A program made the translations under genes and the position numbers. The notes under the pieces are model-generated. The model had not been told where the DNA came from. It saw only the letters and a list, made by a program, of their open reading frames with translations, and did not search any database. A DNA stretch of 64,000 bases from an uncultured delta proteobacterium (GTDB lineage Bacteria > Desulfobacterota > Binatia > DP-6): positions 704,001 to 768,000 of the forward strand of contig CAWFFN010000005.1 of the NCBI GenBank assembly GCA_963815115.1, read 5' to 3'. This document shows positions 1 through 64,000 of the stretch, piece by piece. How positions within the stretch are numbered: the first letter of the stretch is position 1; the number at the start of each line of letters is the position of its first letter.

Positions 1-765
1 GACTTCGCCAACGGCGCGCAGGTCATCATCGACCAGTTCATCGCGAGCTCCGAGTCCAAGTGGCAGCGCATGAGCGGGCTCGTGCTCCTGCTGCCGCACG
101 GCTACGAGGGGCAGGGCCCCGAGCACTCCAGCGCTCGGCTCGAGCGCTTCCTGCAGCTGTGCGCCGAGCAGAACATGCAGGTCTGCAACTTCACGACGCC
201 CGCCCAGTACTTCCACGCGCTGCGCCGCCAGATGCACCGCACCTTTCGCAAGCCACTGGTCGTGATGAGCCCGAAGAGCCTGCTTCGCCACCGCCACGCG
301 GTGTCGGGCATCGCCGACCTGAGCCGGGGGCGCTTCGAGCCGGTGCTCGACGACGTCGCGCGGGCGGACGCGGCGCAGGCCGAGATCGCCCTCGACCCGC
401 CGCGCGTACGCCGCGTGCTCCTGTGCAGCGGGAAGATCTACTATGCGCTGATCGCCGGGCGGCACGAGCGCAACGCGGACACCGTCGCCATCGTGCGCGT
501 CGAGCAGCTCTACCCGTTCCCGCGCCGGGAGCTGGAAGGCGTCCTCGGTGGCTACCCGAACGCGGAGCGCATCTGCTGGGTGCAGGAGGAGCCGGAAAAC
601 ATGGGGGCCTGGCGTTTCGTCGAGCCGCTGCTGCGACCGCTGCTGGGCGGGCGGACGCTCGCCTACGTGGGACGCGACGAGGCCGCCAGCCCAGCCTCCG
701 GATCGTACAAGATGCACCAGGCGGAGGAGGCCGACCTGGTGAACCGCGCCTTCGCGCGCCTCTAG
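1..765 (+). CDS. sucA: 2-oxoglutarate dehydrogenase E1, C-terminal part (5' truncated by window edge)
   Basis: Frame from base 1 reads DFANGAQVIIDQFI...LLLPHGYEGQGPEHSSARLERFLQL...WVQEEPENMGAW, hallmark SucA motifs; followed by E2 and E3 genes. Confidence 0.97.
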   Translation, partial: DFANGAQVIIDQFIASSESKWQRMSGLVLLLPHGYEGQGPEHSSARLERFLQLCAEQNMQVCNFTTPAQYFHALRRQMHRTFRKPLVVMSPKSLLRHRHAVSGIADLSRGRFEPVLDDVARADAAQAEIALDPPRVRRVLLCSGKIYYALIAGRHERNADTVAIVRVEQLYPFPRRELEGVLGGYPNAERICWVQEEPENMGAWRFVEPLLRPLLGGRTLAYVGRDEAASPASGSYKMHQAEEADLVNRAFARL

Positions 766-785
766 CGGCGCGCGGGAGAGGGGAC

Positions 786-2091
786 ATGTTCGAGGTCCGG
801 ATCCCGAGTCTGGGGGAGTCGGTGACCGAGGCGCGGATCGCGCGCTGGGCCAAGGCCGACGGCGAGTCCGTCGCGCAGGACGAGGTGCTGTTCGAGCTCG
901 AGAGTGACAAGGCGAGCATGGAGCTGCCCGCCGAGCGTGCCGGCGTGCTCCACATCGTGAAGCAGGAGGGCGAGACGGTCGTCGTGGGCGATCTGGTCGC
1001 GCGCATCGAGGACGGTGCGGGTGCAGGCGCGACGCCCGCCCGGGCGCCGGTGCCGGCGACGGGACACGTGCCGTCCCCGCCGCCCGCCCGCGCCTGCCGC
1101 CGCTTCGCAACCTCCGTCGCCGCCCGGGAGCAGGGCGGTGGGCCCACTCAGCCCGGCGGTGCGAAACCTGATCGAGGAGCACGGCCTCGACCCCGCCGCG
1201 ATCGCGGCTTCGGGCAGGGGCGGGCGGCTCACCAAGGCCGACGTGCTCGTGCATCTCGAGGGCCGCGCCGCACCCGCTCCGGCCGCACCTGCGGCCGCTG
1301 CGGCGGCCACGGCGCAGGCTGCCGCAAGTCCGGCGACGGCGCCGGCCTCGACGGTGTCGCTGACCGCGCGTCCGGCGCCTCGCCCGGCGGGCGAGGGTGA
1401 GGAACGCGTCGCGATGACCCGCATCCGCAAGCGCATCGCCGAGCGTCTCGTCGCCGCGCAGCACACCGCCGCCATCCTCACCACGTTCAACGAGATCGAC
1501 TGCAGTGCCGTGATGGCGCTGCGCGCGCAGCACAAGGATCGCTTCCAGCAGAAGTACGGCGTGGCGCTCGGGTTCATGTCGTTCTTCGCCCGCGCCTGCA
1601 TCGCCGCGCTGGCAGAGATTCCCGCCGTCAACGCCGCGATCGACGGCGACGACGTCGTCTACAAGCACTTCGTCCACCTCGGCGTGGCGGTCGGTACGGA
1701 GCGCGGGCTCGTGGTGCCCGTGGTCAAGCACGCCGACGCCATGTCGTTCGCCGATCTCGAGCGCGAGATTGCCCGCCTCGCCGGGCTCGCACGGGACGGC
1801 AAGCTCGCCGTCGACGACCTCGTCGGGGGCACCTTCACGATCTCGAACGGCGGCGTGTACGGCTCGTTGCTCTCCACCCCGATCCTCAATCCGCCCCAGA
1901 GCGGCATCCTCGGCATGCACAAGATCGAGAAGCGACCGGTCGTGGTGCAGGATCAGATCGTCGTGCGCCCGATGATGTACGTCGCGCTGTCGTACGACCA
2001 CCGCCTGGTGGACGGCGCGCAGGCCGTCACCTTCCTCGTGCGCGTGAAGGAACGCCTCGAGGATCCGGCGCGGCTGCTCCTCGACGTCTGA
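786..2091 (+). CDS. sucB: Dihydrolipoyl succinyltransferase E2, split by an apparent +1 frameshift near 1081-1090
   Basis: ATG 786 gives the lipoyl domain ([16 protein letters not shown]...[10 protein letters not shown]); E3-binding (LSPAVRNL...[11 protein letters not shown]) and catalytic (DHRLVDG) domains are in the next frame, ending at 2091. Confidence 0.93.
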
Positions 2092-3488
2092 TGGCGGAGC
2101 GCTTCGACCTCGTCGTCATCGGCTCGGGACCGGCGGGCTATACCGGCGCCATCCGCGCCGCCCAGCTCGGCATGCGGGTCGCGTGCGTCGAGAAGGATCC
2201 ACCGCTCGGCGGAACCTGCCTGAACGTCGGCTGCATCCCCAGCAAGGCGCTGCTCGACTCGAGCGAGCTCTTTCACCAGGCGCGGCACGGGCTCGGCGAG
2301 CACGGCGTGCGCACCGGCGACGTCTCTCTCGACCTGCCGGCGATGCTGGCGCGGAAGGACAAGATCGTGCACGGCCTCACCCAGGGCATCGCCGGTCTCT
2401 TCCGCAAGAACAAGATCACCCGGGTGGCCGGGACGGGTCGCCTCGCTGCGGCCAACCGCGTCGCGGTGCGGGGAAGCAACGGCGAGGTCACGCTCGAGGC
2501 GGCCCACGTCCTCATCGCGACCGGCAGCGAGCCGATCCCACTTCCGTCGCTGCCCTTCGACGGCGAGCGCATCGTCAGCTCGACGGAGGCGCTCACGCTG
2601 CCGCAGGTACCCGGCCGCCTGCTCGTGGTCGGCGCCGGCGCGATCGGCCTCGAGCTGGGCTCGGTGTGGAGCCGGCTCGGGTCCGAGGTCCTGGTGGTGG
2701 AGTTCCTCGATCGCATCGTGCCATGGGCCGACGCCTCGATGTCGAAGCAGCTCCAGCGGGCCCTCACCAAGCAGGGTCTCGCCTTTCGCCTCTCGACGCA
2801 GGCGAAGGCGGCGGAGCGTACCGGCGACGGCATGCGCGTCACCCTCGCCGGTCCGGCCGAGCCACCCGTCATCGAGACCGACGTCATCCTCGTGGCCGTC
2901 GGTCGCCGTCCGTACACCGAGGGGCTGGGCGCCCGCGAGCTCGGTGTGGCCTTCGACGAGCGCGGGCGCATCGTCGTCGACGAGCGCTTCGCGACCAGCC
3001 TGCCCGGTGTCTACGCCGTGGGCGACGTGATCCCGGGGCCGATGCTGGCGCACAAGGGCGAGGAGGAGGCCGTCGCCGCGGTCGAGGGCATGGCCGGCCA
3101 TCCCGTTCACGTCGACCACGACGTGATCCCGAACGTCGTCTACACGGCGCCGGAGCTGGCGAGCGTCGGGATGACGGAAGAGGAGGCCAGGAGCCGCGGC
3201 CACGAGGTGCGCGTCGGCACCTTCCCCTACCAGGCGAATGCGCGCGCGCGCTGCCTGGGCGAGACCGAGGGCGGCGTCAAGGTCATCGCCGATGCGAAGA
3301 CCGACCGCATCCTCGGCATCCACATCCTCGCCGCCCGGGCGTCGGATCTCATCGCCGAAGCGGTGCTCGCGATGGTGTACGGTGCCAGCGCGGAGGATGT
3401 CGGGCGCACCATCCACGCTCACCCGTCGCTACCCGAGGCCATCAAGGAAGCGGCGCTCGGGGTCGCCGGTCGGTCGATCAACATCTGA
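2091..3488 (+). CDS. lpdA: Dihydrolipoyl dehydrogenase E3
   Basis: GSGPAG FAD motif, GGTCLNVGCIPSK disulfide motif, HAHPSLPE active site; 1-nt overlap with sucB. Confidence 0.97.
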   Translation: MAERFDLVVIGSGPAGYTGAIRAAQLGMRVACVEKDPPLGGTCLNVGCIPSKALLDSSELFHQARHGLGEHGVRTGDVSLDLPAMLARKDKIVHGLTQGIAGLFRKNKITRVAGTGRLAAANRVAVRGSNGEVTLEAAHVLIATGSEPIPLPSLPFDGERIVSSTEALTLPQVPGRLLVVGAGAIGLELGSVWSRLGSEVLVVEFLDRIVPWADASMSKQLQRALTKQGLAFRLSTQAKAAERTGDGMRVTLAGPAEPPVIETDVILVAVGRRPYTEGLGARELGVAFDERGRIVVDERFATSLPGVYAVGDVIPGPMLAHKGEEEAVAAVEGMAGHPVHVDHDVIPNVVYTAPELASVGMTEEEARSRGHEVRVGTFPYQANARARCLGETEGGVKVIADAKTDRILGIHILAARASDLIAEAVLAMVYGASAEDVGRTIHAHPSLPEAIKEAALGVAGRSINI

Positions 3489-3518
3489 CCGCGCGCGGCG
3501 GGTTGCCGCCGCGCGCGG
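3489..3518. terminator. GC-rich hairpin between convergent lpdA and FKBP genes (possible bidirectional terminator)
   Basis: CCGCGCGCGGCGG-GTTG-CCGCCGCGCGCGG, perfect 13-bp stem; no U-tract. Confidence 0.6.
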
Positions 3519-3527
3519 GACGTCGTC

Positions 3528-4253
3528 CTACTTCTTCTCTTCCTTCTTCTCGCCTTCCTTGGGCGCCGCAGCCGGCTGCTCCTTCATGATCTCGAGCAGC
3601 TCGACGTCGAAGACCAGCGTGGAGCCCGGCTTGATCTTGGGCGGGGCGCCGCGGTCGCCGTAGGCGAGGTCGGACGGGCAGACGAGCTTGGCCTTGCCCC
3701 CGACCTTCATCATGCCCACACCCTCGGTCCAGCACTTGATGACCTGGTTCAGCGGGAACGTCGCGGGCTGGCCCCGCTCCACCGAGCTGTCGAACACCGT
3801 GCCGTCGGTGAGCTTGCCGGTGTAGTTCACCTTCACCTTGTCGGTGGGCTTGGGAATGTCGCCGCTGCCCGCCTTCTCCTCGAGGTAGATCGCGCCGGAG
3901 GGCGTCTTCTTGGCGCCCTTCTCGGCGGCGGCCTTGTCGAGGAACGGCTGGGCCGCCTTCTTCTCGGTCTCGGCGGCCGCCTTGGCGCGGGTCTGCTGGA
4001 GCTCCTGGATCTTCGGCATGTACTTCTCGAGATCGACCTTCTTCTCCTCCTTGGAGAAGAGGCCGTCGTTCATCCCGGCCTCGATCGACTGCAGCTCGGC
4101 CGGGGTCAGGGAGAAGGCCGCGAGGTTGCGGCTGAGCGCGAGGCCGAGTGCATAGAGCGTCTTCTGGTCCTCGGTCTCGAGCTTCACGTCCGCGGCGCGG
4201 GCCGCGGGGGCGAGGGCCAGGGCCACGAGCAGCGCGGCGGCGACGGTTCGCAT
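3528..4253 (-). CDS. FKBP-type peptidyl-prolyl cis-trans isomerase (FkpA/Mip-like, signal peptide)
   Basis: MRTVAAALLVALALAPAARA signal; VKVNYTGKLTDGTVFDSS, VIKCWTEG, LAYG, LVFDVELL motifs. Confidence 0.95.
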   Translation of the reverse strand: MRTVAAALLVALALAPAARAADVKLETEDQKTLYALGLALSRNLAAFSLTPAELQSIEAGMNDGLFSKEEKKVDLEKYMPKIQELQQTRAKAAAETEKKAAQPFLDKAAAEKGAKKTPSGAIYLEEKAGSGDIPKPTDKVKVNYTGKLTDGTVFDSSVERGQPATFPLNQVIKCWTEGVGMMKVGGKAKLVCPSDLAYGDRGAPPKIKPGSTLVFDVELLEIMKEQPAAAPKEGEKKEEKK

Positions 4254-4466
4254 GAGATTACTCCTTTGTCGGCGAGAGAATCCGGCGGTACTAGCTGCCT
4301 TCGGCTCCGGGGGCAAGAGCGCAACCGGGAGACCTGCGCGACCGGGGTCGATCCGTGCTAGAAGCCTGGCATGGACGGCAGGAGGCCGGCGCGAAGCGTT
4401 TTCGTGGTGAGCACGATCCTGCTCGCGGCCGGGTCGCGGGCGGCGGTCCCCACCCGCTGAGCAGCC

Positions 4467-5141
4467 ATGCCGCGCTCGGGCCGACGCCGCGGGGCCGGCG
4501 TGCTCGCGCTCCTCGCGATCGCGACGGCCGCGCTCGCCGGTCCCTCGCACGACGCCACCTCGCACCGCCGCTTCGACGACCCGGCCTACTGGTCGAAGGT
4601 ATTCGACGATCCGGCGCGCGCGGAGTGGCAGAAGCCCACGGAGGTCGCCGCGGCGCTCGCCCTGCGCCCGGGGCAGGCGGTCGCCGACCTCGGCGCCGGC
4701 ACGGGCTACTTCACGCGGCCGCTGGCCGAGGCGGTGGGCCCGGCGGGGACGGTGTACGCGGTCGACGTCGAGCCGAACCTGGTCGCGCATCTGCGCGAGC
4801 GAGCTGCCCGCGAGGGCCTCTCCAACGTGCGCCCGATCCTCGCCGCGGCGCGCGATCCGCATCTGCCGGCCGCGGGAGTCGACGCCGTGCTGGTGGTCGA
4901 CACCTATCACCACATCGACGACCGCATCGGGTACTTCCGCCGCCTGCGGCGCGCCCTCCGCCCGCGCGGGCGCGTCGCCGTCGTCGACTGGCACAAGCGG
5001 CCGATGCCGGTGGGACCGGAGATGGACCACAAGATCGCCCGCGAGCAGGTGGTCGACGAGATGGACGCGGCGGGCTACCGGCTGGTCGAGGAGCCGACAT
5101 TCCTCCCGTACCAGTATTTCCTGGTCTTCCAGCCGCGCTGA
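4467..5141 (+). CDS. Class I SAM-dependent methyltransferase with predicted signal peptide
   Basis: VADLGAGTGYF motif I, VYAVDVE, DTYHHI; hydrophobic N-terminus. Confidence 0.88.
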   Translation: MPRSGRRRGAGVLALLAIATAALAGPSHDATSHRRFDDPAYWSKVFDDPARAEWQKPTEVAAALALRPGQAVADLGAGTGYFTRPLAEAVGPAGTVYAVDVEPNLVAHLRERAAREGLSNVRPILAAARDPHLPAAGVDAVLVVDTYHHIDDRIGYFRRLRRALRPRGRVAVVDWHKRPMPVGPEMDHKIAREQVVDEMDAAGYRLVEEPTFLPYQYFLVFQPR

Positions 5142-5150
5142 GCGTTCGCC

Positions 5151-6398
5151 GTGCCCGTCGCTTCGCGCCGTCCCCTCGGCCTGCGCCTGCTGAATGGAGT
5201 CGGTGGCGCCCTGCGGGCTGCCGGCCTGCCCCTCCTGCGTCTCGACGAGGCGTCGCTCCTCGCCGAGGCGTCGCGGCAGACCGGGCTCGACGACTTCGGG
5301 GACGACGGCTTCCGGGATCCGCTGCGGCGGCTTCTCGCGTCGTACGAGTCCGAGGCGAGGTTGACGGTGCTGGGGCGGCTGATCGCCCGGCGCGACGCCG
5401 TGCGCCTCCTCCAGAACCGGCTCCGCCTGGTCGACACGTGGCGGCGCCACCCGGAGATCGCCGCGGAAGAGGTTCACGCGCCCATCGTCATCGTGGGCCT
5501 GCCGCGCACCGGGACGACCGTCCTGCACGGGCTGCTGGCGCAGGACCCCCGGAACCGCGTGCCGATGACGTGGGAGGTGATGCATCCCTGGCCCGCGCCC
5601 GAACGCGCCACGTACGACACCGACCCGCGGATCGCGCAGGTCGAGCGCCACTTCGCCGGCGTCGAGCGCGTCATCCCCGGCTTCGAGTCCATGCACCCGA
5701 TGGGCCCGCTGCTGCCCCAGGAGTGTGTCGCCCTCACCGCGCACGAGTTCGCGACCATGATCTACCATACCGCCAACCGGGTCCCGTCGTATCAGCGCTG
5801 GCTCGACGGTGCGGATATGCGTCCGGTGTACCGTGCGCACCGGCGCTGGCTGCAGTATCTGCAGTGGAGATGTCCGGGCGAGCGGTGGGTGCTCAAGTCA
5901 CCCGGTCACCTGTGGGCGATCGACGCGCTGCTCGGCGAGTACCCCGACGTGCGCATCGTCCAGACGCACCGCGATCCGCTCAAGGTCGTCGCCTCGCTGG
6001 CGAGCCTGGTGACGCTGCTGCGCAGCATGGCGACCGACGAGATCGATCCGCACGAGATCGGCGCCGACTGGACGGAGCGCCTGGCAGAAGGCCTCCGCCG
6101 CGGCATGGCGGCGCGGGCGAACGGCCTGCTGTCGCCGTCGCAGGTGGTCGACGTGCAGTTCCACGACCTGCTGCGCGACGAGATCGCGACGGTTCGGCGG
6201 ATCTACTCCCATTTCGGCCTGACGCTGCCGCCGGACGTCGAGGCGCGGATGCGCGCGTTCCTCGCCGCCAATCCGCGCGAGAAGCACGGCGCGCATCGCT
6301 ATGCGTTCACCGCCGCCGGCCTGGACGAGACGACCGAGCGGGCACGCTACGCGGACTACGAGGCGCGCTTCGCGATCCCGCGCGAAGCCGTCGACTGA
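5151..6398 (+). CDS. Sulfotransferase family protein (mycobacterial Stf-like)
   Basis: IVGLPRTGTT 5'-PSB loop, WVLKSPGHL, QTHRDP motifs. Confidence 0.92.
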   Translation: MPVASRRPLGLRLLNGVGGALRAAGLPLLRLDEASLLAEASRQTGLDDFGDDGFRDPLRRLLASYESEARLTVLGRLIARRDAVRLLQNRLRLVDTWRRHPEIAAEEVHAPIVIVGLPRTGTTVLHGLLAQDPRNRVPMTWEVMHPWPAPERATYDTDPRIAQVERHFAGVERVIPGFESMHPMGPLLPQECVALTAHEFATMIYHTANRVPSYQRWLDGADMRPVYRAHRRWLQYLQWRCPGERWVLKSPGHLWAIDALLGEYPDVRIVQTHRDPLKVVASLASLVTLLRSMATDEIDPHEIGADWTERLAEGLRRGMAARANGLLSPSQVVDVQFHDLLRDEIATVRRIYSHFGLTLPPDVEARMRAFLAANPREKHGAHRYAFTAAGLDETTERARYADYEARFAIPREAVD

Positions 6399-6402
6399 CC
6401 GG

Positions 6403-7503
6403 CTACTGGCCTCCGCCCCGCAACGTCTCCAGCGACACCACCTCCGAGGCCGGCTGCGGCGGCAGCGCGGCGGCCTGGAGCCAGCGGCAGAAGACGAGCC
6501 CGTCGCGCTGGCCGGCGGTGGAGATCCAGTTCGGGACTCCGGGATCGCGATGCGCCAGCACGACCCGGAAGCCGCCGTCCGCGCCCAGCTCGGCCTGGGC
6601 GTGGTTCAGCGACACGCGGTGGTGGCGATGGTCGAGCGACTGCATGTAGCGGTTCCAGGCCTGGACGCCCCAGTAGGTGCAGGGTGGAATCGTGCCCGAG
6701 ATCACCAGCGCCTGGTCGGGCTCGAGGCGGAAGGCACCGAGCGCATAGACGTTGTCCGGCGTGCCCCAGCCCGGGACGTGCGGACTCCAGGGCATGGGTG
6801 GACCGACGAGGTTGGGGGGGAGCTCCGGGAGCGGGACGACGCTCAGGGTCTCGCGCACGAAGGTCGCCACGGCGCGCAGCCGGCGGGCGAGCGCGGCGTC
6901 GTCGAGCGGCGCGGGCGGCGGCGGCGGGGCGAGCGCCTCGATCCGGAAACGTGACGGCCGCGCGGTGGTGGGATCGAGAAAATACTCCCGGGCGATGACG
7001 CAGACGGCGTCCGGATCGAGACGTGCCCAGTCGGCCGTACCCTCCGGAGGGGGAGAGCGGCTCAGCACGATCTCGAAGCGGCCGTCGGCCGCGAACCTGA
7101 GGTCGCGCTGCGAGACGTTCGTCACCACGCGCTCCGACCATTCGCCGTCCGGCTTGCCGCCGTAGACGCAGAACGCGAGATAGACCCCGTCGCCGCGCAC
7201 ACCGGCGATGCGGTAGGCGCGGTCGCCGCGCACCGGGGCGAAGTGGTAGACGGAGTCGACGTTGTCGCCCAGGATCTTCCGGGTGGGAGACGCGAGCGGC
7301 GTGAAGGCGGGTCGCTCGGCGTCGGCTTCGAGGTAGAGGTCGAAGGCGTAGCCGAGCAGGTGGGTGAGGTGGTGGTAGCCGTCGGCGATTCCCTGCGCAT
7401 CGAGCGGTCCGCGTGGTGGAGCGAGGAACGTCGCGTCGGCCTCGCGCAGGAGCTCGAGGAGGGCGAGCCACGCGCGCCGGCTCTCCGGTTCCGGAGCCGT
7501 CAT
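6403..7503 (-). CDS. DUF1214-like protein
   Basis: GDNVDSVY, DGRFEIVLS, VLAHRDPGVPNWISTAG motifs typical of DUF1214 proteins found beside sulfotransferases; ATG at 7503 overlaps the upstream TGA. Confidence 0.8.
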   Translation of the reverse strand: MTAPEPESRRAWLALLELLREADATFLAPPRGPLDAQGIADGYHHLTHLLGYAFDLYLEADAERPAFTPLASPTRKILGDNVDSVYHFAPVRGDRAYRIAGVRGDGVYLAFCVYGGKPDGEWSERVVTNVSQRDLRFAADGRFEIVLSRSPPPEGTADWARLDPDAVCVIAREYFLDPTTARPSRFRIEALAPPPPPAPLDDAALARRLRAVATFVRETLSVVPLPELPPNLVGPPMPWSPHVPGWGTPDNVYALGAFRLEPDQALVISGTIPPCTYWGVQAWNRYMQSLDHRHHRVSLNHAQAELGADGGFRVVLAHRDPGVPNWISTAGQRDGLVFCRWLQAAALPPQPASEVVSLETLRGGGQ

Positions 7504-7991
7504 CGGCCCGGCGTCGGCGTGCAGGTGACCGTGCAGGCCACGCGCGAGAGGCAACACGTCCGGCAGCTGCCGGTCGCGATCGGCGCCGTCCAGCAGTTGG
7601 GTCCCACCGGGTTGAGCGGGGCAGACGTGCCGGCGCGGAGGTCCGACGGCAGCATCAGGAAGAGACTGCTCGGAAGCGGCGTGACCTCGCTCACCGCGCT
7701 CGGGGCATCCGGCTGGTCGCGGTGAAAGTAGGCGAGCACCGAGCGCCGGACGTAGATCAGCTGCGTGTCCAGACGACTCGCCTGCAACACGAAGTCCGGG
7801 TTGCCGTTCTGCGCGACATACGCCTTGATGGTCGGATCGGCGGCGGCCTCGCGCATGACCTCACCGGCGCCGAGATCGCGGGCGTTCAGCAGGATGCCGA
7901 GGTAGCGCGTCGCCGGCGTCGACCGCGAACCGACGCAGGCGGCGGTCGACAGCACCAGACCGGCGACCCAGGCGCTCCCCCGCAGCAGCAC
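7500..7991 (-). CDS. Hypothetical lipoprotein with Cys-rich C-terminus
   Basis: Lipobox-like LSTAAC; tail CWTAPIATGSCRTCCLSRVACTVTC; ATGA overlap with next gene. Confidence 0.65.
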   Translation of the reverse strand: MLLRGSAWVAGLVLSTAACVGSRSTPATRYLGILLNARDLGAGEVMREAAADPTIKAYVAQNGNPDFVLQASRLDTQLIYVRRSVLAYFHRDQPDAPSAVSEVTPLPSSLFLMLPSDLRAGTSAPLNPVGPNCWTAPIATGSCRTCCLSRVACTVTCTPTPGR

Positions 7992-8005
7992 GCATCAGAC
8001 CTGCC

Positions 8006-8413
8006 TCAACTCGACCGGTCCGGGCAAGCCCCGGGATGCACCGGAAACTCGAGCGCGCGGGCTGCCCGAACGAGCCTGTCGTCGTAGCTTGCCAGCGTGA
8101 TACGGTCGCCCCGGTCGCGGAGGAAGCTCATGGTCGCGAGGTGGAGCGCATCGAGCGTTCGGACCGCCATCGGAAACGGTTCTGTCGCCCGCGCGAGCAC
8201 CACCGGGCTCAGCTCCACGATCGACACGACGCCAAGCAGCTGCCGGACCTCCTCGGCGTGGCTTCGCCCGAGGCCCCTGGCATTGATCCGAGTCCACAGC
8301 TCGTACTCGAGCAGTCGGCTCGAAACGAGCAGCTCCGCCCAGAGCGCAGGCTCGGGCGCACGCGTCTCACCGAGGAGGTGAGCCAGGGCAACGGAGGTGT
8401 CGAGGTAGGTCAC
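8006..8413 (-). CDS. vapC: PIN-domain VapC toxin
   Basis: YLDTS, LEYE, RTLDALHLAT, SYDDRL acidic PIN motifs; overlaps antitoxin stop. Confidence 0.9.
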   Translation of the reverse strand: MTYLDTSVALAHLLGETRAPEPALWAELLVSSRLLEYELWTRINARGLGRSHAEEVRQLLGVVSIVELSPVVLARATEPFPMAVRTLDALHLATMSFLRDRGDRITLASYDDRLVRAARALEFPVHPGACPDRSS

Positions 8414-8700
8414 CGGTCGGCGCGATCGCGATCGAGCTCGCGAAGGATGGTCTCGGTGGTCGCCACAGGCTTGCGCGGAGGCACCGTACCCCGCGGCGCG
8501 AGAGGCGGCCGGAGGACGCCGTCCCGGAGGAGCGCTGCAAGATGAACATCCGTGACGGAGTCGCCCCGCCCGGCCGCGGGCGGGCTGATCTCGGCGACGA
8601 CGCGGTCGCGATCGGTGACCAACACCGTCTCCCCTCGGGCGACGAGCCGAATGTACTCACTCAGCTTGTTCTTCAGCACCTTGAGACCGACCGCGCGCAT
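8410..8700 (-). CDS. Phd/YefM family antitoxin
   Basis: MRAVGLKVLKNKLSEYIRLVARGETVLVTDRDRVVAEI, Phd fold; directly upstream of PIN toxin. Confidence 0.9.
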   Translation of the reverse strand: MRAVGLKVLKNKLSEYIRLVARGETVLVTDRDRVVAEISPPAAGRGDSVTDVHLAALLRDGVLRPPLAPRGTVPPRKPVATTETILRELDRDRADR

Positions 8701-8737
8701 GACCATGAAGGTAGCTCCCGGAAGCTACCGTGGTCAA
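8701..8737 (-). promoter_or_regulatory. Sigma70-type leaderless promoter with overlapping palindromic operator of the TA pair
   Basis: Minus strand TTGACC-N18-TACCTT-N7-ATG; inverted repeat GGTAGCT-cccgga-AGCTACC (8710-8729) lies across the spacer and -10. Confidence 0.7.
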
Positions 8738-9138
8738 CCGCGCGGCCGGCGTGACGGGTGGGGCGCTCCGGATCGGCGCGCTCGAGCCGGATATCAACGC
8801 CTGCCGGAGCGCTCGTCGAACCGGCGGGAAGCGAACCGGGTGTCATGTGGGGCGCGATCCTCGAGCGCGCCATCGCGGGCGGTCTCCGAGGAGTCGCGGA
8901 GGTGAACGGCGAGAGGATTCGGAAGAGCGCATCCGATAGCAGCGCTCTGGTCGGTGCCATCTGGAGCGTGGCGGCGCCCGCCCCGCTCCACGAGCGGCTT
9001 CACCTTCGACTTCCCCTGGGAGAGGGCGCGCAACGAGGACAGACAACCATGGCTGCGACCGTGACCCTGCGCGCCGCTACCGCGACCCCGTCGGCAGCGT
9101 TGACACACGATCCCGCGTCGCGTTGAAGGAGCCCTCCC

Positions 9139-10795
<1,657 letters not shown>

Positions 10796-10821
<26 letters not shown>

Positions 10822-13522
10822 CGAGTGGGCCGATCCGCATGCGGCCCTCCACGACGATCGCCCCGCGGCCCGGCTCCAGCACCTTCACCGGGTTCAGCTC
10901 CAGCTCGTGCAGCTCCGGGACGACCTCGACGAGGGCCGAGACACGCTGGATGACCGAAACCAGCGCCGGCCGGTCGCCCGGCGGTGCCCCGCGGTATCCC
11001 GCGAGGAGGCGGGCGGCCCGCAGCTTCGAGAGCATCTCCTCGGCATCCAGATCGGTCACCGGCGGCGGCCGGCAGCTCATGTCGCGCAGCAGCTCGACGA
11101 GCACGCCGCCGAGCCCGCACACCACCAGCGGGCCGAAGGTGGGGTCGCCGGTGACGCCGACGAGCGCCTCGATGCCCCCCTCGACCTGGCGCTGGAGCAG
11201 CACGCCGTCGAGGCGGTAGCCGGCGGCGTCCAGGCGCGCGCCGAGCCGTTCCACCGCCGCGGCCAGCGCCTCGGGGGTCTCGATGCCGAGCTCCACCCCG
11301 TCCACGTCGCGCTTGCGGAAAAGCTCGGGCGCGATGGCCTTGGCCACCAGCGGGTAGCCGATGCGGTGCGCGGCGGCGACGGCGCCCTCGCGCGTGGTGC
11401 GGACGATCTCCGCGAACTCGATGCCGGCCGCCCGCAGCATCGTGGCGAGGTCCTCGGGCTCGAGCCACACCGGGCCGTCGGCTCCCGCGAGCACGCGCTC
11501 GACGACCGCACGGATCGCGTCGCGCGGGAAGCGGCCGAGGCTCAGCGGGACGCCGGGGGCGCGCTGCCGCCAGCGCCCCCAGCGTACGGCGGCGGCGAGT
11601 GCCTCGGCGGCGTTCTCGGGGAAGCTGTACGAGGGGATCGCCCCTCGCGGCCCGCTGCCGAGCAGCGCCGGAGCGCCGCGCGTGGACAGGAAGACCGCGA
11701 GCACCGGCTTCTCCGCGGGCACGGCCGCGGCGCCGCGCGCGATGGCGAGGGCGACGTCCTCTGGACGGGTCACCATGGGCGGCACGTAGATCACGACCAG
11801 CGCGTCGACCGCAGGATCGGCGCCCAGCGCGGCGATGGCGCGCTCGTAGTGCTCCGGGGCGCCCGCGGCGAGCAGGTCGAGCGGATTCGCGAGCCGCGCG
11901 ATCGGTGCGAGGACGTCCCGCAACGCTTCGAGGGTGGCGGGCGCCGGCGGCGGCAGGACGAGCCCGCGGGCCTCGCAGGCGCCGGCGAGCAGCGCACCGG
12001 GGCCGCCGGCATTGGTGACCACGCCGACGCGGTTACCCGGCGGCACCGGCTGCGTGGCGAGCAGCGCGGCGACGTCGACCATGCCTTCGAGCGTCGCCGT
12101 GCGGATCACACCGGCGTGCTCGAAGAGCGCGTCGATCCCGACGTCGAGGCTGTCGAGTGCGGTGGAATGGTCCCGTGCCGGCCGCGTGCCGGCACCCGAG
12201 CGTCCCGATCTGACGGCGACGATCGGCTTCACCCGCGCCACCTCGGGCGCGAGGCGGGCGAACGTGCGCGGGTTCCCGAAGCTGTCGAGGTAGAGCAGCA
12301 CGACCCGCGTGCGCGGGTCCTCGGCCCAGTACGCCAGCAGGTCGTTGCTCGAGACGTCGGCGCGGTTGCCGGCCGACACGAACGTGGACACGCCGAGATT
12401 CAAGCTGTGGAAATGGTCCAGGATGGCGATCCCGAGCGTGCCGCTCTGCGACAGCATGCCGACCGAGCCCGGCGCGGGCCACGCCGCGGCGAAGGTGGCG
12501 TTCAGCGACACCGCCGGGTCCGTGTTGAGGACCCCGAGGCAGTTCGGACCCACGAGCCGCATGCCGGAGCTGCGCACCAGCTCGACCAGCTCGCGCTGGG
12601 CCAGGAGGCCGGCGGCCGACGCCTCGCCGAACCCGGCCGAGACCACGACGACGCCGCGCACGCCGGCACGGGCGCAGTCGCGTACCACGTCGAGCACCGC
12701 GGCGGCGGGCACGGCGATCACCGCGAGATCGACGCGCTCGCCGATGGCGCCCACGCTCGCCCAGCAGCGCAGGCCGTCCACCATGTCGGCGTGCGGGTTC
12801 ACCGGATAGATGGCCCCGGTGAAGCCCGCGCGGCGCAGGTTGCGCAGCAGCGTGCTGCCGATGGTGCCCGCGTGCCGCGACGCGCCCACCAGCGCCACGG
12901 CTCGCGGCCGGAGGATGGCGTCCAGGCTGCGGGCGGCGGCGAAGCGCTCGCGCCGTTCCGTCGCGGCCGCGTGCTCCTCCGTCTCCTCGGTCGGAAAGGT
13001 GACGTGGAACACGCCATCCGCGATCGAGCGCTTCACGCGGAAGCCGCTGCTCGCGAAGACGCGGAGCATGCGGTTGTTCTCGCCCAGCACGTCGGCCTCG
13101 AACTCCGCGATGCCGTTTGCCCGCGCGATGATCGCGAGGTGCGCGAGGAGGAGCGTGCCGAGGCCGCGCCCCTGAAAGACGTCGCCCACCGTGAACGCCA
13201 CCTCGGCACGGTGCGGGGGACGGGGCGAGTCATCCGTCACCGCGTAGCGCGCGACGGCGATGATCCGCTCGTCGCTGCCGACGCGCAGCGTGGTCACCAG
13301 GGCTGCGCGGCGGGCGAAGTCGAGCTCGGTGAACGCGGTCAGCTCTGCGTCGGTGAGCCGCCGCTTGGCCCGGAAGAACCGGAAGTAGACCGCCTCGGGG
13401 CTGAGCTCGGCAAAGCCACGGGCCAGCTCGGCGCGATCCCCCGGCCAGATGGCGCGCACGTGGACCGAGGTGCCGTCCCGCAGGATGACGTCGGCGGCGT
13501 AGTCCCTCCAGGGATCGGCCAT
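10796..13522 (-). CDS. GNAT + NDP-forming acyl-CoA synthetase fusion (Pat-like protein lysine acetyltransferase)
   Basis: N-terminal GNAT ([14 protein letters not shown]), CoA-binding domain (GPNCLG, SQSG), C-terminal ATP-grasp (GDPTFGP, ELELNP). Confidence 0.9.
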
Positions 13523-13616
13523 CGGGTGCGCCGGATCATAGGGGGCTTCCTCGCTCCGGTCATCCGGGCACGGTGGCGAACGACCCGCGGAGCCGGCTAC
13601 AACCTGCGCCGCGGAC

Positions 13617-14141
13617 ATGTGGTACTTCGCGTACGGCTCGAACATGCAGAGCGACACGCTGCGAGGCCGGCGTGGGATCGGCTACCGGCGCGCGATCGGC
13701 GTCCGCGCTCCCGGCTGGCGTGTGGTGTTCGACAAGCCGCCGCTGTTCCCGATCGGAGAGGCCTTCGCCAACATCGTCGCCGAGCCCGGCACCGCGGCGC
13801 TCGGCGTCGCCTTCGAGGTGAGCGCGGACGAGCTGGCGCACGTCGAGCTGTCCGAGGGCGTGACGCTCGGGAACTATCACCGCGTGCTGCTCGAGGTCGA
13901 GCCGCTCGCGCCCGTCCCAGACCCGCCGCGGACGGCGGTCTCGCTCACCTCGGAGCGCCGTGATCCGACGCTGCGGCCGTCGACGCGCTACATGGCGCTG
14001 GTGGTCGCGGGTGCACACGAGCACGGCCTGCCGCCCGAGTACGTGGACGAGCTGCGCGCGGTTCCCGCCAACCAGCCGACCGAGGTCGCGCTCGCGTTCC
14101 GGCCGCTGCTGGATGCCGGCCTGCGCCGGTGGCGGCGCTAG
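13617..14141 (+). CDS. Gamma-glutamylcyclotransferase family protein
   Basis: YFAYGSNM N-terminal motif; PSTRYM...GAHEHGLPPEY. Confidence 0.88.
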   Translation: MWYFAYGSNMQSDTLRGRRGIGYRRAIGVRAPGWRVVFDKPPLFPIGEAFANIVAEPGTAALGVAFEVSADELAHVELSEGVTLGNYHRVLLEVEPLAPVPDPPRTAVSLTSERRDPTLRPSTRYMALVVAGAHEHGLPPEYVDELRAVPANQPTEVALAFRPLLDAGLRRWRR

Positions 14142-16321
14142 GAAGCCGCACCGGCACGCCGACGTCGGTGCACGACGAACCCGATCAGCGCGCCGAGCGT
14201 GACGAGCGACAGCGCCGCCCCCACCCGGAGGCTCGCCGGGGCGTAGGAGAACTCCACCACGTGGTCGCCCGGCTCGAGCGCAACGCCCCGGAAGAGGTAG
14301 TCGGCGCGTAGCACGGGGCGCTTCTCGCCGTCGACCGTGACCCGCCATCCGGGCCAGTGGAGGTCGGCGAGGACCAGCACGGCTGGGCGTGGCGACTGCA
14401 CGCGCAGGCGCGCCCGCTCCGGCGACAGCTCCTGCCAGGCGATTGCCTCGGCCGCTGGCGCGGCGCCATCGGAGCGCCACTCGATCTCGCGGTCGACGAG
14501 AACGAGCGTCCGGGGATCGAAGTCGCCCTGCCGTACCCTGGCGAGCGCGGTGTCGGGGTCGCGAACGACCTCGTGTCGGGGAACGAGATAGGCGCGGGGC
14601 AGGCTCCGCAGGTTCTCCCACACGCGCATCGTCCCGGCATCGGCGACCAGTCGCAGGCGCGGCGCGATGCGGACCGGCCACTGGTGTGCTGCACCGGCGA
14701 CGATCCAGCGGGTGGCGAGCATGTCGAGGCTGCGCCAGCCCGCCTCGGTGATCGGGGGAAGAAAGCGGCCCCCGAACATGGTGGGATCGATCTGCGTGAG
14801 ATTCATGGCGGCGAGGAAGCGTTCGTACTCGCGCGGGAGCAGCGAATCCTGATCCTGCACGACGGGATAGCGATAGAGCGAGCCCGACTTCTCCATGGTG
14901 AGAAAGCGCTCGGCCATGTTCTTGACGATCAGCGTGCGCTCCTCGCCGCCTTGCTCCCGGAGAACCGACACGAACGGAGGCGCGGCGAAGAACGACCGCG
15001 GGTTGTTCTGCGGGATCATCATCTGACTGCCCGGCTGCGCGAAGCGCTCGACCGCGGCGAGGCCGACCAGCGCGACGGCCGCGACGGCGCCCGCGCGCCG
15101 CCCGGGCAGGAGCGGCAGCGCCACGATGGCCGCCAGCACGAGGAGGGCCGTGCGGCCAGGGCTGGCAAAGCGGATCCATCCGAGCGCGACGACCAGCATG
15201 CACGCAGCCGCGGTCACTCTCCGGACGATGGAGCGCCGCGCGGTCGCCCGCAGCACGTCGAGCCCGACGGCGGCGAGTACTGCCGCAATGGCCGCCGCGA
15301 TGATGATCGTGCGGCTGACGACCCGGAACCGGGCGACGCCGGGCAGGTGGAAGAACCCTCGCGTGTAGAGGGGCGTGCCGAAGCCGACGAGGAGGCAGAG
15401 CACGACGACCACGAGGGCCGGAATCACGATCGCGCGACGGGATGAATCGGCGAGAGCGGCGAGGGCCAGGATGATCGCCGGCCCGCAGCTCACCGCGACC
15501 AGGAGGGTGAACGCCCACGCGGGCTCGCCGGGAATCGTCTCCGCGAGCGTCAGCGGACCGCGCGCGGCGTGCCCCATCAGCTCGAGGGTCGGGAGCAGCT
15601 GCACCGCCGAGACCAGGAGCGCGACCAGCCCGGCCAGCGCCAGGCAGCCTGCCACGGTCGCCAGATGGCGCAGCTCGCGGGGCTTGCGCGATGCGATGTG
15701 GACCAACGCTCCCGCGAGCACCGCGTAGGCCGTGTAGCAGACGATCTGCGGATGGCCGGTGAGCAGCTGGAGCGCCGTCACGCCCCCGAGCGCGAGCGCT
15801 CCCGCGACGGTCGGGCGATGGATGACGCGGGCTGCGCACAGGAGCACCGCCGGGATCCACGCATGCCCGGCGAGGTACGACGGGTGGATGCGCGAGAAGA
15901 GCAGCATGTCGTTCAGCATGAAGAGGATCGCCGCGAGCACGGCCGCGGCGCGCGACAGCGCGAGCGCCCGCGCGGCCGCGAAGGTGAAGCAGCCCGCCAG
16001 GCCGAGGTGAAAGGCGCACAGCCAGCCCAGGGCCAGATTCACGGGCAGGATCGCGGCGATGAGGTTCGGGGGATAGAGCGGGCCGCCGTTCCAGCTCGCC
16101 AGGGCGGGCATGCCGGCGAGCTGATACGGGTTCCAGCGCGGCAAGAGCTCCGCGGAGTGGTACAGGTACGAGAAGACCGGGTAGTAGATCGTGTAGAGAT
16201 CGCTGTTCCAGAGGTCGATCCCCTTGGGGAGATGGACCGGGCCGACGATCCGCCACTGCCAGAAGGCGAACGCCGTGGCGAAGATCAGGCCCGCGAGGAC
16301 GATCGACGCGCGGCGCGCCAT
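14138..16321 (-). CDS. YfhO family polytopic membrane protein (GT-C-like glycosyltransferase)
   Basis: WNPYQLAGMP, many TM helices, C-terminal WPGWRVTVDG...RGVALEPGDHVVEFSYAP. Confidence 0.88.
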   Translation of the reverse strand: MARRASIVLAGLIFATAFAFWQWRIVGPVHLPKGIDLWNSDLYTIYYPVFSYLYHSAELLPRWNPYQLAGMPALASWNGGPLYPPNLIAAILPVNLALGWLCAFHLGLAGCFTFAAARALALSRAAAVLAAILFMLNDMLLFSRIHPSYLAGHAWIPAVLLCAARVIHRPTVAGALALGGVTALQLLTGHPQIVCYTAYAVLAGALVHIASRKPRELRHLATVAGCLALAGLVALLVSAVQLLPTLELMGHAARGPLTLAETIPGEPAWAFTLLVAVSCGPAIILALAALADSSRRAIVIPALVVVVLCLLVGFGTPLYTRGFFHLPGVARFRVVSRTIIIAAAIAAVLAAVGLDVLRATARRSIVRRVTAAACMLVVALGWIRFASPGRTALLVLAAIVALPLLPGRRAGAVAAVALVGLAAVERFAQPGSQMMIPQNNPRSFFAAPPFVSVLREQGGEERTLIVKNMAERFLTMEKSGSLYRYPVVQDQDSLLPREYERFLAAMNLTQIDPTMFGGRFLPPITEAGWRSLDMLATRWIVAGAAHQWPVRIAPRLRLVADAGTMRVWENLRSLPRAYLVPRHEVVRDPDTALARVRQGDFDPRTLVLVDREIEWRSDGAAPAAEAIAWQELSPERARLRVQSPRPAVLVLADLHWPGWRVTVDGEKRPVLRADYLFRGVALEPGDHVVEFSYAPASLRVGAALSLVTLGALIGFVVHRRRRAGAAS

Positions 16322-16333
16322 TGCGAGTGCGCG

Positions 16334-17599
16334 TCAGCCGCCGTCGAGGGCGCGCTCGAAGGCCGCTCGCTCCCGCGGGTCGAAGGGCGGGCTCGGCGGC
16401 GTGTCGTCGTGGCGGTCGTCGAGGTAGCCCGCCGGGAGCTGCACGCGCCGCTGCGCCCGGGCGTCCTTCACGCGATTCGAGCGCATGGTGACCGTAGGAA
16501 ACGGCTCCTCGGGATCGACACGGCCGACGATGGCCAGCATCTCCTCGACGCTCTCGATGGAGACCAGCGCGCCGCGCACCGCCGCCGAGTTCTGGAATCC
16601 CGCGGTGTACCAGGCGCACCACTTGCGCATCTGGCGGATGCCGTTCAGCGGACCGAAGAAATCGACGAGCAGCTCGGCGTGGCGCCGCATGAGGGCGGCG
16701 ATGTCGCCGAAGCGCGGCTGCGGGGCCGGCTCGCGCCCGTCGAACACCGCGGCTAGCTCGGCGAACAGCCACGGCCGCCGCAGGCAGCCCCGGCCGACGA
16801 TGACGCCGTCGCAGCCGGTGGCGCGCAGCATGCGCAGCGCGTCCCAGCACTCCCACACGTCGCCGTTGCCGAGCACGGGGATCGACACCGCGGCCTTGAG
16901 CGCGCCGATGGCGTCCCAGTCGGCCTCGCCGGAGTAGAGCTGGGCCGCGGTGCGCGCGTGCAGTCCGATGGCGACGGCGCCCTCCGCCTCGGCGACGCGG
17001 CCGGAGTCGAGGAACGTGAGCAAGCGGTCGTCGATGCCCTTGCGCACCTTGACCGTGACCGGCACCTGTCCGGCGCCCCGTACCGTCGCGGCGACCAGCC
17101 GGGCCATCAAGCGAGAGCGCAGCGGGATCGCGCTCCCGCCGCCGTGCCGCGTCACCTTGGGCACCGGGCAGCCGAAGTTGAGGTCGAGGTGCTCGACGCC
17201 CTCGGCGACCAGCAGGCGCGCGGTCTCCTCGAGGTCGGACGGATTGCTGCCGTAGAGCTGCACCGAGCGCGGGCGCTCGCCCGGGCGGCTCGAGGCGAGC
17301 AGGCGCGTCATGTGGTTGCCTTCCAGGAAGCCGCGCGCGGTGATCATCTCGGAGACGTAGAGGCCGGCGCCGAACTCGCGGCAGAGCGTGCGGAACGGGT
17401 AGTTGGTGACGCCCGCCATGGGCGCCAGCACGACGGGAGGCCAGATGCCGAGCGAGCCCAGCGCGAGCGGGCGGAACTCACCGGGCCGTGCGACGGGCAC
17501 GTCGCGGTTGCGCGGCGTCGCGTCCCGGCCGGCGGTCCCGGGTGCCCGGTCGGGCCCGGGAATGATCGGCGAACGCTGCTCGACGGGTGCGACTTTCAC
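16334..17599 (-). CDS. dusB: tRNA-dihydrouridine synthase DusB (start uncertain: 17599 or 17500)
   Basis: LAPMAGVT, DLNFGCPVPKV, VTVKVRKG, LHART, GNGDV motifs. Confidence 0.93.
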   Translation of the reverse strand: MKVAPVEQRSPIIPGPDRAPGTAGRDATPRNRDVPVARPGEFRPLALGSLGIWPPVVLAPMAGVTNYPFRTLCREFGAGLYVSEMITARGFLEGNHMTRLLASSRPGERPRSVQLYGSNPSDLEETARLLVAEGVEHLDLNFGCPVPKVTRHGGGSAIPLRSRLMARLVAATVRGAGQVPVTVKVRKGIDDRLLTFLDSGRVAEAEGAVAIGLHARTAAQLYSGEADWDAIGALKAAVSIPVLGNGDVWECWDALRMLRATGCDGVIVGRGCLRRPWLFAELAAVFDGREPAPQPRFGDIAALMRRHAELLVDFFGPLNGIRQMRKWCAWYTAGFQNSAAVRGALVSIESVEEMLAIVGRVDPEEPFPTVTMRSNRVKDARAQRRVQLPAGYLDDRHDDTPPSPPFDPRERAAFERALDGG

Positions 17600-17711
17600 G
17601 CTGTCTCCGAGGGACCTCTGTCTAGCCGACGGCCGTCGAGTTGTCATGTCGCGTCGGCAAAGCCACCGGCGGCGTGGTTCCTCCCGGGACCGCACCTGCT
17701 AAAACGACGCG

Positions 17712-18470
17712 GTGTCCGAGGCCTACGACGGCTTCGCTTCCCACTTCGACGCCTGGCAGCAGGCCTTCGGCGGCGCGTACGACGACCTCATCTTGCCGCG
17801 CCTCCTGGCGGCCCTCGCACGCCATCCGCGGCCGGTGCGGCGCGTGATCGATCTCGGCATCGGGACCGGTGATCTGGTGGTGGCCCTCGCGCGCGCCGGC
17901 TACACGGTCGTCGGTGTCGACCGCTCGCGGCCGATGCTCGACGTTGCGCGCGCGAAGGTCGCGGCGGCAGGGCTCGGCACGGCAGCGACGCTGCTGCACC
18001 AGGACATCCGCGCGCTGCGACTCGACGCGCCCGCGGATGCCGCCTGCTGCGTCTATACCGTCGCCAACCAGCTCACCGGCGACGACGACCTCGCGCGCGC
18101 GCTGTCGGCGGTGCGCCAGGCGCTCGTACCCGGCGGCCTGCTGCTGTGCGAGGTCAATCTCCCGGAAGCGTACGCGCGCTACTGGAGCGGGGTGGAGACG
18201 ATCACGCTGCCGGACGCGGTCGTGACGCGCGAGCACGTCCACCTCGCGGGGTCCGCGACCCTGGAAGCCCGCGTCACCATCCGCCGCCACGACGGCACGA
18301 CGGTGTGCGATCGGATCGCGCAGCGGCCATACGGCGACGCCGAGCTGGAGGCCGCATTCACCGGCGCCGGCTTCGGCGTGGCCGGCGTGGAGCGCTTCAA
18401 CCCCTTCGACGCCGCCGGCCCGGCCGTGAAGGCGCTGTGGAACGCTCAGCGTCTGCCGGGGCGCGCGTAG
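17712..18470 (+). CDS. Class I SAM-dependent methyltransferase
   Basis: VIDLGIGTG, VGVDRSRPML, LVPGGLL motifs. Confidence 0.88.
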   Translation: MSEAYDGFASHFDAWQQAFGGAYDDLILPRLLAALARHPRPVRRVIDLGIGTGDLVVALARAGYTVVGVDRSRPMLDVARAKVAAAGLGTAATLLHQDIRALRLDAPADAACCVYTVANQLTGDDDLARALSAVRQALVPGGLLLCEVNLPEAYARYWSGVETITLPDAVVTREHVHLAGSATLEARVTIRRHDGTTVCDRIAQRPYGDAELEAAFTGAGFGVAGVERFNPFDAAGPAVKALWNAQRLPGRA

Positions 18471-19114
18471 CTGGTGCGATCGCGAACGTTCGCCGCGGCG
18501 AAGGCCTCGACACGCTCGCGGCACTTGTTGCAGTCGCCGCAATGACGTCCATCGGGCGTGGGGCGCAGGCAGGAGAGCGTCAGCTCGAGCGGCAGATCGC
18601 TCCCGCGCCGGATGACCTCCGGCTTGCTGAGCTCGCGGTAAGGCGCCACGACCGCGAGCGGTGCTCGCAGCGCCTCCGAGGCGACGGCGGCGATGCCCGA
18701 GAAGAAGTGATGGGTGGCGTCCGGGAACGGGTTGCCCGCCAGCGAGCCGAGAGCGAGCGTCGGCCAGCCCTCGATGGCGGCGGCCACCAGCGCCTTCGAG
18801 AGCAGGACCAGGTTGCGGCCGCGAAGCTCGACGGCCTCGTCCGGCGCTCCCCACTCCGGTGTACCCTGGCCGCTCATGCTCCAGTGCGTGCCGTAGACGT
18901 CCGCCATGGGAAGCGTCAGATCTCGCGGCGGGGCCACCCGGGGCTCACCGACCGCATGGAGAAAACGCCCGAGGGCGGAGCGCTCGGCATCTTCCCAGGG
19001 ATGTCCGGCGCGCACGAAGAGCGGCACGGCGCGCCCCGTGCTGCGGGCCAGGTCGACGAGGAGCACGGCCGAATCGAGGCCGCCGGAGCACAAGACGGCG
19101 ACGGGGGGTCGCAT
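18446..19114 (-). CDS. queC: 7-cyano-7-deazaguanine synthase-like PP-loop ATPase
   Basis: CSGGLDS PP-loop, GRN, Zn site SC-x8-CGDCNKCRER. Confidence 0.85.
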   Translation of the reverse strand: MRPPVAVLCSGGLDSAVLLVDLARSTGRAVPLFVRAGHPWEDAERSALGRFLHAVGEPRVAPPRDLTLPMADVYGTHWSMSGQGTPEWGAPDEAVELRGRNLVLLSKALVAAAIEGWPTLALGSLAGNPFPDATHHFFSGIAAVASEALRAPLAVVAPYRELSKPEVIRRGSDLPLELTLSCLRPTPDGRHCGDCNKCRERVEAFAAANVRDRTSYARPGRR

Positions 19115-19192
19115 CGGCCTGGCGACTACCATGCGACCGGGAGCAGTCAAGGCGAGGCGACCCCTGGCGCTCCCGGTACCTCCGCTCCCCTG

Positions 19193-19217
19193 GTAACCTG
19201 GGATGGTCGGCGCCGTA
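19193..19217 (+). promoter_or_regulatory. Putative ECF (SigF/EcfF-type) promoter upstream of sigma/NrsF pair
   Basis: GTAACC-N15-CGTA; the same motif recurs at 20439. Confidence 0.55.
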
Positions 19218-19768
19218 TGATGCCTGCGAGGGACGACGATGCCACGAGTGGGCGTAGCCGCCAGCGGGCGGAGTGCATGGCTCGCGCGCAGGGGGGAGAT
19301 CGCGACGCCTATCGCATGCTCCTCGAGGAGATAGGTCCCATCGTGCTCGGATGGCTTCGTCGCTGGCTGGCGGATCCGGAGGACCTCGCAGATGTCTATC
19401 AGGACACGCTCGTCCACCTGCACCAGGCCCGGCACACCTACGATCCCGCCCGCCCCTTCGAGCCCTGGCTGTTCGCGATCGCGCGCAACGCCGCCGCCGA
19501 CCACGGCCGGCGGCGGCGCCGCGAGCGCACCTGGGAGACCGTCGTCGACCAGCTGCCCGACGTGGCCATGGAGGGGGGGGCGTTCGAGCCGGCGCTTGCC
19601 GAGGCGCTGCGGGCGTTGCCCCGACCGCAGCGCGAAGCGTTCACCATGCTGAAGCTCGAGGGGCTGTCGGTGGGCGTGGCGGCGGCTCGCGCCGGGGTGA
19701 CTCCGGGGGCGCTCAAGGTGCGGGCCCACCGGGCCTACAAGGCGCTGAAGGCGCTGCTGGGGAGCTGA
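19217..19768 (+). CDS. ECF sigma factor (SigF/ECF16-like); start uncertain
   Basis: MARAQGGDRDAY, HQARHTYDPARPFEPWLFAIARN, region 4 ALKVRAHRAYKAL. Confidence 0.92.
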   Translation: MMPARDDDATSGRSRQRAECMARAQGGDRDAYRMLLEEIGPIVLGWLRRWLADPEDLADVYQDTLVHLHQARHTYDPARPFEPWLFAIARNAAADHGRRRRRERTWETVVDQLPDVAMEGGAFEPALAEALRALPRPQREAFTMLKLEGLSVGVAAARAGVTPGALKVRAHRAYKALKALLGS

Positions 19769-19771
19769 GCG

Positions 19772-20428
19772 ATGCAGGAGCCCAGCTGGCAGGACGAGCT
19801 CGTCGACCGCCTGGTGACGGACGCCCGCCCCGTGCGGCCTCTCTGGCCCCCCGGAGCGCGCCTGGCCGTGTGGCTCGCGGTCGTCGCGCTGGTCGCGGTC
19901 GTGGTGGGGAGGCCCTACCTCCGATCCGACGTGGCACGCCGGTTGGCGTCGCCGACGTTCCTGCTCGAGATGGCCGCGATGCTGCTCGCGGGCAGCCTGC
20001 TCGGACTCGAAGCGCTGCGGGCTGCCGTCCCCGGGTGTCGGCCCAACCGGCCCGCGATCGGTGTCGCCATCGCGGCGGTGGCGCTCGTCGGCATCCTGCA
20101 GCTCCGCCAGCCCATCCACTGGGGCTGGACGCCGGACTTCTTCCTCCAGCTGGGTGAGCTGTGCCTCTGGCGGACGGCGGGGCTCGTGGTCGTCCCCTGG
20201 GTTTGGCTCCTCGCCGCCGTGCGCCGGGGGGCTCCCCTCGCCACCGCACGTGCGGCCGCGCTGGCCGGCGCGGCCGCATTCGGACTGACGTTCGTGATCA
20301 TGCGGTTCTGCTGCCGGACGGACGAGCTGCTGCATCTGACGGTGTTCCACGTGCTGCCGGTGCTGGTTGGCACCGCACTGTCGGCCGGGCTCGGTCTGCT
20401 GCTCCTGGGACGCTGGCGACCCTCCTGA
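19772..20428 (+). CDS. nrsF: NrsF (DUF1109) membrane anti-sigma factor
   Basis: LVDRLVTDARPVRPL start, ~6 TM helices, AVPG, RRGAP, conserved Cys and H-x4-H; directly follows SigF-like gene. Confidence 0.85.
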   Translation: MQEPSWQDELVDRLVTDARPVRPLWPPGARLAVWLAVVALVAVVVGRPYLRSDVARRLASPTFLLEMAAMLLAGSLLGLEALRAAVPGCRPNRPAIGVAIAAVALVGILQLRQPIHWGWTPDFFLQLGELCLWRTAGLVVVPWVWLLAAVRRGAPLATARAAALAGAAAFGLTFVIMRFCCRTDELLHLTVFHVLPVLVGTALSAGLGLLLLGRWRPS

Positions 20429-20438
20429 GCTGGCCGGC

Positions 20439-20464
20439 GTAACCATCGCCCGCCTCCATTCGTA
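20439..20464 (+). promoter_or_regulatory. Putative SigF-type ECF promoter upstream of second sigma factor
   Basis: GTAACC-N16-CGTA, close to the SigF/EcfF consensus GTAACC-N16-CGAA (recalled, not computed). Confidence 0.65.
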
Positions 20465-20481
20465 CCTCTCCTCGTAACCGT

Positions 20482-21051
20482 ATGGCGTGGGCAGTGAAGC
20501 CCGCAGACAACCCCCGTTCGTGCTGCGGGGCCGAGCGGCAAGCGATCGAGCATGCGATCGATCACGGGCACGCCCGCCTGGTGGCGGTGGCCCGTCGACT
20601 GCTGCGGGACGAGGACGAAGCTCGCGAGGCAGTGCAGGATGCCTGCGTTCTCGCCCTCCGGGGCAGCGCGGGCTTCGCGCACCGGGCCCGGGCGTCGACC
20701 TGGCTGCATCGTATCGTGGTCAACGTGGCGCTGCTGCGGCTTCGTGCCCGCCGCCGGGGGGCCTCGGCCGCGCTGGACGCCGGCGTCTCGGCGGCCCTGC
20801 GCACGGCCGATTCGGCGGAGGAGGTCGTGGCCCGCGCCCAGCTGCGTCAGATGGTTCGCCGGGCCGTTGAAGCCCTGCCCGAGCGCTATCGTGCCGTGCT
20901 CGTGCTCCGCGACCTGCGCGACCGGGGAACGGCGGAGACGGCCGGCGCGCTCGGCCTCACGACGAACGCCGCCAAGATCCGCCTCCATCGTGCGCGCCAG
21001 GCGCTGCGCGGTGCGCTCGCTCCGCACGACCTCGTCGAGGTGGTCGCATGA
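20482..21051 (+). CDS. ECF sigma factor (orphan, no adjacent anti-sigma)
   Basis: EAREAVQDA, STWLHRIVVN, ALPERYRAVLVLRD, KIRLHRARQALR. Confidence 0.88.
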   Translation: MAWAVKPADNPRSCCGAERQAIEHAIDHGHARLVAVARRLLRDEDEAREAVQDACVLALRGSAGFAHRARASTWLHRIVVNVALLRLRARRRGASAALDAGVSAALRTADSAEEVVARAQLRQMVRRAVEALPERYRAVLVLRDLRDRGTAETAGALGLTTNAAKIRLHRARQALRGALAPHDLVEVVA

Positions 21052-21368
21052 ACGCCCTCAGCCGGCGCCGCGGGCAGCCACCGGGCGAGTCGCGTCGCAG
21101 CCGCATGCCGGTCGCTCTGCGTGGCCAGCCGCTGACCGGCGAGCTCCAGCTCCGGCTCGCCGTGCTCGAGGACTGTCTGCGCAGCCTGCTCCTCACCCGT
21201 GGCAACGCCGCCGGGCGGCGGCGCCGTCGCGAGCTGGCCTGGATCGAGAGCCGCGACCGCGACGCGCCCTTCGCTTTCGAGAGCCTCTGCGACGCGCTCG
21301 GCATCGACGCCAATCGCCTGCGGCGTCGGGTGCACGTCGCGCTTGGACCCTCCGATCGGCTGTGCTAG
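21048..21368 (+). CDS. Small hypothetical protein (LAVLED...W...PFxF..LC..L.ID family), paralogue of 45256..45666
   Basis: ATGA overlap with sigma gene; clear motif similarity to the second copy. Confidence 0.75.
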   Translation: MNALSRRRGQPPGESRRSRMPVALRGQPLTGELQLRLAVLEDCLRSLLLTRGNAAGRRRRRELAWIESRDRDAPFAFESLCDALGIDANRLRRRVHVALGPSDRLC

Positions 21369-21373
21369 GCGAG

Positions 21374-21469
21374 CGATCCGAGACTCCGTCGCGAGCATGG
21401 CACGAAACCGGTCCACCGAACGCCTCACCCTCGCCTCCGCTTGCGACCCGAGACCAAGTCTCGGGTCGC
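21374..21469 (-). repeat. Nested-palindrome repeat, short internally deleted copy D
   Basis: GCGACCCGAGAC-CAA-GTCTCGGGTCGC hairpin; reverse complement matches both ends of copy B (gcggaggcgagggtgXggcgttcggtg and tcgtgccatgctcgc). Confidence 0.85.
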
Positions 21470-21473
21470 GCTG

Positions 21474-22049
21474 ATGCTGCACCTGGGCTCGAGCACCGGC
21501 TCGGCGTGGCTTGCCCGCGCCCTCGCGCATCTGGACGAGATCCTCGTCGACCATGCCCATTGCGAGAAGAAGGCGGCGTCCACGGCGCTCAGCCTGCTTT
21601 TTCGCTATCCCGAGCAGACGGTGCTGCTCGCGCCGCTCGCCCGCCTCGCCCGCGACGAGCTGGCGCACTTCGAGGAGGTGCTCGAGCGACTGAAGGCCCG
21701 GGGGCTGGGACTCCGGCGCCAGCGCCCGAGCCCGTATGCCGCCGAGCTTCTCGCGGGCATCCGCGCGGCCGAGCCCGGGCGTCTGGTCGACACCCTCCTC
21801 TGCATGGCGCTCATCGAAGCGCGGAGCTGCGAGCGCCTGCAGCTCCTGGCCGGGTCCGTCGAGGACGCGGACCTGGCCGCGCTCTTCGCCGGCCTGGTCG
21901 CCGGCGAAGCCCGCCACCACCGTGCCTACGTCGAGCTGGCCGAGCGCATCGCCCCGCAGGACGAGGTGTCGCGGCGGCTCGACGAGCTCGCCCGACACGA
22001 GGCGGCGGTGCTGGCTCGAGCCCCCGCCTGGCCCCGCCTGCACGCGTGA
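21474..22049 (+). CDS. miaE: tRNA-(ms2io6A)-hydroxylase MiaE
   Basis: DHAHCEKKAA, DELAHF, IEARSCER, EARHH diiron motifs. Confidence 0.93.
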   Translation: MLHLGSSTGSAWLARALAHLDEILVDHAHCEKKAASTALSLLFRYPEQTVLLAPLARLARDELAHFEEVLERLKARGLGLRRQRPSPYAAELLAGIRAAEPGRLVDTLLCMALIEARSCERLQLLAGSVEDADLAALFAGLVAGEARHHRAYVELAERIAPQDEVSRRLDELARHEAAVLARAPAWPRLHA

Positions 22050-22111
22050 GACGGCCGCTTCGCAGGCGGCGGTCATCCGCGCTATAGAATCGCAAACCGA
22101 AGGAGTTCCCG

Positions 22112-23953
22112 ATGAGTACCGCGTCGACACCCTCCCAGTCGCGTCCCGAGCCGCACGCGCTCGCGGGCAGCGCCATGACCTGCGCCGACATGATCGTGCA
22201 GGTGCTCGCCGACGAGGGGGTGGACACGCTCTTCGGCTACAGCGGGGGGGCCATCCTCCCGACCTACGACGCCATCTTCCGCTACAACGGGACCCACCCG
22301 CAGCGCGAGATGCGGCTCGTCGTCCCGGCGACGGAGCAGGGAGCCGGCTTCATGGCCGCCGGGTATGCGCGCTCGACCGGGCGGGTCGGCGTGTTCGTCG
22401 TCACGTCGGGCCCGGGCGCCACCAACTCGGTGACCCCGGTGCGCGACTGCCAGGCCGACTCGGTTCCGGTCGTGCTGATCACCGGGCAGGTGCCGCGCGC
22501 GGCGATGGGCACCGACGCGTTCCAGGAGGCGCCGGTCTTCAACATCATGGCCGCGTGCGCCAAGCACATCTTCCTGCTGACTGACGAGAGCAAGGTCGAG
22601 GCGACCATCCGGACCGCCTTCGACATCGCGCGGCACGGACGCCCCGGCCCGGTCGTCGTGGACATCCCGCGCGACGTCCAGCTGGCGCAGGGTGTCTTCC
22701 GTGGCAGCGGGCTGCTGCCGCTCCACGGCTACACCGAGCGCATCGATTCGCTCGAGCACGCGGTCATCTCGCCGGCCGACGCGCAGGCGTTCTTCGGCCT
22801 GCTGGCGGCCTCCGAGCGCCCCCTCCTCTACGTCGGCGGCGGCGTCATCAACAGCGACGCGGCAACCGAGCTGCGCGCCTTCGCGCAGCGCTTCGGCATC
22901 CCGGTGGTCACCACGCTGATGGGGATCGGCGCCGTCGACACCACAAGCGAGCTGTCGCTGCGCATGCTCGGCATGCACGGCATGGCCTTCGCCAACTACG
23001 CCGTCGAGGACTGCGACTTCCTCATCGCGATCGGCTCGCGCTTCGACGACCGCGTCGCCGGCAAGGTGAAGGAGTTCGCGCCCAACGCGCAGATCGCCCA
23101 CCTCGACATCGACGCCTCCGAGATCGGCAAGGTGAAGAACGTCGACTGGGCGCACGTCGCCGATGCCAAGCGCGGGATCAAGCAGCTGATGGACGCGGGG
23201 GCGGGGTTCAAGAAGAGCTTCGGACCGTGGCGCGCCCACGTCACCGAGCTGAAGCGCCGGCACGCGCTCAACTACAACCGCGGCTCGGACAAGATCCAGG
23301 CGGAGTACGTCCTGGAGGAGCTGAACAAGATCACGCGCGGCGAGGCCATCGTGTCCACCGGCGTCGGCCAGCACCAGATGTGGGCCGCGCAGTACCTCGA
23401 CTTCGTGGCGCCGCGCACCTGGCTCACCTCGGGAAGCATGGGCACCATGGGCTTCGGTCTACCGGCCGCCATCGGGGCCCAGCTCGCCCATCCGGGCGCG
23501 CTGGTGATCGATATCGACGGCGACGGGAGCATCCGCATGAACCTCGGCGAGCTCGAGACGCTCACGACATACGACATCCCCGTGAAGGTGCTGATTCTCA
23601 ACAACCTCGGCGACGGCATGGTGCGGCAGTGGCAGGACCTGTTCTACGCCAACCGCTACTCCGGCTCCGACAAGACCCTTCACAAGAAGGACTTCATCAA
23701 GGCCGCGGAAGCCGACGGCTTCGGGTTCGCGCAGCGCGCCACCGAGCCGGCACAGGTACCGGCCATGCTGGAGGCGTTCGTGCGCTTCCCGGGGCCGGCG
23801 TTCCTCGAGGTGATGGTCGATCCGGGCGCCCACGTCTACCCGATGGTGGGCCCGGGCATGGGCTACAAGGACATGATCACCGGCAAGTGGATCCCGGGCC
23901 GCGACAAGAGCTCCCCGAGCGGCGGAGTGGATCCGACCGGCGGAATGTTTTAG
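22112..23953 (+). CDS. ilvB: Acetolactate synthase large subunit
   Basis: FGYSGGAIL, TSGPGATN, GVGQHQMW, GTMGFGLPAAIGA, DGDGS ThDP motif. Confidence 0.95.
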   Translation: MSTASTPSQSRPEPHALAGSAMTCADMIVQVLADEGVDTLFGYSGGAILPTYDAIFRYNGTHPQREMRLVVPATEQGAGFMAAGYARSTGRVGVFVVTSGPGATNSVTPVRDCQADSVPVVLITGQVPRAAMGTDAFQEAPVFNIMAACAKHIFLLTDESKVEATIRTAFDIARHGRPGPVVVDIPRDVQLAQGVFRGSGLLPLHGYTERIDSLEHAVISPADAQAFFGLLAASERPLLYVGGGVINSDAATELRAFAQRFGIPVVTTLMGIGAVDTTSELSLRMLGMHGMAFANYAVEDCDFLIAIGSRFDDRVAGKVKEFAPNAQIAHLDIDASEIGKVKNVDWAHVADAKRGIKQLMDAGAGFKKSFGPWRAHVTELKRRHALNYNRGSDKIQAEYVLEELNKITRGEAIVSTGVGQHQMWAAQYLDFVAPRTWLTSGSMGTMGFGLPAAIGAQLAHPGALVIDIDGDGSIRMNLGELETLTTYDIPVKVLILNNLGDGMVRQWQDLFYANRYSGSDKTLHKKDFIKAAEADGFGFAQRATEPAQVPAMLEAFVRFPGPAFLEVMVDPGAHVYPMVGPGMGYKDMITGKWIPGRDKSSPSGGVDPTGGMF

Positions 23954-23955
23954 GG

Positions 23956-24197
23956 TCGACGCGAGACTCCGTCTCGGGTCGAGAGCGAGTGTGTGGCGTT
24001 CGGTGGCTCGGGCGAACGCCGTGCCGCGGCCGGCGAAGCCGGCGCGGCAATGCAAGGCACGCCCGAAACTTTCGCCTAGGGCGTCTTGCTCCGAATCGTA
24101 TGCCGCGGCGGCTTTGCCGCCCGCGGCACGACGTCCGCACCGTTCATCACGTTTGACTCTCGCTCTCCGGCTCGCCCCGAGACGAAGTCTCGGGGCG
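23956..24197 (+). repeat. Nested-palindrome repeat copy A (~240 bp)
   Basis: Terminal hairpins 23956-23982 and 24173-24197; inner inverted pair GTGCCGCGGCCGGCGAAGCCGGCGCGGCA (24021-24049) / 24101-24130. Confidence 0.92.
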
Positions 24198-24591
24198 CCA
24201 CCCGTGCTCCGTGCGCGATCAGAAACGTCTGGACGCGCGGGACCAGGTCGCCCTGCACGACGATGGTGTCGTCGTCGACGGTCGCACCCACCCCGAGCGC
24301 GCGCCGGATTGCGCGTGCGAGCGAGTCGAGCCGGCGCGCGTCGAGGCGGAGCCCGGCGACGACCGTGGCGGTCTTGCCGCCGTGGCCCTTGCGCTCCCGC
24401 CGCAGCGTGATCCTGGTGCTGCCGGCGAGATCCGGAACGTCGGAATTGGCGGCCGGGATCGCGGGTCCGGCCGCCGGCGGTGCGGCGCGCGGCGCGCTGC
24501 CGGTGACGCCCTGACGCGCGAGAAGCTCCGCCAGCGTAGCGAGCGGGATCGGAGGAGGCCTCTCGGGCGTCGGGGGGCGTCGCCGGCCCAT
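24076..24591 (-). CDS. SUI1/YciH translation initiation factor with repeat-derived C-terminal extension
   Basis: RRERKGHGGKTATVV...LGVGATV...IVVQGD SUI1 motifs; last ~40 codons lie inside repeat copy A. Confidence 0.88.
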   Translation of the reverse strand: MGRRRPPTPERPPPIPLATLAELLARQGVTGSAPRAAPPAAGPAIPAANSDVPDLAGSTRITLRRERKGHGGKTATVVAGLRLDARRLDSLARAIRRALGVGATVDDDTIVVQGDLVPRVQTFLIAHGARVAPRDFVSGRAGERESNVMNGADVVPRAAKPPRHTIRSKTP

Positions 24592-24635
24592 CGGGTATCC
24601 GCGGGATGCCGCCGCGCTGCGGCCGGGCGGGGTGC

Positions 24636-24848
24636 TCAGTTCCCCTCGTATTTGAAGCTCAGCTTCACCTTGGCGCGATAGGCGCGAATCTTGCCGTCCT
24701 CGATCTGGAGATCGAGCTGGGAGATCTCCGCGATCCGCAGATCGCGCAGCGTCTTCGACGCCTTCGTGACCGCCGCCGCGGCGGCCTTCTCCCACGACTC
24801 GCTGCTGGTCCCCACCAGCTCGATGATCTTGTAGACGCTCTCAGCCAT
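24636..24848 (-). CDS. Dodecin family flavin-binding protein
   Basis: SVYKIIELVGTSSESWEKAA...YRAKVKLSFKYE; GGAGG RBS. Confidence 0.93.
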   Translation of the reverse strand: MAESVYKIIELVGTSSESWEKAAAAAVTKASKTLRDLRIAEISQLDLQIEDGKIRAYRAKVKLSFKYEGN

Positions 24849-24986
24849 GGCTCGTCCTCCTCTGGTCGAAATCAAGGTCTACGCGATCTGCCGGACTTCC
24901 GGATATAGCCGTGAACGCGAGGGAAGGGGAAGGGGGCGTGCGCCGTGCGGCTGGCCCGTGCGGCGGCGTGGGGTAAAAGGACTCCC

Positions 24987-25664
24987 ATGTGTGGCCGCAT
25001 CGTGCGCACCAGTCCCGCCGAGGTGCTGGCGGCGGAGTTCGATGCCCGGCCCGCGCCCGGAATCGACCTGCACCCACGCTACAACCTGTGCCCGGGAGAC
25101 GACCTGGTCGTCGTGGTGCGCAAGGGCGAGGAACGCCGGCTCGGCACGGTACGCTGGGGGTTCGTCCCGCGCTTCGCCGCGGCTCCGGACGAGGCGCCGC
25201 GCTCGATCAACGCCCGCGCCGAGACCGTCGCCGTTCGACCGCCGTTCCGCGATGCCTTCCGGCGCCGCCGGTGCCTCGTCGCGGTGGACGGCTTCTACGA
25301 GTGGCGTCGGGAGGGACGCCGGCGGCAGCCGTATCTCGTTCGCCTGCGCTCCCACCGCCCGATGGCGCTTGCCGGCCTGTGGGAGCGCTGGCGCCCGCGA
25401 GAGGGCCAGCCGCTCCTGACCGGTCTCGTCATCACCTGTCCGGCGACGGGACGGCTGGCAGCGATCCACGACCGCATGCCGGTGATCCTCGCACCCGAAG
25501 GGGCGGCGCGCTGGCTCGATCCGACGATCGAGGACCCGCACGTCCTGCGGGGGCTTCTCGTGTCTGCGCCGGACGAGGAGCTCGAGATCCAGCCGGTGTC
25601 GCTGCTCGTCAACTCGCCGCGGAACGACTCGCCGGAATGCCTGACGCCGGAGCCCCCAGCATGA
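24987..25664 (+). CDS. SOS response-associated peptidase (SRAP/YedK/HMCES) abasic-site protein
   Basis: MCGR N-terminus, INARAET, GFYEW, IHDRMPVIL. Confidence 0.95.
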   Translation: MCGRIVRTSPAEVLAAEFDARPAPGIDLHPRYNLCPGDDLVVVVRKGEERRLGTVRWGFVPRFAAAPDEAPRSINARAETVAVRPPFRDAFRRRRCLVAVDGFYEWRREGRRRQPYLVRLRSHRPMALAGLWERWRPREGQPLLTGLVITCPATGRLAAIHDRMPVILAPEGAARWLDPTIEDPHVLRGLLVSAPDEELEIQPVSLLVNSPRNDSPECLTPEPPA

Positions 25665-26769
25665 AGTCGACCACCGCGGCCCACAGGGCCTCGAAGCGTG
25701 CCGTCGTGCAGCCCGAGCCGGTGGTGATCCAGTCGATGTGCGGCGGATCGTGCGCCGCATCGCCGAAGTGCCCGACCACGTCGAGGTGATCGGCCTGCAC
25801 CGCGGCGATCACCTCGCCCCACGGCTGCGAGCGCGTCGGCACCATGCCGTCGTTGGCGGCCGCGTCGGGGAGCGTGCCGAACGCGGTGCGCAGGACGTCG
25901 GCCTGCGCGTCATCCAGGGGCGGCATCCGGTCCGGCGCGAGGCGCACGAGCCGGTGGAGGGCCGCGTACACCGCGAGGGTCGCCTGCGCAGCGGGGTCGA
26001 GTCCGACCGCCAGGGTCGATGCGATGCCGGGCGGGTGCCCGAGGGTCACCACCGACCCCGCGCGCACACCCGCTCGCAAGTGCGTGCAGGCGTTGAAGAC
26101 CTCCATGGCTTCCGGGGTGAGCTGGACGAGCAGGGACTGGTCGCCCCCGACCTCGCTGAAGAAGGCCGCCAGGGCGCGGCGGCGCTCGGGTGAGAAGTCG
26201 GCCAGGAGCTGGGCGAAGATCTCGTCGAGGAGCGCGCTGTTCAACCCGAACAGGCCATCCATGCGCGCGACGACGGCCCCGAGCTGGACGAGGGCCGAGA
26301 GCGGGAGATGGCCGAACCGGAGCACGGAGATGGTGGCGAGCGACAGCACCTGCAGCAGCTTCTGCCCGAGCACGCTGGTGAAGAAGGCCGCCAGGGGCGT
26401 GCCGTGGTGGGGGGTGGCGATGGTGACGGCGGTGCGCACCTGCGCGGCGTAGCGCTCGACGTCGAGGTCGGTCGGCAGCGTCACCCCCGGGGTGAGCAGC
26501 AGCCGGACATCCAGGCCGCCGCTCGAGTGGCCGATCAAGTGCACCGGGCCCTCGTCGTCCTGGAGCGTCTCCGCCATCGCCGACAGAACGCGCTCGGCCC
26601 GGCGCGTCAGCGAAGCGGTGGGGCGGGTCCTGACCACCTCGACGTGCACGCCGAGGCCGCGGCGAGCGAACGCGCCCACGAGATACTCGCGCACGTGCGC
26701 GAAGTACTTGAGGTCTCCCAGGTTGGCGAAGCCGAAGAAACCCGGCACCAGATACGCGTGATGAACCAC
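25609..26769 (-). CDS. Lipase-like alpha/beta hydrolase
   Basis: LVPGFFGF oxyanion loop, GHSSGG nucleophile, ATPHHGTP, NDGMVP, ADHLDVVG. Confidence 0.88.
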   Translation of the reverse strand: MVHHAYLVPGFFGFANLGDLKYFAHVREYLVGAFARRGLGVHVEVVRTRPTASLTRRAERVLSAMAETLQDDEGPVHLIGHSSGGLDVRLLLTPGVTLPTDLDVERYAAQVRTAVTIATPHHGTPLAAFFTSVLGQKLLQVLSLATISVLRFGHLPLSALVQLGAVVARMDGLFGLNSALLDEIFAQLLADFSPERRRALAAFFSEVGGDQSLLVQLTPEAMEVFNACTHLRAGVRAGSVVTLGHPPGIASTLAVGLDPAAQATLAVYAALHRLVRLAPDRMPPLDDAQADVLRTAFGTLPDAAANDGMVPTRSQPWGEVIAAVQADHLDVVGHFGDAAHDPPHIDWITTGSGCTTARFEALWAAVVDFMLGAPASGIPASRSAAS

Positions 26770-26907
26770 GGGTCCCGAGCTAGCACGTCCGCCACGTGCC
26801 GCCGAGCGGACGCCGGGTGCAGTGGACGACGAGTGGTGGGCCGCGGCGGAGATTGCCGCCGGAGGTACCCTTGCCACCTGGTTTCCGGGTATGCTCCTCT
26901 GCCGCGA

Positions 26908-28281
26908 ATGTCCAGGTCCACTCCCACGTCCACTCCAAGGTACGTCGTGGCAGTCATCGGGGGGGCGACCGCCGGCGCCGAGGCCGCGGCCATGCTCGCG
27001 AAGCGCGGCGCGCTGGTGGTCGTCTTCGAGCAGAACGTGCGGCCCTACGGCAAGATCGAGGATGGCCTGCCGCGATGGCACGTGAAGCTGCGGCGCAAGG
27101 AATACGAGACCATCAACAACAAGCTCTCCCGCCCGGGTGTGCACTTCGTGCCCTGCACCAAGATCGGCCGCGACATCGACTTTCCGGCGCTGGTCTCGGA
27201 GTGGGGCTTCAGCGCCGTGCTGCTCGCCCACGGTGCCTGGCGCGATCGCCCGCTGCCCCTGGCCGGTGCGGACGACTACCTGGACAAGGGCCTCGTGTAC
27301 CAGAATTCCTTCATCTACTGGTTCAATCACTACGCAGAGCGCGAGTACGGCGGACCCCAGTACGAGGCCGCCGACGGCGCCCTCGTGGTGGGTGGTGGTC
27401 TGGCGTCGATCGACGTCCTGAAGGTGCTGCAGATCGAGACCGTGCGGGCCGCCCTCGCCGAGCGAGGCATCGACGAGGCAATGCTGCGGATCGAGCAGGA
27501 AGGCGTCCCGGCCGTGCTCGACGAGCATGGCTTCTCCTGGGACGAGCTCGGCCTCCGCGGCGCCACCCTCATCTATCGCCGGCGCGTCGAGGACATGCCG
27601 CTCGCCGACATGCCCGACGACGCGGACGAGGCACGGCGCCACAAGTTCGAGACCACCCGCCGGCGCATCCTCGAGAAGGCGATGCAGAAATACTGCTTCA
27701 ACGTGCGCGCCCAGCGTGTGCCGGTCGGGCTCCTCACCGAGGGCGACCGCCTGGTCGGGCTGCGTCTCCAGCGGACGCGCGTCGAGGGTGGGCGCGCGGT
27801 GCCGGTCGACGGTGCGTTCGAGGACCTCGGCGCCCCGCTGGTGGTGAGCTCCATCGGAAGCGTGCCGGAGCCCATGGAGGGCGTCGAGCAGGACGGCCAC
27901 CTCTACCGCTGGGCCGATCCCGACCTCGGTCGTCTCGGCGGCTACGACTCGGTGTTCAGCACCGGCAACGTGGTGACGGGCAAGGGCAACATCGTCGCGT
28001 CCCGCAAGCACAGCGTGCGGGTCACCACGCACGTGATCGAGCAGTACCTCGGGCTGGGCAACGGCCGTCACGAGGGCGAGGAGGCGCTGCTCGCCGAGAC
28101 CGCCGCCGAGGGAGACGAGGCTGCGGAGGCGCTGATGGCGTCGCTGCGCAGCAGGCCGCCGCTCGAGCCCGCGGCGGTCGAGGCGCTGCTGGCGCGAGTC
28201 CGCGTGCGCAGCGATGCCGTGGGCTACACGTCGTCCTACCGCGAGTGGCTGATGCGCGTGACGCCGAGCGACCTTGCCTGA
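26908..28281 (+). CDS. FAD/NAD(P)-dependent oxidoreductase (ferredoxin-NADP reductase/GltD-like)
   Basis: VAVIGGATAG, PYGKIEDGLPRWH, VVGGGLASID, IYRRR motifs. Confidence 0.82.
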   Translation: MSRSTPTSTPRYVVAVIGGATAGAEAAAMLAKRGALVVVFEQNVRPYGKIEDGLPRWHVKLRRKEYETINNKLSRPGVHFVPCTKIGRDIDFPALVSEWGFSAVLLAHGAWRDRPLPLAGADDYLDKGLVYQNSFIYWFNHYAEREYGGPQYEAADGALVVGGGLASIDVLKVLQIETVRAALAERGIDEAMLRIEQEGVPAVLDEHGFSWDELGLRGATLIYRRRVEDMPLADMPDDADEARRHKFETTRRRILEKAMQKYCFNVRAQRVPVGLLTEGDRLVGLRLQRTRVEGGRAVPVDGAFEDLGAPLVVSSIGSVPEPMEGVEQDGHLYRWADPDLGRLGGYDSVFSTGNVVTGKGNIVASRKHSVRVTTHVIEQYLGLGNGRHEGEEALLAETAAEGDEAAEALMASLRSRPPLEPAAVEALLARVRVRSDAVGYTSSYREWLMRVTPSDLA

Positions 28282-28339
28282 CCGGGTCATGGACGACATG
28301 GTTCGCGTCGTCACCGGCGTGACCGCCTGAGGCCGCGAC

Positions 28340-29002
28340 GTGCCCGTCCGCCGCTTCCCCGATCCGCGCTCCGCCACCCGCGACGGGCTGGTCGCCGTGG
28401 GCGGCGACCTCGAGCCGGCCACCCTGCGCCTGGCCTACGAGCAGGGCATCTTCCCGTGGCCCGTGCAGGGACTGCCGCTGCTCTGGTTCTCCCCGGCGGA
28501 GCGCGGCGTCCTCGAGTTCGCCTCCCTGCGCGTGCCCCGCAGCCTGGCGCGCGCCCGCCGGAAGGATCCCTTTCGCCTGACGGTCGACGCCGATTTTCCC
28601 GGCGTCATCCGTGCCTGCGCCCGCACGCCGCGCCCGGGCCAGGACGGCACGTGGATCACCGACGAGATCGTCGAGGCCTACGTCCGGCTGCACCGGCTCG
28701 GCATCGCCCACAGCGTGGAGGCGTGGGCGGAGGAGCGCCTGGTCGGAGGCATCTACGGCGTGGAGGTGGACGGCGCCTTTGCCGCGGAGAGCATGTTCTA
28801 CCGGGAGGCCAACGCCTCCAAGCTCGCGCTCCTGCACCTCGTCGACCGGCTCGGCGCCCGCGGTCTTGACTGGCTGGACATCCAGGTCCTGACGCCGCAC
28901 ATGGCCCGCCTCGGGGCTCGCGCCATGCCGCGCGATGTCTTCCTCCGCCGGCTCGCCGCCACCCGTGCCCGCGGGCTGCGCCTCTTCGCGCCCGGGCGGT
29001 AG
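28340..29002 (+). CDS. aat: Leucyl/phenylalanyl-tRNA--protein transferase
   Basis: GLVAVGGDL, AYEQGIFPW, GTWIT, AHSVEAW, ESMF, NASK. Confidence 0.95.
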   Translation: MPVRRFPDPRSATRDGLVAVGGDLEPATLRLAYEQGIFPWPVQGLPLLWFSPAERGVLEFASLRVPRSLARARRKDPFRLTVDADFPGVIRACARTPRPGQDGTWITDEIVEAYVRLHRLGIAHSVEAWAEERLVGGIYGVEVDGAFAAESMFYREANASKLALLHLVDRLGARGLDWLDIQVLTPHMARLGARAMPRDVFLRRLAATRARGLRLFAPGR

Positions 29003-29070
29003 CGGCCCTCGGGGATTCAACAGCGTGTCCACCGTGTTACGGTGACGCGCCGGAGCGAGGAGGCGACGTC

Positions 29071-30789
29071 ATGCCCGAGAACTTCTTTCACCGTGACATG
29101 CAGCTCTTCATCGACCACCGGTTCGACTGGGAGCGCTATCTCCGGCTTCGCCGTGGCACGCCCCTCAACGTGGCCGACGAGGTCGCGACCTACAAGGACG
29201 TCCTCCGCACCACGGGTGAGATCTGCGAGGCGATCGAGGAAGGTGCGCGCGGGCACTGGCACGAGGAGGTGAAGCTCGACCACGGAACGGTCGTCGTGCC
29301 GCCGCACATCGCCGCCGGGTACGAGAAGCTGCGTGGCGCCGGGCTCCTCTGCCTCACCATGGATCCGCAGTACGGCGGCTATGGCCTGCCCGCGCTCGTC
29401 AACACGACCTACCTCGAGATGGTGGCGCGTGCCGACGCGAGCCTGATGACCATCATCGGCCTGCAAGCGGGCGTCGCGCTCGACATCGAGAAGTACGGCA
29501 GCGACGAGCTGAAGAAGCGCTACCTGCCCGGCTTCGTCGCCGGCGAGCTCCAGGGGTCGATGGACCTGACGGAGCCGCAGGCGGGGTCCGATCTCGGCGG
29601 CATCACGACCCGCGTCACGAAGGAAGGCGATCGCTACTTCATCGACGGCGAGAAGATCTACATCACCAATGGCGGCTCGCACATCCATCTCGTTCTTGCC
29701 CGCGATGCCGCGACCTACGACCAGTCGAAGAACACGACCAACGGCCTCAACCTGATGCTCTGTCCCGTCACGCTGCCCGACGGGCGCCGGAACGGGATGC
29801 GCGTGGCGCGGGTCGAGTCGAAGCTCGGCATCCATGGGTCGCCCACCTGCGTCATCGAGTTCGACCACGCCGAGGCCTACCTCCTCGCCACACCGGGGCA
29901 GGGGTTCCGGGCCATGCTCGACCTCATGAACAATGCTCGCCTCGGCGTCGCCGCCCAGGCGATCGGGATCGCGGAGGCCGCCTACGCGGCGGCGCGCGAG
30001 TACGCCGCCCAGCGGGTGCAGTTCGGAGGCCCGATCCTGCAGCAGCCCCTGGTCAAGTCGATGCTCACGCTGATGCGGATCAACATCGAGGCGGCGCGCG
30101 CGCTGCTCTACCGCACCTCGGGGTTGATCGACGTCACCGAGGCGATCCGCACCCACCTCGAGTCGGGCCGCGTCGCGAACGGTCCCGAAGCGATCAAGCT
30201 GCAGGAGGAGCTCGAGCGCAACACGCAGCTGATCCGGTTCTTCACGCCACTGTGCAAGTACTTCGCGACCGAGATCAGCAACCACGTGACCCGTCAGGGC
30301 ATCCAGGTCCACGGCGGGATCGGCTACATGGCCGAGACGCCCGCGGGGCACTACCATTCCGACTCGATCATCACCACCATCTACGAAGGGACCTCGGAGA
30401 TCCAGGCGAGCTTCGCGCTGAAGGAGATGGCGAAGGGCGCGCTCTTCGCGACCCTGGAGACGATCGACGGCGAGCTCGCGGCGGTGAAGGGGCATCCCGA
30501 CCTCGCGCAGCTGGTCAGTGACGGCGTGAAGACGATCCGGGACTCGGTGACGCACCTGATGGGCGATCCGCAGTACGCCCTGCTGAACGCGAAGCGCGTC
30601 GCCGAGATGGTGATCGACGTGGTGGTGAGCGCCGAGCTGCTCTGCCAGGCGGACCTGGCGGAGGGGCGGGCCGAGCTGGCGCGGAGCTTCATCCACCGTC
30701 ACATCCCCCGCGTGCGGGTGAACGCCGAGCGCATCAGCAGCGGCGATGCCTCGCGCATCGCGCGCTACGACAAGATCCTGGGACTCTAG
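29071..30789 (+). CDS. Acyl-CoA dehydrogenase (long form)
   Basis: MDLTEPQAGSDL, KLGIHGSPT, RVQFG, QVHGGIGY, IYEGTSEIQ. Confidence 0.93.
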   Translation: MPENFFHRDMQLFIDHRFDWERYLRLRRGTPLNVADEVATYKDVLRTTGEICEAIEEGARGHWHEEVKLDHGTVVVPPHIAAGYEKLRGAGLLCLTMDPQYGGYGLPALVNTTYLEMVARADASLMTIIGLQAGVALDIEKYGSDELKKRYLPGFVAGELQGSMDLTEPQAGSDLGGITTRVTKEGDRYFIDGEKIYITNGGSHIHLVLARDAATYDQSKNTTNGLNLMLCPVTLPDGRRNGMRVARVESKLGIHGSPTCVIEFDHAEAYLLATPGQGFRAMLDLMNNARLGVAAQAIGIAEAAYAAAREYAAQRVQFGGPILQQPLVKSMLTLMRINIEAARALLYRTSGLIDVTEAIRTHLESGRVANGPEAIKLQEELERNTQLIRFFTPLCKYFATEISNHVTRQGIQVHGGIGYMAETPAGHYHSDSIITTIYEGTSEIQASFALKEMAKGALFATLETIDGELAAVKGHPDLAQLVSDGVKTIRDSVTHLMGDPQYALLNAKRVAEMVIDVVVSAELLCQADLAEGRAELARSFIHRHIPRVRVNAERISSGDASRIARYDKILGL

Positions 30790-30793
30790 TCGG

Positions 30794-31079
30794 TCGACCC
30801 GAGACTGCGTCTCGGGTCGAGAGCGGAGGCGAGGGTGTGGCGTTCGGTGCATCGAGCGAGCGCCGTGCCGCGGCCGGCGAAGCCGGCGCGGCAACACGTG
30901 GCACGCGCGAGGCTCGCGCTCAGTGCGTCCCAGGCCACCTGCGCGCACGGCGCTCGGCGACAGGCATGCGCTCCGAACCGTCTGCCGCGGCGGCTTCGCC
31001 GGCCGCGGCACGGCACCCGCACTGTTCATCTCGTGCCATGCTCGCCCTCCGTCTCGACCCGAGACGAAGTCTCGGGTCG
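30794..31079 (+). repeat. Nested-palindrome repeat copy B (longest, ~286 bp)
   Basis: TCGACCCGAGAC-TGC-GTCTCGGGTCGA (30794-30820); 32-bp inverted pair 30862-30893/30983-31014; CGACCCGAGAC-GAA-GTCTCGGGTCG (31055-31079). Confidence 0.93.
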
Positions 31080-31583
31080 TTTCAGGTCGCCGAGCACATC
31101 CTTGGCGTGGCTCGCCGGGTTCACGGTGCCGTACACCTGTCGCACCGTGCCGTCCGGACCGACCACGAACGAGACCCGGTGGGCGACGGGCGCTTCGGCG
31201 GTGTCGGCAGCGCCGACCGCCAGGGCGAGCTTGTGGTCCTGATCGGAGAGCAGGCGGAACGGAAACCCCTCCGCCTTCACGAACGCGGCATTGTCGGCAG
31301 GCGCGTCGAACGAGACGCCGAGGATCGTCACCCCCCGCTCCTCGAATGCTCCGGCCTGGTCGCGAAAGCTTCGCCCCTCCGCCGTGCAGCCCGGGGTCAT
31401 CGCCTTCGGAAAGAACCACAGCACGTACGTCTTGCCGGCGAGGTCGTGCGACGACACGCTGGCGCCGGTCTGGTCGGTGAGCGTCCAGGAGGGGAAGGGT
31501 TCACCGGTCTTGAGCAGTGCAGCGGCCAGGACAGCGGGACCGTGGGTCTGAAGCAAGACGAGGATCAGCAGCAGGGTACGCAT
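31026..31583 (-). CDS. bcp: Peroxiredoxin (BCP/PrxQ) with signal peptide; stop codon supplied by repeat B
   Basis: WFFPKAMTPGCTAE peroxidatic motif, ILGVSFD, FPFRLLSD. Confidence 0.9.
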   Translation of the reverse strand: MRTLLLILVLLQTHGPAVLAAALLKTGEPFPSWTLTDQTGASVSSHDLAGKTYVLWFFPKAMTPGCTAEGRSFRDQAGAFEERGVTILGVSFDAPADNAAFVKAEGFPFRLLSDQDHKLALAVGAADTAEAPVAHRVSFVVGPDGTVRQVYGTVNPASHAKDVLGDLKRPETSSRVETEGEHGTR

Positions 31584-31630
31584 GGCCCGATTGTTACGTT
31601 GCACGGGCCATGGTGAAAAGACCCTGCGGG

Positions 31631-32872
31631 CTACTGACCGGAGAGCAGGCTGCGGGCGATCTGGGAGACCTGGATCTCGTCGGTGCCCCCGTAGATCTGG
31701 AGCACCTTGGCGTCGCGACAGAGCTGCTCGACGCGGAACTCGGCCATGTAGCCGTTGCCGCCGAAGAGCTGCACGGCCTCGAGCGCGACCTCCATCGCCG
31801 CCTGCGCCGCATAGAGCTTGCACGCCGACGCCTCGGCGAAGGTCATCGCCTTGCCGGCCTGTGCCATCTCGATCTGGCGGAAGACGAGATTCTGGAGGTT
31901 CATGCGCGCCACCTCCATCTTCGCCAGCTTGAGCTGGATGAGCTGGAACTCGCCGATCGGCTTGCCGAACTGCACGCGGGTCCGGGCGTAGTCGAGGCTG
32001 AGGCCGAGGCACTCCTCGACGATGCCGAGCGCCATCGCGACGACCCCGCTGCGCTCCATCGTGAACGTCGCCTTGGCGCCGGAGCGTGCCGGCGCGTCCT
32101 CGGTCTCGCCGATCAGCCGGTCGCGGCCGACGCGAACGTCCTCGAGAAAGAGCTCGCCGGTCGGCGAGGAATGCATTCCCATCTTGCGCATCGGCTTCGA
32201 CTGCGTGAGTCCCGGCATGCCTCGATCGAGGATGAAGCTCAGTACCTTCCGGTGCTTCGGGTCGGTGCCGTCGTCGAGCTTGCAGATGAAGACGATGGTG
32301 TCGGCGAAGGGGCCGTTGGTGATGAAGGTCTTGCTGCCGTTCAGCACGTAACCGTCGCCGTCGCGGCGTGCGGTGGACTTCATCCCGCCGAAGGCGTCGG
32401 AGCCCGAGCCCGGCTCGGTGATCGCCCAGGCGCCGATCGCCTCCAGGGTGAGGAGGGGGAGCGCCCAGCGCTCCTTCTGCGCGGTCGTACCCCTCGACAT
32501 GATCGCCGTCGCGGTGAGGCCGAAGCTGACCCCCATGGCGGTGACCATGCCGGGGCACCAGCGGCAGAGCTCGATGATCGGGATGAGCTGGAGGCCGACG
32601 CCCTCGCCCTCGCCGCCGCTCGAGCGCGGCCGCGACTTGGTGCTCTCTCCGCGTCCCTTGGTCTCCGCCGCCGCCTTCTCGCGTGCGATCTGGCTCGCGA
32701 AGCGCTGCCGCGCCATCTCGTCCATGCCGAACGTGCGCATGAGCTTGCGCAGGATGTCGTACGGCGGCAGGTCGCCGTGCTCGAGGGCTTCCCAGTTGGG
32801 CTTGATCTCCTCGTCGATGAACCGGCGCATCATGTCGCGGATCATCAGGTGCTGCTCATCCCATTCGATCAT
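31631..32872 (-). CDS. Acyl-CoA dehydrogenase
   Basis: AITEPGSGSD, KTFITNG, KMGMHSSPT, QLFGGNGY, IYGGTDEIQ. Confidence 0.93.
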   Translation of the reverse strand: MIEWDEQHLMIRDMMRRFIDEEIKPNWEALEHGDLPPYDILRKLMRTFGMDEMARQRFASQIAREKAAAETKGRGESTKSRPRSSGGEGEGVGLQLIPIIELCRWCPGMVTAMGVSFGLTATAIMSRGTTAQKERWALPLLTLEAIGAWAITEPGSGSDAFGGMKSTARRDGDGYVLNGSKTFITNGPFADTIVFICKLDDGTDPKHRKVLSFILDRGMPGLTQSKPMRKMGMHSSPTGELFLEDVRVGRDRLIGETEDAPARSGAKATFTMERSGVVAMALGIVEECLGLSLDYARTRVQFGKPIGEFQLIQLKLAKMEVARMNLQNLVFRQIEMAQAGKAMTFAEASACKLYAAQAAMEVALEAVQLFGGNGYMAEFRVEQLCRDAKVLQIYGGTDEIQVSQIARSLLSGQ

Positions 32873-32924
32873 GCTGGCCTGCAGGGATAGCAAGGGTCGA
32901 GGCGTGGAGCTAGAGTCGCCCGCC

Positions 32925-33245
32925 ATGGACGAGCAGGCGTACCTCCGGGCGGCCGAGGCCTGTCTGGACCGGGTCGGCCGCTGGCTCGGGGACCTGGAAG
33001 ACGTCGACCTCGTGGCGGGTGACGGCCTGGTCACGCTCGAGTTCGACGACGGCGCGCGCTTCGTGCTGAACCGCCAGGCCGCCGCACGTCAGATCTGGCT
33101 CGCGGCCGGTGCGCGCGCCTGGCACTACGGCTGGGACGATGCGCGGCACACCTGGGTCGACGACCGGGACGGTCACGACCTCTACGGTCGGATCGCCGAG
33201 GTGGTGGGCGAGAAGCTCGGCGTCCGGCTGTCGCCGCCCGCATGA
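32925..33245 (+). CDS. cyaY: Frataxin-like iron donor CyaY
   Basis: GLVTLEFDDG, FVLNRQAAARQIWLA motifs. Confidence 0.9.
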   Translation: MDEQAYLRAAEACLDRVGRWLGDLEDVDLVAGDGLVTLEFDDGARFVLNRQAAARQIWLAAGARAWHYGWDDARHTWVDDRDGHDLYGRIAEVVGEKLGVRLSPPA

Positions 33246-33685
33246 GGATCGCCCTCGTCGCCGGCCTGTCCGCGTTCGTCCTGGCGCTCGCGGCGTGCGG
33301 CCGCAGCAGCCCGGGCGGCCCGACCTCGGGCGCGCCGGCCACGATCACCGGCGTTCCGTGGCGTCTCGTCGTCATCCAGTGGTCGGATGGCCGCAGCACC
33401 CGCCCCGAGGATGCGACGGGCTACTTCTTCGAGCTCGGCTCCGACGGACGGGTCAGCGGGAAGGCCGACTGCAACCGCTTGATGGGCACCTACACGCTCG
33501 ACGCCCACACGCTGCGCTTCGGGCCCCTGGCGACGACGCGCATGGCCTGTCCGCCGGGATCGGTCGACTCCGACTGGCTGCGCGCGCTCGGCTCGGCGTC
33601 CTCCTGGCTCGTGCGCGACGGCCATCTGCACGTCACGATGGCGGCGGATGCCGGGACGCTCGAGCTCGCCCCAGCGCCACGGTAG
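33242..33685 (+). CDS. META (HslJ) domain lipoprotein
   Basis: Lipobox LAAC; GKADCNRLMGTY, ATTRMAC. Confidence 0.9.
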   Translation: MRIALVAGLSAFVLALAACGRSSPGGPTSGAPATITGVPWRLVVIQWSDGRSTRPEDATGYFFELGSDGRVSGKADCNRLMGTYTLDAHTLRFGPLATTRMACPPGSVDSDWLRALGSASSWLVRDGHLHVTMAADAGTLELAPAPR

Positions 33686-33747
33686 TCGCGCAGAGCAGCG
33701 ACCACGCCGCCGTGGTGGCGAAGTTCGAGGGTATGTAGGGACGCGCG

Positions 33748-33783
33748 TTGACATGCATGCAGCATGGAGCGCATGCTCAGCGC
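33748..33783 (+). promoter_or_regulatory. Sigma70 leaderless promoter with repeated GCATG operator-like motifs
   Basis: TTGACA-N18-CATGCT-N6-ATG; (G)CATG occurs six times over 33752-33795. Confidence 0.7.
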
Positions 33784-34014
33784 ATGCCGCGCATGTTGCA
33801 GGTTCGAGACGTGCCCGAACCCATCCATCGGGCGCTGCGGGAACGAGCCGCCCGCCGCGGGAAGTCGCTGTCGGCGTACGTTCTCGAGCAGCTCGCAGAC
33901 CTAGCGCGGCAGCAGCCCCTCGAGGAATGGGTCGAGGAAGTCCACCGGCATCCGCCGGTGCGCCTCCGCACGTCGACTGCTCGTCTCGTCCGTCGCGAAC
34001 GTGAGGGACGGTGA
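33784..34014 (+). CDS. FitA-like ribbon-helix-helix antitoxin
   Basis: LQVRDVPEPIHRALRERAARRGKSLSAY; GTGA overlap with toxin. Confidence 0.88.
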   Translation: MPRMLQVRDVPEPIHRALRERAARRGKSLSAYVLEQLADLARQQPLEEWVEEVHRHPPVRLRTSTARLVRREREGR

Positions 34015-34400
34015 TCGTCGTCGACGCGTCCTGTCTCCTCGAGGTGCTACTTCAAACGACCGCCGCCCCGGCCGTCGAGCGGCGATTCACACGCGCTGGC
34101 GGGCTGCACGGTCCCGAGGTGCTCGATCTCGAGATTCTGCAGGTGCTGCGGCGGCTCGTGGCCGCCCGCACGATATCGTCCGATCGGGCCGACCTCGCCG
34201 TTGGGGCCTTGGAGCGCGTGGCACTCCGCCGATGGTCGCATTCCGTGGTCCGCCGCCGTGCCTGGGCACTTCGGACGAATCTCTCGGCATACGACGCCGC
34301 GTACGTGGCGCTCGCCGAGCGACTGCGATGCGCGCTCGTCACGCGCGACGGACGGCTCGCCGGCTCGTCCGGCCACCAGGCACAGGTCGAAGTGGTCTGA
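34011..34400 (+). CDS. vapC: PIN-domain VapC toxin
   Basis: MIVVDAS, DLE, NLSAYDAAYVALAE, LVTRD. Confidence 0.92.
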   Translation: MIVVDASCLLEVLLQTTAAPAVERRFTRAGGLHGPEVLDLEILQVLRRLVAARTISSDRADLAVGALERVALRRWSHSVVRRRAWALRTNLSAYDAAYVALAERLRCALVTRDGRLAGSSGHQAQVEVV

Positions 34401-34429
34401 CAGGATGGCCCCCGGGCGGGAGCGGGGTC

Positions 34430-34600
34430 CCAGTCCTTGCGGAGCACCCGATTCTCCCTCCGCAAATTGCCGTCGGCTCCTCGTGCTCCTCGGTCGTTGG
34501 CCCGTCGCACTCGCCCGCATCCACGGTGCAGCAAGGCAATGACCTCGGCTTCGAACTCCGGCGTGAATGCGGGTTGCCGTCGACGTACCCTGTTCCCATC
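34430..34600 (-). pseudogene. Degraded IS3-family transposase OrfA remnant
   Basis: Fragments in different frames: RRRQPAFTPEFEAEVIAL, VDAGECDGPTTEEHEE, LRRENRVLR, resembling IS3 OrfA. Confidence 0.6.
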
Positions 34601-34622
34601 GAGGCGCACTCGGGTCAATGCG

Positions 34623-36335
34623 CTAGACCGGGACCAGTTCCGGATAGACCGGCAGCCACATGGCGTCGCCCACGGTGCCCGGGATGGCCTCGTCGGCGAT
34701 CCGGCGCCGCCCGACACCCTCGTCGCGCGCCGCCGCCACCACCGCTGCCGCCACCCGCGCGGTCACGCGCCGGAGGTTGGCGACGGCCGGGAAGAGGCTG
34801 CTCGCGTCGAGGTGCTCGTCGCGCACCTCGTCGGCGAGCGCGCGTGCCGCCGACGCCAGCATGCCGTCGGTGACGCGCCGGGCCTCCGCGACCAGCGTCC
34901 CCAGCCCGATGCCCGGGAACACGAAGGCGTTGTTGGCCTGGCCGATCACGAAGGTGCGCTCGCCATGCTGCACCGGAGGGAACGGGCTTCCGGTGGCGAC
35001 GAGGGCGCGGCCGTCCGTCCAGGCGATGACGTCCGCGGGCTTCGCCTCGCACTGGCTGGTCGGGTTCGACAGCGGCAGCACCACCGGCCGCTCGACATGG
35101 CGAGCCATCTCGCGGATGACCTCCTCGGGGAAGGTGTCGGGTTCCCCCGACGTGCCGACCAGCGCCGTCGGCCGCAATGCCCGGACCACGGCGGCGAGAT
35201 CGCGCGGGCGGCCGCTCCCCAGCCCCACCGAGTCCGCCATCGCCGCCGGCCACGCCAGCTCGCGCTTGTACTCGTCGCGGATCGAGCCGTCGTCGACGAC
35301 GAGGCCGCGGCTGTCGAGGCAGACCACGGCGCGCACCAGCGCGTCCCCCCCGACGCCCTCGTCGGCCAGGGTGCGGCGAATGAGGCGGCCGATCCCGACG
35401 CCCGCCGCGCCCGCGCCGAGGATCACCACGCGCTGCTCGCGCATCGGGATGCGCGAGATGCATGTCCCGGCGATCAGCGCGGCGACGATGACGGCGGCGG
35501 TGCCCTGGATGTCGTCGTTGAACGAGGGCAGAACGTCGCGGTAGCGCTCGAGGAGGGCGAACGCCGTGCCCTTTTTGAAGTCCTCCCACTGGAGGAGCGC
35601 CTTCGGGAAGCGGCGTCGCACGGCCTGCACGAACTCCTCGATCAGCTCGTCGTACGGCGAGCCACGCAGCCGGGGATGGCGCCAACCGAGGTAGAGGTCG
35701 TCCTCCAGGAGCGCGCGGTTGTCGGTGCCGACGTCCAGGCTCACGGGGAGGGTGACCGCGGGATGGATGCCGGCGGCGGCGGTGTAGAGCGCGAGCTTGC
35801 CGATCGGGATGCCCATCCCGCCGGCGCCCTGGTCGCCCAGTCCGAGGATGCGCTCGTTGTCGGTCGCGACGATGAGACGCACGTCGTCGTAGGGGACGTG
35901 CGCGAGCACGGCGTCGATCCGTCCGCGCTGCTCGGGGTTGATCCAGATGCCGCGCGCACGGCGGAAGATGCGGCTGTACTTCCGGCACGCCTCTCCCACG
36001 GTCGGCGTGTAGACGATGGGGAGCAGCTCCTCGAGGTGGTCGAGCAGCACGCGGTAGAAGAGGTGCTCGTTGCGATCCTGGAGCGCTGCCAGCCCGATGT
36101 AGCGCTCGAGCGGGTCGGGCTTGCGCATGATGTTGGCGTAGGCGCGCTCTGCCTGCTGCGCCATGGTGCTCACGGCCGCCGGGAGCAACCCCTCGAGGTC
36201 GAATTGCCGACGCTCGTCGTGGCTGAAGGCGGTCGACTTGTTGTGCAGATGATGGCCGAGCAGGCGGGCGCCGCGCTCCCGCACCCAAACCCGAGAGCGG
36301 CCGTCGGGGGTACGCTCGAAGCGGTACGACTCCAT
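34623..36335 (-). CDS. maeA: NAD-dependent malic enzyme
   Basis: PIVYTPTVG, ERILGLGD, QWEDF, FNDDIQGT, GAGAAG, LSNPT, GQANNAFVFPG. Confidence 0.95.
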   Translation of the reverse strand: MESYRFERTPDGRSRVWVRERGARLLGHHLHNKSTAFSHDERRQFDLEGLLPAAVSTMAQQAERAYANIMRKPDPLERYIGLAALQDRNEHLFYRVLLDHLEELLPIVYTPTVGEACRKYSRIFRRARGIWINPEQRGRIDAVLAHVPYDDVRLIVATDNERILGLGDQGAGGMGIPIGKLALYTAAAGIHPAVTLPVSLDVGTDNRALLEDDLYLGWRHPRLRGSPYDELIEEFVQAVRRRFPKALLQWEDFKKGTAFALLERYRDVLPSFNDDIQGTAAVIVAALIAGTCISRIPMREQRVVILGAGAAGVGIGRLIRRTLADEGVGGDALVRAVVCLDSRGLVVDDGSIRDEYKRELAWPAAMADSVGLGSGRPRDLAAVVRALRPTALVGTSGEPDTFPEEVIREMARHVERPVVLPLSNPTSQCEAKPADVIAWTDGRALVATGSPFPPVQHGERTFVIGQANNAFVFPGIGLGTLVAEARRVTDGMLASAARALADEVRDEHLDASSLFPAVANLRRVTARVAAAVVAAARDEGVGRRRIADEAIPGTVGDAMWLPVYPELVPV

Positions 36336-36442
36336 CGTCGCTCCATTCTGCTGGCCTGGCCCGGGCGCTACAACCGCGCATCCGGGCCGCGCCAGGGTGG
36401 GCGGCGCTTGTCGCCATGCATCGGCGCGTTGTAGGCCGGCGC

Positions 36443-37663
36443 ATGAGCATCGTCGGTCGGGAGATGATCGATCCCCTGTACTACGAGCGCTACGGGTACC
36501 CGCACGCCTCGTGGGCCTACCTGCGCCGCTACGAGCCGGTGGCCTGGATGGAGCCGCCGGGCATGGAGCCCTTCTGGGCCGTCACGCGCTACGCCGACCT
36601 GTCGGCCATCTCCCGGGACCCCAAGCGCTGGAAGATCAATCCGCGCATGGCCGTCTTTCCGGAGGCGCAGATCTCGGCCGACAATCCGCCGTTCCGCCAC
36701 CTGCTGAACATGGACCCTCCGGAGCACGGGAAGTATCGCAACCTCCTGTCGCTCCGCTTCACGCCGAGGACGCTGGCGCCGAAGCGCGAGGCGGTCGGGC
36801 GCATCGTCGACGAGGCGCTCGATCACCTCGCCGAGCGGCGCGAGGCGGATTTCGTCGAGGACTTCGCCGCCACCATTCCGCTCGCCGTCATCGCCGAGAT
36901 GATCGGGCTGCCGCGCGCCGACTGGAAGCTGATGTTCGACCTGTCGAACGCGATCATCGCCAGCGAGGATCCCGAGTTCCAGAAGGGATCGACGACGCAC
37001 GAGACCATCGACCGCGCGGTCCAGACGTCGTTCGCCTACTTCCGCGCCATGGTGGAAGAGCGCCGCCGGGTGCCGCGGGACGACCTGGCGTCGGCGCTCG
37101 CCAACGCCGAGGTGCTCGGAGCCCCGATCGCCGAGTGGGAGCTGCTGTCCTACTTCGTGCTCCTCCTGGTCGCGGGCAACGAGACGACGCGCAACGCGAC
37201 CTCGGGCGGACTGCTCGCCCTGCTCGACCACAGGGACGAGCTCGAGAAGCTGCGCGCCGACCCGTCGCTGGTGCCGTCCGCCGTCGAGGAGATCGTGCGC
37301 TGGGTGTCGCCCGTGATCCAGTTCTGCCGCACCGCGGACGAGGCCGTGCAGGTCGGCGACACGACCGTGCGCTCGGGCGAGACGGTCTGCCTTCTCTACC
37401 CGTCGGCGAACCGCGACGACTCCGTCTTCCCCGATCCGTTCGCCTTCCGGGTGGACCGCAATCCGAACGAGCACCTCGCCTTCGGCATCGGCGTGCACTT
37501 CTGCCTGGGCGCGAATCTCGCCCGCCTGGAGCTGCAGGAGATCTTCCGGCAGCTGGTGCCGCGCCTGGCGGAGGTGGAGCTCGCGGGACCCGTCGAGCGC
37601 ATGCGGTCGAGCTTCGTGGGCGGCATCAAGCACATGCCGATCCGCTACCGGCTGGCGGCATGA
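36443..37663 (+). CDS. Cytochrome P450 (CYP125/124/142-like)
   Basis: MDPPEH, AGNETT I-helix, EEIVR, FGIGVHFCLG heme Cys. Confidence 0.95.
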   Translation: MSIVGREMIDPLYYERYGYPHASWAYLRRYEPVAWMEPPGMEPFWAVTRYADLSAISRDPKRWKINPRMAVFPEAQISADNPPFRHLLNMDPPEHGKYRNLLSLRFTPRTLAPKREAVGRIVDEALDHLAERREADFVEDFAATIPLAVIAEMIGLPRADWKLMFDLSNAIIASEDPEFQKGSTTHETIDRAVQTSFAYFRAMVEERRRVPRDDLASALANAEVLGAPIAEWELLSYFVLLLVAGNETTRNATSGGLLALLDHRDELEKLRADPSLVPSAVEEIVRWVSPVIQFCRTADEAVQVGDTTVRSGETVCLLYPSANRDDSVFPDPFAFRVDRNPNEHLAFGIGVHFCLGANLARLELQEIFRQLVPRLAEVELAGPVERMRSSFVGGIKHMPIRYRLAA

Positions 37664-37835
37664 TCATGCGAGCGCTGGCGCTCGACGCTTCGCCGCGGCT
37701 CGTCTGCGCGCTCTTCTTGCTCTTCCTCATGGCGTGAGCTCCTCGCCGAGCGAGGCTGGAGCGTCTCACGCTTGCTGTCAATGGAGGCCCGTCACCATGT
37801 TCCCTCGGGGTCGCCACATCGGCTAGCCTGCGGCG

Positions 37836-38732
37836 ATGGCACAGACGATCCGTCACGTCGGCTTCCTCGGGCTCGGGCGCATGGGCTCGCCCATCGCGCG
37901 GAACGTCCTGAAGGCGGGCTTCGGGCTCACGGTGTGGAACCGGACGGCTGCCAGGGCCGAGCCCTTGGTGGCGGCGGGCGCGCGTCTCGCGCCTACTCCG
38001 CGCGACGCGGCCGCGGGCGCGGACGCCGTCGTCACCTCGCTCATGGACGACCGGTCGGTGCTCGACGTGGTCGGTGGGCCGGACGGTATCCTCGCCGGCC
38101 TGCCGCCCGGGGCCGTTCACGTGGGGACCTCGACGGTGTCGCCGGCGTGCACCCGCCGGGTCGCCGCGCTGCACGCGGCACACGGCAGCCACTTCGTCGC
38201 GGCGCCCGTGGCGGGGCGTCCCGACGTCGCGGAGGCGGGCCGGTTGCGCACGTTCGTCGCGGGCGACCCCGCCGCCGTCGCGCGCTGCCAGCCCCTCCTC
38301 GAGGCGTACACCGCGGGTGTGGTGAACCTCGGCGCGGAGCCCGCCGTCGCGAACAGCATGAAGCTGGCCGTCAACTACATGCTCGCCGTGGTCGTCGAGC
38401 TGATGGGCCAGGTGTACGCCTACGGGGAGAAGAGCGGTATCGACCCGGACGTCCTGGGCGCGGCCATGGCGGTGTTCTTCGGCAACCAGGCGCTCCAGGG
38501 CTACTCCGATCGGGAGCGGACGCGGAGCTTCGACGAGGTCGGCTTCGCGCTCGCCGCCGGCTTGAAGGACGTCGAGCTGGTGATGCAGGCCTCGGCGGAG
38601 GCCCGGGCCCCGCTGCCGTTCGCCGGCCCGGTGCGCGACGCGCTCATCGCCGCGCTGGCCAACGGCCTCGAGCACAAGGACTTCAGCGCCGTGGCGGAGG
38701 TTGCGCGCATGAACGCGGGCCTGGGCAGGTAG
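37836..38732 (+). CDS. Beta-hydroxyacid dehydrogenase (3-hydroxyisobutyrate DH family)
   Basis: GFLGLGRMG, VWNRT, APVAG, MKLAVN. Confidence 0.9.
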   Translation: MAQTIRHVGFLGLGRMGSPIARNVLKAGFGLTVWNRTAARAEPLVAAGARLAPTPRDAAAGADAVVTSLMDDRSVLDVVGGPDGILAGLPPGAVHVGTSTVSPACTRRVAALHAAHGSHFVAAPVAGRPDVAEAGRLRTFVAGDPAAVARCQPLLEAYTAGVVNLGAEPAVANSMKLAVNYMLAVVVELMGQVYAYGEKSGIDPDVLGAAMAVFFGNQALQGYSDRERTRSFDEVGFALAAGLKDVELVMQASAEARAPLPFAGPVRDALIAALANGLEHKDFSAVAEVARMNAGLGR

Positions 38733-38754
38733 TCGCTCTCGCACGCGCGGCCGG

Positions 38755-40167
38755 TCAGCCGAACTGCATCTCGCACACGTCCGCCGCCACCCGCAGCGGC
38801 GCGGCGGTGACGCGCCGGATGTCGTCGACGCCGACGCCAGGGGCGAGCTCGCGGAGCAGGAAGCCGTCCGCGTCGACGTCGATCACGGCCAGGTCGGTCA
38901 CCACCGTCCGGACGCAGCGCGCCGCCGTCAGCGGATACAAGCAACGCTCGACCAGCTTGGGTACGCCGTCGCGCGTCAGGTGGAACATGACCACGACGAT
39001 GCGCGCCTGCCCGGCGGCGAGGTCCATGGCGCCGCCGATCCCGCCGACGCCGGTCGCCGGCACGTTCCAGTTGGCGAGGTCGCCGTCCTGCGAGACCTGG
39101 AAGCCGCCCAGCACGACCGTGGTGATGCGTCCGCTCCGCGCCATGGCGAACGCGGTGGTGCTGTCGAAGTAGCTCGCCCCCGGGTGCTGGCGCACCAGCT
39201 GGCCGCTGGCGTTGTAGCAGTGGACGTCGGCGCTGCCCTCCTCGGCGAGCGGTCCGAAGCCGAGCATGCCGTTCTCGGAATGCAGGGTGATGTCCTGCTC
39301 GGGGTCGAGGGCGCTCGAGAGCAGCGTCGGAAGGCCGAGGCCGAGGTTGACGTACTCGCCGGGGCGCAGGAGCCGCGCCACCCGGCGCACCATCAGATCC
39401 GGCGGGATACCGGTCGGACCCTCGGTTCGCTCGCGCACCTCGAGGTCGTACAGTCGTCCCCATCTCCGGCTCAGCTCGCGGATCGCGGCCGCGTCGAGCG
39501 GGCGCTCGCAGACGACGACACGGTCGACGAACGCGCCGGGCGTCACCACGGCCTCCGGATCGAGCCCCCCCGCCTCGACGACGTCGTCGACCTCGGCGAC
39601 GGTCACGCGGGCGGCGGTGGCCATCATCGGATTGAAGTTGCGCGAGCCGCGGCGGTAGACGAGGTTGCCGAGCCGGTCGCCCCGCGCGGCGCGGACGAGG
39701 GCGAAGTCGCCGCGCAACGCGGTCTCGAGGACGTAGCGCCGTCCGCCGAACTCGCGCTCCTCCTTGCCACGAGCGGCGTCGGTACCGACACCCGTCGGGG
39801 TGTAGAATGCGGCCAGCCCGGCGCCGCCGGCGCGCACGCGCTCGATGAGCGTGCCCTGCGGGACGAGCTCGAGCTCGATGCTCCCGGAGCGGATGCCCGC
39901 TGCCATGGAGGTCTGCTGCTTGGGGTACATGGCGTAGCTCGCCACCAGCTTGCGGACGAGCCCGCTCTCGGCGAGGAGCTGCGGCGAGGTCGGACCGACG
40001 CCGGGCGTGTTGCAGACCAGGGTGAGGCCGCGCGCGCCGTGCTCGTACAGCGCTTGCAGGAGTGTGGTGGGCCAGCTCTGCACCACGCCGAAGCCGCCGA
40101 TCAGGATGGTCGCCCCGTCGGGGACGTCCGCGACCGCTTCCCGTGCGCTGGCGACGACCTTGTCCAT
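38755..40167 (-). CDS. Fused 3-oxoacid CoA-transferase (subunits A+B)
   Basis: MDKVVASAREAV...GGFG...PQGTLIER (A) in frame with VNLGLGLP, HSENG, GIGGAMDL (B). Confidence 0.92.
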   Translation of the reverse strand: MDKVVASAREAVADVPDGATILIGGFGVVQSWPTTLLQALYEHGARGLTLVCNTPGVGPTSPQLLAESGLVRKLVASYAMYPKQQTSMAAGIRSGSIELELVPQGTLIERVRAGGAGLAAFYTPTGVGTDAARGKEEREFGGRRYVLETALRGDFALVRAARGDRLGNLVYRRGSRNFNPMMATAARVTVAEVDDVVEAGGLDPEAVVTPGAFVDRVVVCERPLDAAAIRELSRRWGRLYDLEVRERTEGPTGIPPDLMVRRVARLLRPGEYVNLGLGLPTLLSSALDPEQDITLHSENGMLGFGPLAEEGSADVHCYNASGQLVRQHPGASYFDSTTAFAMARSGRITTVVLGGFQVSQDGDLANWNVPATGVGGIGGAMDLAAGQARIVVVMFHLTRDGVPKLVERCLYPLTAARCVRTVVTDLAVIDVDADGFLLRELAPGVGVDDIRRVTAAPLRVAADVCEMQFG

Positions 40168-40287
40168 GACGTGTCCTGGCGTTGTTCCGCGGGGGAGGCT
40201 CTGCACTATAGGAGTGGTCGCACCCGCACGACAAGGAGGAGGCATGCCCGCATCGCCGTCCGCACTGCCACGGCTGCCGAGGCCGCG

Positions 40288-41097
40288 ATGATGGACGCCG
40301 AGCTGCTCGGACTTCGGGACCGCGCCGCGCTGGTCACGGGTGCCGGCATGGGCATCGGCAAGGCGTGCGCGCTGCTGCTCGCCCGCGCCGGCGCGCGCCT
40401 CGTGGTCGCCGACCGTGACCTGACCGCCTGCGAGCGCACGGCGGGCGAGCTCCGCGCCCTGGGAGGAACGGCCATCGCGCTGGCGACCGACGTGCGCATG
40501 GCTCCCGAGGTGGAGGCGCTGGTGGCGGCGGCGGTCGACGGTCTCGGCACGCTCGACGTCTGCGTGCACAACGTCGGGGGGCTGGCGGGGCAGCCCGTCC
40601 AGCCGTTCCTCGACACACCGGTCGAATCCTTCGACGCGATCGCCGGGAACAACCTGCGCGCCACCTGGCTCTGCTGCCACGCCGCCGCGCGTGCCATGGT
40701 CGCCGGCGGCAGGCCCGGCAGCATCGTGAACGTGGCCTCGGTCGCGGCGCTGCGCGCCGTGCGCGGGATCGCCGCCTACGGCGCCGCCAAGGCGGCCGTC
40801 ACCAACCTCACCTTGCAGCTCGCCGTGGAGCTGGGGAGCCACGGCATTCGCGTGAACGCCGTGGCGCCGGCGACGACGGTGACCGAGCTGATCCGGGATC
40901 GGGTCGAGCGCGGCGAGTTTCGCGCCATCGAGGAAGCCAACCCGCTGGGCCGCCTGGCGACGCCGGACGACGTCGCCGGCGCGGTGGTGTTTCTCGCCTC
41001 GGACCTGGCGCGCTACGTGACCGGGCAGACGATCGTGGTCGACGGCGGTATCTCGTCGACGACGCGGCGCCTGGATCCGATGGCCCGCCGGAGCTAG
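40288..41097 (+). CDS. Short-chain dehydrogenase/reductase
   Basis: TGAGMGIG, YGAAK, VNAVAP, TGQTIVVDGG. Confidence 0.93.
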   Translation: MMDAELLGLRDRAALVTGAGMGIGKACALLLARAGARLVVADRDLTACERTAGELRALGGTAIALATDVRMAPEVEALVAAAVDGLGTLDVCVHNVGGLAGQPVQPFLDTPVESFDAIAGNNLRATWLCCHAAARAMVAGGRPGSIVNVASVAALRAVRGIAAYGAAKAAVTNLTLQLAVELGSHGIRVNAVAPATTVTELIRDRVERGEFRAIEEANPLGRLATPDDVAGAVVFLASDLARYVTGQTIVVDGGISSTTRRLDPMARRS

Positions 41098-41495
41098 CGG
41101 GGGAGGGCGGGTCGGCGCGCGCCCGACTCGGCCAAGGCGTGCCCGCGCCCGAACTGAGAGAGCAGAACCAGCCCGCCCGCGACGACGACGGCGACGCCCA
41201 CGCCCCGGGTGAGCGCGCTGCCCAGCGCAGCGGGCGCGGCGAGCGTTGCCAGCCCGGCGAGGAGCGTCACGACGCTCGCCGGAAGCAACCACCAGGCGGT
41301 CTCCCGCACCCGCAGGGCGCCCACCAGGTTGATCCCGCCGGCGACGACGGCGAGCGCGGCCAGGGTGTAGAGCAGGACCAGGCCCGTCACGGACGCGACC
41401 GTCTCGGGCAGAGCGACGAGGGCGATTCCCGCGCAGAGCAGCAGCGCGCCGCGCAGGCGGCGGCCGTCATCCCGGCCATACCGAGGAGTCGTCAT
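41094..41495 (-). CDS. Small membrane protein (DUF308/HdeD-like)
   Basis: Four hydrophobic segments in a repeated helical-hairpin pattern. Confidence 0.6.
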   Translation of the reverse strand: MTTPRYGRDDGRRLRGALLLCAGIALVALPETVASVTGLVLLYTLAALAVVAGGINLVGALRVRETAWWLLPASVVTLLAGLATLAAPAALGSALTRGVGVAVVVAGGLVLLSQFGRGHALAESGARRPALPR

Positions 41496-41510
41496 GCTGC
41501 TTCCTGGAGG

Positions 41511-41526
41511 AGCAAGCGCCGTGCCG
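41511..41526 (-). promoter_or_regulatory. Putative sigma54 -24/-12 promoter
   Basis: Minus strand CGGCACGGCGCTTGCT vs consensus TGGCACGNNNNTTGCW. Confidence 0.55.
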
Positions 41527-41648
41527 ACCGACGTGGCGCGGGCCCAGGCGCCCGAATTCACGACGCTGGACGGCGCGTCCGAGGCCCGCCGTCTCCCTTT
41601 TTCCCATGCGGGCCCCGACTCCGTGCAAAATCGACACGACCGTGGCGC

Positions 41649-42977
41649 TCAGAGCGGTCCGCGGACCTCGGTCTCGAGCGGCCCCGCGTCGCGGCGGGCG
41701 TCGAGCGGCAGGTAGCTGCGCTCGCCGTGTCCGGCGTAGATCTGCTTCGGCCGGGCGATGCGCTGCTCCTCGTCGAGCACCATCTCCGCCCACTGCGCCA
41801 TCCAGCCCGCCGTGCGCGGGATGGCGAACAGCACCGGGAACATCTCCACGGGGAAGCCCATGGCGTCGTAGATGATGCCCGAATAGAAGTCGACGTTCGG
41901 GTAGAGACGTCGCTTGACGAAGTAGTCGTCCTCGAGCGCGATGCGCTCGAGCTCCAGAGCGACGTCGATGAGCGGGCTCTTTCCGGTCACCTCGAAGACC
42001 TGGTACGCCGCATCCTTGATGATCTTGGCGCGCGGGTCGTAGTTCTTGTAGACCCGGTGCCCGAAGCCCATCAGGCGCCGCTCGCCGGCCTTCACCTGCT
42101 TGATGAGCTCGGGGATGTGTCGCGTCGAGCCGATCTCCCGGAGCATGTGCACCACTTCCTCGTTGGCGCCGCCGTGACGGGGTCCGGAGAGCGCCGCGGC
42201 AGCGGCCGCGACGACCGAGTAGGGATCGGCGAGCGCGCTGCCCACCACCCGCGCCGCGGTGCTGGAGCAGTTCTGCTCGTGATCGGCGTGCAGGATGAAG
42301 AGCAGATCGAGCGCCTGCTCGAGCACCGGGTTGGGCCTGTACTTGAGCTCGGTCATCTTGAAGAGCATCGAGAGAAAGTTGCCGGTGTAGGAGAGGTCGT
42401 TGTCGGGATAGTTGTAGGGCAGCCCGCGACTGTTGCGGTAGGCGAACGCGGCGATGGTCGGCATCTTGCCGATCAGGCGGCGCGTCTGTACGCGGCGCGA
42501 CTCGAGGTCCATGACGTTCTTCGCGTCGGGATAGAACGTGGACAGGGCGCCGACCGTTCCCACCAGCATGCCCATCGGGTGCGCGTCGTACCGGAAGCCC
42601 TGCATGAAGCGCTTCAGGTTCTCGTGCACCATCGTGTGCATCGTGATGTTGTGCTGCCACATGGCGAGGTGGCTCGTCGTCGGCAGCTCGCCCTTGACGA
42701 TGAGATACGCGGTCTCGAGATACGTGCTCTTCTCCGCGAGCTCCTCGATGGGGTAGCCGCGGTAGCGCAGGATGCCGCGGTCGCCGTCGATGTAGGTGAC
42801 CTTGCTGCGGCACGACGCGGTGTTCATGAACGCCGGGTCGTAGCTCACCAGACCGGGGTCGTCGGGCCCCAGCTTGATGCGGGAGAGCTCCGTGGCGCGG
42901 ACCGCGCCGTCCTCGATCGGGAGCGTGTACTCCTTGCCGGTCCGGTTGTCCTTCACCGTCAGCGTGGACTCTGCCAT
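41649..42977 (-). CDS. gltA: Citrate synthase
   Basis: GILRYRGY, HADHEQNCS, GPRHGGA, GFGHRVY, PNVDFYSG. Confidence 0.97.
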   Translation of the reverse strand: MAESTLTVKDNRTGKEYTLPIEDGAVRATELSRIKLGPDDPGLVSYDPAFMNTASCRSKVTYIDGDRGILRYRGYPIEELAEKSTYLETAYLIVKGELPTTSHLAMWQHNITMHTMVHENLKRFMQGFRYDAHPMGMLVGTVGALSTFYPDAKNVMDLESRRVQTRRLIGKMPTIAAFAYRNSRGLPYNYPDNDLSYTGNFLSMLFKMTELKYRPNPVLEQALDLLFILHADHEQNCSSTAARVVGSALADPYSVVAAAAAALSGPRHGGANEEVVHMLREIGSTRHIPELIKQVKAGERRLMGFGHRVYKNYDPRAKIIKDAAYQVFEVTGKSPLIDVALELERIALEDDYFVKRRLYPNVDFYSGIIYDAMGFPVEMFPVLFAIPRTAGWMAQWAEMVLDEEQRIARPKQIYAGHGERSYLPLDARRDAGPLETEVRGPL

Positions 42978-43153
42978 GGCCCACTTCTACCCTCGCGAAG
43001 GGGCATGGTGAAGCGGCACCGGGACCGCGCCGAACCCCCTCGAACGGGGCCCGTCGCCAAAGCGTCGCCCGCCCGACGCCGAGGATTCGCGGCGCGATCA
43101 CCTGCGGGTAACGGAGGGTGGCTACCCTCGGATGGCGAAGGAGGAGGTCGTGT

Positions 43154-43909
43154 ATGCGGACCCCGAACGCCCTGCCGATATTGCCTGGCGGCGACGTCGG
43201 GCTGGTCGTGAGCCTGGCCCGGACCGAGGAGGACGTGCGCGCGGCGCAACGCCTGCGCTGGCAGGTTTTCGTCGAGGAGCTGGGAGCGCGTGTCGAGAGC
43301 GAAGCGGGCGGTCTCGACGCGGACCGCTTCGATGCCCACTGCGATCATCTGCTGGTCCGCGAGCGGGACACGGGCGACGTGGTGGGCACCTACCGCATGC
43401 TCCCGCCGGAGCGCGTCGTACGCGCCGGCGGGCTCTACGCGGAGACCGAGTTCCACCTGACCCGCCTGCTCGGCATCGATCGGCTGGTCGAGGTGGGACG
43501 CGCCTGCGTGCGGCACGACTACCGGACGGGTTCCGTGATCTCGCTCCTCTGGACGGGCCTGCTGCGATACCTCCTCGACGGCGGACACGAGTTCGTGATC
43601 GGGTGCGCCAGCATCGGGCTCGGCGACGACATGGCCCGCGCCGCCGCGCTCTGCCGGCGACTCGTCCTCGAGCACGCGAGCCCGCCCGAGTGGCGGGTCT
43701 TCCCCCGCCGGCCCCTGCCCTGCGAGCCCGCGCCCGCGGTGCACGAGGCGCCGCTCCCGGCGCTCTTGAAGGGCTACCTGCGCCTGGGCGCGTACGTCTG
43801 CGGCGAGCCGGCATGGGATCCGGCCTTCGGCACCGCGGACGTTCTCCTGCTGCTTCCCCTGGAACGGCTGAGTCATCGCCATGCCGCCCGGCTCCTGCGC
43901 GCCGCCTGA
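43154..43909 (+). CDS. olsB: GNAT N-acyltransferase, ornithine-lipid OlsB-like
   Basis: AQRLRWQVFVEE, DRFDAHCDHL, VEVGRACV, LLKGYLRLGA, PAWDPAFGTAD. Confidence 0.88.
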   Translation: MRTPNALPILPGGDVGLVVSLARTEEDVRAAQRLRWQVFVEELGARVESEAGGLDADRFDAHCDHLLVRERDTGDVVGTYRMLPPERVVRAGGLYAETEFHLTRLLGIDRLVEVGRACVRHDYRTGSVISLLWTGLLRYLLDGGHEFVIGCASIGLGDDMARAAALCRRLVLEHASPPEWRVFPRRPLPCEPAPAVHEAPLPALLKGYLRLGAYVCGEPAWDPAFGTADVLLLLPLERLSHRHAARLLRAA

Positions 43910-43916
43910 GACGCGC

Positions 43917-44978
43917 GTGGAGACGCCTCTGCCGGTCCGCTGCTTCCGCGCCGCGGTGTTTCTCGGGCAGGTGTGTCTGGTGTGGCTCGGTGCGGTACTC
44001 GTCGCGCCGCGGCTCTCGACGGCGAGGCGTGCGCGACTGAATGCACGGCTGGCCGCCCAGACGCTGGGTATCCTCCAGGTGCGCGTGCGCCGGCTCGGCG
44101 CCATGCCGTACGCCGACGGCCCGCTGCTGCTCGTCGCCAACCACGTCTCGTGGCTGGACGTCTACGCGCTCAACGCCACGGTCGGCGGGCCGCGCTCGGT
44201 CGCGAAGTCGGAGGTCGCGCGCTGGCCGATGGCCGGCGGCATCGCGCGCGGCTTCGGCACGTTTTTCCACGTGCGCGGCAGCTACCGCGATGCGGCCTGG
44301 GTGAAGGATGCGGTTGCCGTGGCCCTGCGGCGTGGCGAGCCCGTGGTCGTCTTCCCCGAGGGCACCACGAGCGAAGGCGGCCGGGTCGGCCGCTTCCATG
44401 CTGCATTCTTCCAGGCGGCCGTGGACGCCGGCGTCCCGGTGCAGCCGGTCGCGATCCACTATCCCACGCCGGACGGCGCTCCCGACCCGGCGGCCGCGTT
44501 CGTCGGCGAGATGACGTTCGTCGAGTCGCTCGCGCGCGTGCTGCGCCGGCGGCGGCTCGATACCCGCCTCACCTTCGGTCCGGTGCTGCCGAGCGCGGGA
44601 CGCACGCGGCGCGAGCTGGCGGCGCTCAGCCATGCCTTCATCGCGCTGGCGCTCGCCTGCCGGGCGGCAGTCGAAACCGCGCACACCGGCCATCCGCGCG
44701 CGTCTGGCGCGCGCCGCCTAGACATGACCCTCGACAGCCCGGATCGCATCGCATATGAGCCTGCGCGCCGCGGTGCGCCTCCGCGGCGGGAGGGTGAACG
44801 ATGCGACGGGTCGCTGGCGTCGTGCTGCTGGGTGCCATGCTGGCCCTCGGGGTCGCCTGCGCCGCGCCGTCGGCGGTGCCGGCAGCAGCGCCTCCGGCGC
44901 GCAGCCCGCTCGCGGCAGTTCGCCAGGGAATGCTACCCGCGGACGTGCGCAAGATCGCCGGGGCACCCACGGCGGTGA
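43917..44978 (+). CDS. Lysophospholipid acyltransferase, OlsA-like (true end probably ~44721; possible frameshift)
   Basis: NHVSWLD, AKSEV, FPEGTT motifs; ORF runs ~100 aa past the domain and overlaps the next gene. Confidence 0.82.
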   Translation: METPLPVRCFRAAVFLGQVCLVWLGAVLVAPRLSTARRARLNARLAAQTLGILQVRVRRLGAMPYADGPLLLVANHVSWLDVYALNATVGGPRSVAKSEVARWPMAGGIARGFGTFFHVRGSYRDAAWVKDAVAVALRRGEPVVVFPEGTTSEGGRVGRFHAAFFQAAVDAGVPVQPVAIHYPTPDGAPDPAAAFVGEMTFVESLARVLRRRRLDTRLTFGPVLPSAGRTRRELAALSHAFIALALACRAAVETAHTGHPRASGARRLDMTLDSPDRIAYEPARRGAPPRREGERCDGSLASCCWVPCWPSGSPAPRRRRCRQQRLRRAARSRQFARECYPRTCARSPGHPRR

Positions 44979-45154
44979 AGCCGTACATCACCGGCAAGGC
45001 CCTCGTTCCATGGTACTCCGGGCCCGATCGCACCCGGACCGCGTACTACTACAAGGGACAGGGCCGGGTGATCTTCTCGGGCGACGGCGCCAGTGCGGAC
45101 AGCCGGGTGCTCGAGGTGCAGTACGATCCGGGCGACCCGGGCTCGCCAAGGTAG
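44801..45154 (+). CDS. Hypothetical lipoprotein (SmpA/BamE-like fold possible)
   Basis: GGAGG RBS, lipobox GVAC, VRQGM...VRKIAGAP pattern. Confidence 0.75.
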   Translation: MRRVAGVVLLGAMLALGVACAAPSAVPAAAPPARSPLAAVRQGMLPADVRKIAGAPTAVKPYITGKALVPWYSGPDRTRTAYYYKGQGRVIFSGDGASADSRVLEVQYDPGDPGSPR

Positions 45155-45174
45155 TCTCGCCGGTAGTCTCGCCA

Positions 45175-45200
45175 CCATCCGCTCTCCCGGGGCGTTCGTA
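45175..45200 (+). promoter_or_regulatory. Putative SigK-type ECF promoter
   Basis: CCATCC-N16-CGTA; second copy GCATCC-N16-CGTA at 46482. Confidence 0.6.
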
Positions 45201-45255
45201 CCCTCTACGACGACCAGGCGCGGCTCCCGAGCCGTCGCCCCGAGGAGGGACCGCG

Positions 45256-45666
45256 ATGTCGGACCGGATGCACGGACTCGAGAGCGTCGAGGCGCTCTTC
45301 GCCCCCGAGCAGCTTCTCCCGACGCAGTACGGCCCCGCTCGTCGCAACACCCGGGCGTGCGGCGAGCGGGCGCTGATGCTGGCGGTGCTCGAGGATGCGA
45401 TCCGTTGCCTCGAGGACGGTCCCCGGCGCGACGCGCGCGCCGCCCGCGAGACCGAGGCGTGGATCCGCTCCGACGACGAGGAGTGGCCCTTCTCGTTCCT
45501 GAATCTGTGCGCCAACCTGGAGATCGACGCCGGCCAGCTGCGCCGCGCACTGCTGCAGCGCGTGGCCGGTCGACGAACCCCCGTGCGCGAGCGCGGCAGG
45601 TCGAGCCGGGCGCCCGGATGGCCGACTTGCCCCGACCTGCCGCGCAGGGCTAGCTGCGTCGGGTGA
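45256..45666 (+). CDS. Small hypothetical protein, paralogue of 21048..21368
   Basis: GAGGAGG RBS; GERALMLAVLEDAIRCL...WIRSDDEEWPFSFLNLCANLEID. Confidence 0.8.
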   Translation: MSDRMHGLESVEALFAPEQLLPTQYGPARRNTRACGERALMLAVLEDAIRCLEDGPRRDARAARETEAWIRSDDEEWPFSFLNLCANLEIDAGQLRRALLQRVAGRRTPVRERGRSSRAPGWPTCPDLPRRASCVG

Positions 45667-46475
45667 TCCGGTCCCGCTGGCGTTCCCTCCTCATGCTCAC
45701 AGCGCTCGCCGCGGTCGTGGCGAGCTCGACATCCCTCGCGGCCGGCGCCCCGAGGCTGCTGGCCCTCACCGAGGACGGTGGCCTTCTGGTGCTGCGCGCG
45801 GACCATCCCACCGAGGTCCAGCGTCTCCAGCCCCAGGGTCTCAGCGGACGTCTTCTCGGCATCGACATGCGGCCCGCCGACGGGAAGCTCTACGGCATCA
45901 CCAGTACCAACGACGTGTACCGAATCGACCCCGCCACCGGTGCCGCGACGCAGGTCAGCTCGCTCACCGTGCCGTTCGACGGTGACGTTCGCTCGGGCGT
46001 CGACTTCAACCCGCAGGCGGACCGCCTCCGGCTGGTGAGCCGCGACGGCCAGAACCTGCGCGTCAACGTCCTCCTCGGCGCCACCGCCGTCGACGGCGCG
46101 CTGGCCTTCCGTGCGGGAGACCCCAACGCGGGCAAGCGACCCCGGGTGACGGCCGCGGCGTACACGCACAACGTCGCGGATGCGCCCGATACGAAGCTCT
46201 TCGACATCGACTCCGACCTCGACATCCTGGTGCTGCAGGACCCGCCGAACGACGGGCAGCTCGCCACCGTCGGCCCACTCGGGATCGACTTCGGGCCGCT
46301 CGGCGGCTTCGACATCATCACCGACGCGGCCGGGCACGACGAGGCATGGGCGGCGTCGGGATCCACGCTCTATGGCGTCGATCTCACCAGCGGGGCGGCA
46401 CGCCCCAGCGGGACCATCGGGGATGGCCGCGCCAGCATCATCGGCCTGGCCGCCGCAGGTCCCGCGGCGCCCTGA
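45663..46475 (+). CDS. DUF4394 domain secreted protein
   Basis: Signal peptide; GIDMRPADGKLY, DFNPQADRLR, AAAYT, QDPPNDGQL. Confidence 0.88.
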   Translation: MIRSRWRSLLMLTALAAVVASSTSLAAGAPRLLALTEDGGLLVLRADHPTEVQRLQPQGLSGRLLGIDMRPADGKLYGITSTNDVYRIDPATGAATQVSSLTVPFDGDVRSGVDFNPQADRLRLVSRDGQNLRVNVLLGATAVDGALAFRAGDPNAGKRPRVTAAAYTHNVADAPDTKLFDIDSDLDILVLQDPPNDGQLATVGPLGIDFGPLGGFDIITDAAGHDEAWAASGSTLYGVDLTSGAARPSGTIGDGRASIIGLAAAGPAAP

Positions 46476-46481
46476 TGGCCT

Positions 46482-46507
46482 GCATCCGTCCTCGACGCCC
46501 GAACGTA
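46482..46507 (+). promoter_or_regulatory. Putative SigK-type autoregulatory ECF promoter
   Basis: GCATCC-N16-CGTA upstream of the sigma gene. Confidence 0.6.
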
Positions 46508-46561
46508 GTACAGGTAGCGCTCGTGCGTTGTCTCTTTTGCCTGTGCTAGGGGGAACGGCGT

Positions 46562-47143
46562 CTGCACGGGACTTCTGAAGACGCTGCCGATCGCCCCCCC
46601 CAGGCGGATGAGCGATTGCTGAGCGCCGCGGCCGGGGATCCGTCCGCTTTGGGACTGCTCTATGATCGATATGGAAAACTCGTCTACGGCTTGGCACTTG
46701 CGATCCTCGGCTCCCGCCAGGAGGCAGAGGATCTCACCCAGGAGATCTTCCTGACCGTGTATGAGCACACCGGCTATGACCCGGGCCGGGGCTCGGTGAG
46801 TGCCTTTCTCACCACGATGACGCGCTCGCGGGCGATCGACCGCCTGCGGCGACGAGGGCGCTCGGTGCGGCTGCTGCGAACGTGGCACGAGGCCACCCCG
46901 CCGGCGCGAGGGCCCGTCACCCCCCTGGAGCGCGTCTCGATGCAGCAGTGCTCCGAGCGCGTCCGTGCCGCGCTGGAGGCGCTCCCCGAGGCGGAGCGGC
47001 AGGTACTCGAGCTCGCCTACTTCAGGGGTTTCAGTCAGGCCGAGATCGCCGCCGACCTCGACACTCCGCTCGGAACCGTCAAGAGCCGCTCCCGGCGTGC
47101 CCTGATGGCCCTCAAGCAGGCCCTCGGCGACCTGATGGGATGA
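46562..47143 (+). CDS. ECF sigma factor, SigK-like (start CTG 46562 or TTG 46616)
   Basis: LYDRYG, EAEDLTQEIF, YDPGRGS, LAYFRGFSQAEIA, PLGTVKSR. Confidence 0.93.
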   Translation: MHGTSEDAADRPPQADERLLSAAAGDPSALGLLYDRYGKLVYGLALAILGSRQEAEDLTQEIFLTVYEHTGYDPGRGSVSAFLTTMTRSRAIDRLRRRGRSVRLLRTWHEATPPARGPVTPLERVSMQQCSERVRAALEALPEAERQVLELAYFRGFSQAEIAADLDTPLGTVKSRSRRALMALKQALGDLMG

Positions 47144-47147
47144 CGGG

Positions 47148-47867
47148 ATGAGCGAGCCTCTCGACGCCTCCGAGGACCGGCTGGTCCAGTACGTGCTCGG
47201 CGAGCTGCGCCGTGACGAGGCGCAGGCGCTCGAACGCCGGCTGGGCGAGGACGACGCGCTGGCTGCGGAGGTGTGGCGGCTGAGGCAGGTTCTCGATCTC
47301 ATGCCGTATGCGTCGATCGCGGAGCCGCCGCCCGCGCTGCGCGACCGCATCCTGACCACCGCCGCCGCGCGCCAGGCACGGACGGTCAAGCCGCGCGCGC
47401 CGCGCCGCATCGTGTGGAGCCGCTTCGCGGCCGCGGCGGCGGCCACCCTGGCTCTGGCGTTCGGCTTCGACGCCTACCGCACGCGACAAGAGCTGGCGCT
47501 GCAGCGCGAGGTCACCGCGACGCTGCAGGAGCCGAACGTGATGCGCTCCTTCGCGATGGCCGGAACCGGCACGGCGGGCGGGGCGGTCGGCCGCGTCGCT
47601 CTCGATCTCGACGCCAAGCGGGGCGCGGTGGTGTTGAAGGGCATGCCCGTCCTGCCGGCGGGAGAGGTCTACCGGCTGTGGGCGAAGGTGGCGGACAAGA
47701 GCGTTCCCTGCGGCCAGTTCACGGCCAGCGACGACGGTGCCGTCGTGGCGCAGTTCGTGGTGCCGGTGGAGTCGTACACCGCCCCGATCGCGAAGCTCTT
47801 CGTCACCGTCGAGCCGTCGGCCCCGTCGGACGTCCCCACCGGGCCGACCGTCATGGTCAGCGTCTAA
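47148..47867 (+). CDS. Anti-sigma factor, RskA-like
   Basis: YVLGEL, PPPALRDRIL, single TM, YRLW, VTVEP...PTGP. Confidence 0.9.
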   Translation: MSEPLDASEDRLVQYVLGELRRDEAQALERRLGEDDALAAEVWRLRQVLDLMPYASIAEPPPALRDRILTTAAARQARTVKPRAPRRIVWSRFAAAAAATLALAFGFDAYRTRQELALQREVTATLQEPNVMRSFAMAGTGTAGGAVGRVALDLDAKRGAVVLKGMPVLPAGEVYRLWAKVADKSVPCGQFTASDDGAVVAQFVVPVESYTAPIAKLFVTVEPSAPSDVPTGPTVMVSV

Positions 47868-47870
47868 GCG

Positions 47871-48039
47871 CGACCCGAGACGCAGTCTCGGGTCGAGAGC
47901 GCAGGCGAGCGTGTGGCGCGCGGTGGATCGTGCGAGCGCCCTGCCGCGCCGGCTTCGCCGGCCGCGGCACGACATCCGCACCGTTCCCCAAGCCTCACCC
48001 TCGCTCTCCCTCCCGACCCGAGACGCAGTCTCGGGTCGG
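47871..48039 (+). repeat. Nested-palindrome repeat copy C (~170 bp, one inner hairpin)
   Basis: CGACCCGAGAC-GCA-GTCTCGGGTCG at both ends; inner TGCCGCGCCGGCTTCGCCGGCCGCGGCAC (47942-47970). Confidence 0.92.
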
Positions 48040-48045
48040 TTCTCT

Positions 48046-49518
48046 CTAGTAGGTGTAGGTCATCTCCAGGAAGCCGTAGTTGGCATCCCTACCAGCGAAC
48101 GTCTGCCCCACGACGCTGTGGCCGAAGGCGTGGCCGTAGTAGCCCTCGACGGTGAGCTGCTGGAGGACGGCGACGGTCACCGAGATGTCGGCGAGCGTGG
48201 CCAGCGAACGGTCGCCGTTGGCGGGGCTGCCGGCGTATCCGAAGAAGGTGTTGCTGGTCGCGCCGCCGCCGGAGTACCAGAGGTCGCGTCCCTCGGTGAG
48301 CCGCAGCCAGTGGATGTCGGTGCGTACCGAGACCCGCTCGTGGGGCCGGAGCATCAGCTCCAGGAAGGCGTCGCCGGAGTTCATCAGGTTGAAGAAGGGC
48401 AGCCTGGCGTACGTCCGCGCCGTCGGGATGAGCTGGAAGAACGTCGTGTGCCGGCCGTCGTTCGGGTCGTCGTCGCCCGACGAGCGGTTGTACCCTGCAC
48501 GCAGCCACGGCGCCGCCGGAAGCTGGGGAAGCTGGTATCCGCCTTCGGCGGCGAACGCCCACGCGCTGTGGGACTCGACGCCCCACGACCCCGTCTGCAC
48601 CGCCCCCCAGAGCAATCCGTCGACGATGCCGGGGCCCGCGTCGACGGCCGTGATGACGTCCGTGCCGATGGTGCTGATGCTGATGGGATCGGTATCGGCC
48701 ACGCGCTCCGGAAGCGGACGGTTGTCCACCTTGACCGCGTCGCGCCGCTCGTCGCGGTAGTACAGGTAGAAGAGACGCCCCTCGAGCGGAGGCGCCTGCG
48801 GGAGTCGCTTCAGGGTGAGCGCGAGGCCGGCGAGCTCGATGTCGAGCTCGCGGTTGGCGCTCACCTCGAACCCGCCCTGCGTCGGGCGGCTGCCGAAGGC
48901 GGTGACGTTCCAGTCGGGACGGTCGTAGGCCAGGCGCCCGCCGTCGAAGGCGCGGCCGACGTTGGTGAAGTCGAACGGCCCCACCAGCCGCTCGGCGATA
49001 CGGGTGCGCGCCACGACGGCGAGCGTCGCATCCGACGGGACGACCTCGAGCCCGTCGCGATACTCGAAACGCCCCAGCGTGCCGGTGAACCCGCGGCCGC
49101 GCGCGGTGAGCGAGGCCAGCTTCAAGACCGGCTCGCTCTGCGGCGTTCGACGCGTGTTGGCGAAGTAGATCGCGCCGGTACCGAGGTTGCCGACCGGGGG
49201 CGGCAGGCTCGCGTTCTCCGGCAGGTTGGCCAGCACGGTGTCCTGGAGCTGGAGATTCAGCTCGACGGGCGGGAGCAGCACGCGCACGCCGGCGCGGAAG
49301 CGATTGGCGAAGAAGTCGTAGCGATTGGCCCCGTCCTGGGCGGCGCCCGGGGGCGGCGCGAACCAGTCGACGAACTCGCCGCGTACCCGGTTGCTCAGCG
49401 TGAACGTGATGCGGTCGCGCCAGGTCGCATCGAGCTCGGCGGCGAGGGCGGCGCCGGCGGAGAGCAGGGCGAGCACGCCCACGAGCGCCGCGGGCGTACG
49501 CTCCCGGCCGTCTCTCAG
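48046..49518 (-). CDS. Alginate export (AlgE-like) outer membrane beta-barrel; start uncertain
   Basis: Signal peptide, RAFDGG, SGDDDPNDG, TFFQL, amphipathic strands, terminal aromatic (YTY). Confidence 0.82.
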   Translation of the reverse strand: MRDGRERTPAALVGVLALLSAGAALAAELDATWRDRITFTLSNRVRGEFVDWFAPPPGAAQDGANRYDFFANRFRAGVRVLLPPVELNLQLQDTVLANLPENASLPPPVGNLGTGAIYFANTRRTPQSEPVLKLASLTARGRGFTGTLGRFEYRDGLEVVPSDATLAVVARTRIAERLVGPFDFTNVGRAFDGGRLAYDRPDWNVTAFGSRPTQGGFEVSANRELDIELAGLALTLKRLPQAPPLEGRLFYLYYRDERRDAVKVDNRPLPERVADTDPISISTIGTDVITAVDAGPGIVDGLLWGAVQTGSWGVESHSAWAFAAEGGYQLPQLPAAPWLRAGYNRSSGDDDPNDGRHTTFFQLIPTARTYARLPFFNLMNSGDAFLELMLRPHERVSVRTDIHWLRLTEGRDLWYSGGGATSNTFFGYAGSPANGDRSLATLADISVTVAVLQQLTVEGYYGHAFGHSVVGQTFAGRDANYGFLEMTYTY

Positions 49519-50375
49519 AGCAGCTCCACGGGATCGCCCACGGCCACCCGGCCGGGCGTCGTCACGGTGGCATAGGCGCCGAGGTTCTGATCGCCGTCGC
49601 GTACGATGGCGCGCAGGACGAGCGGGTCCTTCGGCAGCCCGGGCTGTGCCTGCGTCGTCATGCTGCAGCGTGGGGTCGGCAGCTCGACGCGCACGACTGC
49701 CTCGCCGACGCGAAGCGACTTGCCGCTCCAGGCGGCGTCGACCAGGCCGCGCTCGCCGTGCGCCGACGCGATCAGCACGTTCGGGCGGAAGCGCCGGCGG
49801 TCGAAGCGGTCGGCCGGCGCATCGGCGCCGAGCGCGGCGAGCGACGCGGTCGTCAGCAGGTGCAGCGGGAAGGCATCGAAGTACGTCCCCACCGGCGAGG
49901 TGAACTCGAAGAGCTCCTGCGAGAACAGCGACAGATCCGGCAGCGGCTCCTCGGGGAGACGCCCGAAGACCTCGCGCAGCTCGTCCATCAGATCGGGCTT
50001 GTCGGGCAGGCCGCGGCGATAGTGGTCGCGATCCTCGGCAGGCTGGAGCGGCCAGATCGTGACCGTGCGTCCGAGGAACGCCGACAGGCGCGCCGCCACC
50101 TCGGGATCGTCGGTGGTCACCGAGGAGCCGTCCGGAAAGGTGATCTCGGCGGCCGGCACGCCCTCTCCGGGCTCGCGAAGGTAGCGCGCGGTACAGCGCA
50201 TCAGCGCCGGCAGCTTCTTGCCGCCGCGGATCTCGCCCGCCGCCTCGTCCCGCAGGGCCCAGCCGCGGTCGCCGGGCAGCCCGCGCGCCGCGATGGTCGT
50301 GCGCTCGAGCTGCTCGCCGACCATCGACTTCACCGGATAGCGCCAGAGCTCCTGAACCGTGCCGATCGTCGCCAT
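49515..50375 (-). CDS. MOSC domain protein
   Basis: WRYPVKSM, GDRGWAL, RRFRPN, RCSMTT, GAYATV. Confidence 0.92.
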   Translation of the reverse strand: MATIGTVQELWRYPVKSMVGEQLERTTIAARGLPGDRGWALRDEAAGEIRGGKKLPALMRCTARYLREPGEGVPAAEITFPDGSSVTTDDPEVAARLSAFLGRTVTIWPLQPAEDRDHYRRGLPDKPDLMDELREVFGRLPEEPLPDLSLFSQELFEFTSPVGTYFDAFPLHLLTTASLAALGADAPADRFDRRRFRPNVLIASAHGERGLVDAAWSGKSLRVGEAVVRVELPTPRCSMTTQAQPGLPKDPLVLRAIVRDGDQNLGAYATVTTPGRVAVGDPVELL

Positions 50376-50463
50376 GGCGAGCCGTGTAGCATCGAGACGG
50401 TCGCATGGTCGAGTACCTTGTCGGGGCTGGCGGGCGGTGCGGGCCGGTGGTAGCGGCTGCCAC

Positions 50464-51684
<1,221 letters not shown>

Positions 51685-51693
51685 CGCCGCGCT

Positions 51694-52632
51694 CTACGGC
51701 GTCGTCTGCATGAACTGCGCGATCAGGGCGACGAGCGTGTCGGGAACGTCCTCCTGGCAGAAATGGCCAGCGCCGGGAAGCTGAACGACCGGACCGCCCG
51801 GCCAGAGGGCCTCGAAGTCGGCGATGGCGAGCGCTGGCGGGATGGCGTGGTCGCGCATGCCTTCGGCCAGCATGGCCGGCGTCGCCTTCAGCGCATCGAT
51901 GCCGCGGGCGCCCTCCACGACGTAGTCCCGGATGCGGCCGAGATGGGCGTCGAGCGGGAACTCGACCGCGCCGATGCACTCCTCGGGCGTCTCGAAGGGG
52001 GCCGCGTAGGCCCGGATCCACGTGTCGTCGACGGTGGCGGTGTTCTCGAAGCCGATGAGCTTCATCACCGAGAGCACGGTGCTGCCGAGGTTGCGCAGCA
52101 CCGCCTCGGTACGGCCGTTCTCGAGGCCGCCGCCGATCCAGCGGAACCAGCGGCTGTCCTGCAGGCGGGGCAGGTCCTTGCGGCCGGCGGAGCCGTAGCC
52201 CGCCAGCGAGTTGGCGTAGAAGAGCCGGCGCACGCGCTCGGGTTGTCGGACCGTGTACTGGGTGGCGATCGGCCCCCCCCAGTCCTGCGCGACGAAGGTG
52301 ATCCCGGAGAGCCCGAGGCCGTCGATCCAGCTCGTCAGGTTCTCGACGTGGGCACGCAGGGTGTAGCCGCGGTCCTGCGGCGTCTCGCTCTTTCCGAAGC
52401 CCATGTGGTCGGGCACGAGGACGCGCCAGCGCTCGGCGAGGCGCGGGATCATCCGGCGATAGAGGTAGCCCCAGGTCGGCTCGCCGTGGAGGCAGACGAT
52501 GGCCTCGCCGCTCGGCGGGCCCTCGTCGATGTAGTGCAGGCGGAAGGCACGGGCGGCACCGGCGGCCGGTACCTCGTGGAAGCGAGCCGCATACGGCCAC
52601 GTGGCGTCGAAGGTCTCGTCCGCAGGGATCAT
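51694..52632 (-). CDS. Haloalkane dehalogenase-like alpha/beta hydrolase
   Basis: HGEPTWGYLYR, PDHMGFGKS, QDWGG, AGHFCQED. Confidence 0.9.
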   Translation of the reverse strand: MIPADETFDATWPYAARFHEVPAAGAARAFRLHYIDEGPPSGEAIVCLHGEPTWGYLYRRMIPRLAERWRVLVPDHMGFGKSETPQDRGYTLRAHVENLTSWIDGLGLSGITFVAQDWGGPIATQYTVRQPERVRRLFYANSLAGYGSAGRKDLPRLQDSRWFRWIGGGLENGRTEAVLRNLGSTVLSVMKLIGFENTATVDDTWIRAYAAPFETPEECIGAVEFPLDAHLGRIRDYVVEGARGIDALKATPAMLAEGMRDHAIPPALAIADFEALWPGGPVVQLPGAGHFCQEDVPDTLVALIAQFMQTTP

Positions 52633-52718
52633 GGCACGATGAGATACACCGCATGCCCGGCGTTGCCAGCGGGCGGCCTCCCTTGCGACTCCGGCGTGCG
52701 CGCCCCTAGAGTGCAGGC

Positions 52719-53144
52719 ATGCAGATCCGGCCCGGGGTGGCGGCGGTGATCTTCGCGGACGACCGGGTCCTGCTGCAGCGACGTGACGACACGGGACGCT
52801 GGGGGCTGCCGGGCGGCGGCGTCGAGCCCGGCGAGTCGGTGCGACAGGCGATCGTCCGCGAGGTGCGTGAGGAGACCGGGCTCGAGGTCGATCCGGTGCG
52901 TCTGATCGGGGTCTACTCCGATCCCGTCCACCACCAGGTCGTCTCCTATCCCGACGGCAACGTGATCCATTACGTCAGCAGCGTCTTCGAGTGCGTCGTG
53001 CGCGCGGGCGCGCTCGAGTGCGGGGAGGAGTCGCTCGAGCTGGGCTGGTTCCACCCCGAAGCGCTGCCCGAGGACATGATGCTCATCTCGACGATCCGCA
53101 TCCGCGATGCCCTGGCGCGCCAGGTCGGAGCGTTCGTGCGATGA
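52719..53144 (+). CDS. NUDIX hydrolase
   Basis: Nudix box [24 protein letters not shown]. Confidence 0.95.
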
Positions 53145-54025
53145 GGGCCCTCGGCGTTCTCGTCCTCGGTGTCGCGGCGATGGCGTCGGCCGCCGAGCCG
53201 CGCTTCTTCGTGGCCGGCGACGGGACGCTCGACATCGCGAGCCGCGCGCTCGGCGAGCACGTCACCGTGCGCTACCGGCGCGACGACGGCGCCTACGACT
53301 ACGACGCCCTGACCAGGATCCGCCATCTGCTGCGCTGCCGGGGGGACGGCTACGAGGCGGAGATCACGCCCCGCTTCGTCGAGCTGCTGGGCTACCTGAA
53401 CGTGCGCAGCGGCCGTCCGCTCGCGCTGCTCTCCGGCTTCCGCAGCCCGAGCTACAACGACGGTGTCCGCCGGCGTGGCCTGCCGGCGTCGCGCGACTCG
53501 CTGCACACCGAGGGACTGGCAGCCGACCTCGCGTTCCCGCGCGACCTGCTCGAGCCGCTCTGGTTCGGGATCCGGGAGCTCGACTGCTGCGGCGCGGGCT
53601 ACTACGCCCGTGAGGGCTTCCTGCACGTCGACGTCGGCCGGCCGCGCTACTGGGAGCCGTCGACGTCGCGGGTCGACGAGGACCTCTCCGGCGGCAACGC
53701 GCGCGTCTTCGCGCGCACGGACTACGACCGCTACGTGCCGGGCGAGATGATGCTGGTGCGGCTCCACGCCGTCACGCTCCCGCCGCTGCGGCTCGAGCGT
53801 ACGGCGCGGCTCGTAGCCGACGGTGACGGCAAGGGCGCCACGGTGACGGTGGCGGAGGTCGGCGCGCCCGCGGGCAGCGGCTGCATCCCGGCCGATCGCG
53901 CGACCCGGCTCCTGGTGAAGGGGGCGCCTGCGGTCGCGCGCGGGCGGATCGTGTTCACGACCTGCGAGCCCCGTGCCGAACGCACGCCGGCGATCGTCGA
54001 GACGAATCCCGTCTCGCTCCGCTGA
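53141..54025 (+). CDS. YcbK/DUF882 (peptidase M15) protein with extra C-terminal domain
   Basis: Signal peptide; [23 protein letters not shown] Zn motifs. Confidence 0.88.
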
Positions 54026-54035
54026 ACGGTCGCTC

Positions 54036-54620
54036 TCAGGCCTCGGCCGGCGTCAGCCAGATGCGTGGCAACGCGGGCGGCTCCCAGGCGACCAGCCGAT
54101 CGAGCAGCGATTCGGCGTCCGTGTCCGCGAGGAGCATCGCCGCCCGCGCGGGCTCGACGAAGCCGCCGGCGACGGCGTCGTCGAGGAGCAGGCGCAGGCC
54201 GCGCCAGTAGCCGTCCACGTCGAGGAGCGCGACGGGTTTGCGATGGATGCCGAGCTGCAGCCAGGTGAGCATCTCGAGCAGCTCCTCGAACGTCCCGAGA
54301 CCGCCAGGCAGCGCGATGAATCCGTCGGCGAGCGTCGCCATCGTCTCCTTGCGCTCGTGCATGCCCGACACCACGCGCAGCTCGCTGAGGCCGGCGTGCG
54401 CGATCTCGGCGGAGTAGAGGCCGCGGGGAATGATCCCGATCGCCGTGCCACCGCCGGTGAGGACGGCGTCGGCGAGGATACCCATCAGGCCGATCGAGCC
54501 GCCGCCGTAGACCAGCCCGAGGCCGCGTCGCGCGAGCGCGTCGCCGAGGGCACGGGCCGCGTCGGCATACGCCGGGCGGCTACCGGTCGAGGAGCCGCAG
54601 AAGACGCAGAGGCGTCGCAT
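54036..54620 (-). CDS. LOG family phosphoribohydrolase (TIGR00730)
   Basis: CVFCGS, YGGG, MHERK, PGGLGTFEE. Confidence 0.95.
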   Translation of the reverse strand: MRRLCVFCGSSTGSRPAYADAARALGDALARRGLGLVYGGGSIGLMGILADAVLTGGGTAIGIIPRGLYSAEIAHAGLSELRVVSGMHERKETMATLADGFIALPGGLGTFEELLEMLTWLQLGIHRKPVALLDVDGYWRGLRLLLDDAVAGGFVEPARAAMLLADTDAESLLDRLVAWEPPALPRIWLTPAEA

Positions 54621-54749
54621 GGGCCGGCAATGTGCGCGAAATCGACCCGCTGCGCTAGCTGGTCTGCCTGCCGCTCGCCGGCGGGCACCCCCGGTCCTCG
54701 ATGCCGCGGCGTCGACTGCGGATCGCCGGCGAGCTCGACCGATCTCGCG

Positions 54750-55976
54750 TCAGGGTCCGACCGCGCTGAACATCGCCCCGTTCGCCTTCTTCACCCGGGT
54801 GAGCGCCGTGCCGAAACACGAGGCATCGCTCGTCAGGACCTGAACCGTCGCGCCGCTCTGGCTCTGCAGCGAGGCCGCGATCCCTCGCGGCAAGGTCGAG
54901 GCGGTGTTCTTGCCGATGATCTGGACGTTGCCCTTGCCCAGCTGACCGCCGCCCAGCTTGATCTTCGAGATCCCGTCCGCAGCGGTGCTCTTGTCCGTAT
55001 ACTCGTATCCCTTGGCGGACATCGTGGACCAGCACGATAGTTGGCCGCACAGGCCTCCCGCTCGCGCGACCGTGTACACACCCTTCAGCTGGTTGGCGGC
55101 GTCGTAGATGCAGACCTTGTAGCTCGTCCTCCCCGTGACGGGGTTCCCGAACTCGCTCGCCGTGACGGCCGTCCGCAGCTTCGAGAGCGACAGCCGCAGC
55201 TTTCCCTTGCCGGTCTTCCTCTCACTCACGAGCAGGACGCCCTTCCCGGAAGCGACGCAATCGACGGCCGGAGCGGGTCCGCAGCCGAACAGGGTGGTCG
55301 TCGTGGTCGTACTCGTGGTGGTCGTCGTGATGCTCACCGCTGCCGCGCACTCCGGATCCGCCGCGTCGACCAACCCGTCGCCGTCGTTGTCGAGACCGAC
55401 GGGGTCGGCATCGAGCGGCATGTCTTCATCGGCGCTCGAGCACGGGTTCCTCAGCCTGCTGAACATGGGCTGGTAGTACGGGGGCGCCACATTCTCGCCG
55501 AGCAACGTCGGGAAGGGGTCGGGAGACCCGAGCGCTCCCGACCGGTGGCAGCCCGAGCTCCCGCATGCGGTGATGCCCAGGTTCACGTGGAACCGGCGGA
55601 GGCCGTACGCGGTTGCCTTCGGCTCGCCACTGTCTGGTGACGTCTCGCCGTAGTCCTGGCCGTGACACCCGGCGCAGCCGAAACCTCCGCCGGGGCCGCT
55701 CCAATACGTGCGAACCGGCGTGCTGCCTCCTCCCGCGGAATGACACACGTTGCAGGTCGTGATGCCCAACTGTGTCCGGTGCTGGAAATGCAACGGACCA
55801 TTGCCGCCCTGGAAGCCGTCGTGGCACGAGACGCACCCTTTTCCGGCGCCGTCGTCGTACATCGGATACGCATGCGCGTTCGCGCACCACGCCAGGCACA
55901 GAAGAAAAAGGGCGTGGCCCGTCCGCAGTGCAATCGCCTTCGCGGACGTGCCAGACCTGGATCGGACTCGCGTCAT
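54750..55976 (-). CDS. Secreted multiheme c-type cytochrome-like protein with Thr linker and C-terminal domain
   Basis: Signal peptide (ANAHA/YP); CVSCH, CNVCH, CAGCH plus CGSSGCH; DNDGDG; poly-Thr linker. Confidence 0.8.
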   Translation of the reverse strand: MTRVRSRSGTSAKAIALRTGHALFLLCLAWCANAHAYPMYDDGAGKGCVSCHDGFQGGNGPLHFQHRTQLGITTCNVCHSAGGGSTPVRTYWSGPGGGFGCAGCHGQDYGETSPDSGEPKATAYGLRRFHVNLGITACGSSGCHRSGALGSPDPFPTLLGENVAPPYYQPMFSRLRNPCSSADEDMPLDADPVGLDNDGDGLVDAADPECAAAVSITTTTTSTTTTTTLFGCGPAPAVDCVASGKGVLLVSERKTGKGKLRLSLSKLRTAVTASEFGNPVTGRTSYKVCIYDAANQLKGVYTVARAGGLCGQLSCWSTMSAKGYEYTDKSTAADGISKIKLGGGQLGKGNVQIIGKNTASTLPRGIAASLQSQSGATVQVLTSDASCFGTALTRVKKANGAMFSAVGP

Positions 55977-55986
55977 TCACTCCCCC

Positions 55987-58347
55987 TCAATGAACCGACT
56001 CCGAAGCCTTCGCCTCGACGAAGTGGCGCGGAACCTCGTCCATCTTGCCGAGCAGGCGCAGGACGACATCGAGCGCGTTCTGAACGGCCGGATTCGGCTT
56101 CTCGGCAAGCGAACGCCGATAGTAGGACTCCGCTTCTTCGAGCTTCCCTTGCTTCACCAGCGCCTCTGCGAGGTTGTTGCAGGCCGGTGTGTACTTCGGG
56201 TTGATGTCGAGCGCGCTGCGAAACTCCGCCACCGCCTCCTCCGTCCGACCCTGCCGGGCGATCACGTATCCCAGGCCGTTGTGGGTCTCGGCAGTCGGCC
56301 GTCCGGGCAGCGCTCGGCGGTAGTGGCCCTCGGCCTCGGCGAACTTCCCCGCCTGCACGAGCGTGACGGCCAGGTTGATGTGCGCCGAGGCGCAGTTCGC
56401 GTCCAGCTCGAGCGCTTTCCGGTAGTCCTCGAGCGCCTCCGCCGATCTCCCCAGCTGCGCCAGGGTGAAACCGAGGTCGCTGTAGATTTCCGCCTTCGGT
56501 TCGGACTCGAGCGATGCTTCGAAGTGCTTGGCGGCCTCGTCGAGCTGACCGAGCTCGACGAGCGCGAGCGCCAGGTTGTTGTGCGCCTTCGCGTTGCCGG
56601 GATTGGCCGCCAGGGCCCGCCTGTACTCCGGCACCGCGTCCGCGGTCCGTCCGTCCTGGAACAACGTCCATCCCAGTGCATTGCGCAGCTCCGGGTCGTC
56701 CGGAGCGACCTCCAGCCCGCGCCGATAGGCTCGCTCGGCGCCCTCGTGGTTTCCCGTGTGCTCGTTGGCCATCCCGGCCCGCAGAAACGAGTAGGCATCC
56801 AGGAACTGCTCGCGAATCTCGGCAATGGCGTCACCGGGCAGCTTCACGAACTCCGGGATGTTCGCGGCCCGGTCCGCCGAGGTGAATCGCTCGAGGAGGA
56901 CAGGCGGGCTGTCGTTTCCATCCTCGTCGATGTGTGTGAGGAACAGCTGGGTGTACGGCCCGTTGACCTTCGAGGAGAATACCAGCCAGCGGCTGTTCGA
57001 CGACCAGCTGTGCCAGGAGTTCATGCGCGCGGTGTTGTAGCGCAGCCGTCTCGCGACGCCGCCCTCGGCCGGGATGATGTACAGCTCGCTGTCGGGCTGC
57101 AGCAGCATGTAGCTCTTGGCCTTGCAGAAGATGATCCACTTCCCGTCGGGCGAGTACTTCGGGAAGAAGTTGCTCATCCCGTCTCCCGAGGCGCCTCGAA
57201 GCGGCTCGGCCGTTCCGCCCTTCCCGTCGTTGAACGGGACCCTGTAGAGGTCGTAGCGGAAGGGCTTCTTCTGGACCGTGAACTCCGGAACGTCCTTCTG
57301 GTCGACCAACGCGCTGTTCTGCTCGTGGAGGCCCTCCGCGTGGTAGGCCTTCGCCCTGGCGAACACGATGTACTTGCCGTCCGGGCTCCATACCGCGTTG
57401 CTCTGCACGTACTGCGGGTCGTCGGCGCCGGGCAGCGGCGAATACGTCTCGGTCTCCCGATCGTAGACGACGAGGATGCCCTTGATGGGAAAGAAGAGCT
57501 GCGAGAACATCAGGTCGGGCATCGCGACGAACACGGAGCGATCCTTGACCGTGCTGACCACGTATCGTCCCGTCGGCGAGACGCGAGACAACAAGCCGAA
57601 GGTGACCTCGCCGTCGTCACGCTTGTAGTCCGACCACGTGGTGATCTTCGCGTCGTCCATCACCATGTGCTTCGACACGTTCATGATGGCGTAGGCGCCC
57701 TTGTCGTTGCCGTAGTCGACGTCCATCCCGAGCACGCTGCCGTTGTCCGCGAACGAATGACAGTTCCCGCACACGGGGAGGTTCTGCAGCACGATCGGCG
57801 GGCCGGACTCCGAGTCGACGGTTCCGAAGCGCCAGCGGATGCGTGACGGATCCTGTACGGCTTTCAGAAAGGGCAGCGGAACTTCCCGGTAGAACAGGGA
57901 GTCGCCAACCGCGTCCCTCGACGTGCGGATATGCACCGATGCCGGCGAGGCGGTCGCGCGCTTCGTGCGGTCGACACCCGAGACGAGCACCTCGGCATCG
58001 CGCTCCGAGCTGAGCTGCTTGATCAGCCTCCAGCGGTCCTCCGAGGGCCTCCAGTTCGGCGCGTCGACCGACTCTCTCAGAATCTCGCCGCCGGTGAAGT
58101 CTCGCACCATCACGTCCCAGCGATCGGCGCCGCCGGTCTCGTCCTGCCACACGAAGGTCGGAGCGACGCTCTCCGGCGGAAACAGCGTCCCCTCCAGCGG
58201 ATAGGTGATCCGCAGTCCTGCTTCGTTGGCGGCGCCCGTCTCACGCGCGGCGCCGTCGCGAGAGCAACCGGCAAGGAAGACGGCGGCAGCGAGCGCCAGC
58301 GAGACGACGGCGGCAGTGACCGCGCGTGAGCGACGTCCCTTCGGCAT
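55987..58347 (-). CDS. Lipoprotein with CxxCH, PD40/TolB-like propeller and TPR repeats
   Basis: Lipobox LAGC; CGNCH; WSPDGK, YSPDGK, WSSNSR repeats; ~6 TPRs (AHNNLA, THNGLG). Confidence 0.9.
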   Translation of the reverse strand: MPKGRRSRAVTAAVVSLALAAAVFLAGCSRDGAARETGAANEAGLRITYPLEGTLFPPESVAPTFVWQDETGGADRWDVMVRDFTGGEILRESVDAPNWRPSEDRWRLIKQLSSERDAEVLVSGVDRTKRATASPASVHIRTSRDAVGDSLFYREVPLPFLKAVQDPSRIRWRFGTVDSESGPPIVLQNLPVCGNCHSFADNGSVLGMDVDYGNDKGAYAIMNVSKHMVMDDAKITTWSDYKRDDGEVTFGLLSRVSPTGRYVVSTVKDRSVFVAMPDLMFSQLFFPIKGILVVYDRETETYSPLPGADDPQYVQSNAVWSPDGKYIVFARAKAYHAEGLHEQNSALVDQKDVPEFTVQKKPFRYDLYRVPFNDGKGGTAEPLRGASGDGMSNFFPKYSPDGKWIIFCKAKSYMLLQPDSELYIIPAEGGVARRLRYNTARMNSWHSWSSNSRWLVFSSKVNGPYTQLFLTHIDEDGNDSPPVLLERFTSADRAANIPEFVKLPGDAIAEIREQFLDAYSFLRAGMANEHTGNHEGAERAYRRGLEVAPDDPELRNALGWTLFQDGRTADAVPEYRRALAANPGNAKAHNNLALALVELGQLDEAAKHFEASLESEPKAEIYSDLGFTLAQLGRSAEALEDYRKALELDANCASAHINLAVTLVQAGKFAEAEGHYRRALPGRPTAETHNGLGYVIARQGRTEEAVAEFRSALDINPKYTPACNNLAEALVKQGKLEEAESYYRRSLAEKPNPAVQNALDVVLRLLGKMDEVPRHFVEAKASESVH

Positions 58348-58355
58348 CTCGCCGA

Positions 58356-59699
58356 CTACGCTCCCGCCGTCGCAGCGGGGAGGAGCGCTATGGCCTCGGT
58401 TTCACAGAGCAGGTCGGGACGGCACAACGGAGCCTCGACGAGCGCGCACGGGAAGCCGTCGAGGCCGCGCGTGCGAAGCATCGAGCGCAGAACCGGCGCA
58501 TCGCTCGGGTTCTTGAGATACGTGACCCCCGACGCGAGGTTCTCGAAGCTGGCGCCCTGCCGGGCGAGCAGCGACGCGATGTTGTCCAGCATGCGATCGA
58601 CCTGGGCCTCGAAGTGTCCCACGTGGACGGTCCGTCCCACTTCGTCGATGCTCGCGGTTCCGGAGACGTAGAGGGTCACCTTGTTCGCGTCGGCGATCCT
58701 CAGGCCGCGCGAGAAGTCCGCACCATAGGTCCACGCTTCGTTGAGCAAGGGGGTGTGAATCGGCGCGATGTCGAGCCCCCGGGAAGACGTTGCCGCATGG
58801 AGGCTCATGGAGAAGTCGTGCGCCCCCGAAAACGGAGCGCCCTGAACGCACGTGCTGGCAGGCCTTCGCTCGATGCCGCAGCGCCGGAAGAACTCGCGCC
58901 GGGCTCTGTTGAGCGCGGCATAGTCCCGGTCGATGTTCCGCACGTGGATCCACGTGCGGACGACGTTGGCGAAGCTCATCCCGGCGTCGGCGAGCAGACC
59001 CTCGGCGACACGGAACATGTGGTACGCCTCCTCGAATGCGTCTTCCCCCGACCCGTAGATGTTCCCGGTGTGCAGGGAGGTCTGGTCGCCCAGGCGGACA
59101 ACCGTCGCGCGCGCTCGCGGTGCGCAGGCTTCGCACGAGCAGGCGGAGGTCCGACTCGCCTCGTACGCCGAGTACGACCCCCCGGAGCGAGGAATCACGG
59201 CCACCGCGGAGAGCTCGAGGTGCGCGCGGCGGTCGAGCGGAGGCTGTCCGATGAACGTCGTCGCCACGGGGCCGGCCTCGAGCCCGGCCGCCCGGACCAC
59301 CCGACAACGTGCGCGACGCACCACCTCGCAGTGCTCTCGGATCCGTCGAAGGAACACGGTCTCGGTGACGATGGCCTCGGGTCCCGCGCCTTCCCGGGCA
59401 AGCGCGGCGAGCAGGGCCTCGTAGAGCGCGTCGGCTTGCCGGGCCGCATCCGGGATCCCCTCGCCCGGCCGGCACTGGATGAACAGCTCATCCGCCATGG
59501 GGCCGCTGAACCGGCGAAGAGCGATCGACGCGCTGCTCGCCTGGACGCGGCGATCGAATGCTGCGGGCTGCGCCGCGGCCGCCTCCCGCCCTGGTGCGAC
59601 CGGCATCCGCCGCGCGCGTGATCCTCGATCGTCCTCGTGGACCCACGCCGCCGGCTGCCGGCGGCGTGGCGTACCGAGGACTTCCACGGCCCGGCTCAT
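58356..59699 (-). CDS. Multi-domain Rid/YjgF-fold protein, chorismatase (FkbO/Hyg5)-like
   Basis: VRTW, YAALNRAR, PAST, YGADFSRG, YVSGTASI, LCRPDLLCETE. Confidence 0.78.
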   Translation of the reverse strand: MSRAVEVLGTPRRRQPAAWVHEDDRGSRARRMPVAPGREAAAAQPAAFDRRVQASSASIALRRFSGPMADELFIQCRPGEGIPDAARQADALYEALLAALAREGAGPEAIVTETVFLRRIREHCEVVRRARCRVVRAAGLEAGPVATTFIGQPPLDRRAHLELSAVAVIPRSGGSYSAYEASRTSACSCEACAPRARATVVRLGDQTSLHTGNIYGSGEDAFEEAYHMFRVAEGLLADAGMSFANVVRTWIHVRNIDRDYAALNRARREFFRRCGIERRPASTCVQGAPFSGAHDFSMSLHAATSSRGLDIAPIHTPLLNEAWTYGADFSRGLRIADANKVTLYVSGTASIDEVGRTVHVGHFEAQVDRMLDNIASLLARQGASFENLASGVTYLKNPSDAPVLRSMLRTRGLDGFPCALVEAPLCRPDLLCETEAIALLPAATAGA

Positions 59700-59704
59700 G
59701 GGCG

Positions 59705-60865
59705 CTACCTGCAGCTCCGGGCCATCAGGGGCGGCACAACCGGCGCCTCGAACGTACCGTACTTGTTGTTCGCGAAGCAGTTCTCGTGACCCGTATCGAA
59801 CATGAGGTACGTCACGTCCGCCGCAAACAGCTCCAGGCCACCGAACGGCGTCGGAGCGGTTCCGTTGCTCTTGAAGACGTTCGAGACGTACGTGTTGTCG
59901 TCCGGGGCGGACTCGACTTGCGGAGGGTTCGATGAGCAGTCGAACTGTGATCCCGCCACCGCCACGCAGTAGTCGACGACCGTGATGCCGTAGAAGTTGT
60001 TCCTCTCGATCCGGTTCTTCTGAATGTTCACGTTGTCGACGCCCAAGACCAGAATGCCGCCACCGGGTGGCAGGGACGCGGACATCGAACCTGGCGGCGC
60101 GTCATTCGGCTCGTTGTTGTCGTGCACGTAGTTGCCGACGATGTCCCAGTTGCCGTCGTTTCCGAGCGGAGGCAGAGACGCTGCCGAAGGATGATAGAGG
60201 CCGATCCCGGTGGTGTTGTGGTGAATGTGGTTGTTCTTCGCCACGATGTTCTTCGAGACCGTGATCTCGAGGCCCGTGGGGCTGTTGTAGAACTCGTTGT
60301 TGAGAACGCGGACGTTCTCGGACGCCTCGATCCACAGCGCGCTGTCTTCCGAGCCGTACGCGACGTTCTTCTTCACGAGGCCGTTCGCCGAAAGGGTCGG
60401 CCAGATCCCGTTCTCCAGGTTGGAGATCGACTCGTTTCTCTCGATATTGAAGTCGTGCACGTGTCGCAGCCAGATGCCGTTGTTCGAGAACCCCTCGACG
60501 GTGAAGCCCTTGATCGTCACGCCGACGACATCGGGATCGCCCGGGTTTGCAGGCTCGACCATGATGCCGTGCTTCTGACCTGGGCCCGGCAGGATGCGGA
60601 CCTTCACCTTTGGCAGCCTGCTCTTGGCGAGCAGCCTCAGTGGCTTGGTGATGCGGACGGCGGCCGTCCCCGCGTGCGTCTCGGTGTAGTCGCCGGGCAT
60701 CACGACGATCGTGTCACCCGGCGACGCAGCGTCGACCGCCTCCTGGATCGACTGTCCGGGCGCTACCCTGGACACGGCCGCCGGGGCCGTCGCGGGGATA
60801 CACCCGAGGGCGAAACCCAAAACCGATACTGCACCAATGCTCAGTCTAGCTTGTGTCACTTTCAT
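59705..60865 (-). CDS. Secreted right-handed parallel beta-helix repeat protein
   Basis: AGGAGAGG RBS; signal peptide; SIQEAVDAASPGDTI; Asn-rich PbH1 repeats. Confidence 0.9.
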   Translation of the reverse strand: MKVTQARLSIGAVSVLGFALGCIPATAPAAVSRVAPGQSIQEAVDAASPGDTIVVMPGDYTETHAGTAAVRITKPLRLLAKSRLPKVKVRILPGPGQKHGIMVEPANPGDPDVVGVTIKGFTVEGFSNNGIWLRHVHDFNIERNESISNLENGIWPTLSANGLVKKNVAYGSEDSALWIEASENVRVLNNEFYNSPTGLEITVSKNIVAKNNHIHHNTTGIGLYHPSAASLPPLGNDGNWDIVGNYVHDNNEPNDAPPGSMSASLPPGGGILVLGVDNVNIQKNRIERNNFYGITVVDYCVAVAGSQFDCSSNPPQVESAPDDNTYVSNVFKSNGTAPTPFGGLELFAADVTYLMFDTGHENCFANNKYGTFEAPVVPPLMARSCR

Positions 60866-61062
60866 CCTCTCCTGTGCGCTCGGAAGCGTACGCTCGGTCG
60901 AACTATCGATCGGCCGTGACCGGGTAGATGACCGGCGGTCACGTGCGATCGTCAAATGCCGCCTTCAGACCAGCGCGCGTCACGCCGGGCGCAGCACTTT
61001 AGTCGCACCGCTGTGGATCGTTCTCGGCTTGCCTTACACACGGCGATATCCGCGGCGCCAGG

Positions 61063-61078
61063 TGCAGCATGTGTGCCA
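61063..61078 (-). promoter_or_regulatory. Putative sigma54 -24/-12 promoter for the beta-helix operon
   Basis: Minus strand TGGCACACATGCTGCA (GG-N10-GC); palindrome TGGGA-N7-TCCCA at 61159-61175, ~80-100 bp upstream. Confidence 0.6.
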
Positions 61079-61483
61079 GCGGACTCCGCCCGTGGCGGCG
61101 CACTTTCCTTGCACTTCCGCGAACGACGGGCGCGGGTTCGTGTCCCCACACGAAACGGTGGGACATTATTTCCCATGCGCTTCGGGACGCCTGCCGAGCC
61201 CGGTCTGGGCCGCGGCGGCTGGCGTTCGTCGTACCGATGGGTCCGCGGTCGATGCAGGCTATCTGGGATCTACCGGCCCTGGCCTGGCTGGCCGGAGTTC
61301 GGCGGCGCGCTTCTCGTGCGCGGTCGAGGTGGCGAGCGTCTTTCTCGACCTCGATCGTCCCTCCCGGGCTGATCGACGGCTGGCGCACGATACAGCGCCC
61401 GAGACCGCCGCAGGAGAGCGGTGTTCGCTTGCGCCGGGTCGACGTCCACGCCGCCCGGGCGCGGCGCCTTCCCCGGCCGCACC

Positions 61484-61705
61484 TCATCGCCACGGCGACA
61501 CGGCGAGGAAGAGGAGCCACAGCCCGAGCAGCAGAACCAGGGCGAGGCCGAGCAAGAGCGCATTGCGCGCCCACCGCCTGACCATGGCGTCGAGGAACTC
61601 GCGCCAGCCGAGGGTGAGCGGCGGGACGAAGAGCGTCACCAGCGCCGCCCACGCGCCCGCGAGCACGAGCACCAGCGCGACGAGCATGAGGAGGCGAGCA
61701 GGCAT
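61484..61705 (-). CDS. Small two-TM membrane protein
   Basis: 73 aa, two hydrophobic helices, GAGGGG RBS, directly after the ABC operon. Confidence 0.6.
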   Translation of the reverse strand: MPARLLMLVALVLVLAGAWAALVTLFVPPLTLGWREFLDAMVRRWARNALLLGLALVLLLGLWLLFLAVSPWR

Positions 61706-61716
61706 CCCCTCACCCC

Positions 61717-62562
61717 TCACAGACCCTTGTCCAGGAACTCGCGCACCACCTCGGCCGGCGACCGGTGATCGCCGTCGACCGCCCGGTTGAGCCGCCGCAT
61801 GGTCGTCGCCGAGATCTTTCCCGCGAGGCCCGCGAGGACGTCGCCGAGGCCGGGGAACTGCTCGAGGGTCGCGCGGCGCACCACCGGCACCGCCTCGTAG
61901 GGCGGGAAGGCATGACGGTCGTCGGTGAGCATGACCAGCGCGAGGGTGTCGATCTGCGCGTCGGTCGCGCTGCCGACGGCGAGGTCGGCCTTCCGCTCCG
62001 CGAGGGCACGGTAGAGGAGGCCCAGGTCCATGGTGCGGACGTCGCGGAACGCGAGGCCATAGGTCCGCTCGAGGGCGGGGAAGCCGTCCGCGCGCTGCTG
62101 GAACTCGTAGCCGAAGGCGGCGGTCCAGTCGCGGGCCGGACCGACCGCCGCGGAGATGGTGCGCACGCCCGCCTCGGGACGCACGACGAGGGCGAACGTG
62201 TTGTCGAAGCCGAGCGGCTCGGTCCAGACCAGCCCGGGCGCGTAGGCCTCGCGGACGCGCGCGAGAACGCGCGCCGGATCGGTATCGGGGGGTTCCTTCA
62301 GCACGGCGGTGAGCGCGGTGCCGGTGTACTCGACGTAGACGTCGATCTGCCCCGCACGCAGGGCCGCGTCGGCCACGAAGGTGCCGCCGAGGTCGAGCTT
62401 GCGCTGGACGGGGATGCCCGCCCGCTCCAGCACCTGCGCCAGCAGCTCCCCGAGGATGCGCTGCTCGGTGAAGTTCTTCGAGCCGACGACCACGCGGTCG
62501 CCGCGGCCGCCACACGCCGTGACGGCGACGAGGAGCAGGACTGCTGCAGCGACGCGCATCAT
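61717..62562 (-). CDS. Osmoprotectant (glycine betaine/OsmF-type) ABC substrate-binding lipoprotein
   Basis: Lipobox VTAC; VGSKNFTEQ, YVEYTGT, GFDNTFAL, FPPYEA. Confidence 0.93.
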   Translation of the reverse strand: MMRVAAAVLLLVAVTACGGRGDRVVVGSKNFTEQRILGELLAQVLERAGIPVQRKLDLGGTFVADAALRAGQIDVYVEYTGTALTAVLKEPPDTDPARVLARVREAYAPGLVWTEPLGFDNTFALVVRPEAGVRTISAAVGPARDWTAAFGYEFQQRADGFPALERTYGLAFRDVRTMDLGLLYRALAERKADLAVGSATDAQIDTLALVMLTDDRHAFPPYEAVPVVRRATLEQFPGLGDVLAGLAGKISATTMRRLNRAVDGDHRSPAEVVREFLDKGL

Positions 62563-63167
62563 CGCGGCGGACGCAGGCGGCGCTCCAGGGCGCCGAGAAG
62601 GGAGTCGGCGCCGAGCGCGAGCGCGGCAGCGGGCAGCGCGCCGGCGAGGATGGTGCGGTTGTCCACCATGGCGACGCCGCGGAAGATGAAGACCCCGAGG
62701 CCGCCGGCTCCGATGGCCGCCGCGATCGTCGCCAGGCCGATGCCGATCACGGTGGCGAGCCGGACGCCGGCGAGGATGACGCTGGCTGCGAGCGGCAGCT
62801 CGACGCGGCGGAGCAGCTGGCGGTCGGTCATGCCGAGGCCGCGGCCCGCCTCGCGCACCGCGGGATCGACGCCGCTGATCCCGACCACGGTGTTCCGCAG
62901 GACCGGCAGGACGGAGTAGAGGGTGAGCGCGATCAGCGCGGTGCGCGTCCCGATGCCGCCGAGGAACGGGACCGGGATGAGGAGCCCGAAGAGCGCCAGG
63001 CTCGGAATCGTCTGCACGGCGCTCGCCGCGCCCAGCACGAGGCGCTGCCAGCCGGGCCGCCGGGTGAGCACGATCCCGAGCGGCACGCCGATGGCGGTCG
63101 CGATCCCCACGGAGACGACGACCAGGAGCAGATGGCGGCCGGTCTCGGTCAGGATCTCGGTGGCCAC
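62559..63167 (-). CDS. Osmoprotectant ABC transporter permease
   Basis: QTIPSLALF, EAGRGLGMT, VELPLA, IGAGGLG. Confidence 0.94.
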   Translation of the reverse strand: MATEILTETGRHLLLVVVSVGIATAIGVPLGIVLTRRPGWQRLVLGAASAVQTIPSLALFGLLIPVPFLGGIGTRTALIALTLYSVLPVLRNTVVGISGVDPAVREAGRGLGMTDRQLLRRVELPLAASVILAGVRLATVIGIGLATIAAAIGAGGLGVFIFRGVAMVDNRTILAGALPAAALALGADSLLGALERRLRPPR

Positions 63168-63172
63168 GGCGG

Positions 63173-63913
63173 TCAGTCCTGGCCGGCCTGGAGGAAGGCT
63201 CGCACCGTGGGATCGTCCGTTGCCGCGAGCTGGTCGGGCGTGCCGACCGCGAGGAGCCGGCCATCGGCGAGCAGCGCGAGCCGGTCGGCGACGCGCGCCG
63301 CCTCGCGCAGGTCGTGGGTGACGAAGACGGCCGTCTTCCCGAGCTGCCGCTGGAGCGCGCGGAAGGACTCCTGGAGCTCGCGCCGGGTGATCGGATCGAG
63401 CGCCGCGAAGGGCTCGTCGAGGAGGAGCAGGGGCGGGTCGGCGGCGAGGGCGCGTGCCACGCCGACGCGTTGCCGTTGGCCGCCGGAGAGCTCGTGGGGG
63501 TAGCGTCGACCGTACTCGGCGTCAGGCAGGCCGACGAGCTCGAGCAGCTCCTCCACGCGCGCCCGCCGGCGATTGCCGTCCCAGCCCTCCAGCTCCGGGA
63601 CGATACCCGCGTTCGCCGCGACCGTGAGGTGCGGCAGCAGGCCGATGTCCTGGATGACGTAGCCGGTCCTGCGGCGCAGCCGGATGGGATCCCATTCGGT
63701 GGTGGGACGACCGGCGACGCGCACCGTGCCCGTCGTCGGCAGGAGGAGGGCGTTCACCAGCCGCAGCGCCGTCGTCTTCCCGGAGCCGCTGCGGCCGATG
63801 AGCGCCAGCGTCTCGCCCTCGGCGACATCGAGCCCGAGGCCGTCGAGGATCGGACGTCCCGCCGGCGTGCGCACCGAGGCGCCGTCGTACTCGACGAAGC
63901 CGGAGCCGCTCAT
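63173..63913 (-). CDS. Osmoprotectant ABC transporter ATP-binding protein
   Basis: GRSGSGKTT, LSGGQRQR, LLDEPF, VTHD. Confidence 0.95.
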   Translation of the reverse strand: MSGSGFVEYDGASVRTPAGRPILDGLGLDVAEGETLALIGRSGSGKTTALRLVNALLLPTTGTVRVAGRPTTEWDPIRLRRRTGYVIQDIGLLPHLTVAANAGIVPELEGWDGNRRRARVEELLELVGLPDAEYGRRYPHELSGGQRQRVGVARALAADPPLLLLDEPFAALDPITRRELQESFRALQRQLGKTAVFVTHDLREAARVADRLALLADGRLLAVGTPDQLAATDDPTVRAFLQAGQD

Positions 63914-64000
63914 GGGCCGAAGCCCGGCGCGGCGCCGTCCACCTGGATGCGCGCCGGACGGGCCGGCGTCTCGCCGGCCCTGGCGATCGGGGCCACGTCG
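63910..64000 (-). CDS. 3' end of an upstream gene (partial, unknown)
   Basis: Open frame ...DVAPIARAGETPARPARIQVDGAAPGFGP* whose TGA overlaps the ATPase ATG. Confidence 0.45.
   Translation of the reverse strand, partial: DVAPIARAGETPARPARIQVDGAAPGFGP

Follow-up and report, generated by a model that had tools for sequence, protein, structure and literature searches.

A probable IS1182-derived MITE that inserts at CTAG, often just behind stop codons, in a Binatia-type genome

Introduction

Bacterial MITEs that target TA include RUP of S. pneumoniae, which is linked to IS630-Spn1, and the Correia/NEMIS elements of Neisseria. Within the IS1182 family, the insertion sequence (IS) ISPse1 is described as generating a 4-bp duplication (PMC3281130). 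MITEPye1 of Paracoccus yeei is described with 4-bp repeats, 18-bp terminal inverted repeats (TIRs) like those of the IS1182-family ISPye18, a long stem-loop fold and 1-3 copies per chromosome (PMC11578231).

Here we analysed a 64-kb stretch of DNA (C5:704001-768000, hereafter the window) that holds four copies of a nested palindrome. The genome carrying the window is G000, its relatives are G001 and so on, and element loci in the relatives have L-numbers.

Results

Copies and architecture of the element

We found seven hairpins of the type X (at most 3 mismatches) in the window, compared to 0.00 expected from 100 dinucleotide shuffles, and they belong to four copies, A to D (Table 1). These copies lie where the preliminary description had placed them, with offsets of 1-2 nt, and its proposed layout, X-a-Y-centre-Y'-a'-X', was recovered by the oriented alignment of 20 full-length copies. 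The compensated CGCCCC/GGGGCG stem that it reported also exists, although in the right hairpin (X', 24173-24197) of copy B and not in the first-listed copy.

The full-length element is 286 bp, too short to hold a transposase gene. Its true termini are the pentamer GAGMG, 5 nt beyond X and abutting CTAG, so that GAGMG plus X, inverted, form the TIRs at both ends. X is a perfect hairpin with an 11-bp stem and a loop of TCC, TTC or TGC on the left and GGA, GAA or GCA on the right; it extends each TIR and is followed by the second palindrome, Y. The element has an orientation because its centre is asymmetric, and both orientations are seen in G000, including relative to the neighbouring genes.

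Across the 6.9 Mb of G000, the genome-wide search gave 86 elements, spread over 5 large contigs, together with about 14 solo X hairpins. This is a density of one per 80 kb, relative to which the window is about five-fold enriched, and the hundreds of copies per genome extrapolated earlier for a uniform spread were not found. The G000 copies are old, with a mean pairwise identity of 0.82 among 20 full copies. The suggestion that short forms arise by loss of modules holds for copy D, which is joined inside Y/Y', and for some others, but the 21 internally deleted copies of G000 show many different junctions.

Table 1. Element copies, junctions and adjoining stop codons in the window
Feature	Position	Strand	Details
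CTAG target, left junction of copy A	21365..21368	+	TAG = stop codon of ORF 21048..21368
Copy A, short form, ~105 bp	21369..21473	-	nhmmer C5:725395-725468, minus strand, profile 1-74; terminal GCGAG, truncated degenerate X (from 21374), a-type arm, intact X 21444-21468, terminal CGCTG
TAG stop of TPP-enzyme gene 22112..23953	23951..23953	+	3 nt ahead of copy B
Copy B, 241 bp, centre shortened	23957..24197	+	profile 1-285 in 240 nt; X 23957-23981 (1 mismatch), Y 24021-24049, Y' 24101-24129, X' 24173-24197
CTAG, left junction of copy C	30786..30789	+	TAG = stop codon of acyl-CoA dehydrogenase gene 29071..30789
Copy C, full length	30790..31084	+	profile 1-286; terminal pentamer 30790-30794, X 30795-30819, Y 30865-30893, asymmetric centre, Y' 30983-31011, X' 31055-31079, terminal pentamer 31080-31084
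TAA stop of RskA-like anti-sigma gene 47148..47867	47865..47867	+	decayed left copy of copy D's duplicated CTAG
Copy D, both ends and centre deleted	47868..48045	+	profile 1-78 + 189-286; X 47871-47895, single hybrid Y 47942-47970, X' 48014-48038
CTAG, right junction of copy D	48046..48049	.	minus-strand TAG = stop of 1135-aa gene 48046..51453 (Alginate_exp domain)

Target site, duplication and empty sites

The 139 oriented termini of G000 give the outer flank consensus CTAGGAGMG, directly followed by X. TAG stands exactly 5 nt beyond X at 46 of these termini, and at 37 it is still part of a CTAG, a tetramer that occurs only 1850 times in the whole genome; the junctions of old copies have often decayed. 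The youngest copies of the element occur in G020, where we found a burst of about 20 of identical length, 309 bp counting both CTAGs. All fetched junctions of these young copies are CTAG (13/13 on the left and 3/3 on the right), and the flanks differ immediately beyond it.

Comparison of filled and empty sites in relatives revealed that copies A, B and D are missing from the orthologous sites of same-genus genomes. At the site of copy A, which in G000 is directly followed by the ATG of the MiaE gene at 21474, G001, G003 and G004 lack the element and carry (T)GCTAG, then 11-12 nt, then the ATG of the next gene. The site of copy B is empty in G001, G002 and G004, with an intergenic gap of 60-61 nt. 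At the site of copy D, G003 has no element and its flanking genes overlap on one TCTAGTAC, whereas two CTAG-type copies flank the element in G000; in G004 only a degenerate X-like hairpin stands there. Copy C is located at a synteny break with G002-G004. Conversely, 11 of 24 tested elements of the relatives have a contiguous empty site in G000: the comparison shows a single CTAG at the junction for L044, one stop codon against GTAG...GTAG at the filled site for L041, and agreement with target duplication for L052. No clean second CTAG is present at several old junctions (window copies A, B and C; L055). The many copies, the TIRs, the duplication of the target and the lack of the element at orthologous sites together bear out the earlier proposal of a mobile non-autonomous element (MITE).

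Because CTAG is palindromic, duplication of 4 bp (CTAG) and of 2 bp (TA) are inseparable by sequence. GTAG...GTAG at L041 suits the 4-bp duplication better, and two old copies with CTAG on the left and CTAC on the right suit TA better. The latter would be expected if an IS630/Tc1-mariner-type transposase moved the element and duplicated the TA inside CTAG. CTAG-GAG...CTC-CTAG can equally be read as TA plus an element beginning with G, and the IS630-family (DDE_3) elements of the clade show the same junction, c-TA-G...C-TA-g, at 5 of 6 loci with definable TIRs. However, GAGMGCGACCC has no likeness to any of these 6 TIRs, the X hairpin is absent from all 13 DDE_3 loci, and DDE_3 was detected in only 6 of 25 genomes, while the TIR sequence matches an IS1182-type IS and a related IS bears the whole arm (see below). 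We consider such a transposase highly improbable.

Location behind stop codons

Next we examined the genes next to the element. At 67 of the 139 termini a gene stop lies at most 20 nt beyond X; 51 of these stops are TAG, compared to 26% TAG among the 4619 called genes, and the spacer is 5 nt in 29. CTAG is rare in G000, which has a GC content of 70%, and over a fifth of its CTAGs (401/1850) serve as TAG stop codons, 22 of them common to convergent genes. This would place those insertions that survive 5 nt behind a stop codon. Duplication of CTAG would retain the stop of the upstream gene and, for convergent genes with a common CTAG, both stops.

This location, often between convergent genes, would also suit a structure that the host selects and that is not mobile, such as a stop-adjacent bidirectional terminator or an mRNA 3' stabiliser. 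Column conservation is 0.97 in both X and Y against 0.79-0.87 elsewhere in the element, stem changes are compensated, and folding is very strong: copy C forms one long fold-back with -209 kcal/mol as RNA (z -10.7) and -129.5 kcal/mol as DNA (z -12.4). Yet presence/absence polymorphism with a duplicated CTAG, the burst of identical copies in G020, the use of both orientations relative to flanking genes, and ends and a whole arm in common with an IS all argue against it; furthermore, a T-tract after X is absent on either side, and the 64-kb window has no match to Rfam families at gathering score. As the primary explanation a host structure is scarcely credible, while the element may have a secondary, exapted host role.

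A partner IS1182-family insertion sequence

We found in G000 a 1480-bp IS in 4 copies that are identical at 1478-1480 of 1480 positions. It has CTAG at either side at 3 independent sites, where again duplications of 4 bp and 2 bp are inseparable. In the first 20 nt after CTAG, its right TIR is identical to the element consensus at 17 positions and its left TIR at 16 (18/20 if the A/C position is counted). Its 414-aa ORF encodes an IS1182-family transposase, with a score of 316.7 bits against NF033551 (cut-off 270) and matches to Pfam DUF772, DDE_Tnp_1_6 and DDE_Tnp_1. The ends of this IS are without the 3' arm of X. In a related IS of G010 (1431 bp, CTAG-flanked, transposase 70-80% identical), a complete X-a-Y arm (profile 1-104, E 4e-19) forms the end that lies away from the start of the transposase gene, with no other terminus.

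Among 25 genomes of the family, the element was detected in 23 but the transposase in only 6, and G020 is not one of these. The genomes are draft MAGs, from whose assemblies repeated ISs are often missing. The G000 elements are old and the IS copies young, and therefore this IS may not move the G000 elements now.

The window was said to be free of transposases, and this held: a tblastn search with the partner transposase gave no E-value below 0.56, and Y1, IS110, DDE_3 and DDE_Tnp_1 have no match in it. A match to a known IS end had been expected to speak against the element. Such a match exists, with the TIRs of the IS1182-family IS of G000; it does not refute mobility, and it names the parent of the element and makes the element less exotic than first assumed.

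Maintenance of the X hairpin

We found 26 compensated double changes in X, all Watson-Crick and representing no fewer than 9 kinds, compared to 1.8 expected, and of 28 variant positions 15 follow local pairing versus 4 long-range pairing. X is thus maintained as a local palindrome via compensated changes, in line with the maintenance of pairing suspected earlier. A dsDNA-binding DDE transposase leaves this upkeep unexplained.

Local pairing is what a REPIN-like element would show if a RAYT-type Y1/HUH transposase recognised the X hairpin on single-stranded DNA. A Y1/HUH gene is present in G000 and multi-copy in the element-rich G013, G008, G020, G024 and G015, and a (C/G)TAG tag by a palindrome resembles GTAG-tagged REPs. 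However, the RAYT/Y1 TnpA gene flanked by X hairpins that the preliminary description had envisaged was not encountered: X, or any other part of the element, lies within about 1.5 kb of none of the 30 Y1 loci of G000 and 13 relatives, which represent the sole Y1/HUH gene type of the clade. Moreover, Y1 was not matched in the element-rich G014, G018, G023 and G021 and only weakly in G005 (E 8.5e-4), the target is duplicated at the junctions with a single CTAG at empty sites, and the element ends match a DDE-type IS. We accordingly give the REPIN/RAYT label very little credence; of the original "REPIN/MITE-like" designation, the MITE half stands, with its duplicated CTAG and IS-matching TIRs.

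A further idea, which we regard as unlikely, is that the palindromic form of the ends did not arise by chance alone. Since each TIR is doubled into a hairpin, one unit of 35 bp (GAGMG-X-CKCTC, with a CTAG at either side) would hold both transposase sites and might itself be mobile. X hairpins that have come to lie 5 nt behind TAG stops may then serve the host as bidirectional terminators lacking a U-tract or as 3'-end stabilisers, and retention by the host would explain why compensated changes keep local pairing in copies that no longer move.

Discussion

Taken together, we propose, with a probability of roughly 0.8, that the four palindromes represent a MITE of ~286 bp that is non-autonomous and derives from an IS1182-family IS. 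Each arm (GAGMG-X-a-Y, ~105 bp) would correspond to the terminal region of such an IS, and the element to two inverted arms round a short non-coding centre. The DDE transposase of the IS would move it in trans, probably by recognising the outer ~20 bp (GAGMG-YGACCCRAGAC), integrating at CTAG and duplicating it; the duplication would span 4 bp, like that of other members of the IS1182 family, from which one of the central TA is indistinguishable by sequence. The palindromic nature of X and of Y may allow slippage or recombination between the two, which would yield the shortened copies and the solo X hairpins. The local palindrome of X would be kept either by selection, on transposition-competent lineages or on RNA hairpins, or by palindrome-templated correction.

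Under this explanation, a family of repeats that occupies many of the gaps behind genes in Binatia-type genomes gains a name and a mechanism, and is tied to a concrete, testable transposase. As mobile DNA the element is of an ordinary kind, with a tidy choice of target: its strict CTAG target puts a transposon right at stop codons while leaving genes unbroken, preserving both stops of convergent genes that overlap there. Annotators should mask such hairpins as MITEs, and labels such as terminator, small RNA or REP need evidence. Only one feature, the local upkeep of the hairpin, could still conceal further biology, either an exapted terminator or structure-specific recognition.

The element resembles REPs and REPINs in its GC-rich hairpins in inverted pairs, its post-gene siting and its compensated stem changes, but differs in having no RAYT association, a duplicated target and ends in common with a DDE IS. 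With RUP and Correia/NEMIS, which often adjoin genes and are co-transcribed with them, it shares a short, palindromic, non-autonomous form and TA junctions, whereas its TIRs are of IS1182 and not of IS630 type and its target is the whole CTAG. The partner IS is like other IS1182 members, for example ISPse1 as described (PMC3281130), in its score above the NCBIfam equivalog cut-off, its single transposase ORF, its short TIRs and its flanking CTAGs, which can be read as a 4-bp repeat, but in the G010 lineage one end of the IS is a structured arm of 105 bp. The element is also alike in kind to MITEPye1, which as described is small, non-coding and intergenic, with IS1182-like TIRs, 4-bp repeats, as which the CTAG flanks here can be read, a predicted long stem-loop and a proposed mobilisation in trans (PMC11578231). 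The two have no sequence relationship in what is described of MITEPye1, and compared to its 1-3 copies per chromosome (PMC11578231), the present element has 86 copies, a TIR extended into the 11-bp-stem X hairpin and then palindrome Y, solo-hairpin derivatives, and strict targeting of CTAG, which falls together with stop codons.

Census and distribution of the element

We recovered directly from the sequence the four copies that the preliminary description had located in the window, where the 25-nt terminal hairpin X, CGACCCGAGAC-NNN-GTCTCGGGTCG, occurs 7 times at up to 3 mismatches and none is expected from 100 dinucleotide-preserving shuffles. The genome under study (G000; 6.89 Mb, 12 contigs, 70% GC), in which the window spans C5:704001-768000, holds 120 core hairpins of the form CCCGAGAC-N3-5-GTCTCGGG. 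Searching it by nhmmer with an element profile built from 20 oriented full-length copies gave 198 raw hits, which reduced to 106 non-overlapping hits and 86 merged elements: 34 full length (at least 255 bp, mode 286), 21 with both ends and an internal deletion (99-250 bp), 29 one-ended and 2 odd. This amounts to one element per 80 kb, and the earlier extrapolation to hundreds per genome was thus too high.

The asymmetric centre gives the element an orientation, and both orientations occur in G000. Mean pairwise identity among the 20 full copies is 0.82 (range 0.74-0.95), with conservation of 0.97 in X, 0.97 in the inner palindrome Y, 0.84-0.87 in the arms and 0.79 in the centre. Because X and Y are palindromic, their left and right copies are direct repeats too. 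The proposal that short forms arose by loss between internal modules agrees with copy D, in which profile positions 1-78 are joined to 189-286 within Y/Y', and with some other copies, but junctions vary across the 21 internally deleted copies. Outside any element we counted 18 X-like hairpins in G000 (up to 4 substitutions), about 14 of which are genuine solo X units, while 4 look like chance matches; the bracketing of solo units by TAG...CTA is consistent with X/X' deletion. A long element between X hairpins lying 1-4 kb apart in G000 was ruled out, these being separate short copies (for example at C7:145546 and C7:149239).

The element is present in 22 of the 24 other genomes of the same family, and 16 genomes from 10 other families of the class gave three weak hits only (E 1.6e-4 to 8.7e-4). 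A public-contig scan for GAGMG followed by X, with the records of close relatives excluded, returned 4 stretches; each is a short form, and none has a transposase within 3 kb. In the literature searched we found no published description of this element family or of MITEs in Binatia.

Coordinates of copies, insertion sequences and neighbouring features (C, contig; L, fetched locus)
Feature	Fetched locus	Position
Element copy A (-)		window 21369-21473
Copy A hairpin and MiaE start		window 21444-21476
Element copy B (+)		window 23957-24197
Element copy C (+)		window 30790-31084
Element copy D (+)		window 47868-48045
Hairpin at the copy D site in G004	L021	G004:C241:3600-3810
Solo unit in G020	L120:192-231	G020:C161:55691-55730
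Partner IS copy		C2:36653-38132
Partner IS copy		C4:46748-48227
Partner IS copy		C5:640264-641743
Partner IS copy		C5:1146238-1147717
Partner IS with flanks, C2		C2:36593-38192
Partner IS with flanks, C4		C4:46688-48287
Y1/HUH transposase-like gene (-)	L011:1252-1914	G000:C7:784004-784663
Y1/HUH genes in relatives	L074-L102	
IS110-family element, three copies	L012, L013, L014	G000:C9, ~342, 353 and 429 kb
Second IS110-family element, two copies	L015, L016	
IS630-family loci	L065:1236-2377, L067:1236-2377	G000:C9, ~395 kb and 534 kb
Further IS630-family loci inserted at CTAG	L056, L063, L057-L059	

Insertion at CTAG

From 152 X hairpins (up to 3 mismatches) we set aside 13 with atypical loops and aligned the sequences outside the remaining 139 oriented termini. 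The consensus immediately outside X reads C-T-A-G-G-A-G-(A/C)-G; in 46 of the 139 termini a TAG begins exactly 8 nt before X, and in 37 CTAG occupies that place, in a genome that contains just 1850 CTAG in total. In the relative G020 the copies are a young burst. It has 51 element termini against 0 for a reversed-pattern control, and about 20 of its copies share one length, 309 bp including both CTAGs. Among the junctions fetched, the pattern N|CTAG|GAGCG-X...X'-CGCTC|CTAG|N held in 13/13 on the left and 3/3 on the right, with unrelated DNA outside the CTAG.

The same genome carries a perfect 40-nt solo unit, CTAG-GAGCG-X-CGCTC-CTAG, which matches the ends of the young copies at 94-100% and could be a minimal mobile unit instead of a deletion product. 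Unpaired termini in G020 were rejected as autonomous copies, since they belong to ordinary copies whose second end has diverged or lie at a contig end, and no autonomous copy is assembled there.

Filled and empty sites

The comparison of filled and empty sites proposed earlier revealed empty orthologous sites in four same-genus genomes (G001-G004), where the flanking genes are present at 72-88% DNA identity and copies A, B and D are absent. At the copy D site in G003 two convergent genes overlap on a single TCTAGTAC, whereas copy D in G000 is flanked by TCTAa-gcg and gttctct-CTAGTAG; CTAG was therefore duplicated, and both genes retain a stop. At the orthologous site in G004, a lone degenerate X-like hairpin lies between the two stop codons; either it is what remains, as a solo X, of an older insertion, or the same CTAG was hit independently.

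The copy A site in relatives reads TGCTAG, then 11-12 nt, then ATG. In G000 the element directly follows that CTAG, and the second CTAG and the spacer are absent. The ATG of MiaE (tRNA hydroxylase) stands 5 nt past the copy A hairpin. With the relatives' spacer lost, the MiaE start region thus adjoins a hairpin of great stability, with possible effects on the initiation of translation or on coupling. In G001, G002 and G004 the position of copy B is a gap of 60-61 nt. Copy C lies at a break of synteny with G002-G004, possibly a product of recombination between copies; its flanks are on different contigs in each of these three genomes and are separated by 1.15 kb of other DNA in G001.

For the reverse test we took 25 loci from relatives, one of which had too short a flank; 11 of the remaining 24 elements map to contiguous empty sites in G000. 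Clear cases are L044, where G000 has one CTAG at the junction, L041, where GTAG...GTAG around the element faces one TGA stop in G000, and L052. L055 is awkward: the convergent stops at the filled-site junctions are both TAG, but G000 reads TGA-cggt-TCA. Several MAFFT junction alignments were poor or partly misaligned, and junctions were read by eye from the sequences.

Position relative to stop codons

Genes were called by a rule that keeps shadow frames out but misses some genes: 100 codons or more, GC3 of 0.85 or more and GC1 > GC2. The 4619 genes called in G000 stop at TGA (72%), TAG (26%) or TAA (2%). A gene stop lies within 20 nt outside X at 67 of the 139 termini, the other 72 having none under this incomplete rule; 51 of the 67 stops are TAG, and the spacer between stop and X is 5 nt in 29. 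Genome-wide, 401 of the 1850 CTAG serve as a gene stop and 22 are common to the stops of convergent genes. A strict CTAG target combined with loss of intragenic insertions is enough to account for the position at stop codons.

Candidate transposases

Two candidates named in the preliminary description, a RAYT-type Y1 transposase and an IS110-type gene, did not lead to the mover. A Y1/HUH transposase-like gene is present, but the element flanks none of the 30 Y1/HUH loci examined across G000 and 13 relatives, and no X hairpin flanks the G000 gene. That gene codes for 220 aa with HVHLL and YHAR motifs. G000 has one copy of it and some relatives have several: G013 has at least 11 full-length copies whose proteins are 59-67% identical to the one from G000, and G008, G020 and G024 have 26, 12 and 13 matches, respectively. 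Such a multi-copy state is unusual for a RAYT-type gene.

Among 11 IS110-type hits in G000, we found no link to the element. A one-armed element lies about 1 kb from one of them (L019), but its other half is not across the IS110. The table lists an IS110-family element in three copies (1572-1579 bp, 99.9-100% identical) and another in two; the 11 hits indicate that the genome holds several active IS families.

For IS630 (DDE_3) the junction type agrees, the IS630-family elements of this clade sharing the form c-TA-G...C-TA-g, but their TIRs are unrelated to the element and X hairpins flank 0 of 13 IS630-type loci. They use CTAG as their insertion site and duplicate its TA (c-TA-GTGCACCGCCGTCG...). 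The junction string is that of the IS1182-type IS and the MITE, and two unrelated transposon families thus compete for the rare CTAG. IS5-type DDE_Tnp_1_2 was found in 0 of 5 genomes.

The probable partner insertion sequence

When the whole of G000 was searched for the outer 14-mer in inverted pairs, a 1480-bp unit emerged in four copies (1478-1480/1480 identical), with CTAG on both sides of it at three independent sites. The same flanks, in opposite orientation, surround the copies on the small contigs C2 and C4, and the two contigs are probably one locus assembled twice. The absence of a transposase from the window, remarked on earlier, extends to this IS, whose nearest copy is 62 kb upstream. 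Its ends, (CTAG)GAGCCTGACCCAAGACTCCG and (CTAG)GAGCGTGACCCGAGACGCCG, were compared over their first 20 nt with the majority consensus built from the 139 element termini; 16 nt are identical in the first end and 17 in the second, which rises to 18/20 when the A/C position is counted. The ORF of this IS, which spans G000:C5:640313-641554 in one copy, encodes a 414-aa transposase of the IS1182 family (NCBIfam NF033551, 316.7 bits, cut-off 270) with the Pfam domains DUF772, DDE_Tnp_1_6 and DDE_Tnp_1. None of the other 13 DDE_Tnp_1 hits in G000 is near any X.

Relatives of this transposase occur in 6 of the 25 family genomes. In G010 the IS is 1431 bp long and CTAG-flanked, and its 70-80% identical transposase is split into two pieces. 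On the transposase-proximal side the end is simple and resembles the G000 IS end; the opposite end consists of a full X-a-Y arm (profile positions 1-104, E 4e-19), which occupies 105 of the 145 bp from the gene's stop to CTAG; no further terminus is present beyond these two ends. The element arm is therefore the end of an IS from that lineage. We classify the element as a MITE belonging to an IS1182-family IS and targeting CTAG.

Maintained pairing of the hairpins

A full copy folds back as one long structure (RNA -209 kcal/mol, z -10.7; DNA -129.5 kcal/mol, z -12.4), and yet the unit kept by evolution is the local hairpin. Compensated change, noted earlier in a single copy, recurs: 156 X hairpins contain 26 double changes that keep Watson-Crick pairing, of at least 9 kinds, against a mean of 1.8 and a maximum of 7 over 2000 shuffles of the arms, together with 52 uncompensated mismatches and 13 wobbles. 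In the 45 elements with both X hairpins, 15 of 28 variant positions are compensated inside the same hairpin and just 4 of 28 by the long-range partner. Y has 30 double changes versus 5.7 expected, but this evidence is weak because 25 of them are one variant.

A duplex-binding DDE enzyme has no need for such pairing in X. Possible causes are palindrome-templated correction during replication, selection in transposing lineages or a role at the RNA level. No T-tract lies beyond X on either side, and the window gave no Rfam match at gathering thresholds.

Comparison with known systems

In the IS1182 family, a 4-bp duplication is described for ISPse1 (PMC3281130). MITEPye1 of Paracoccus yeei is described with 4-bp repeats, TIRs that resemble those of the IS1182-family ISPye18, and folding as a long stem-loop (PMC11578231).
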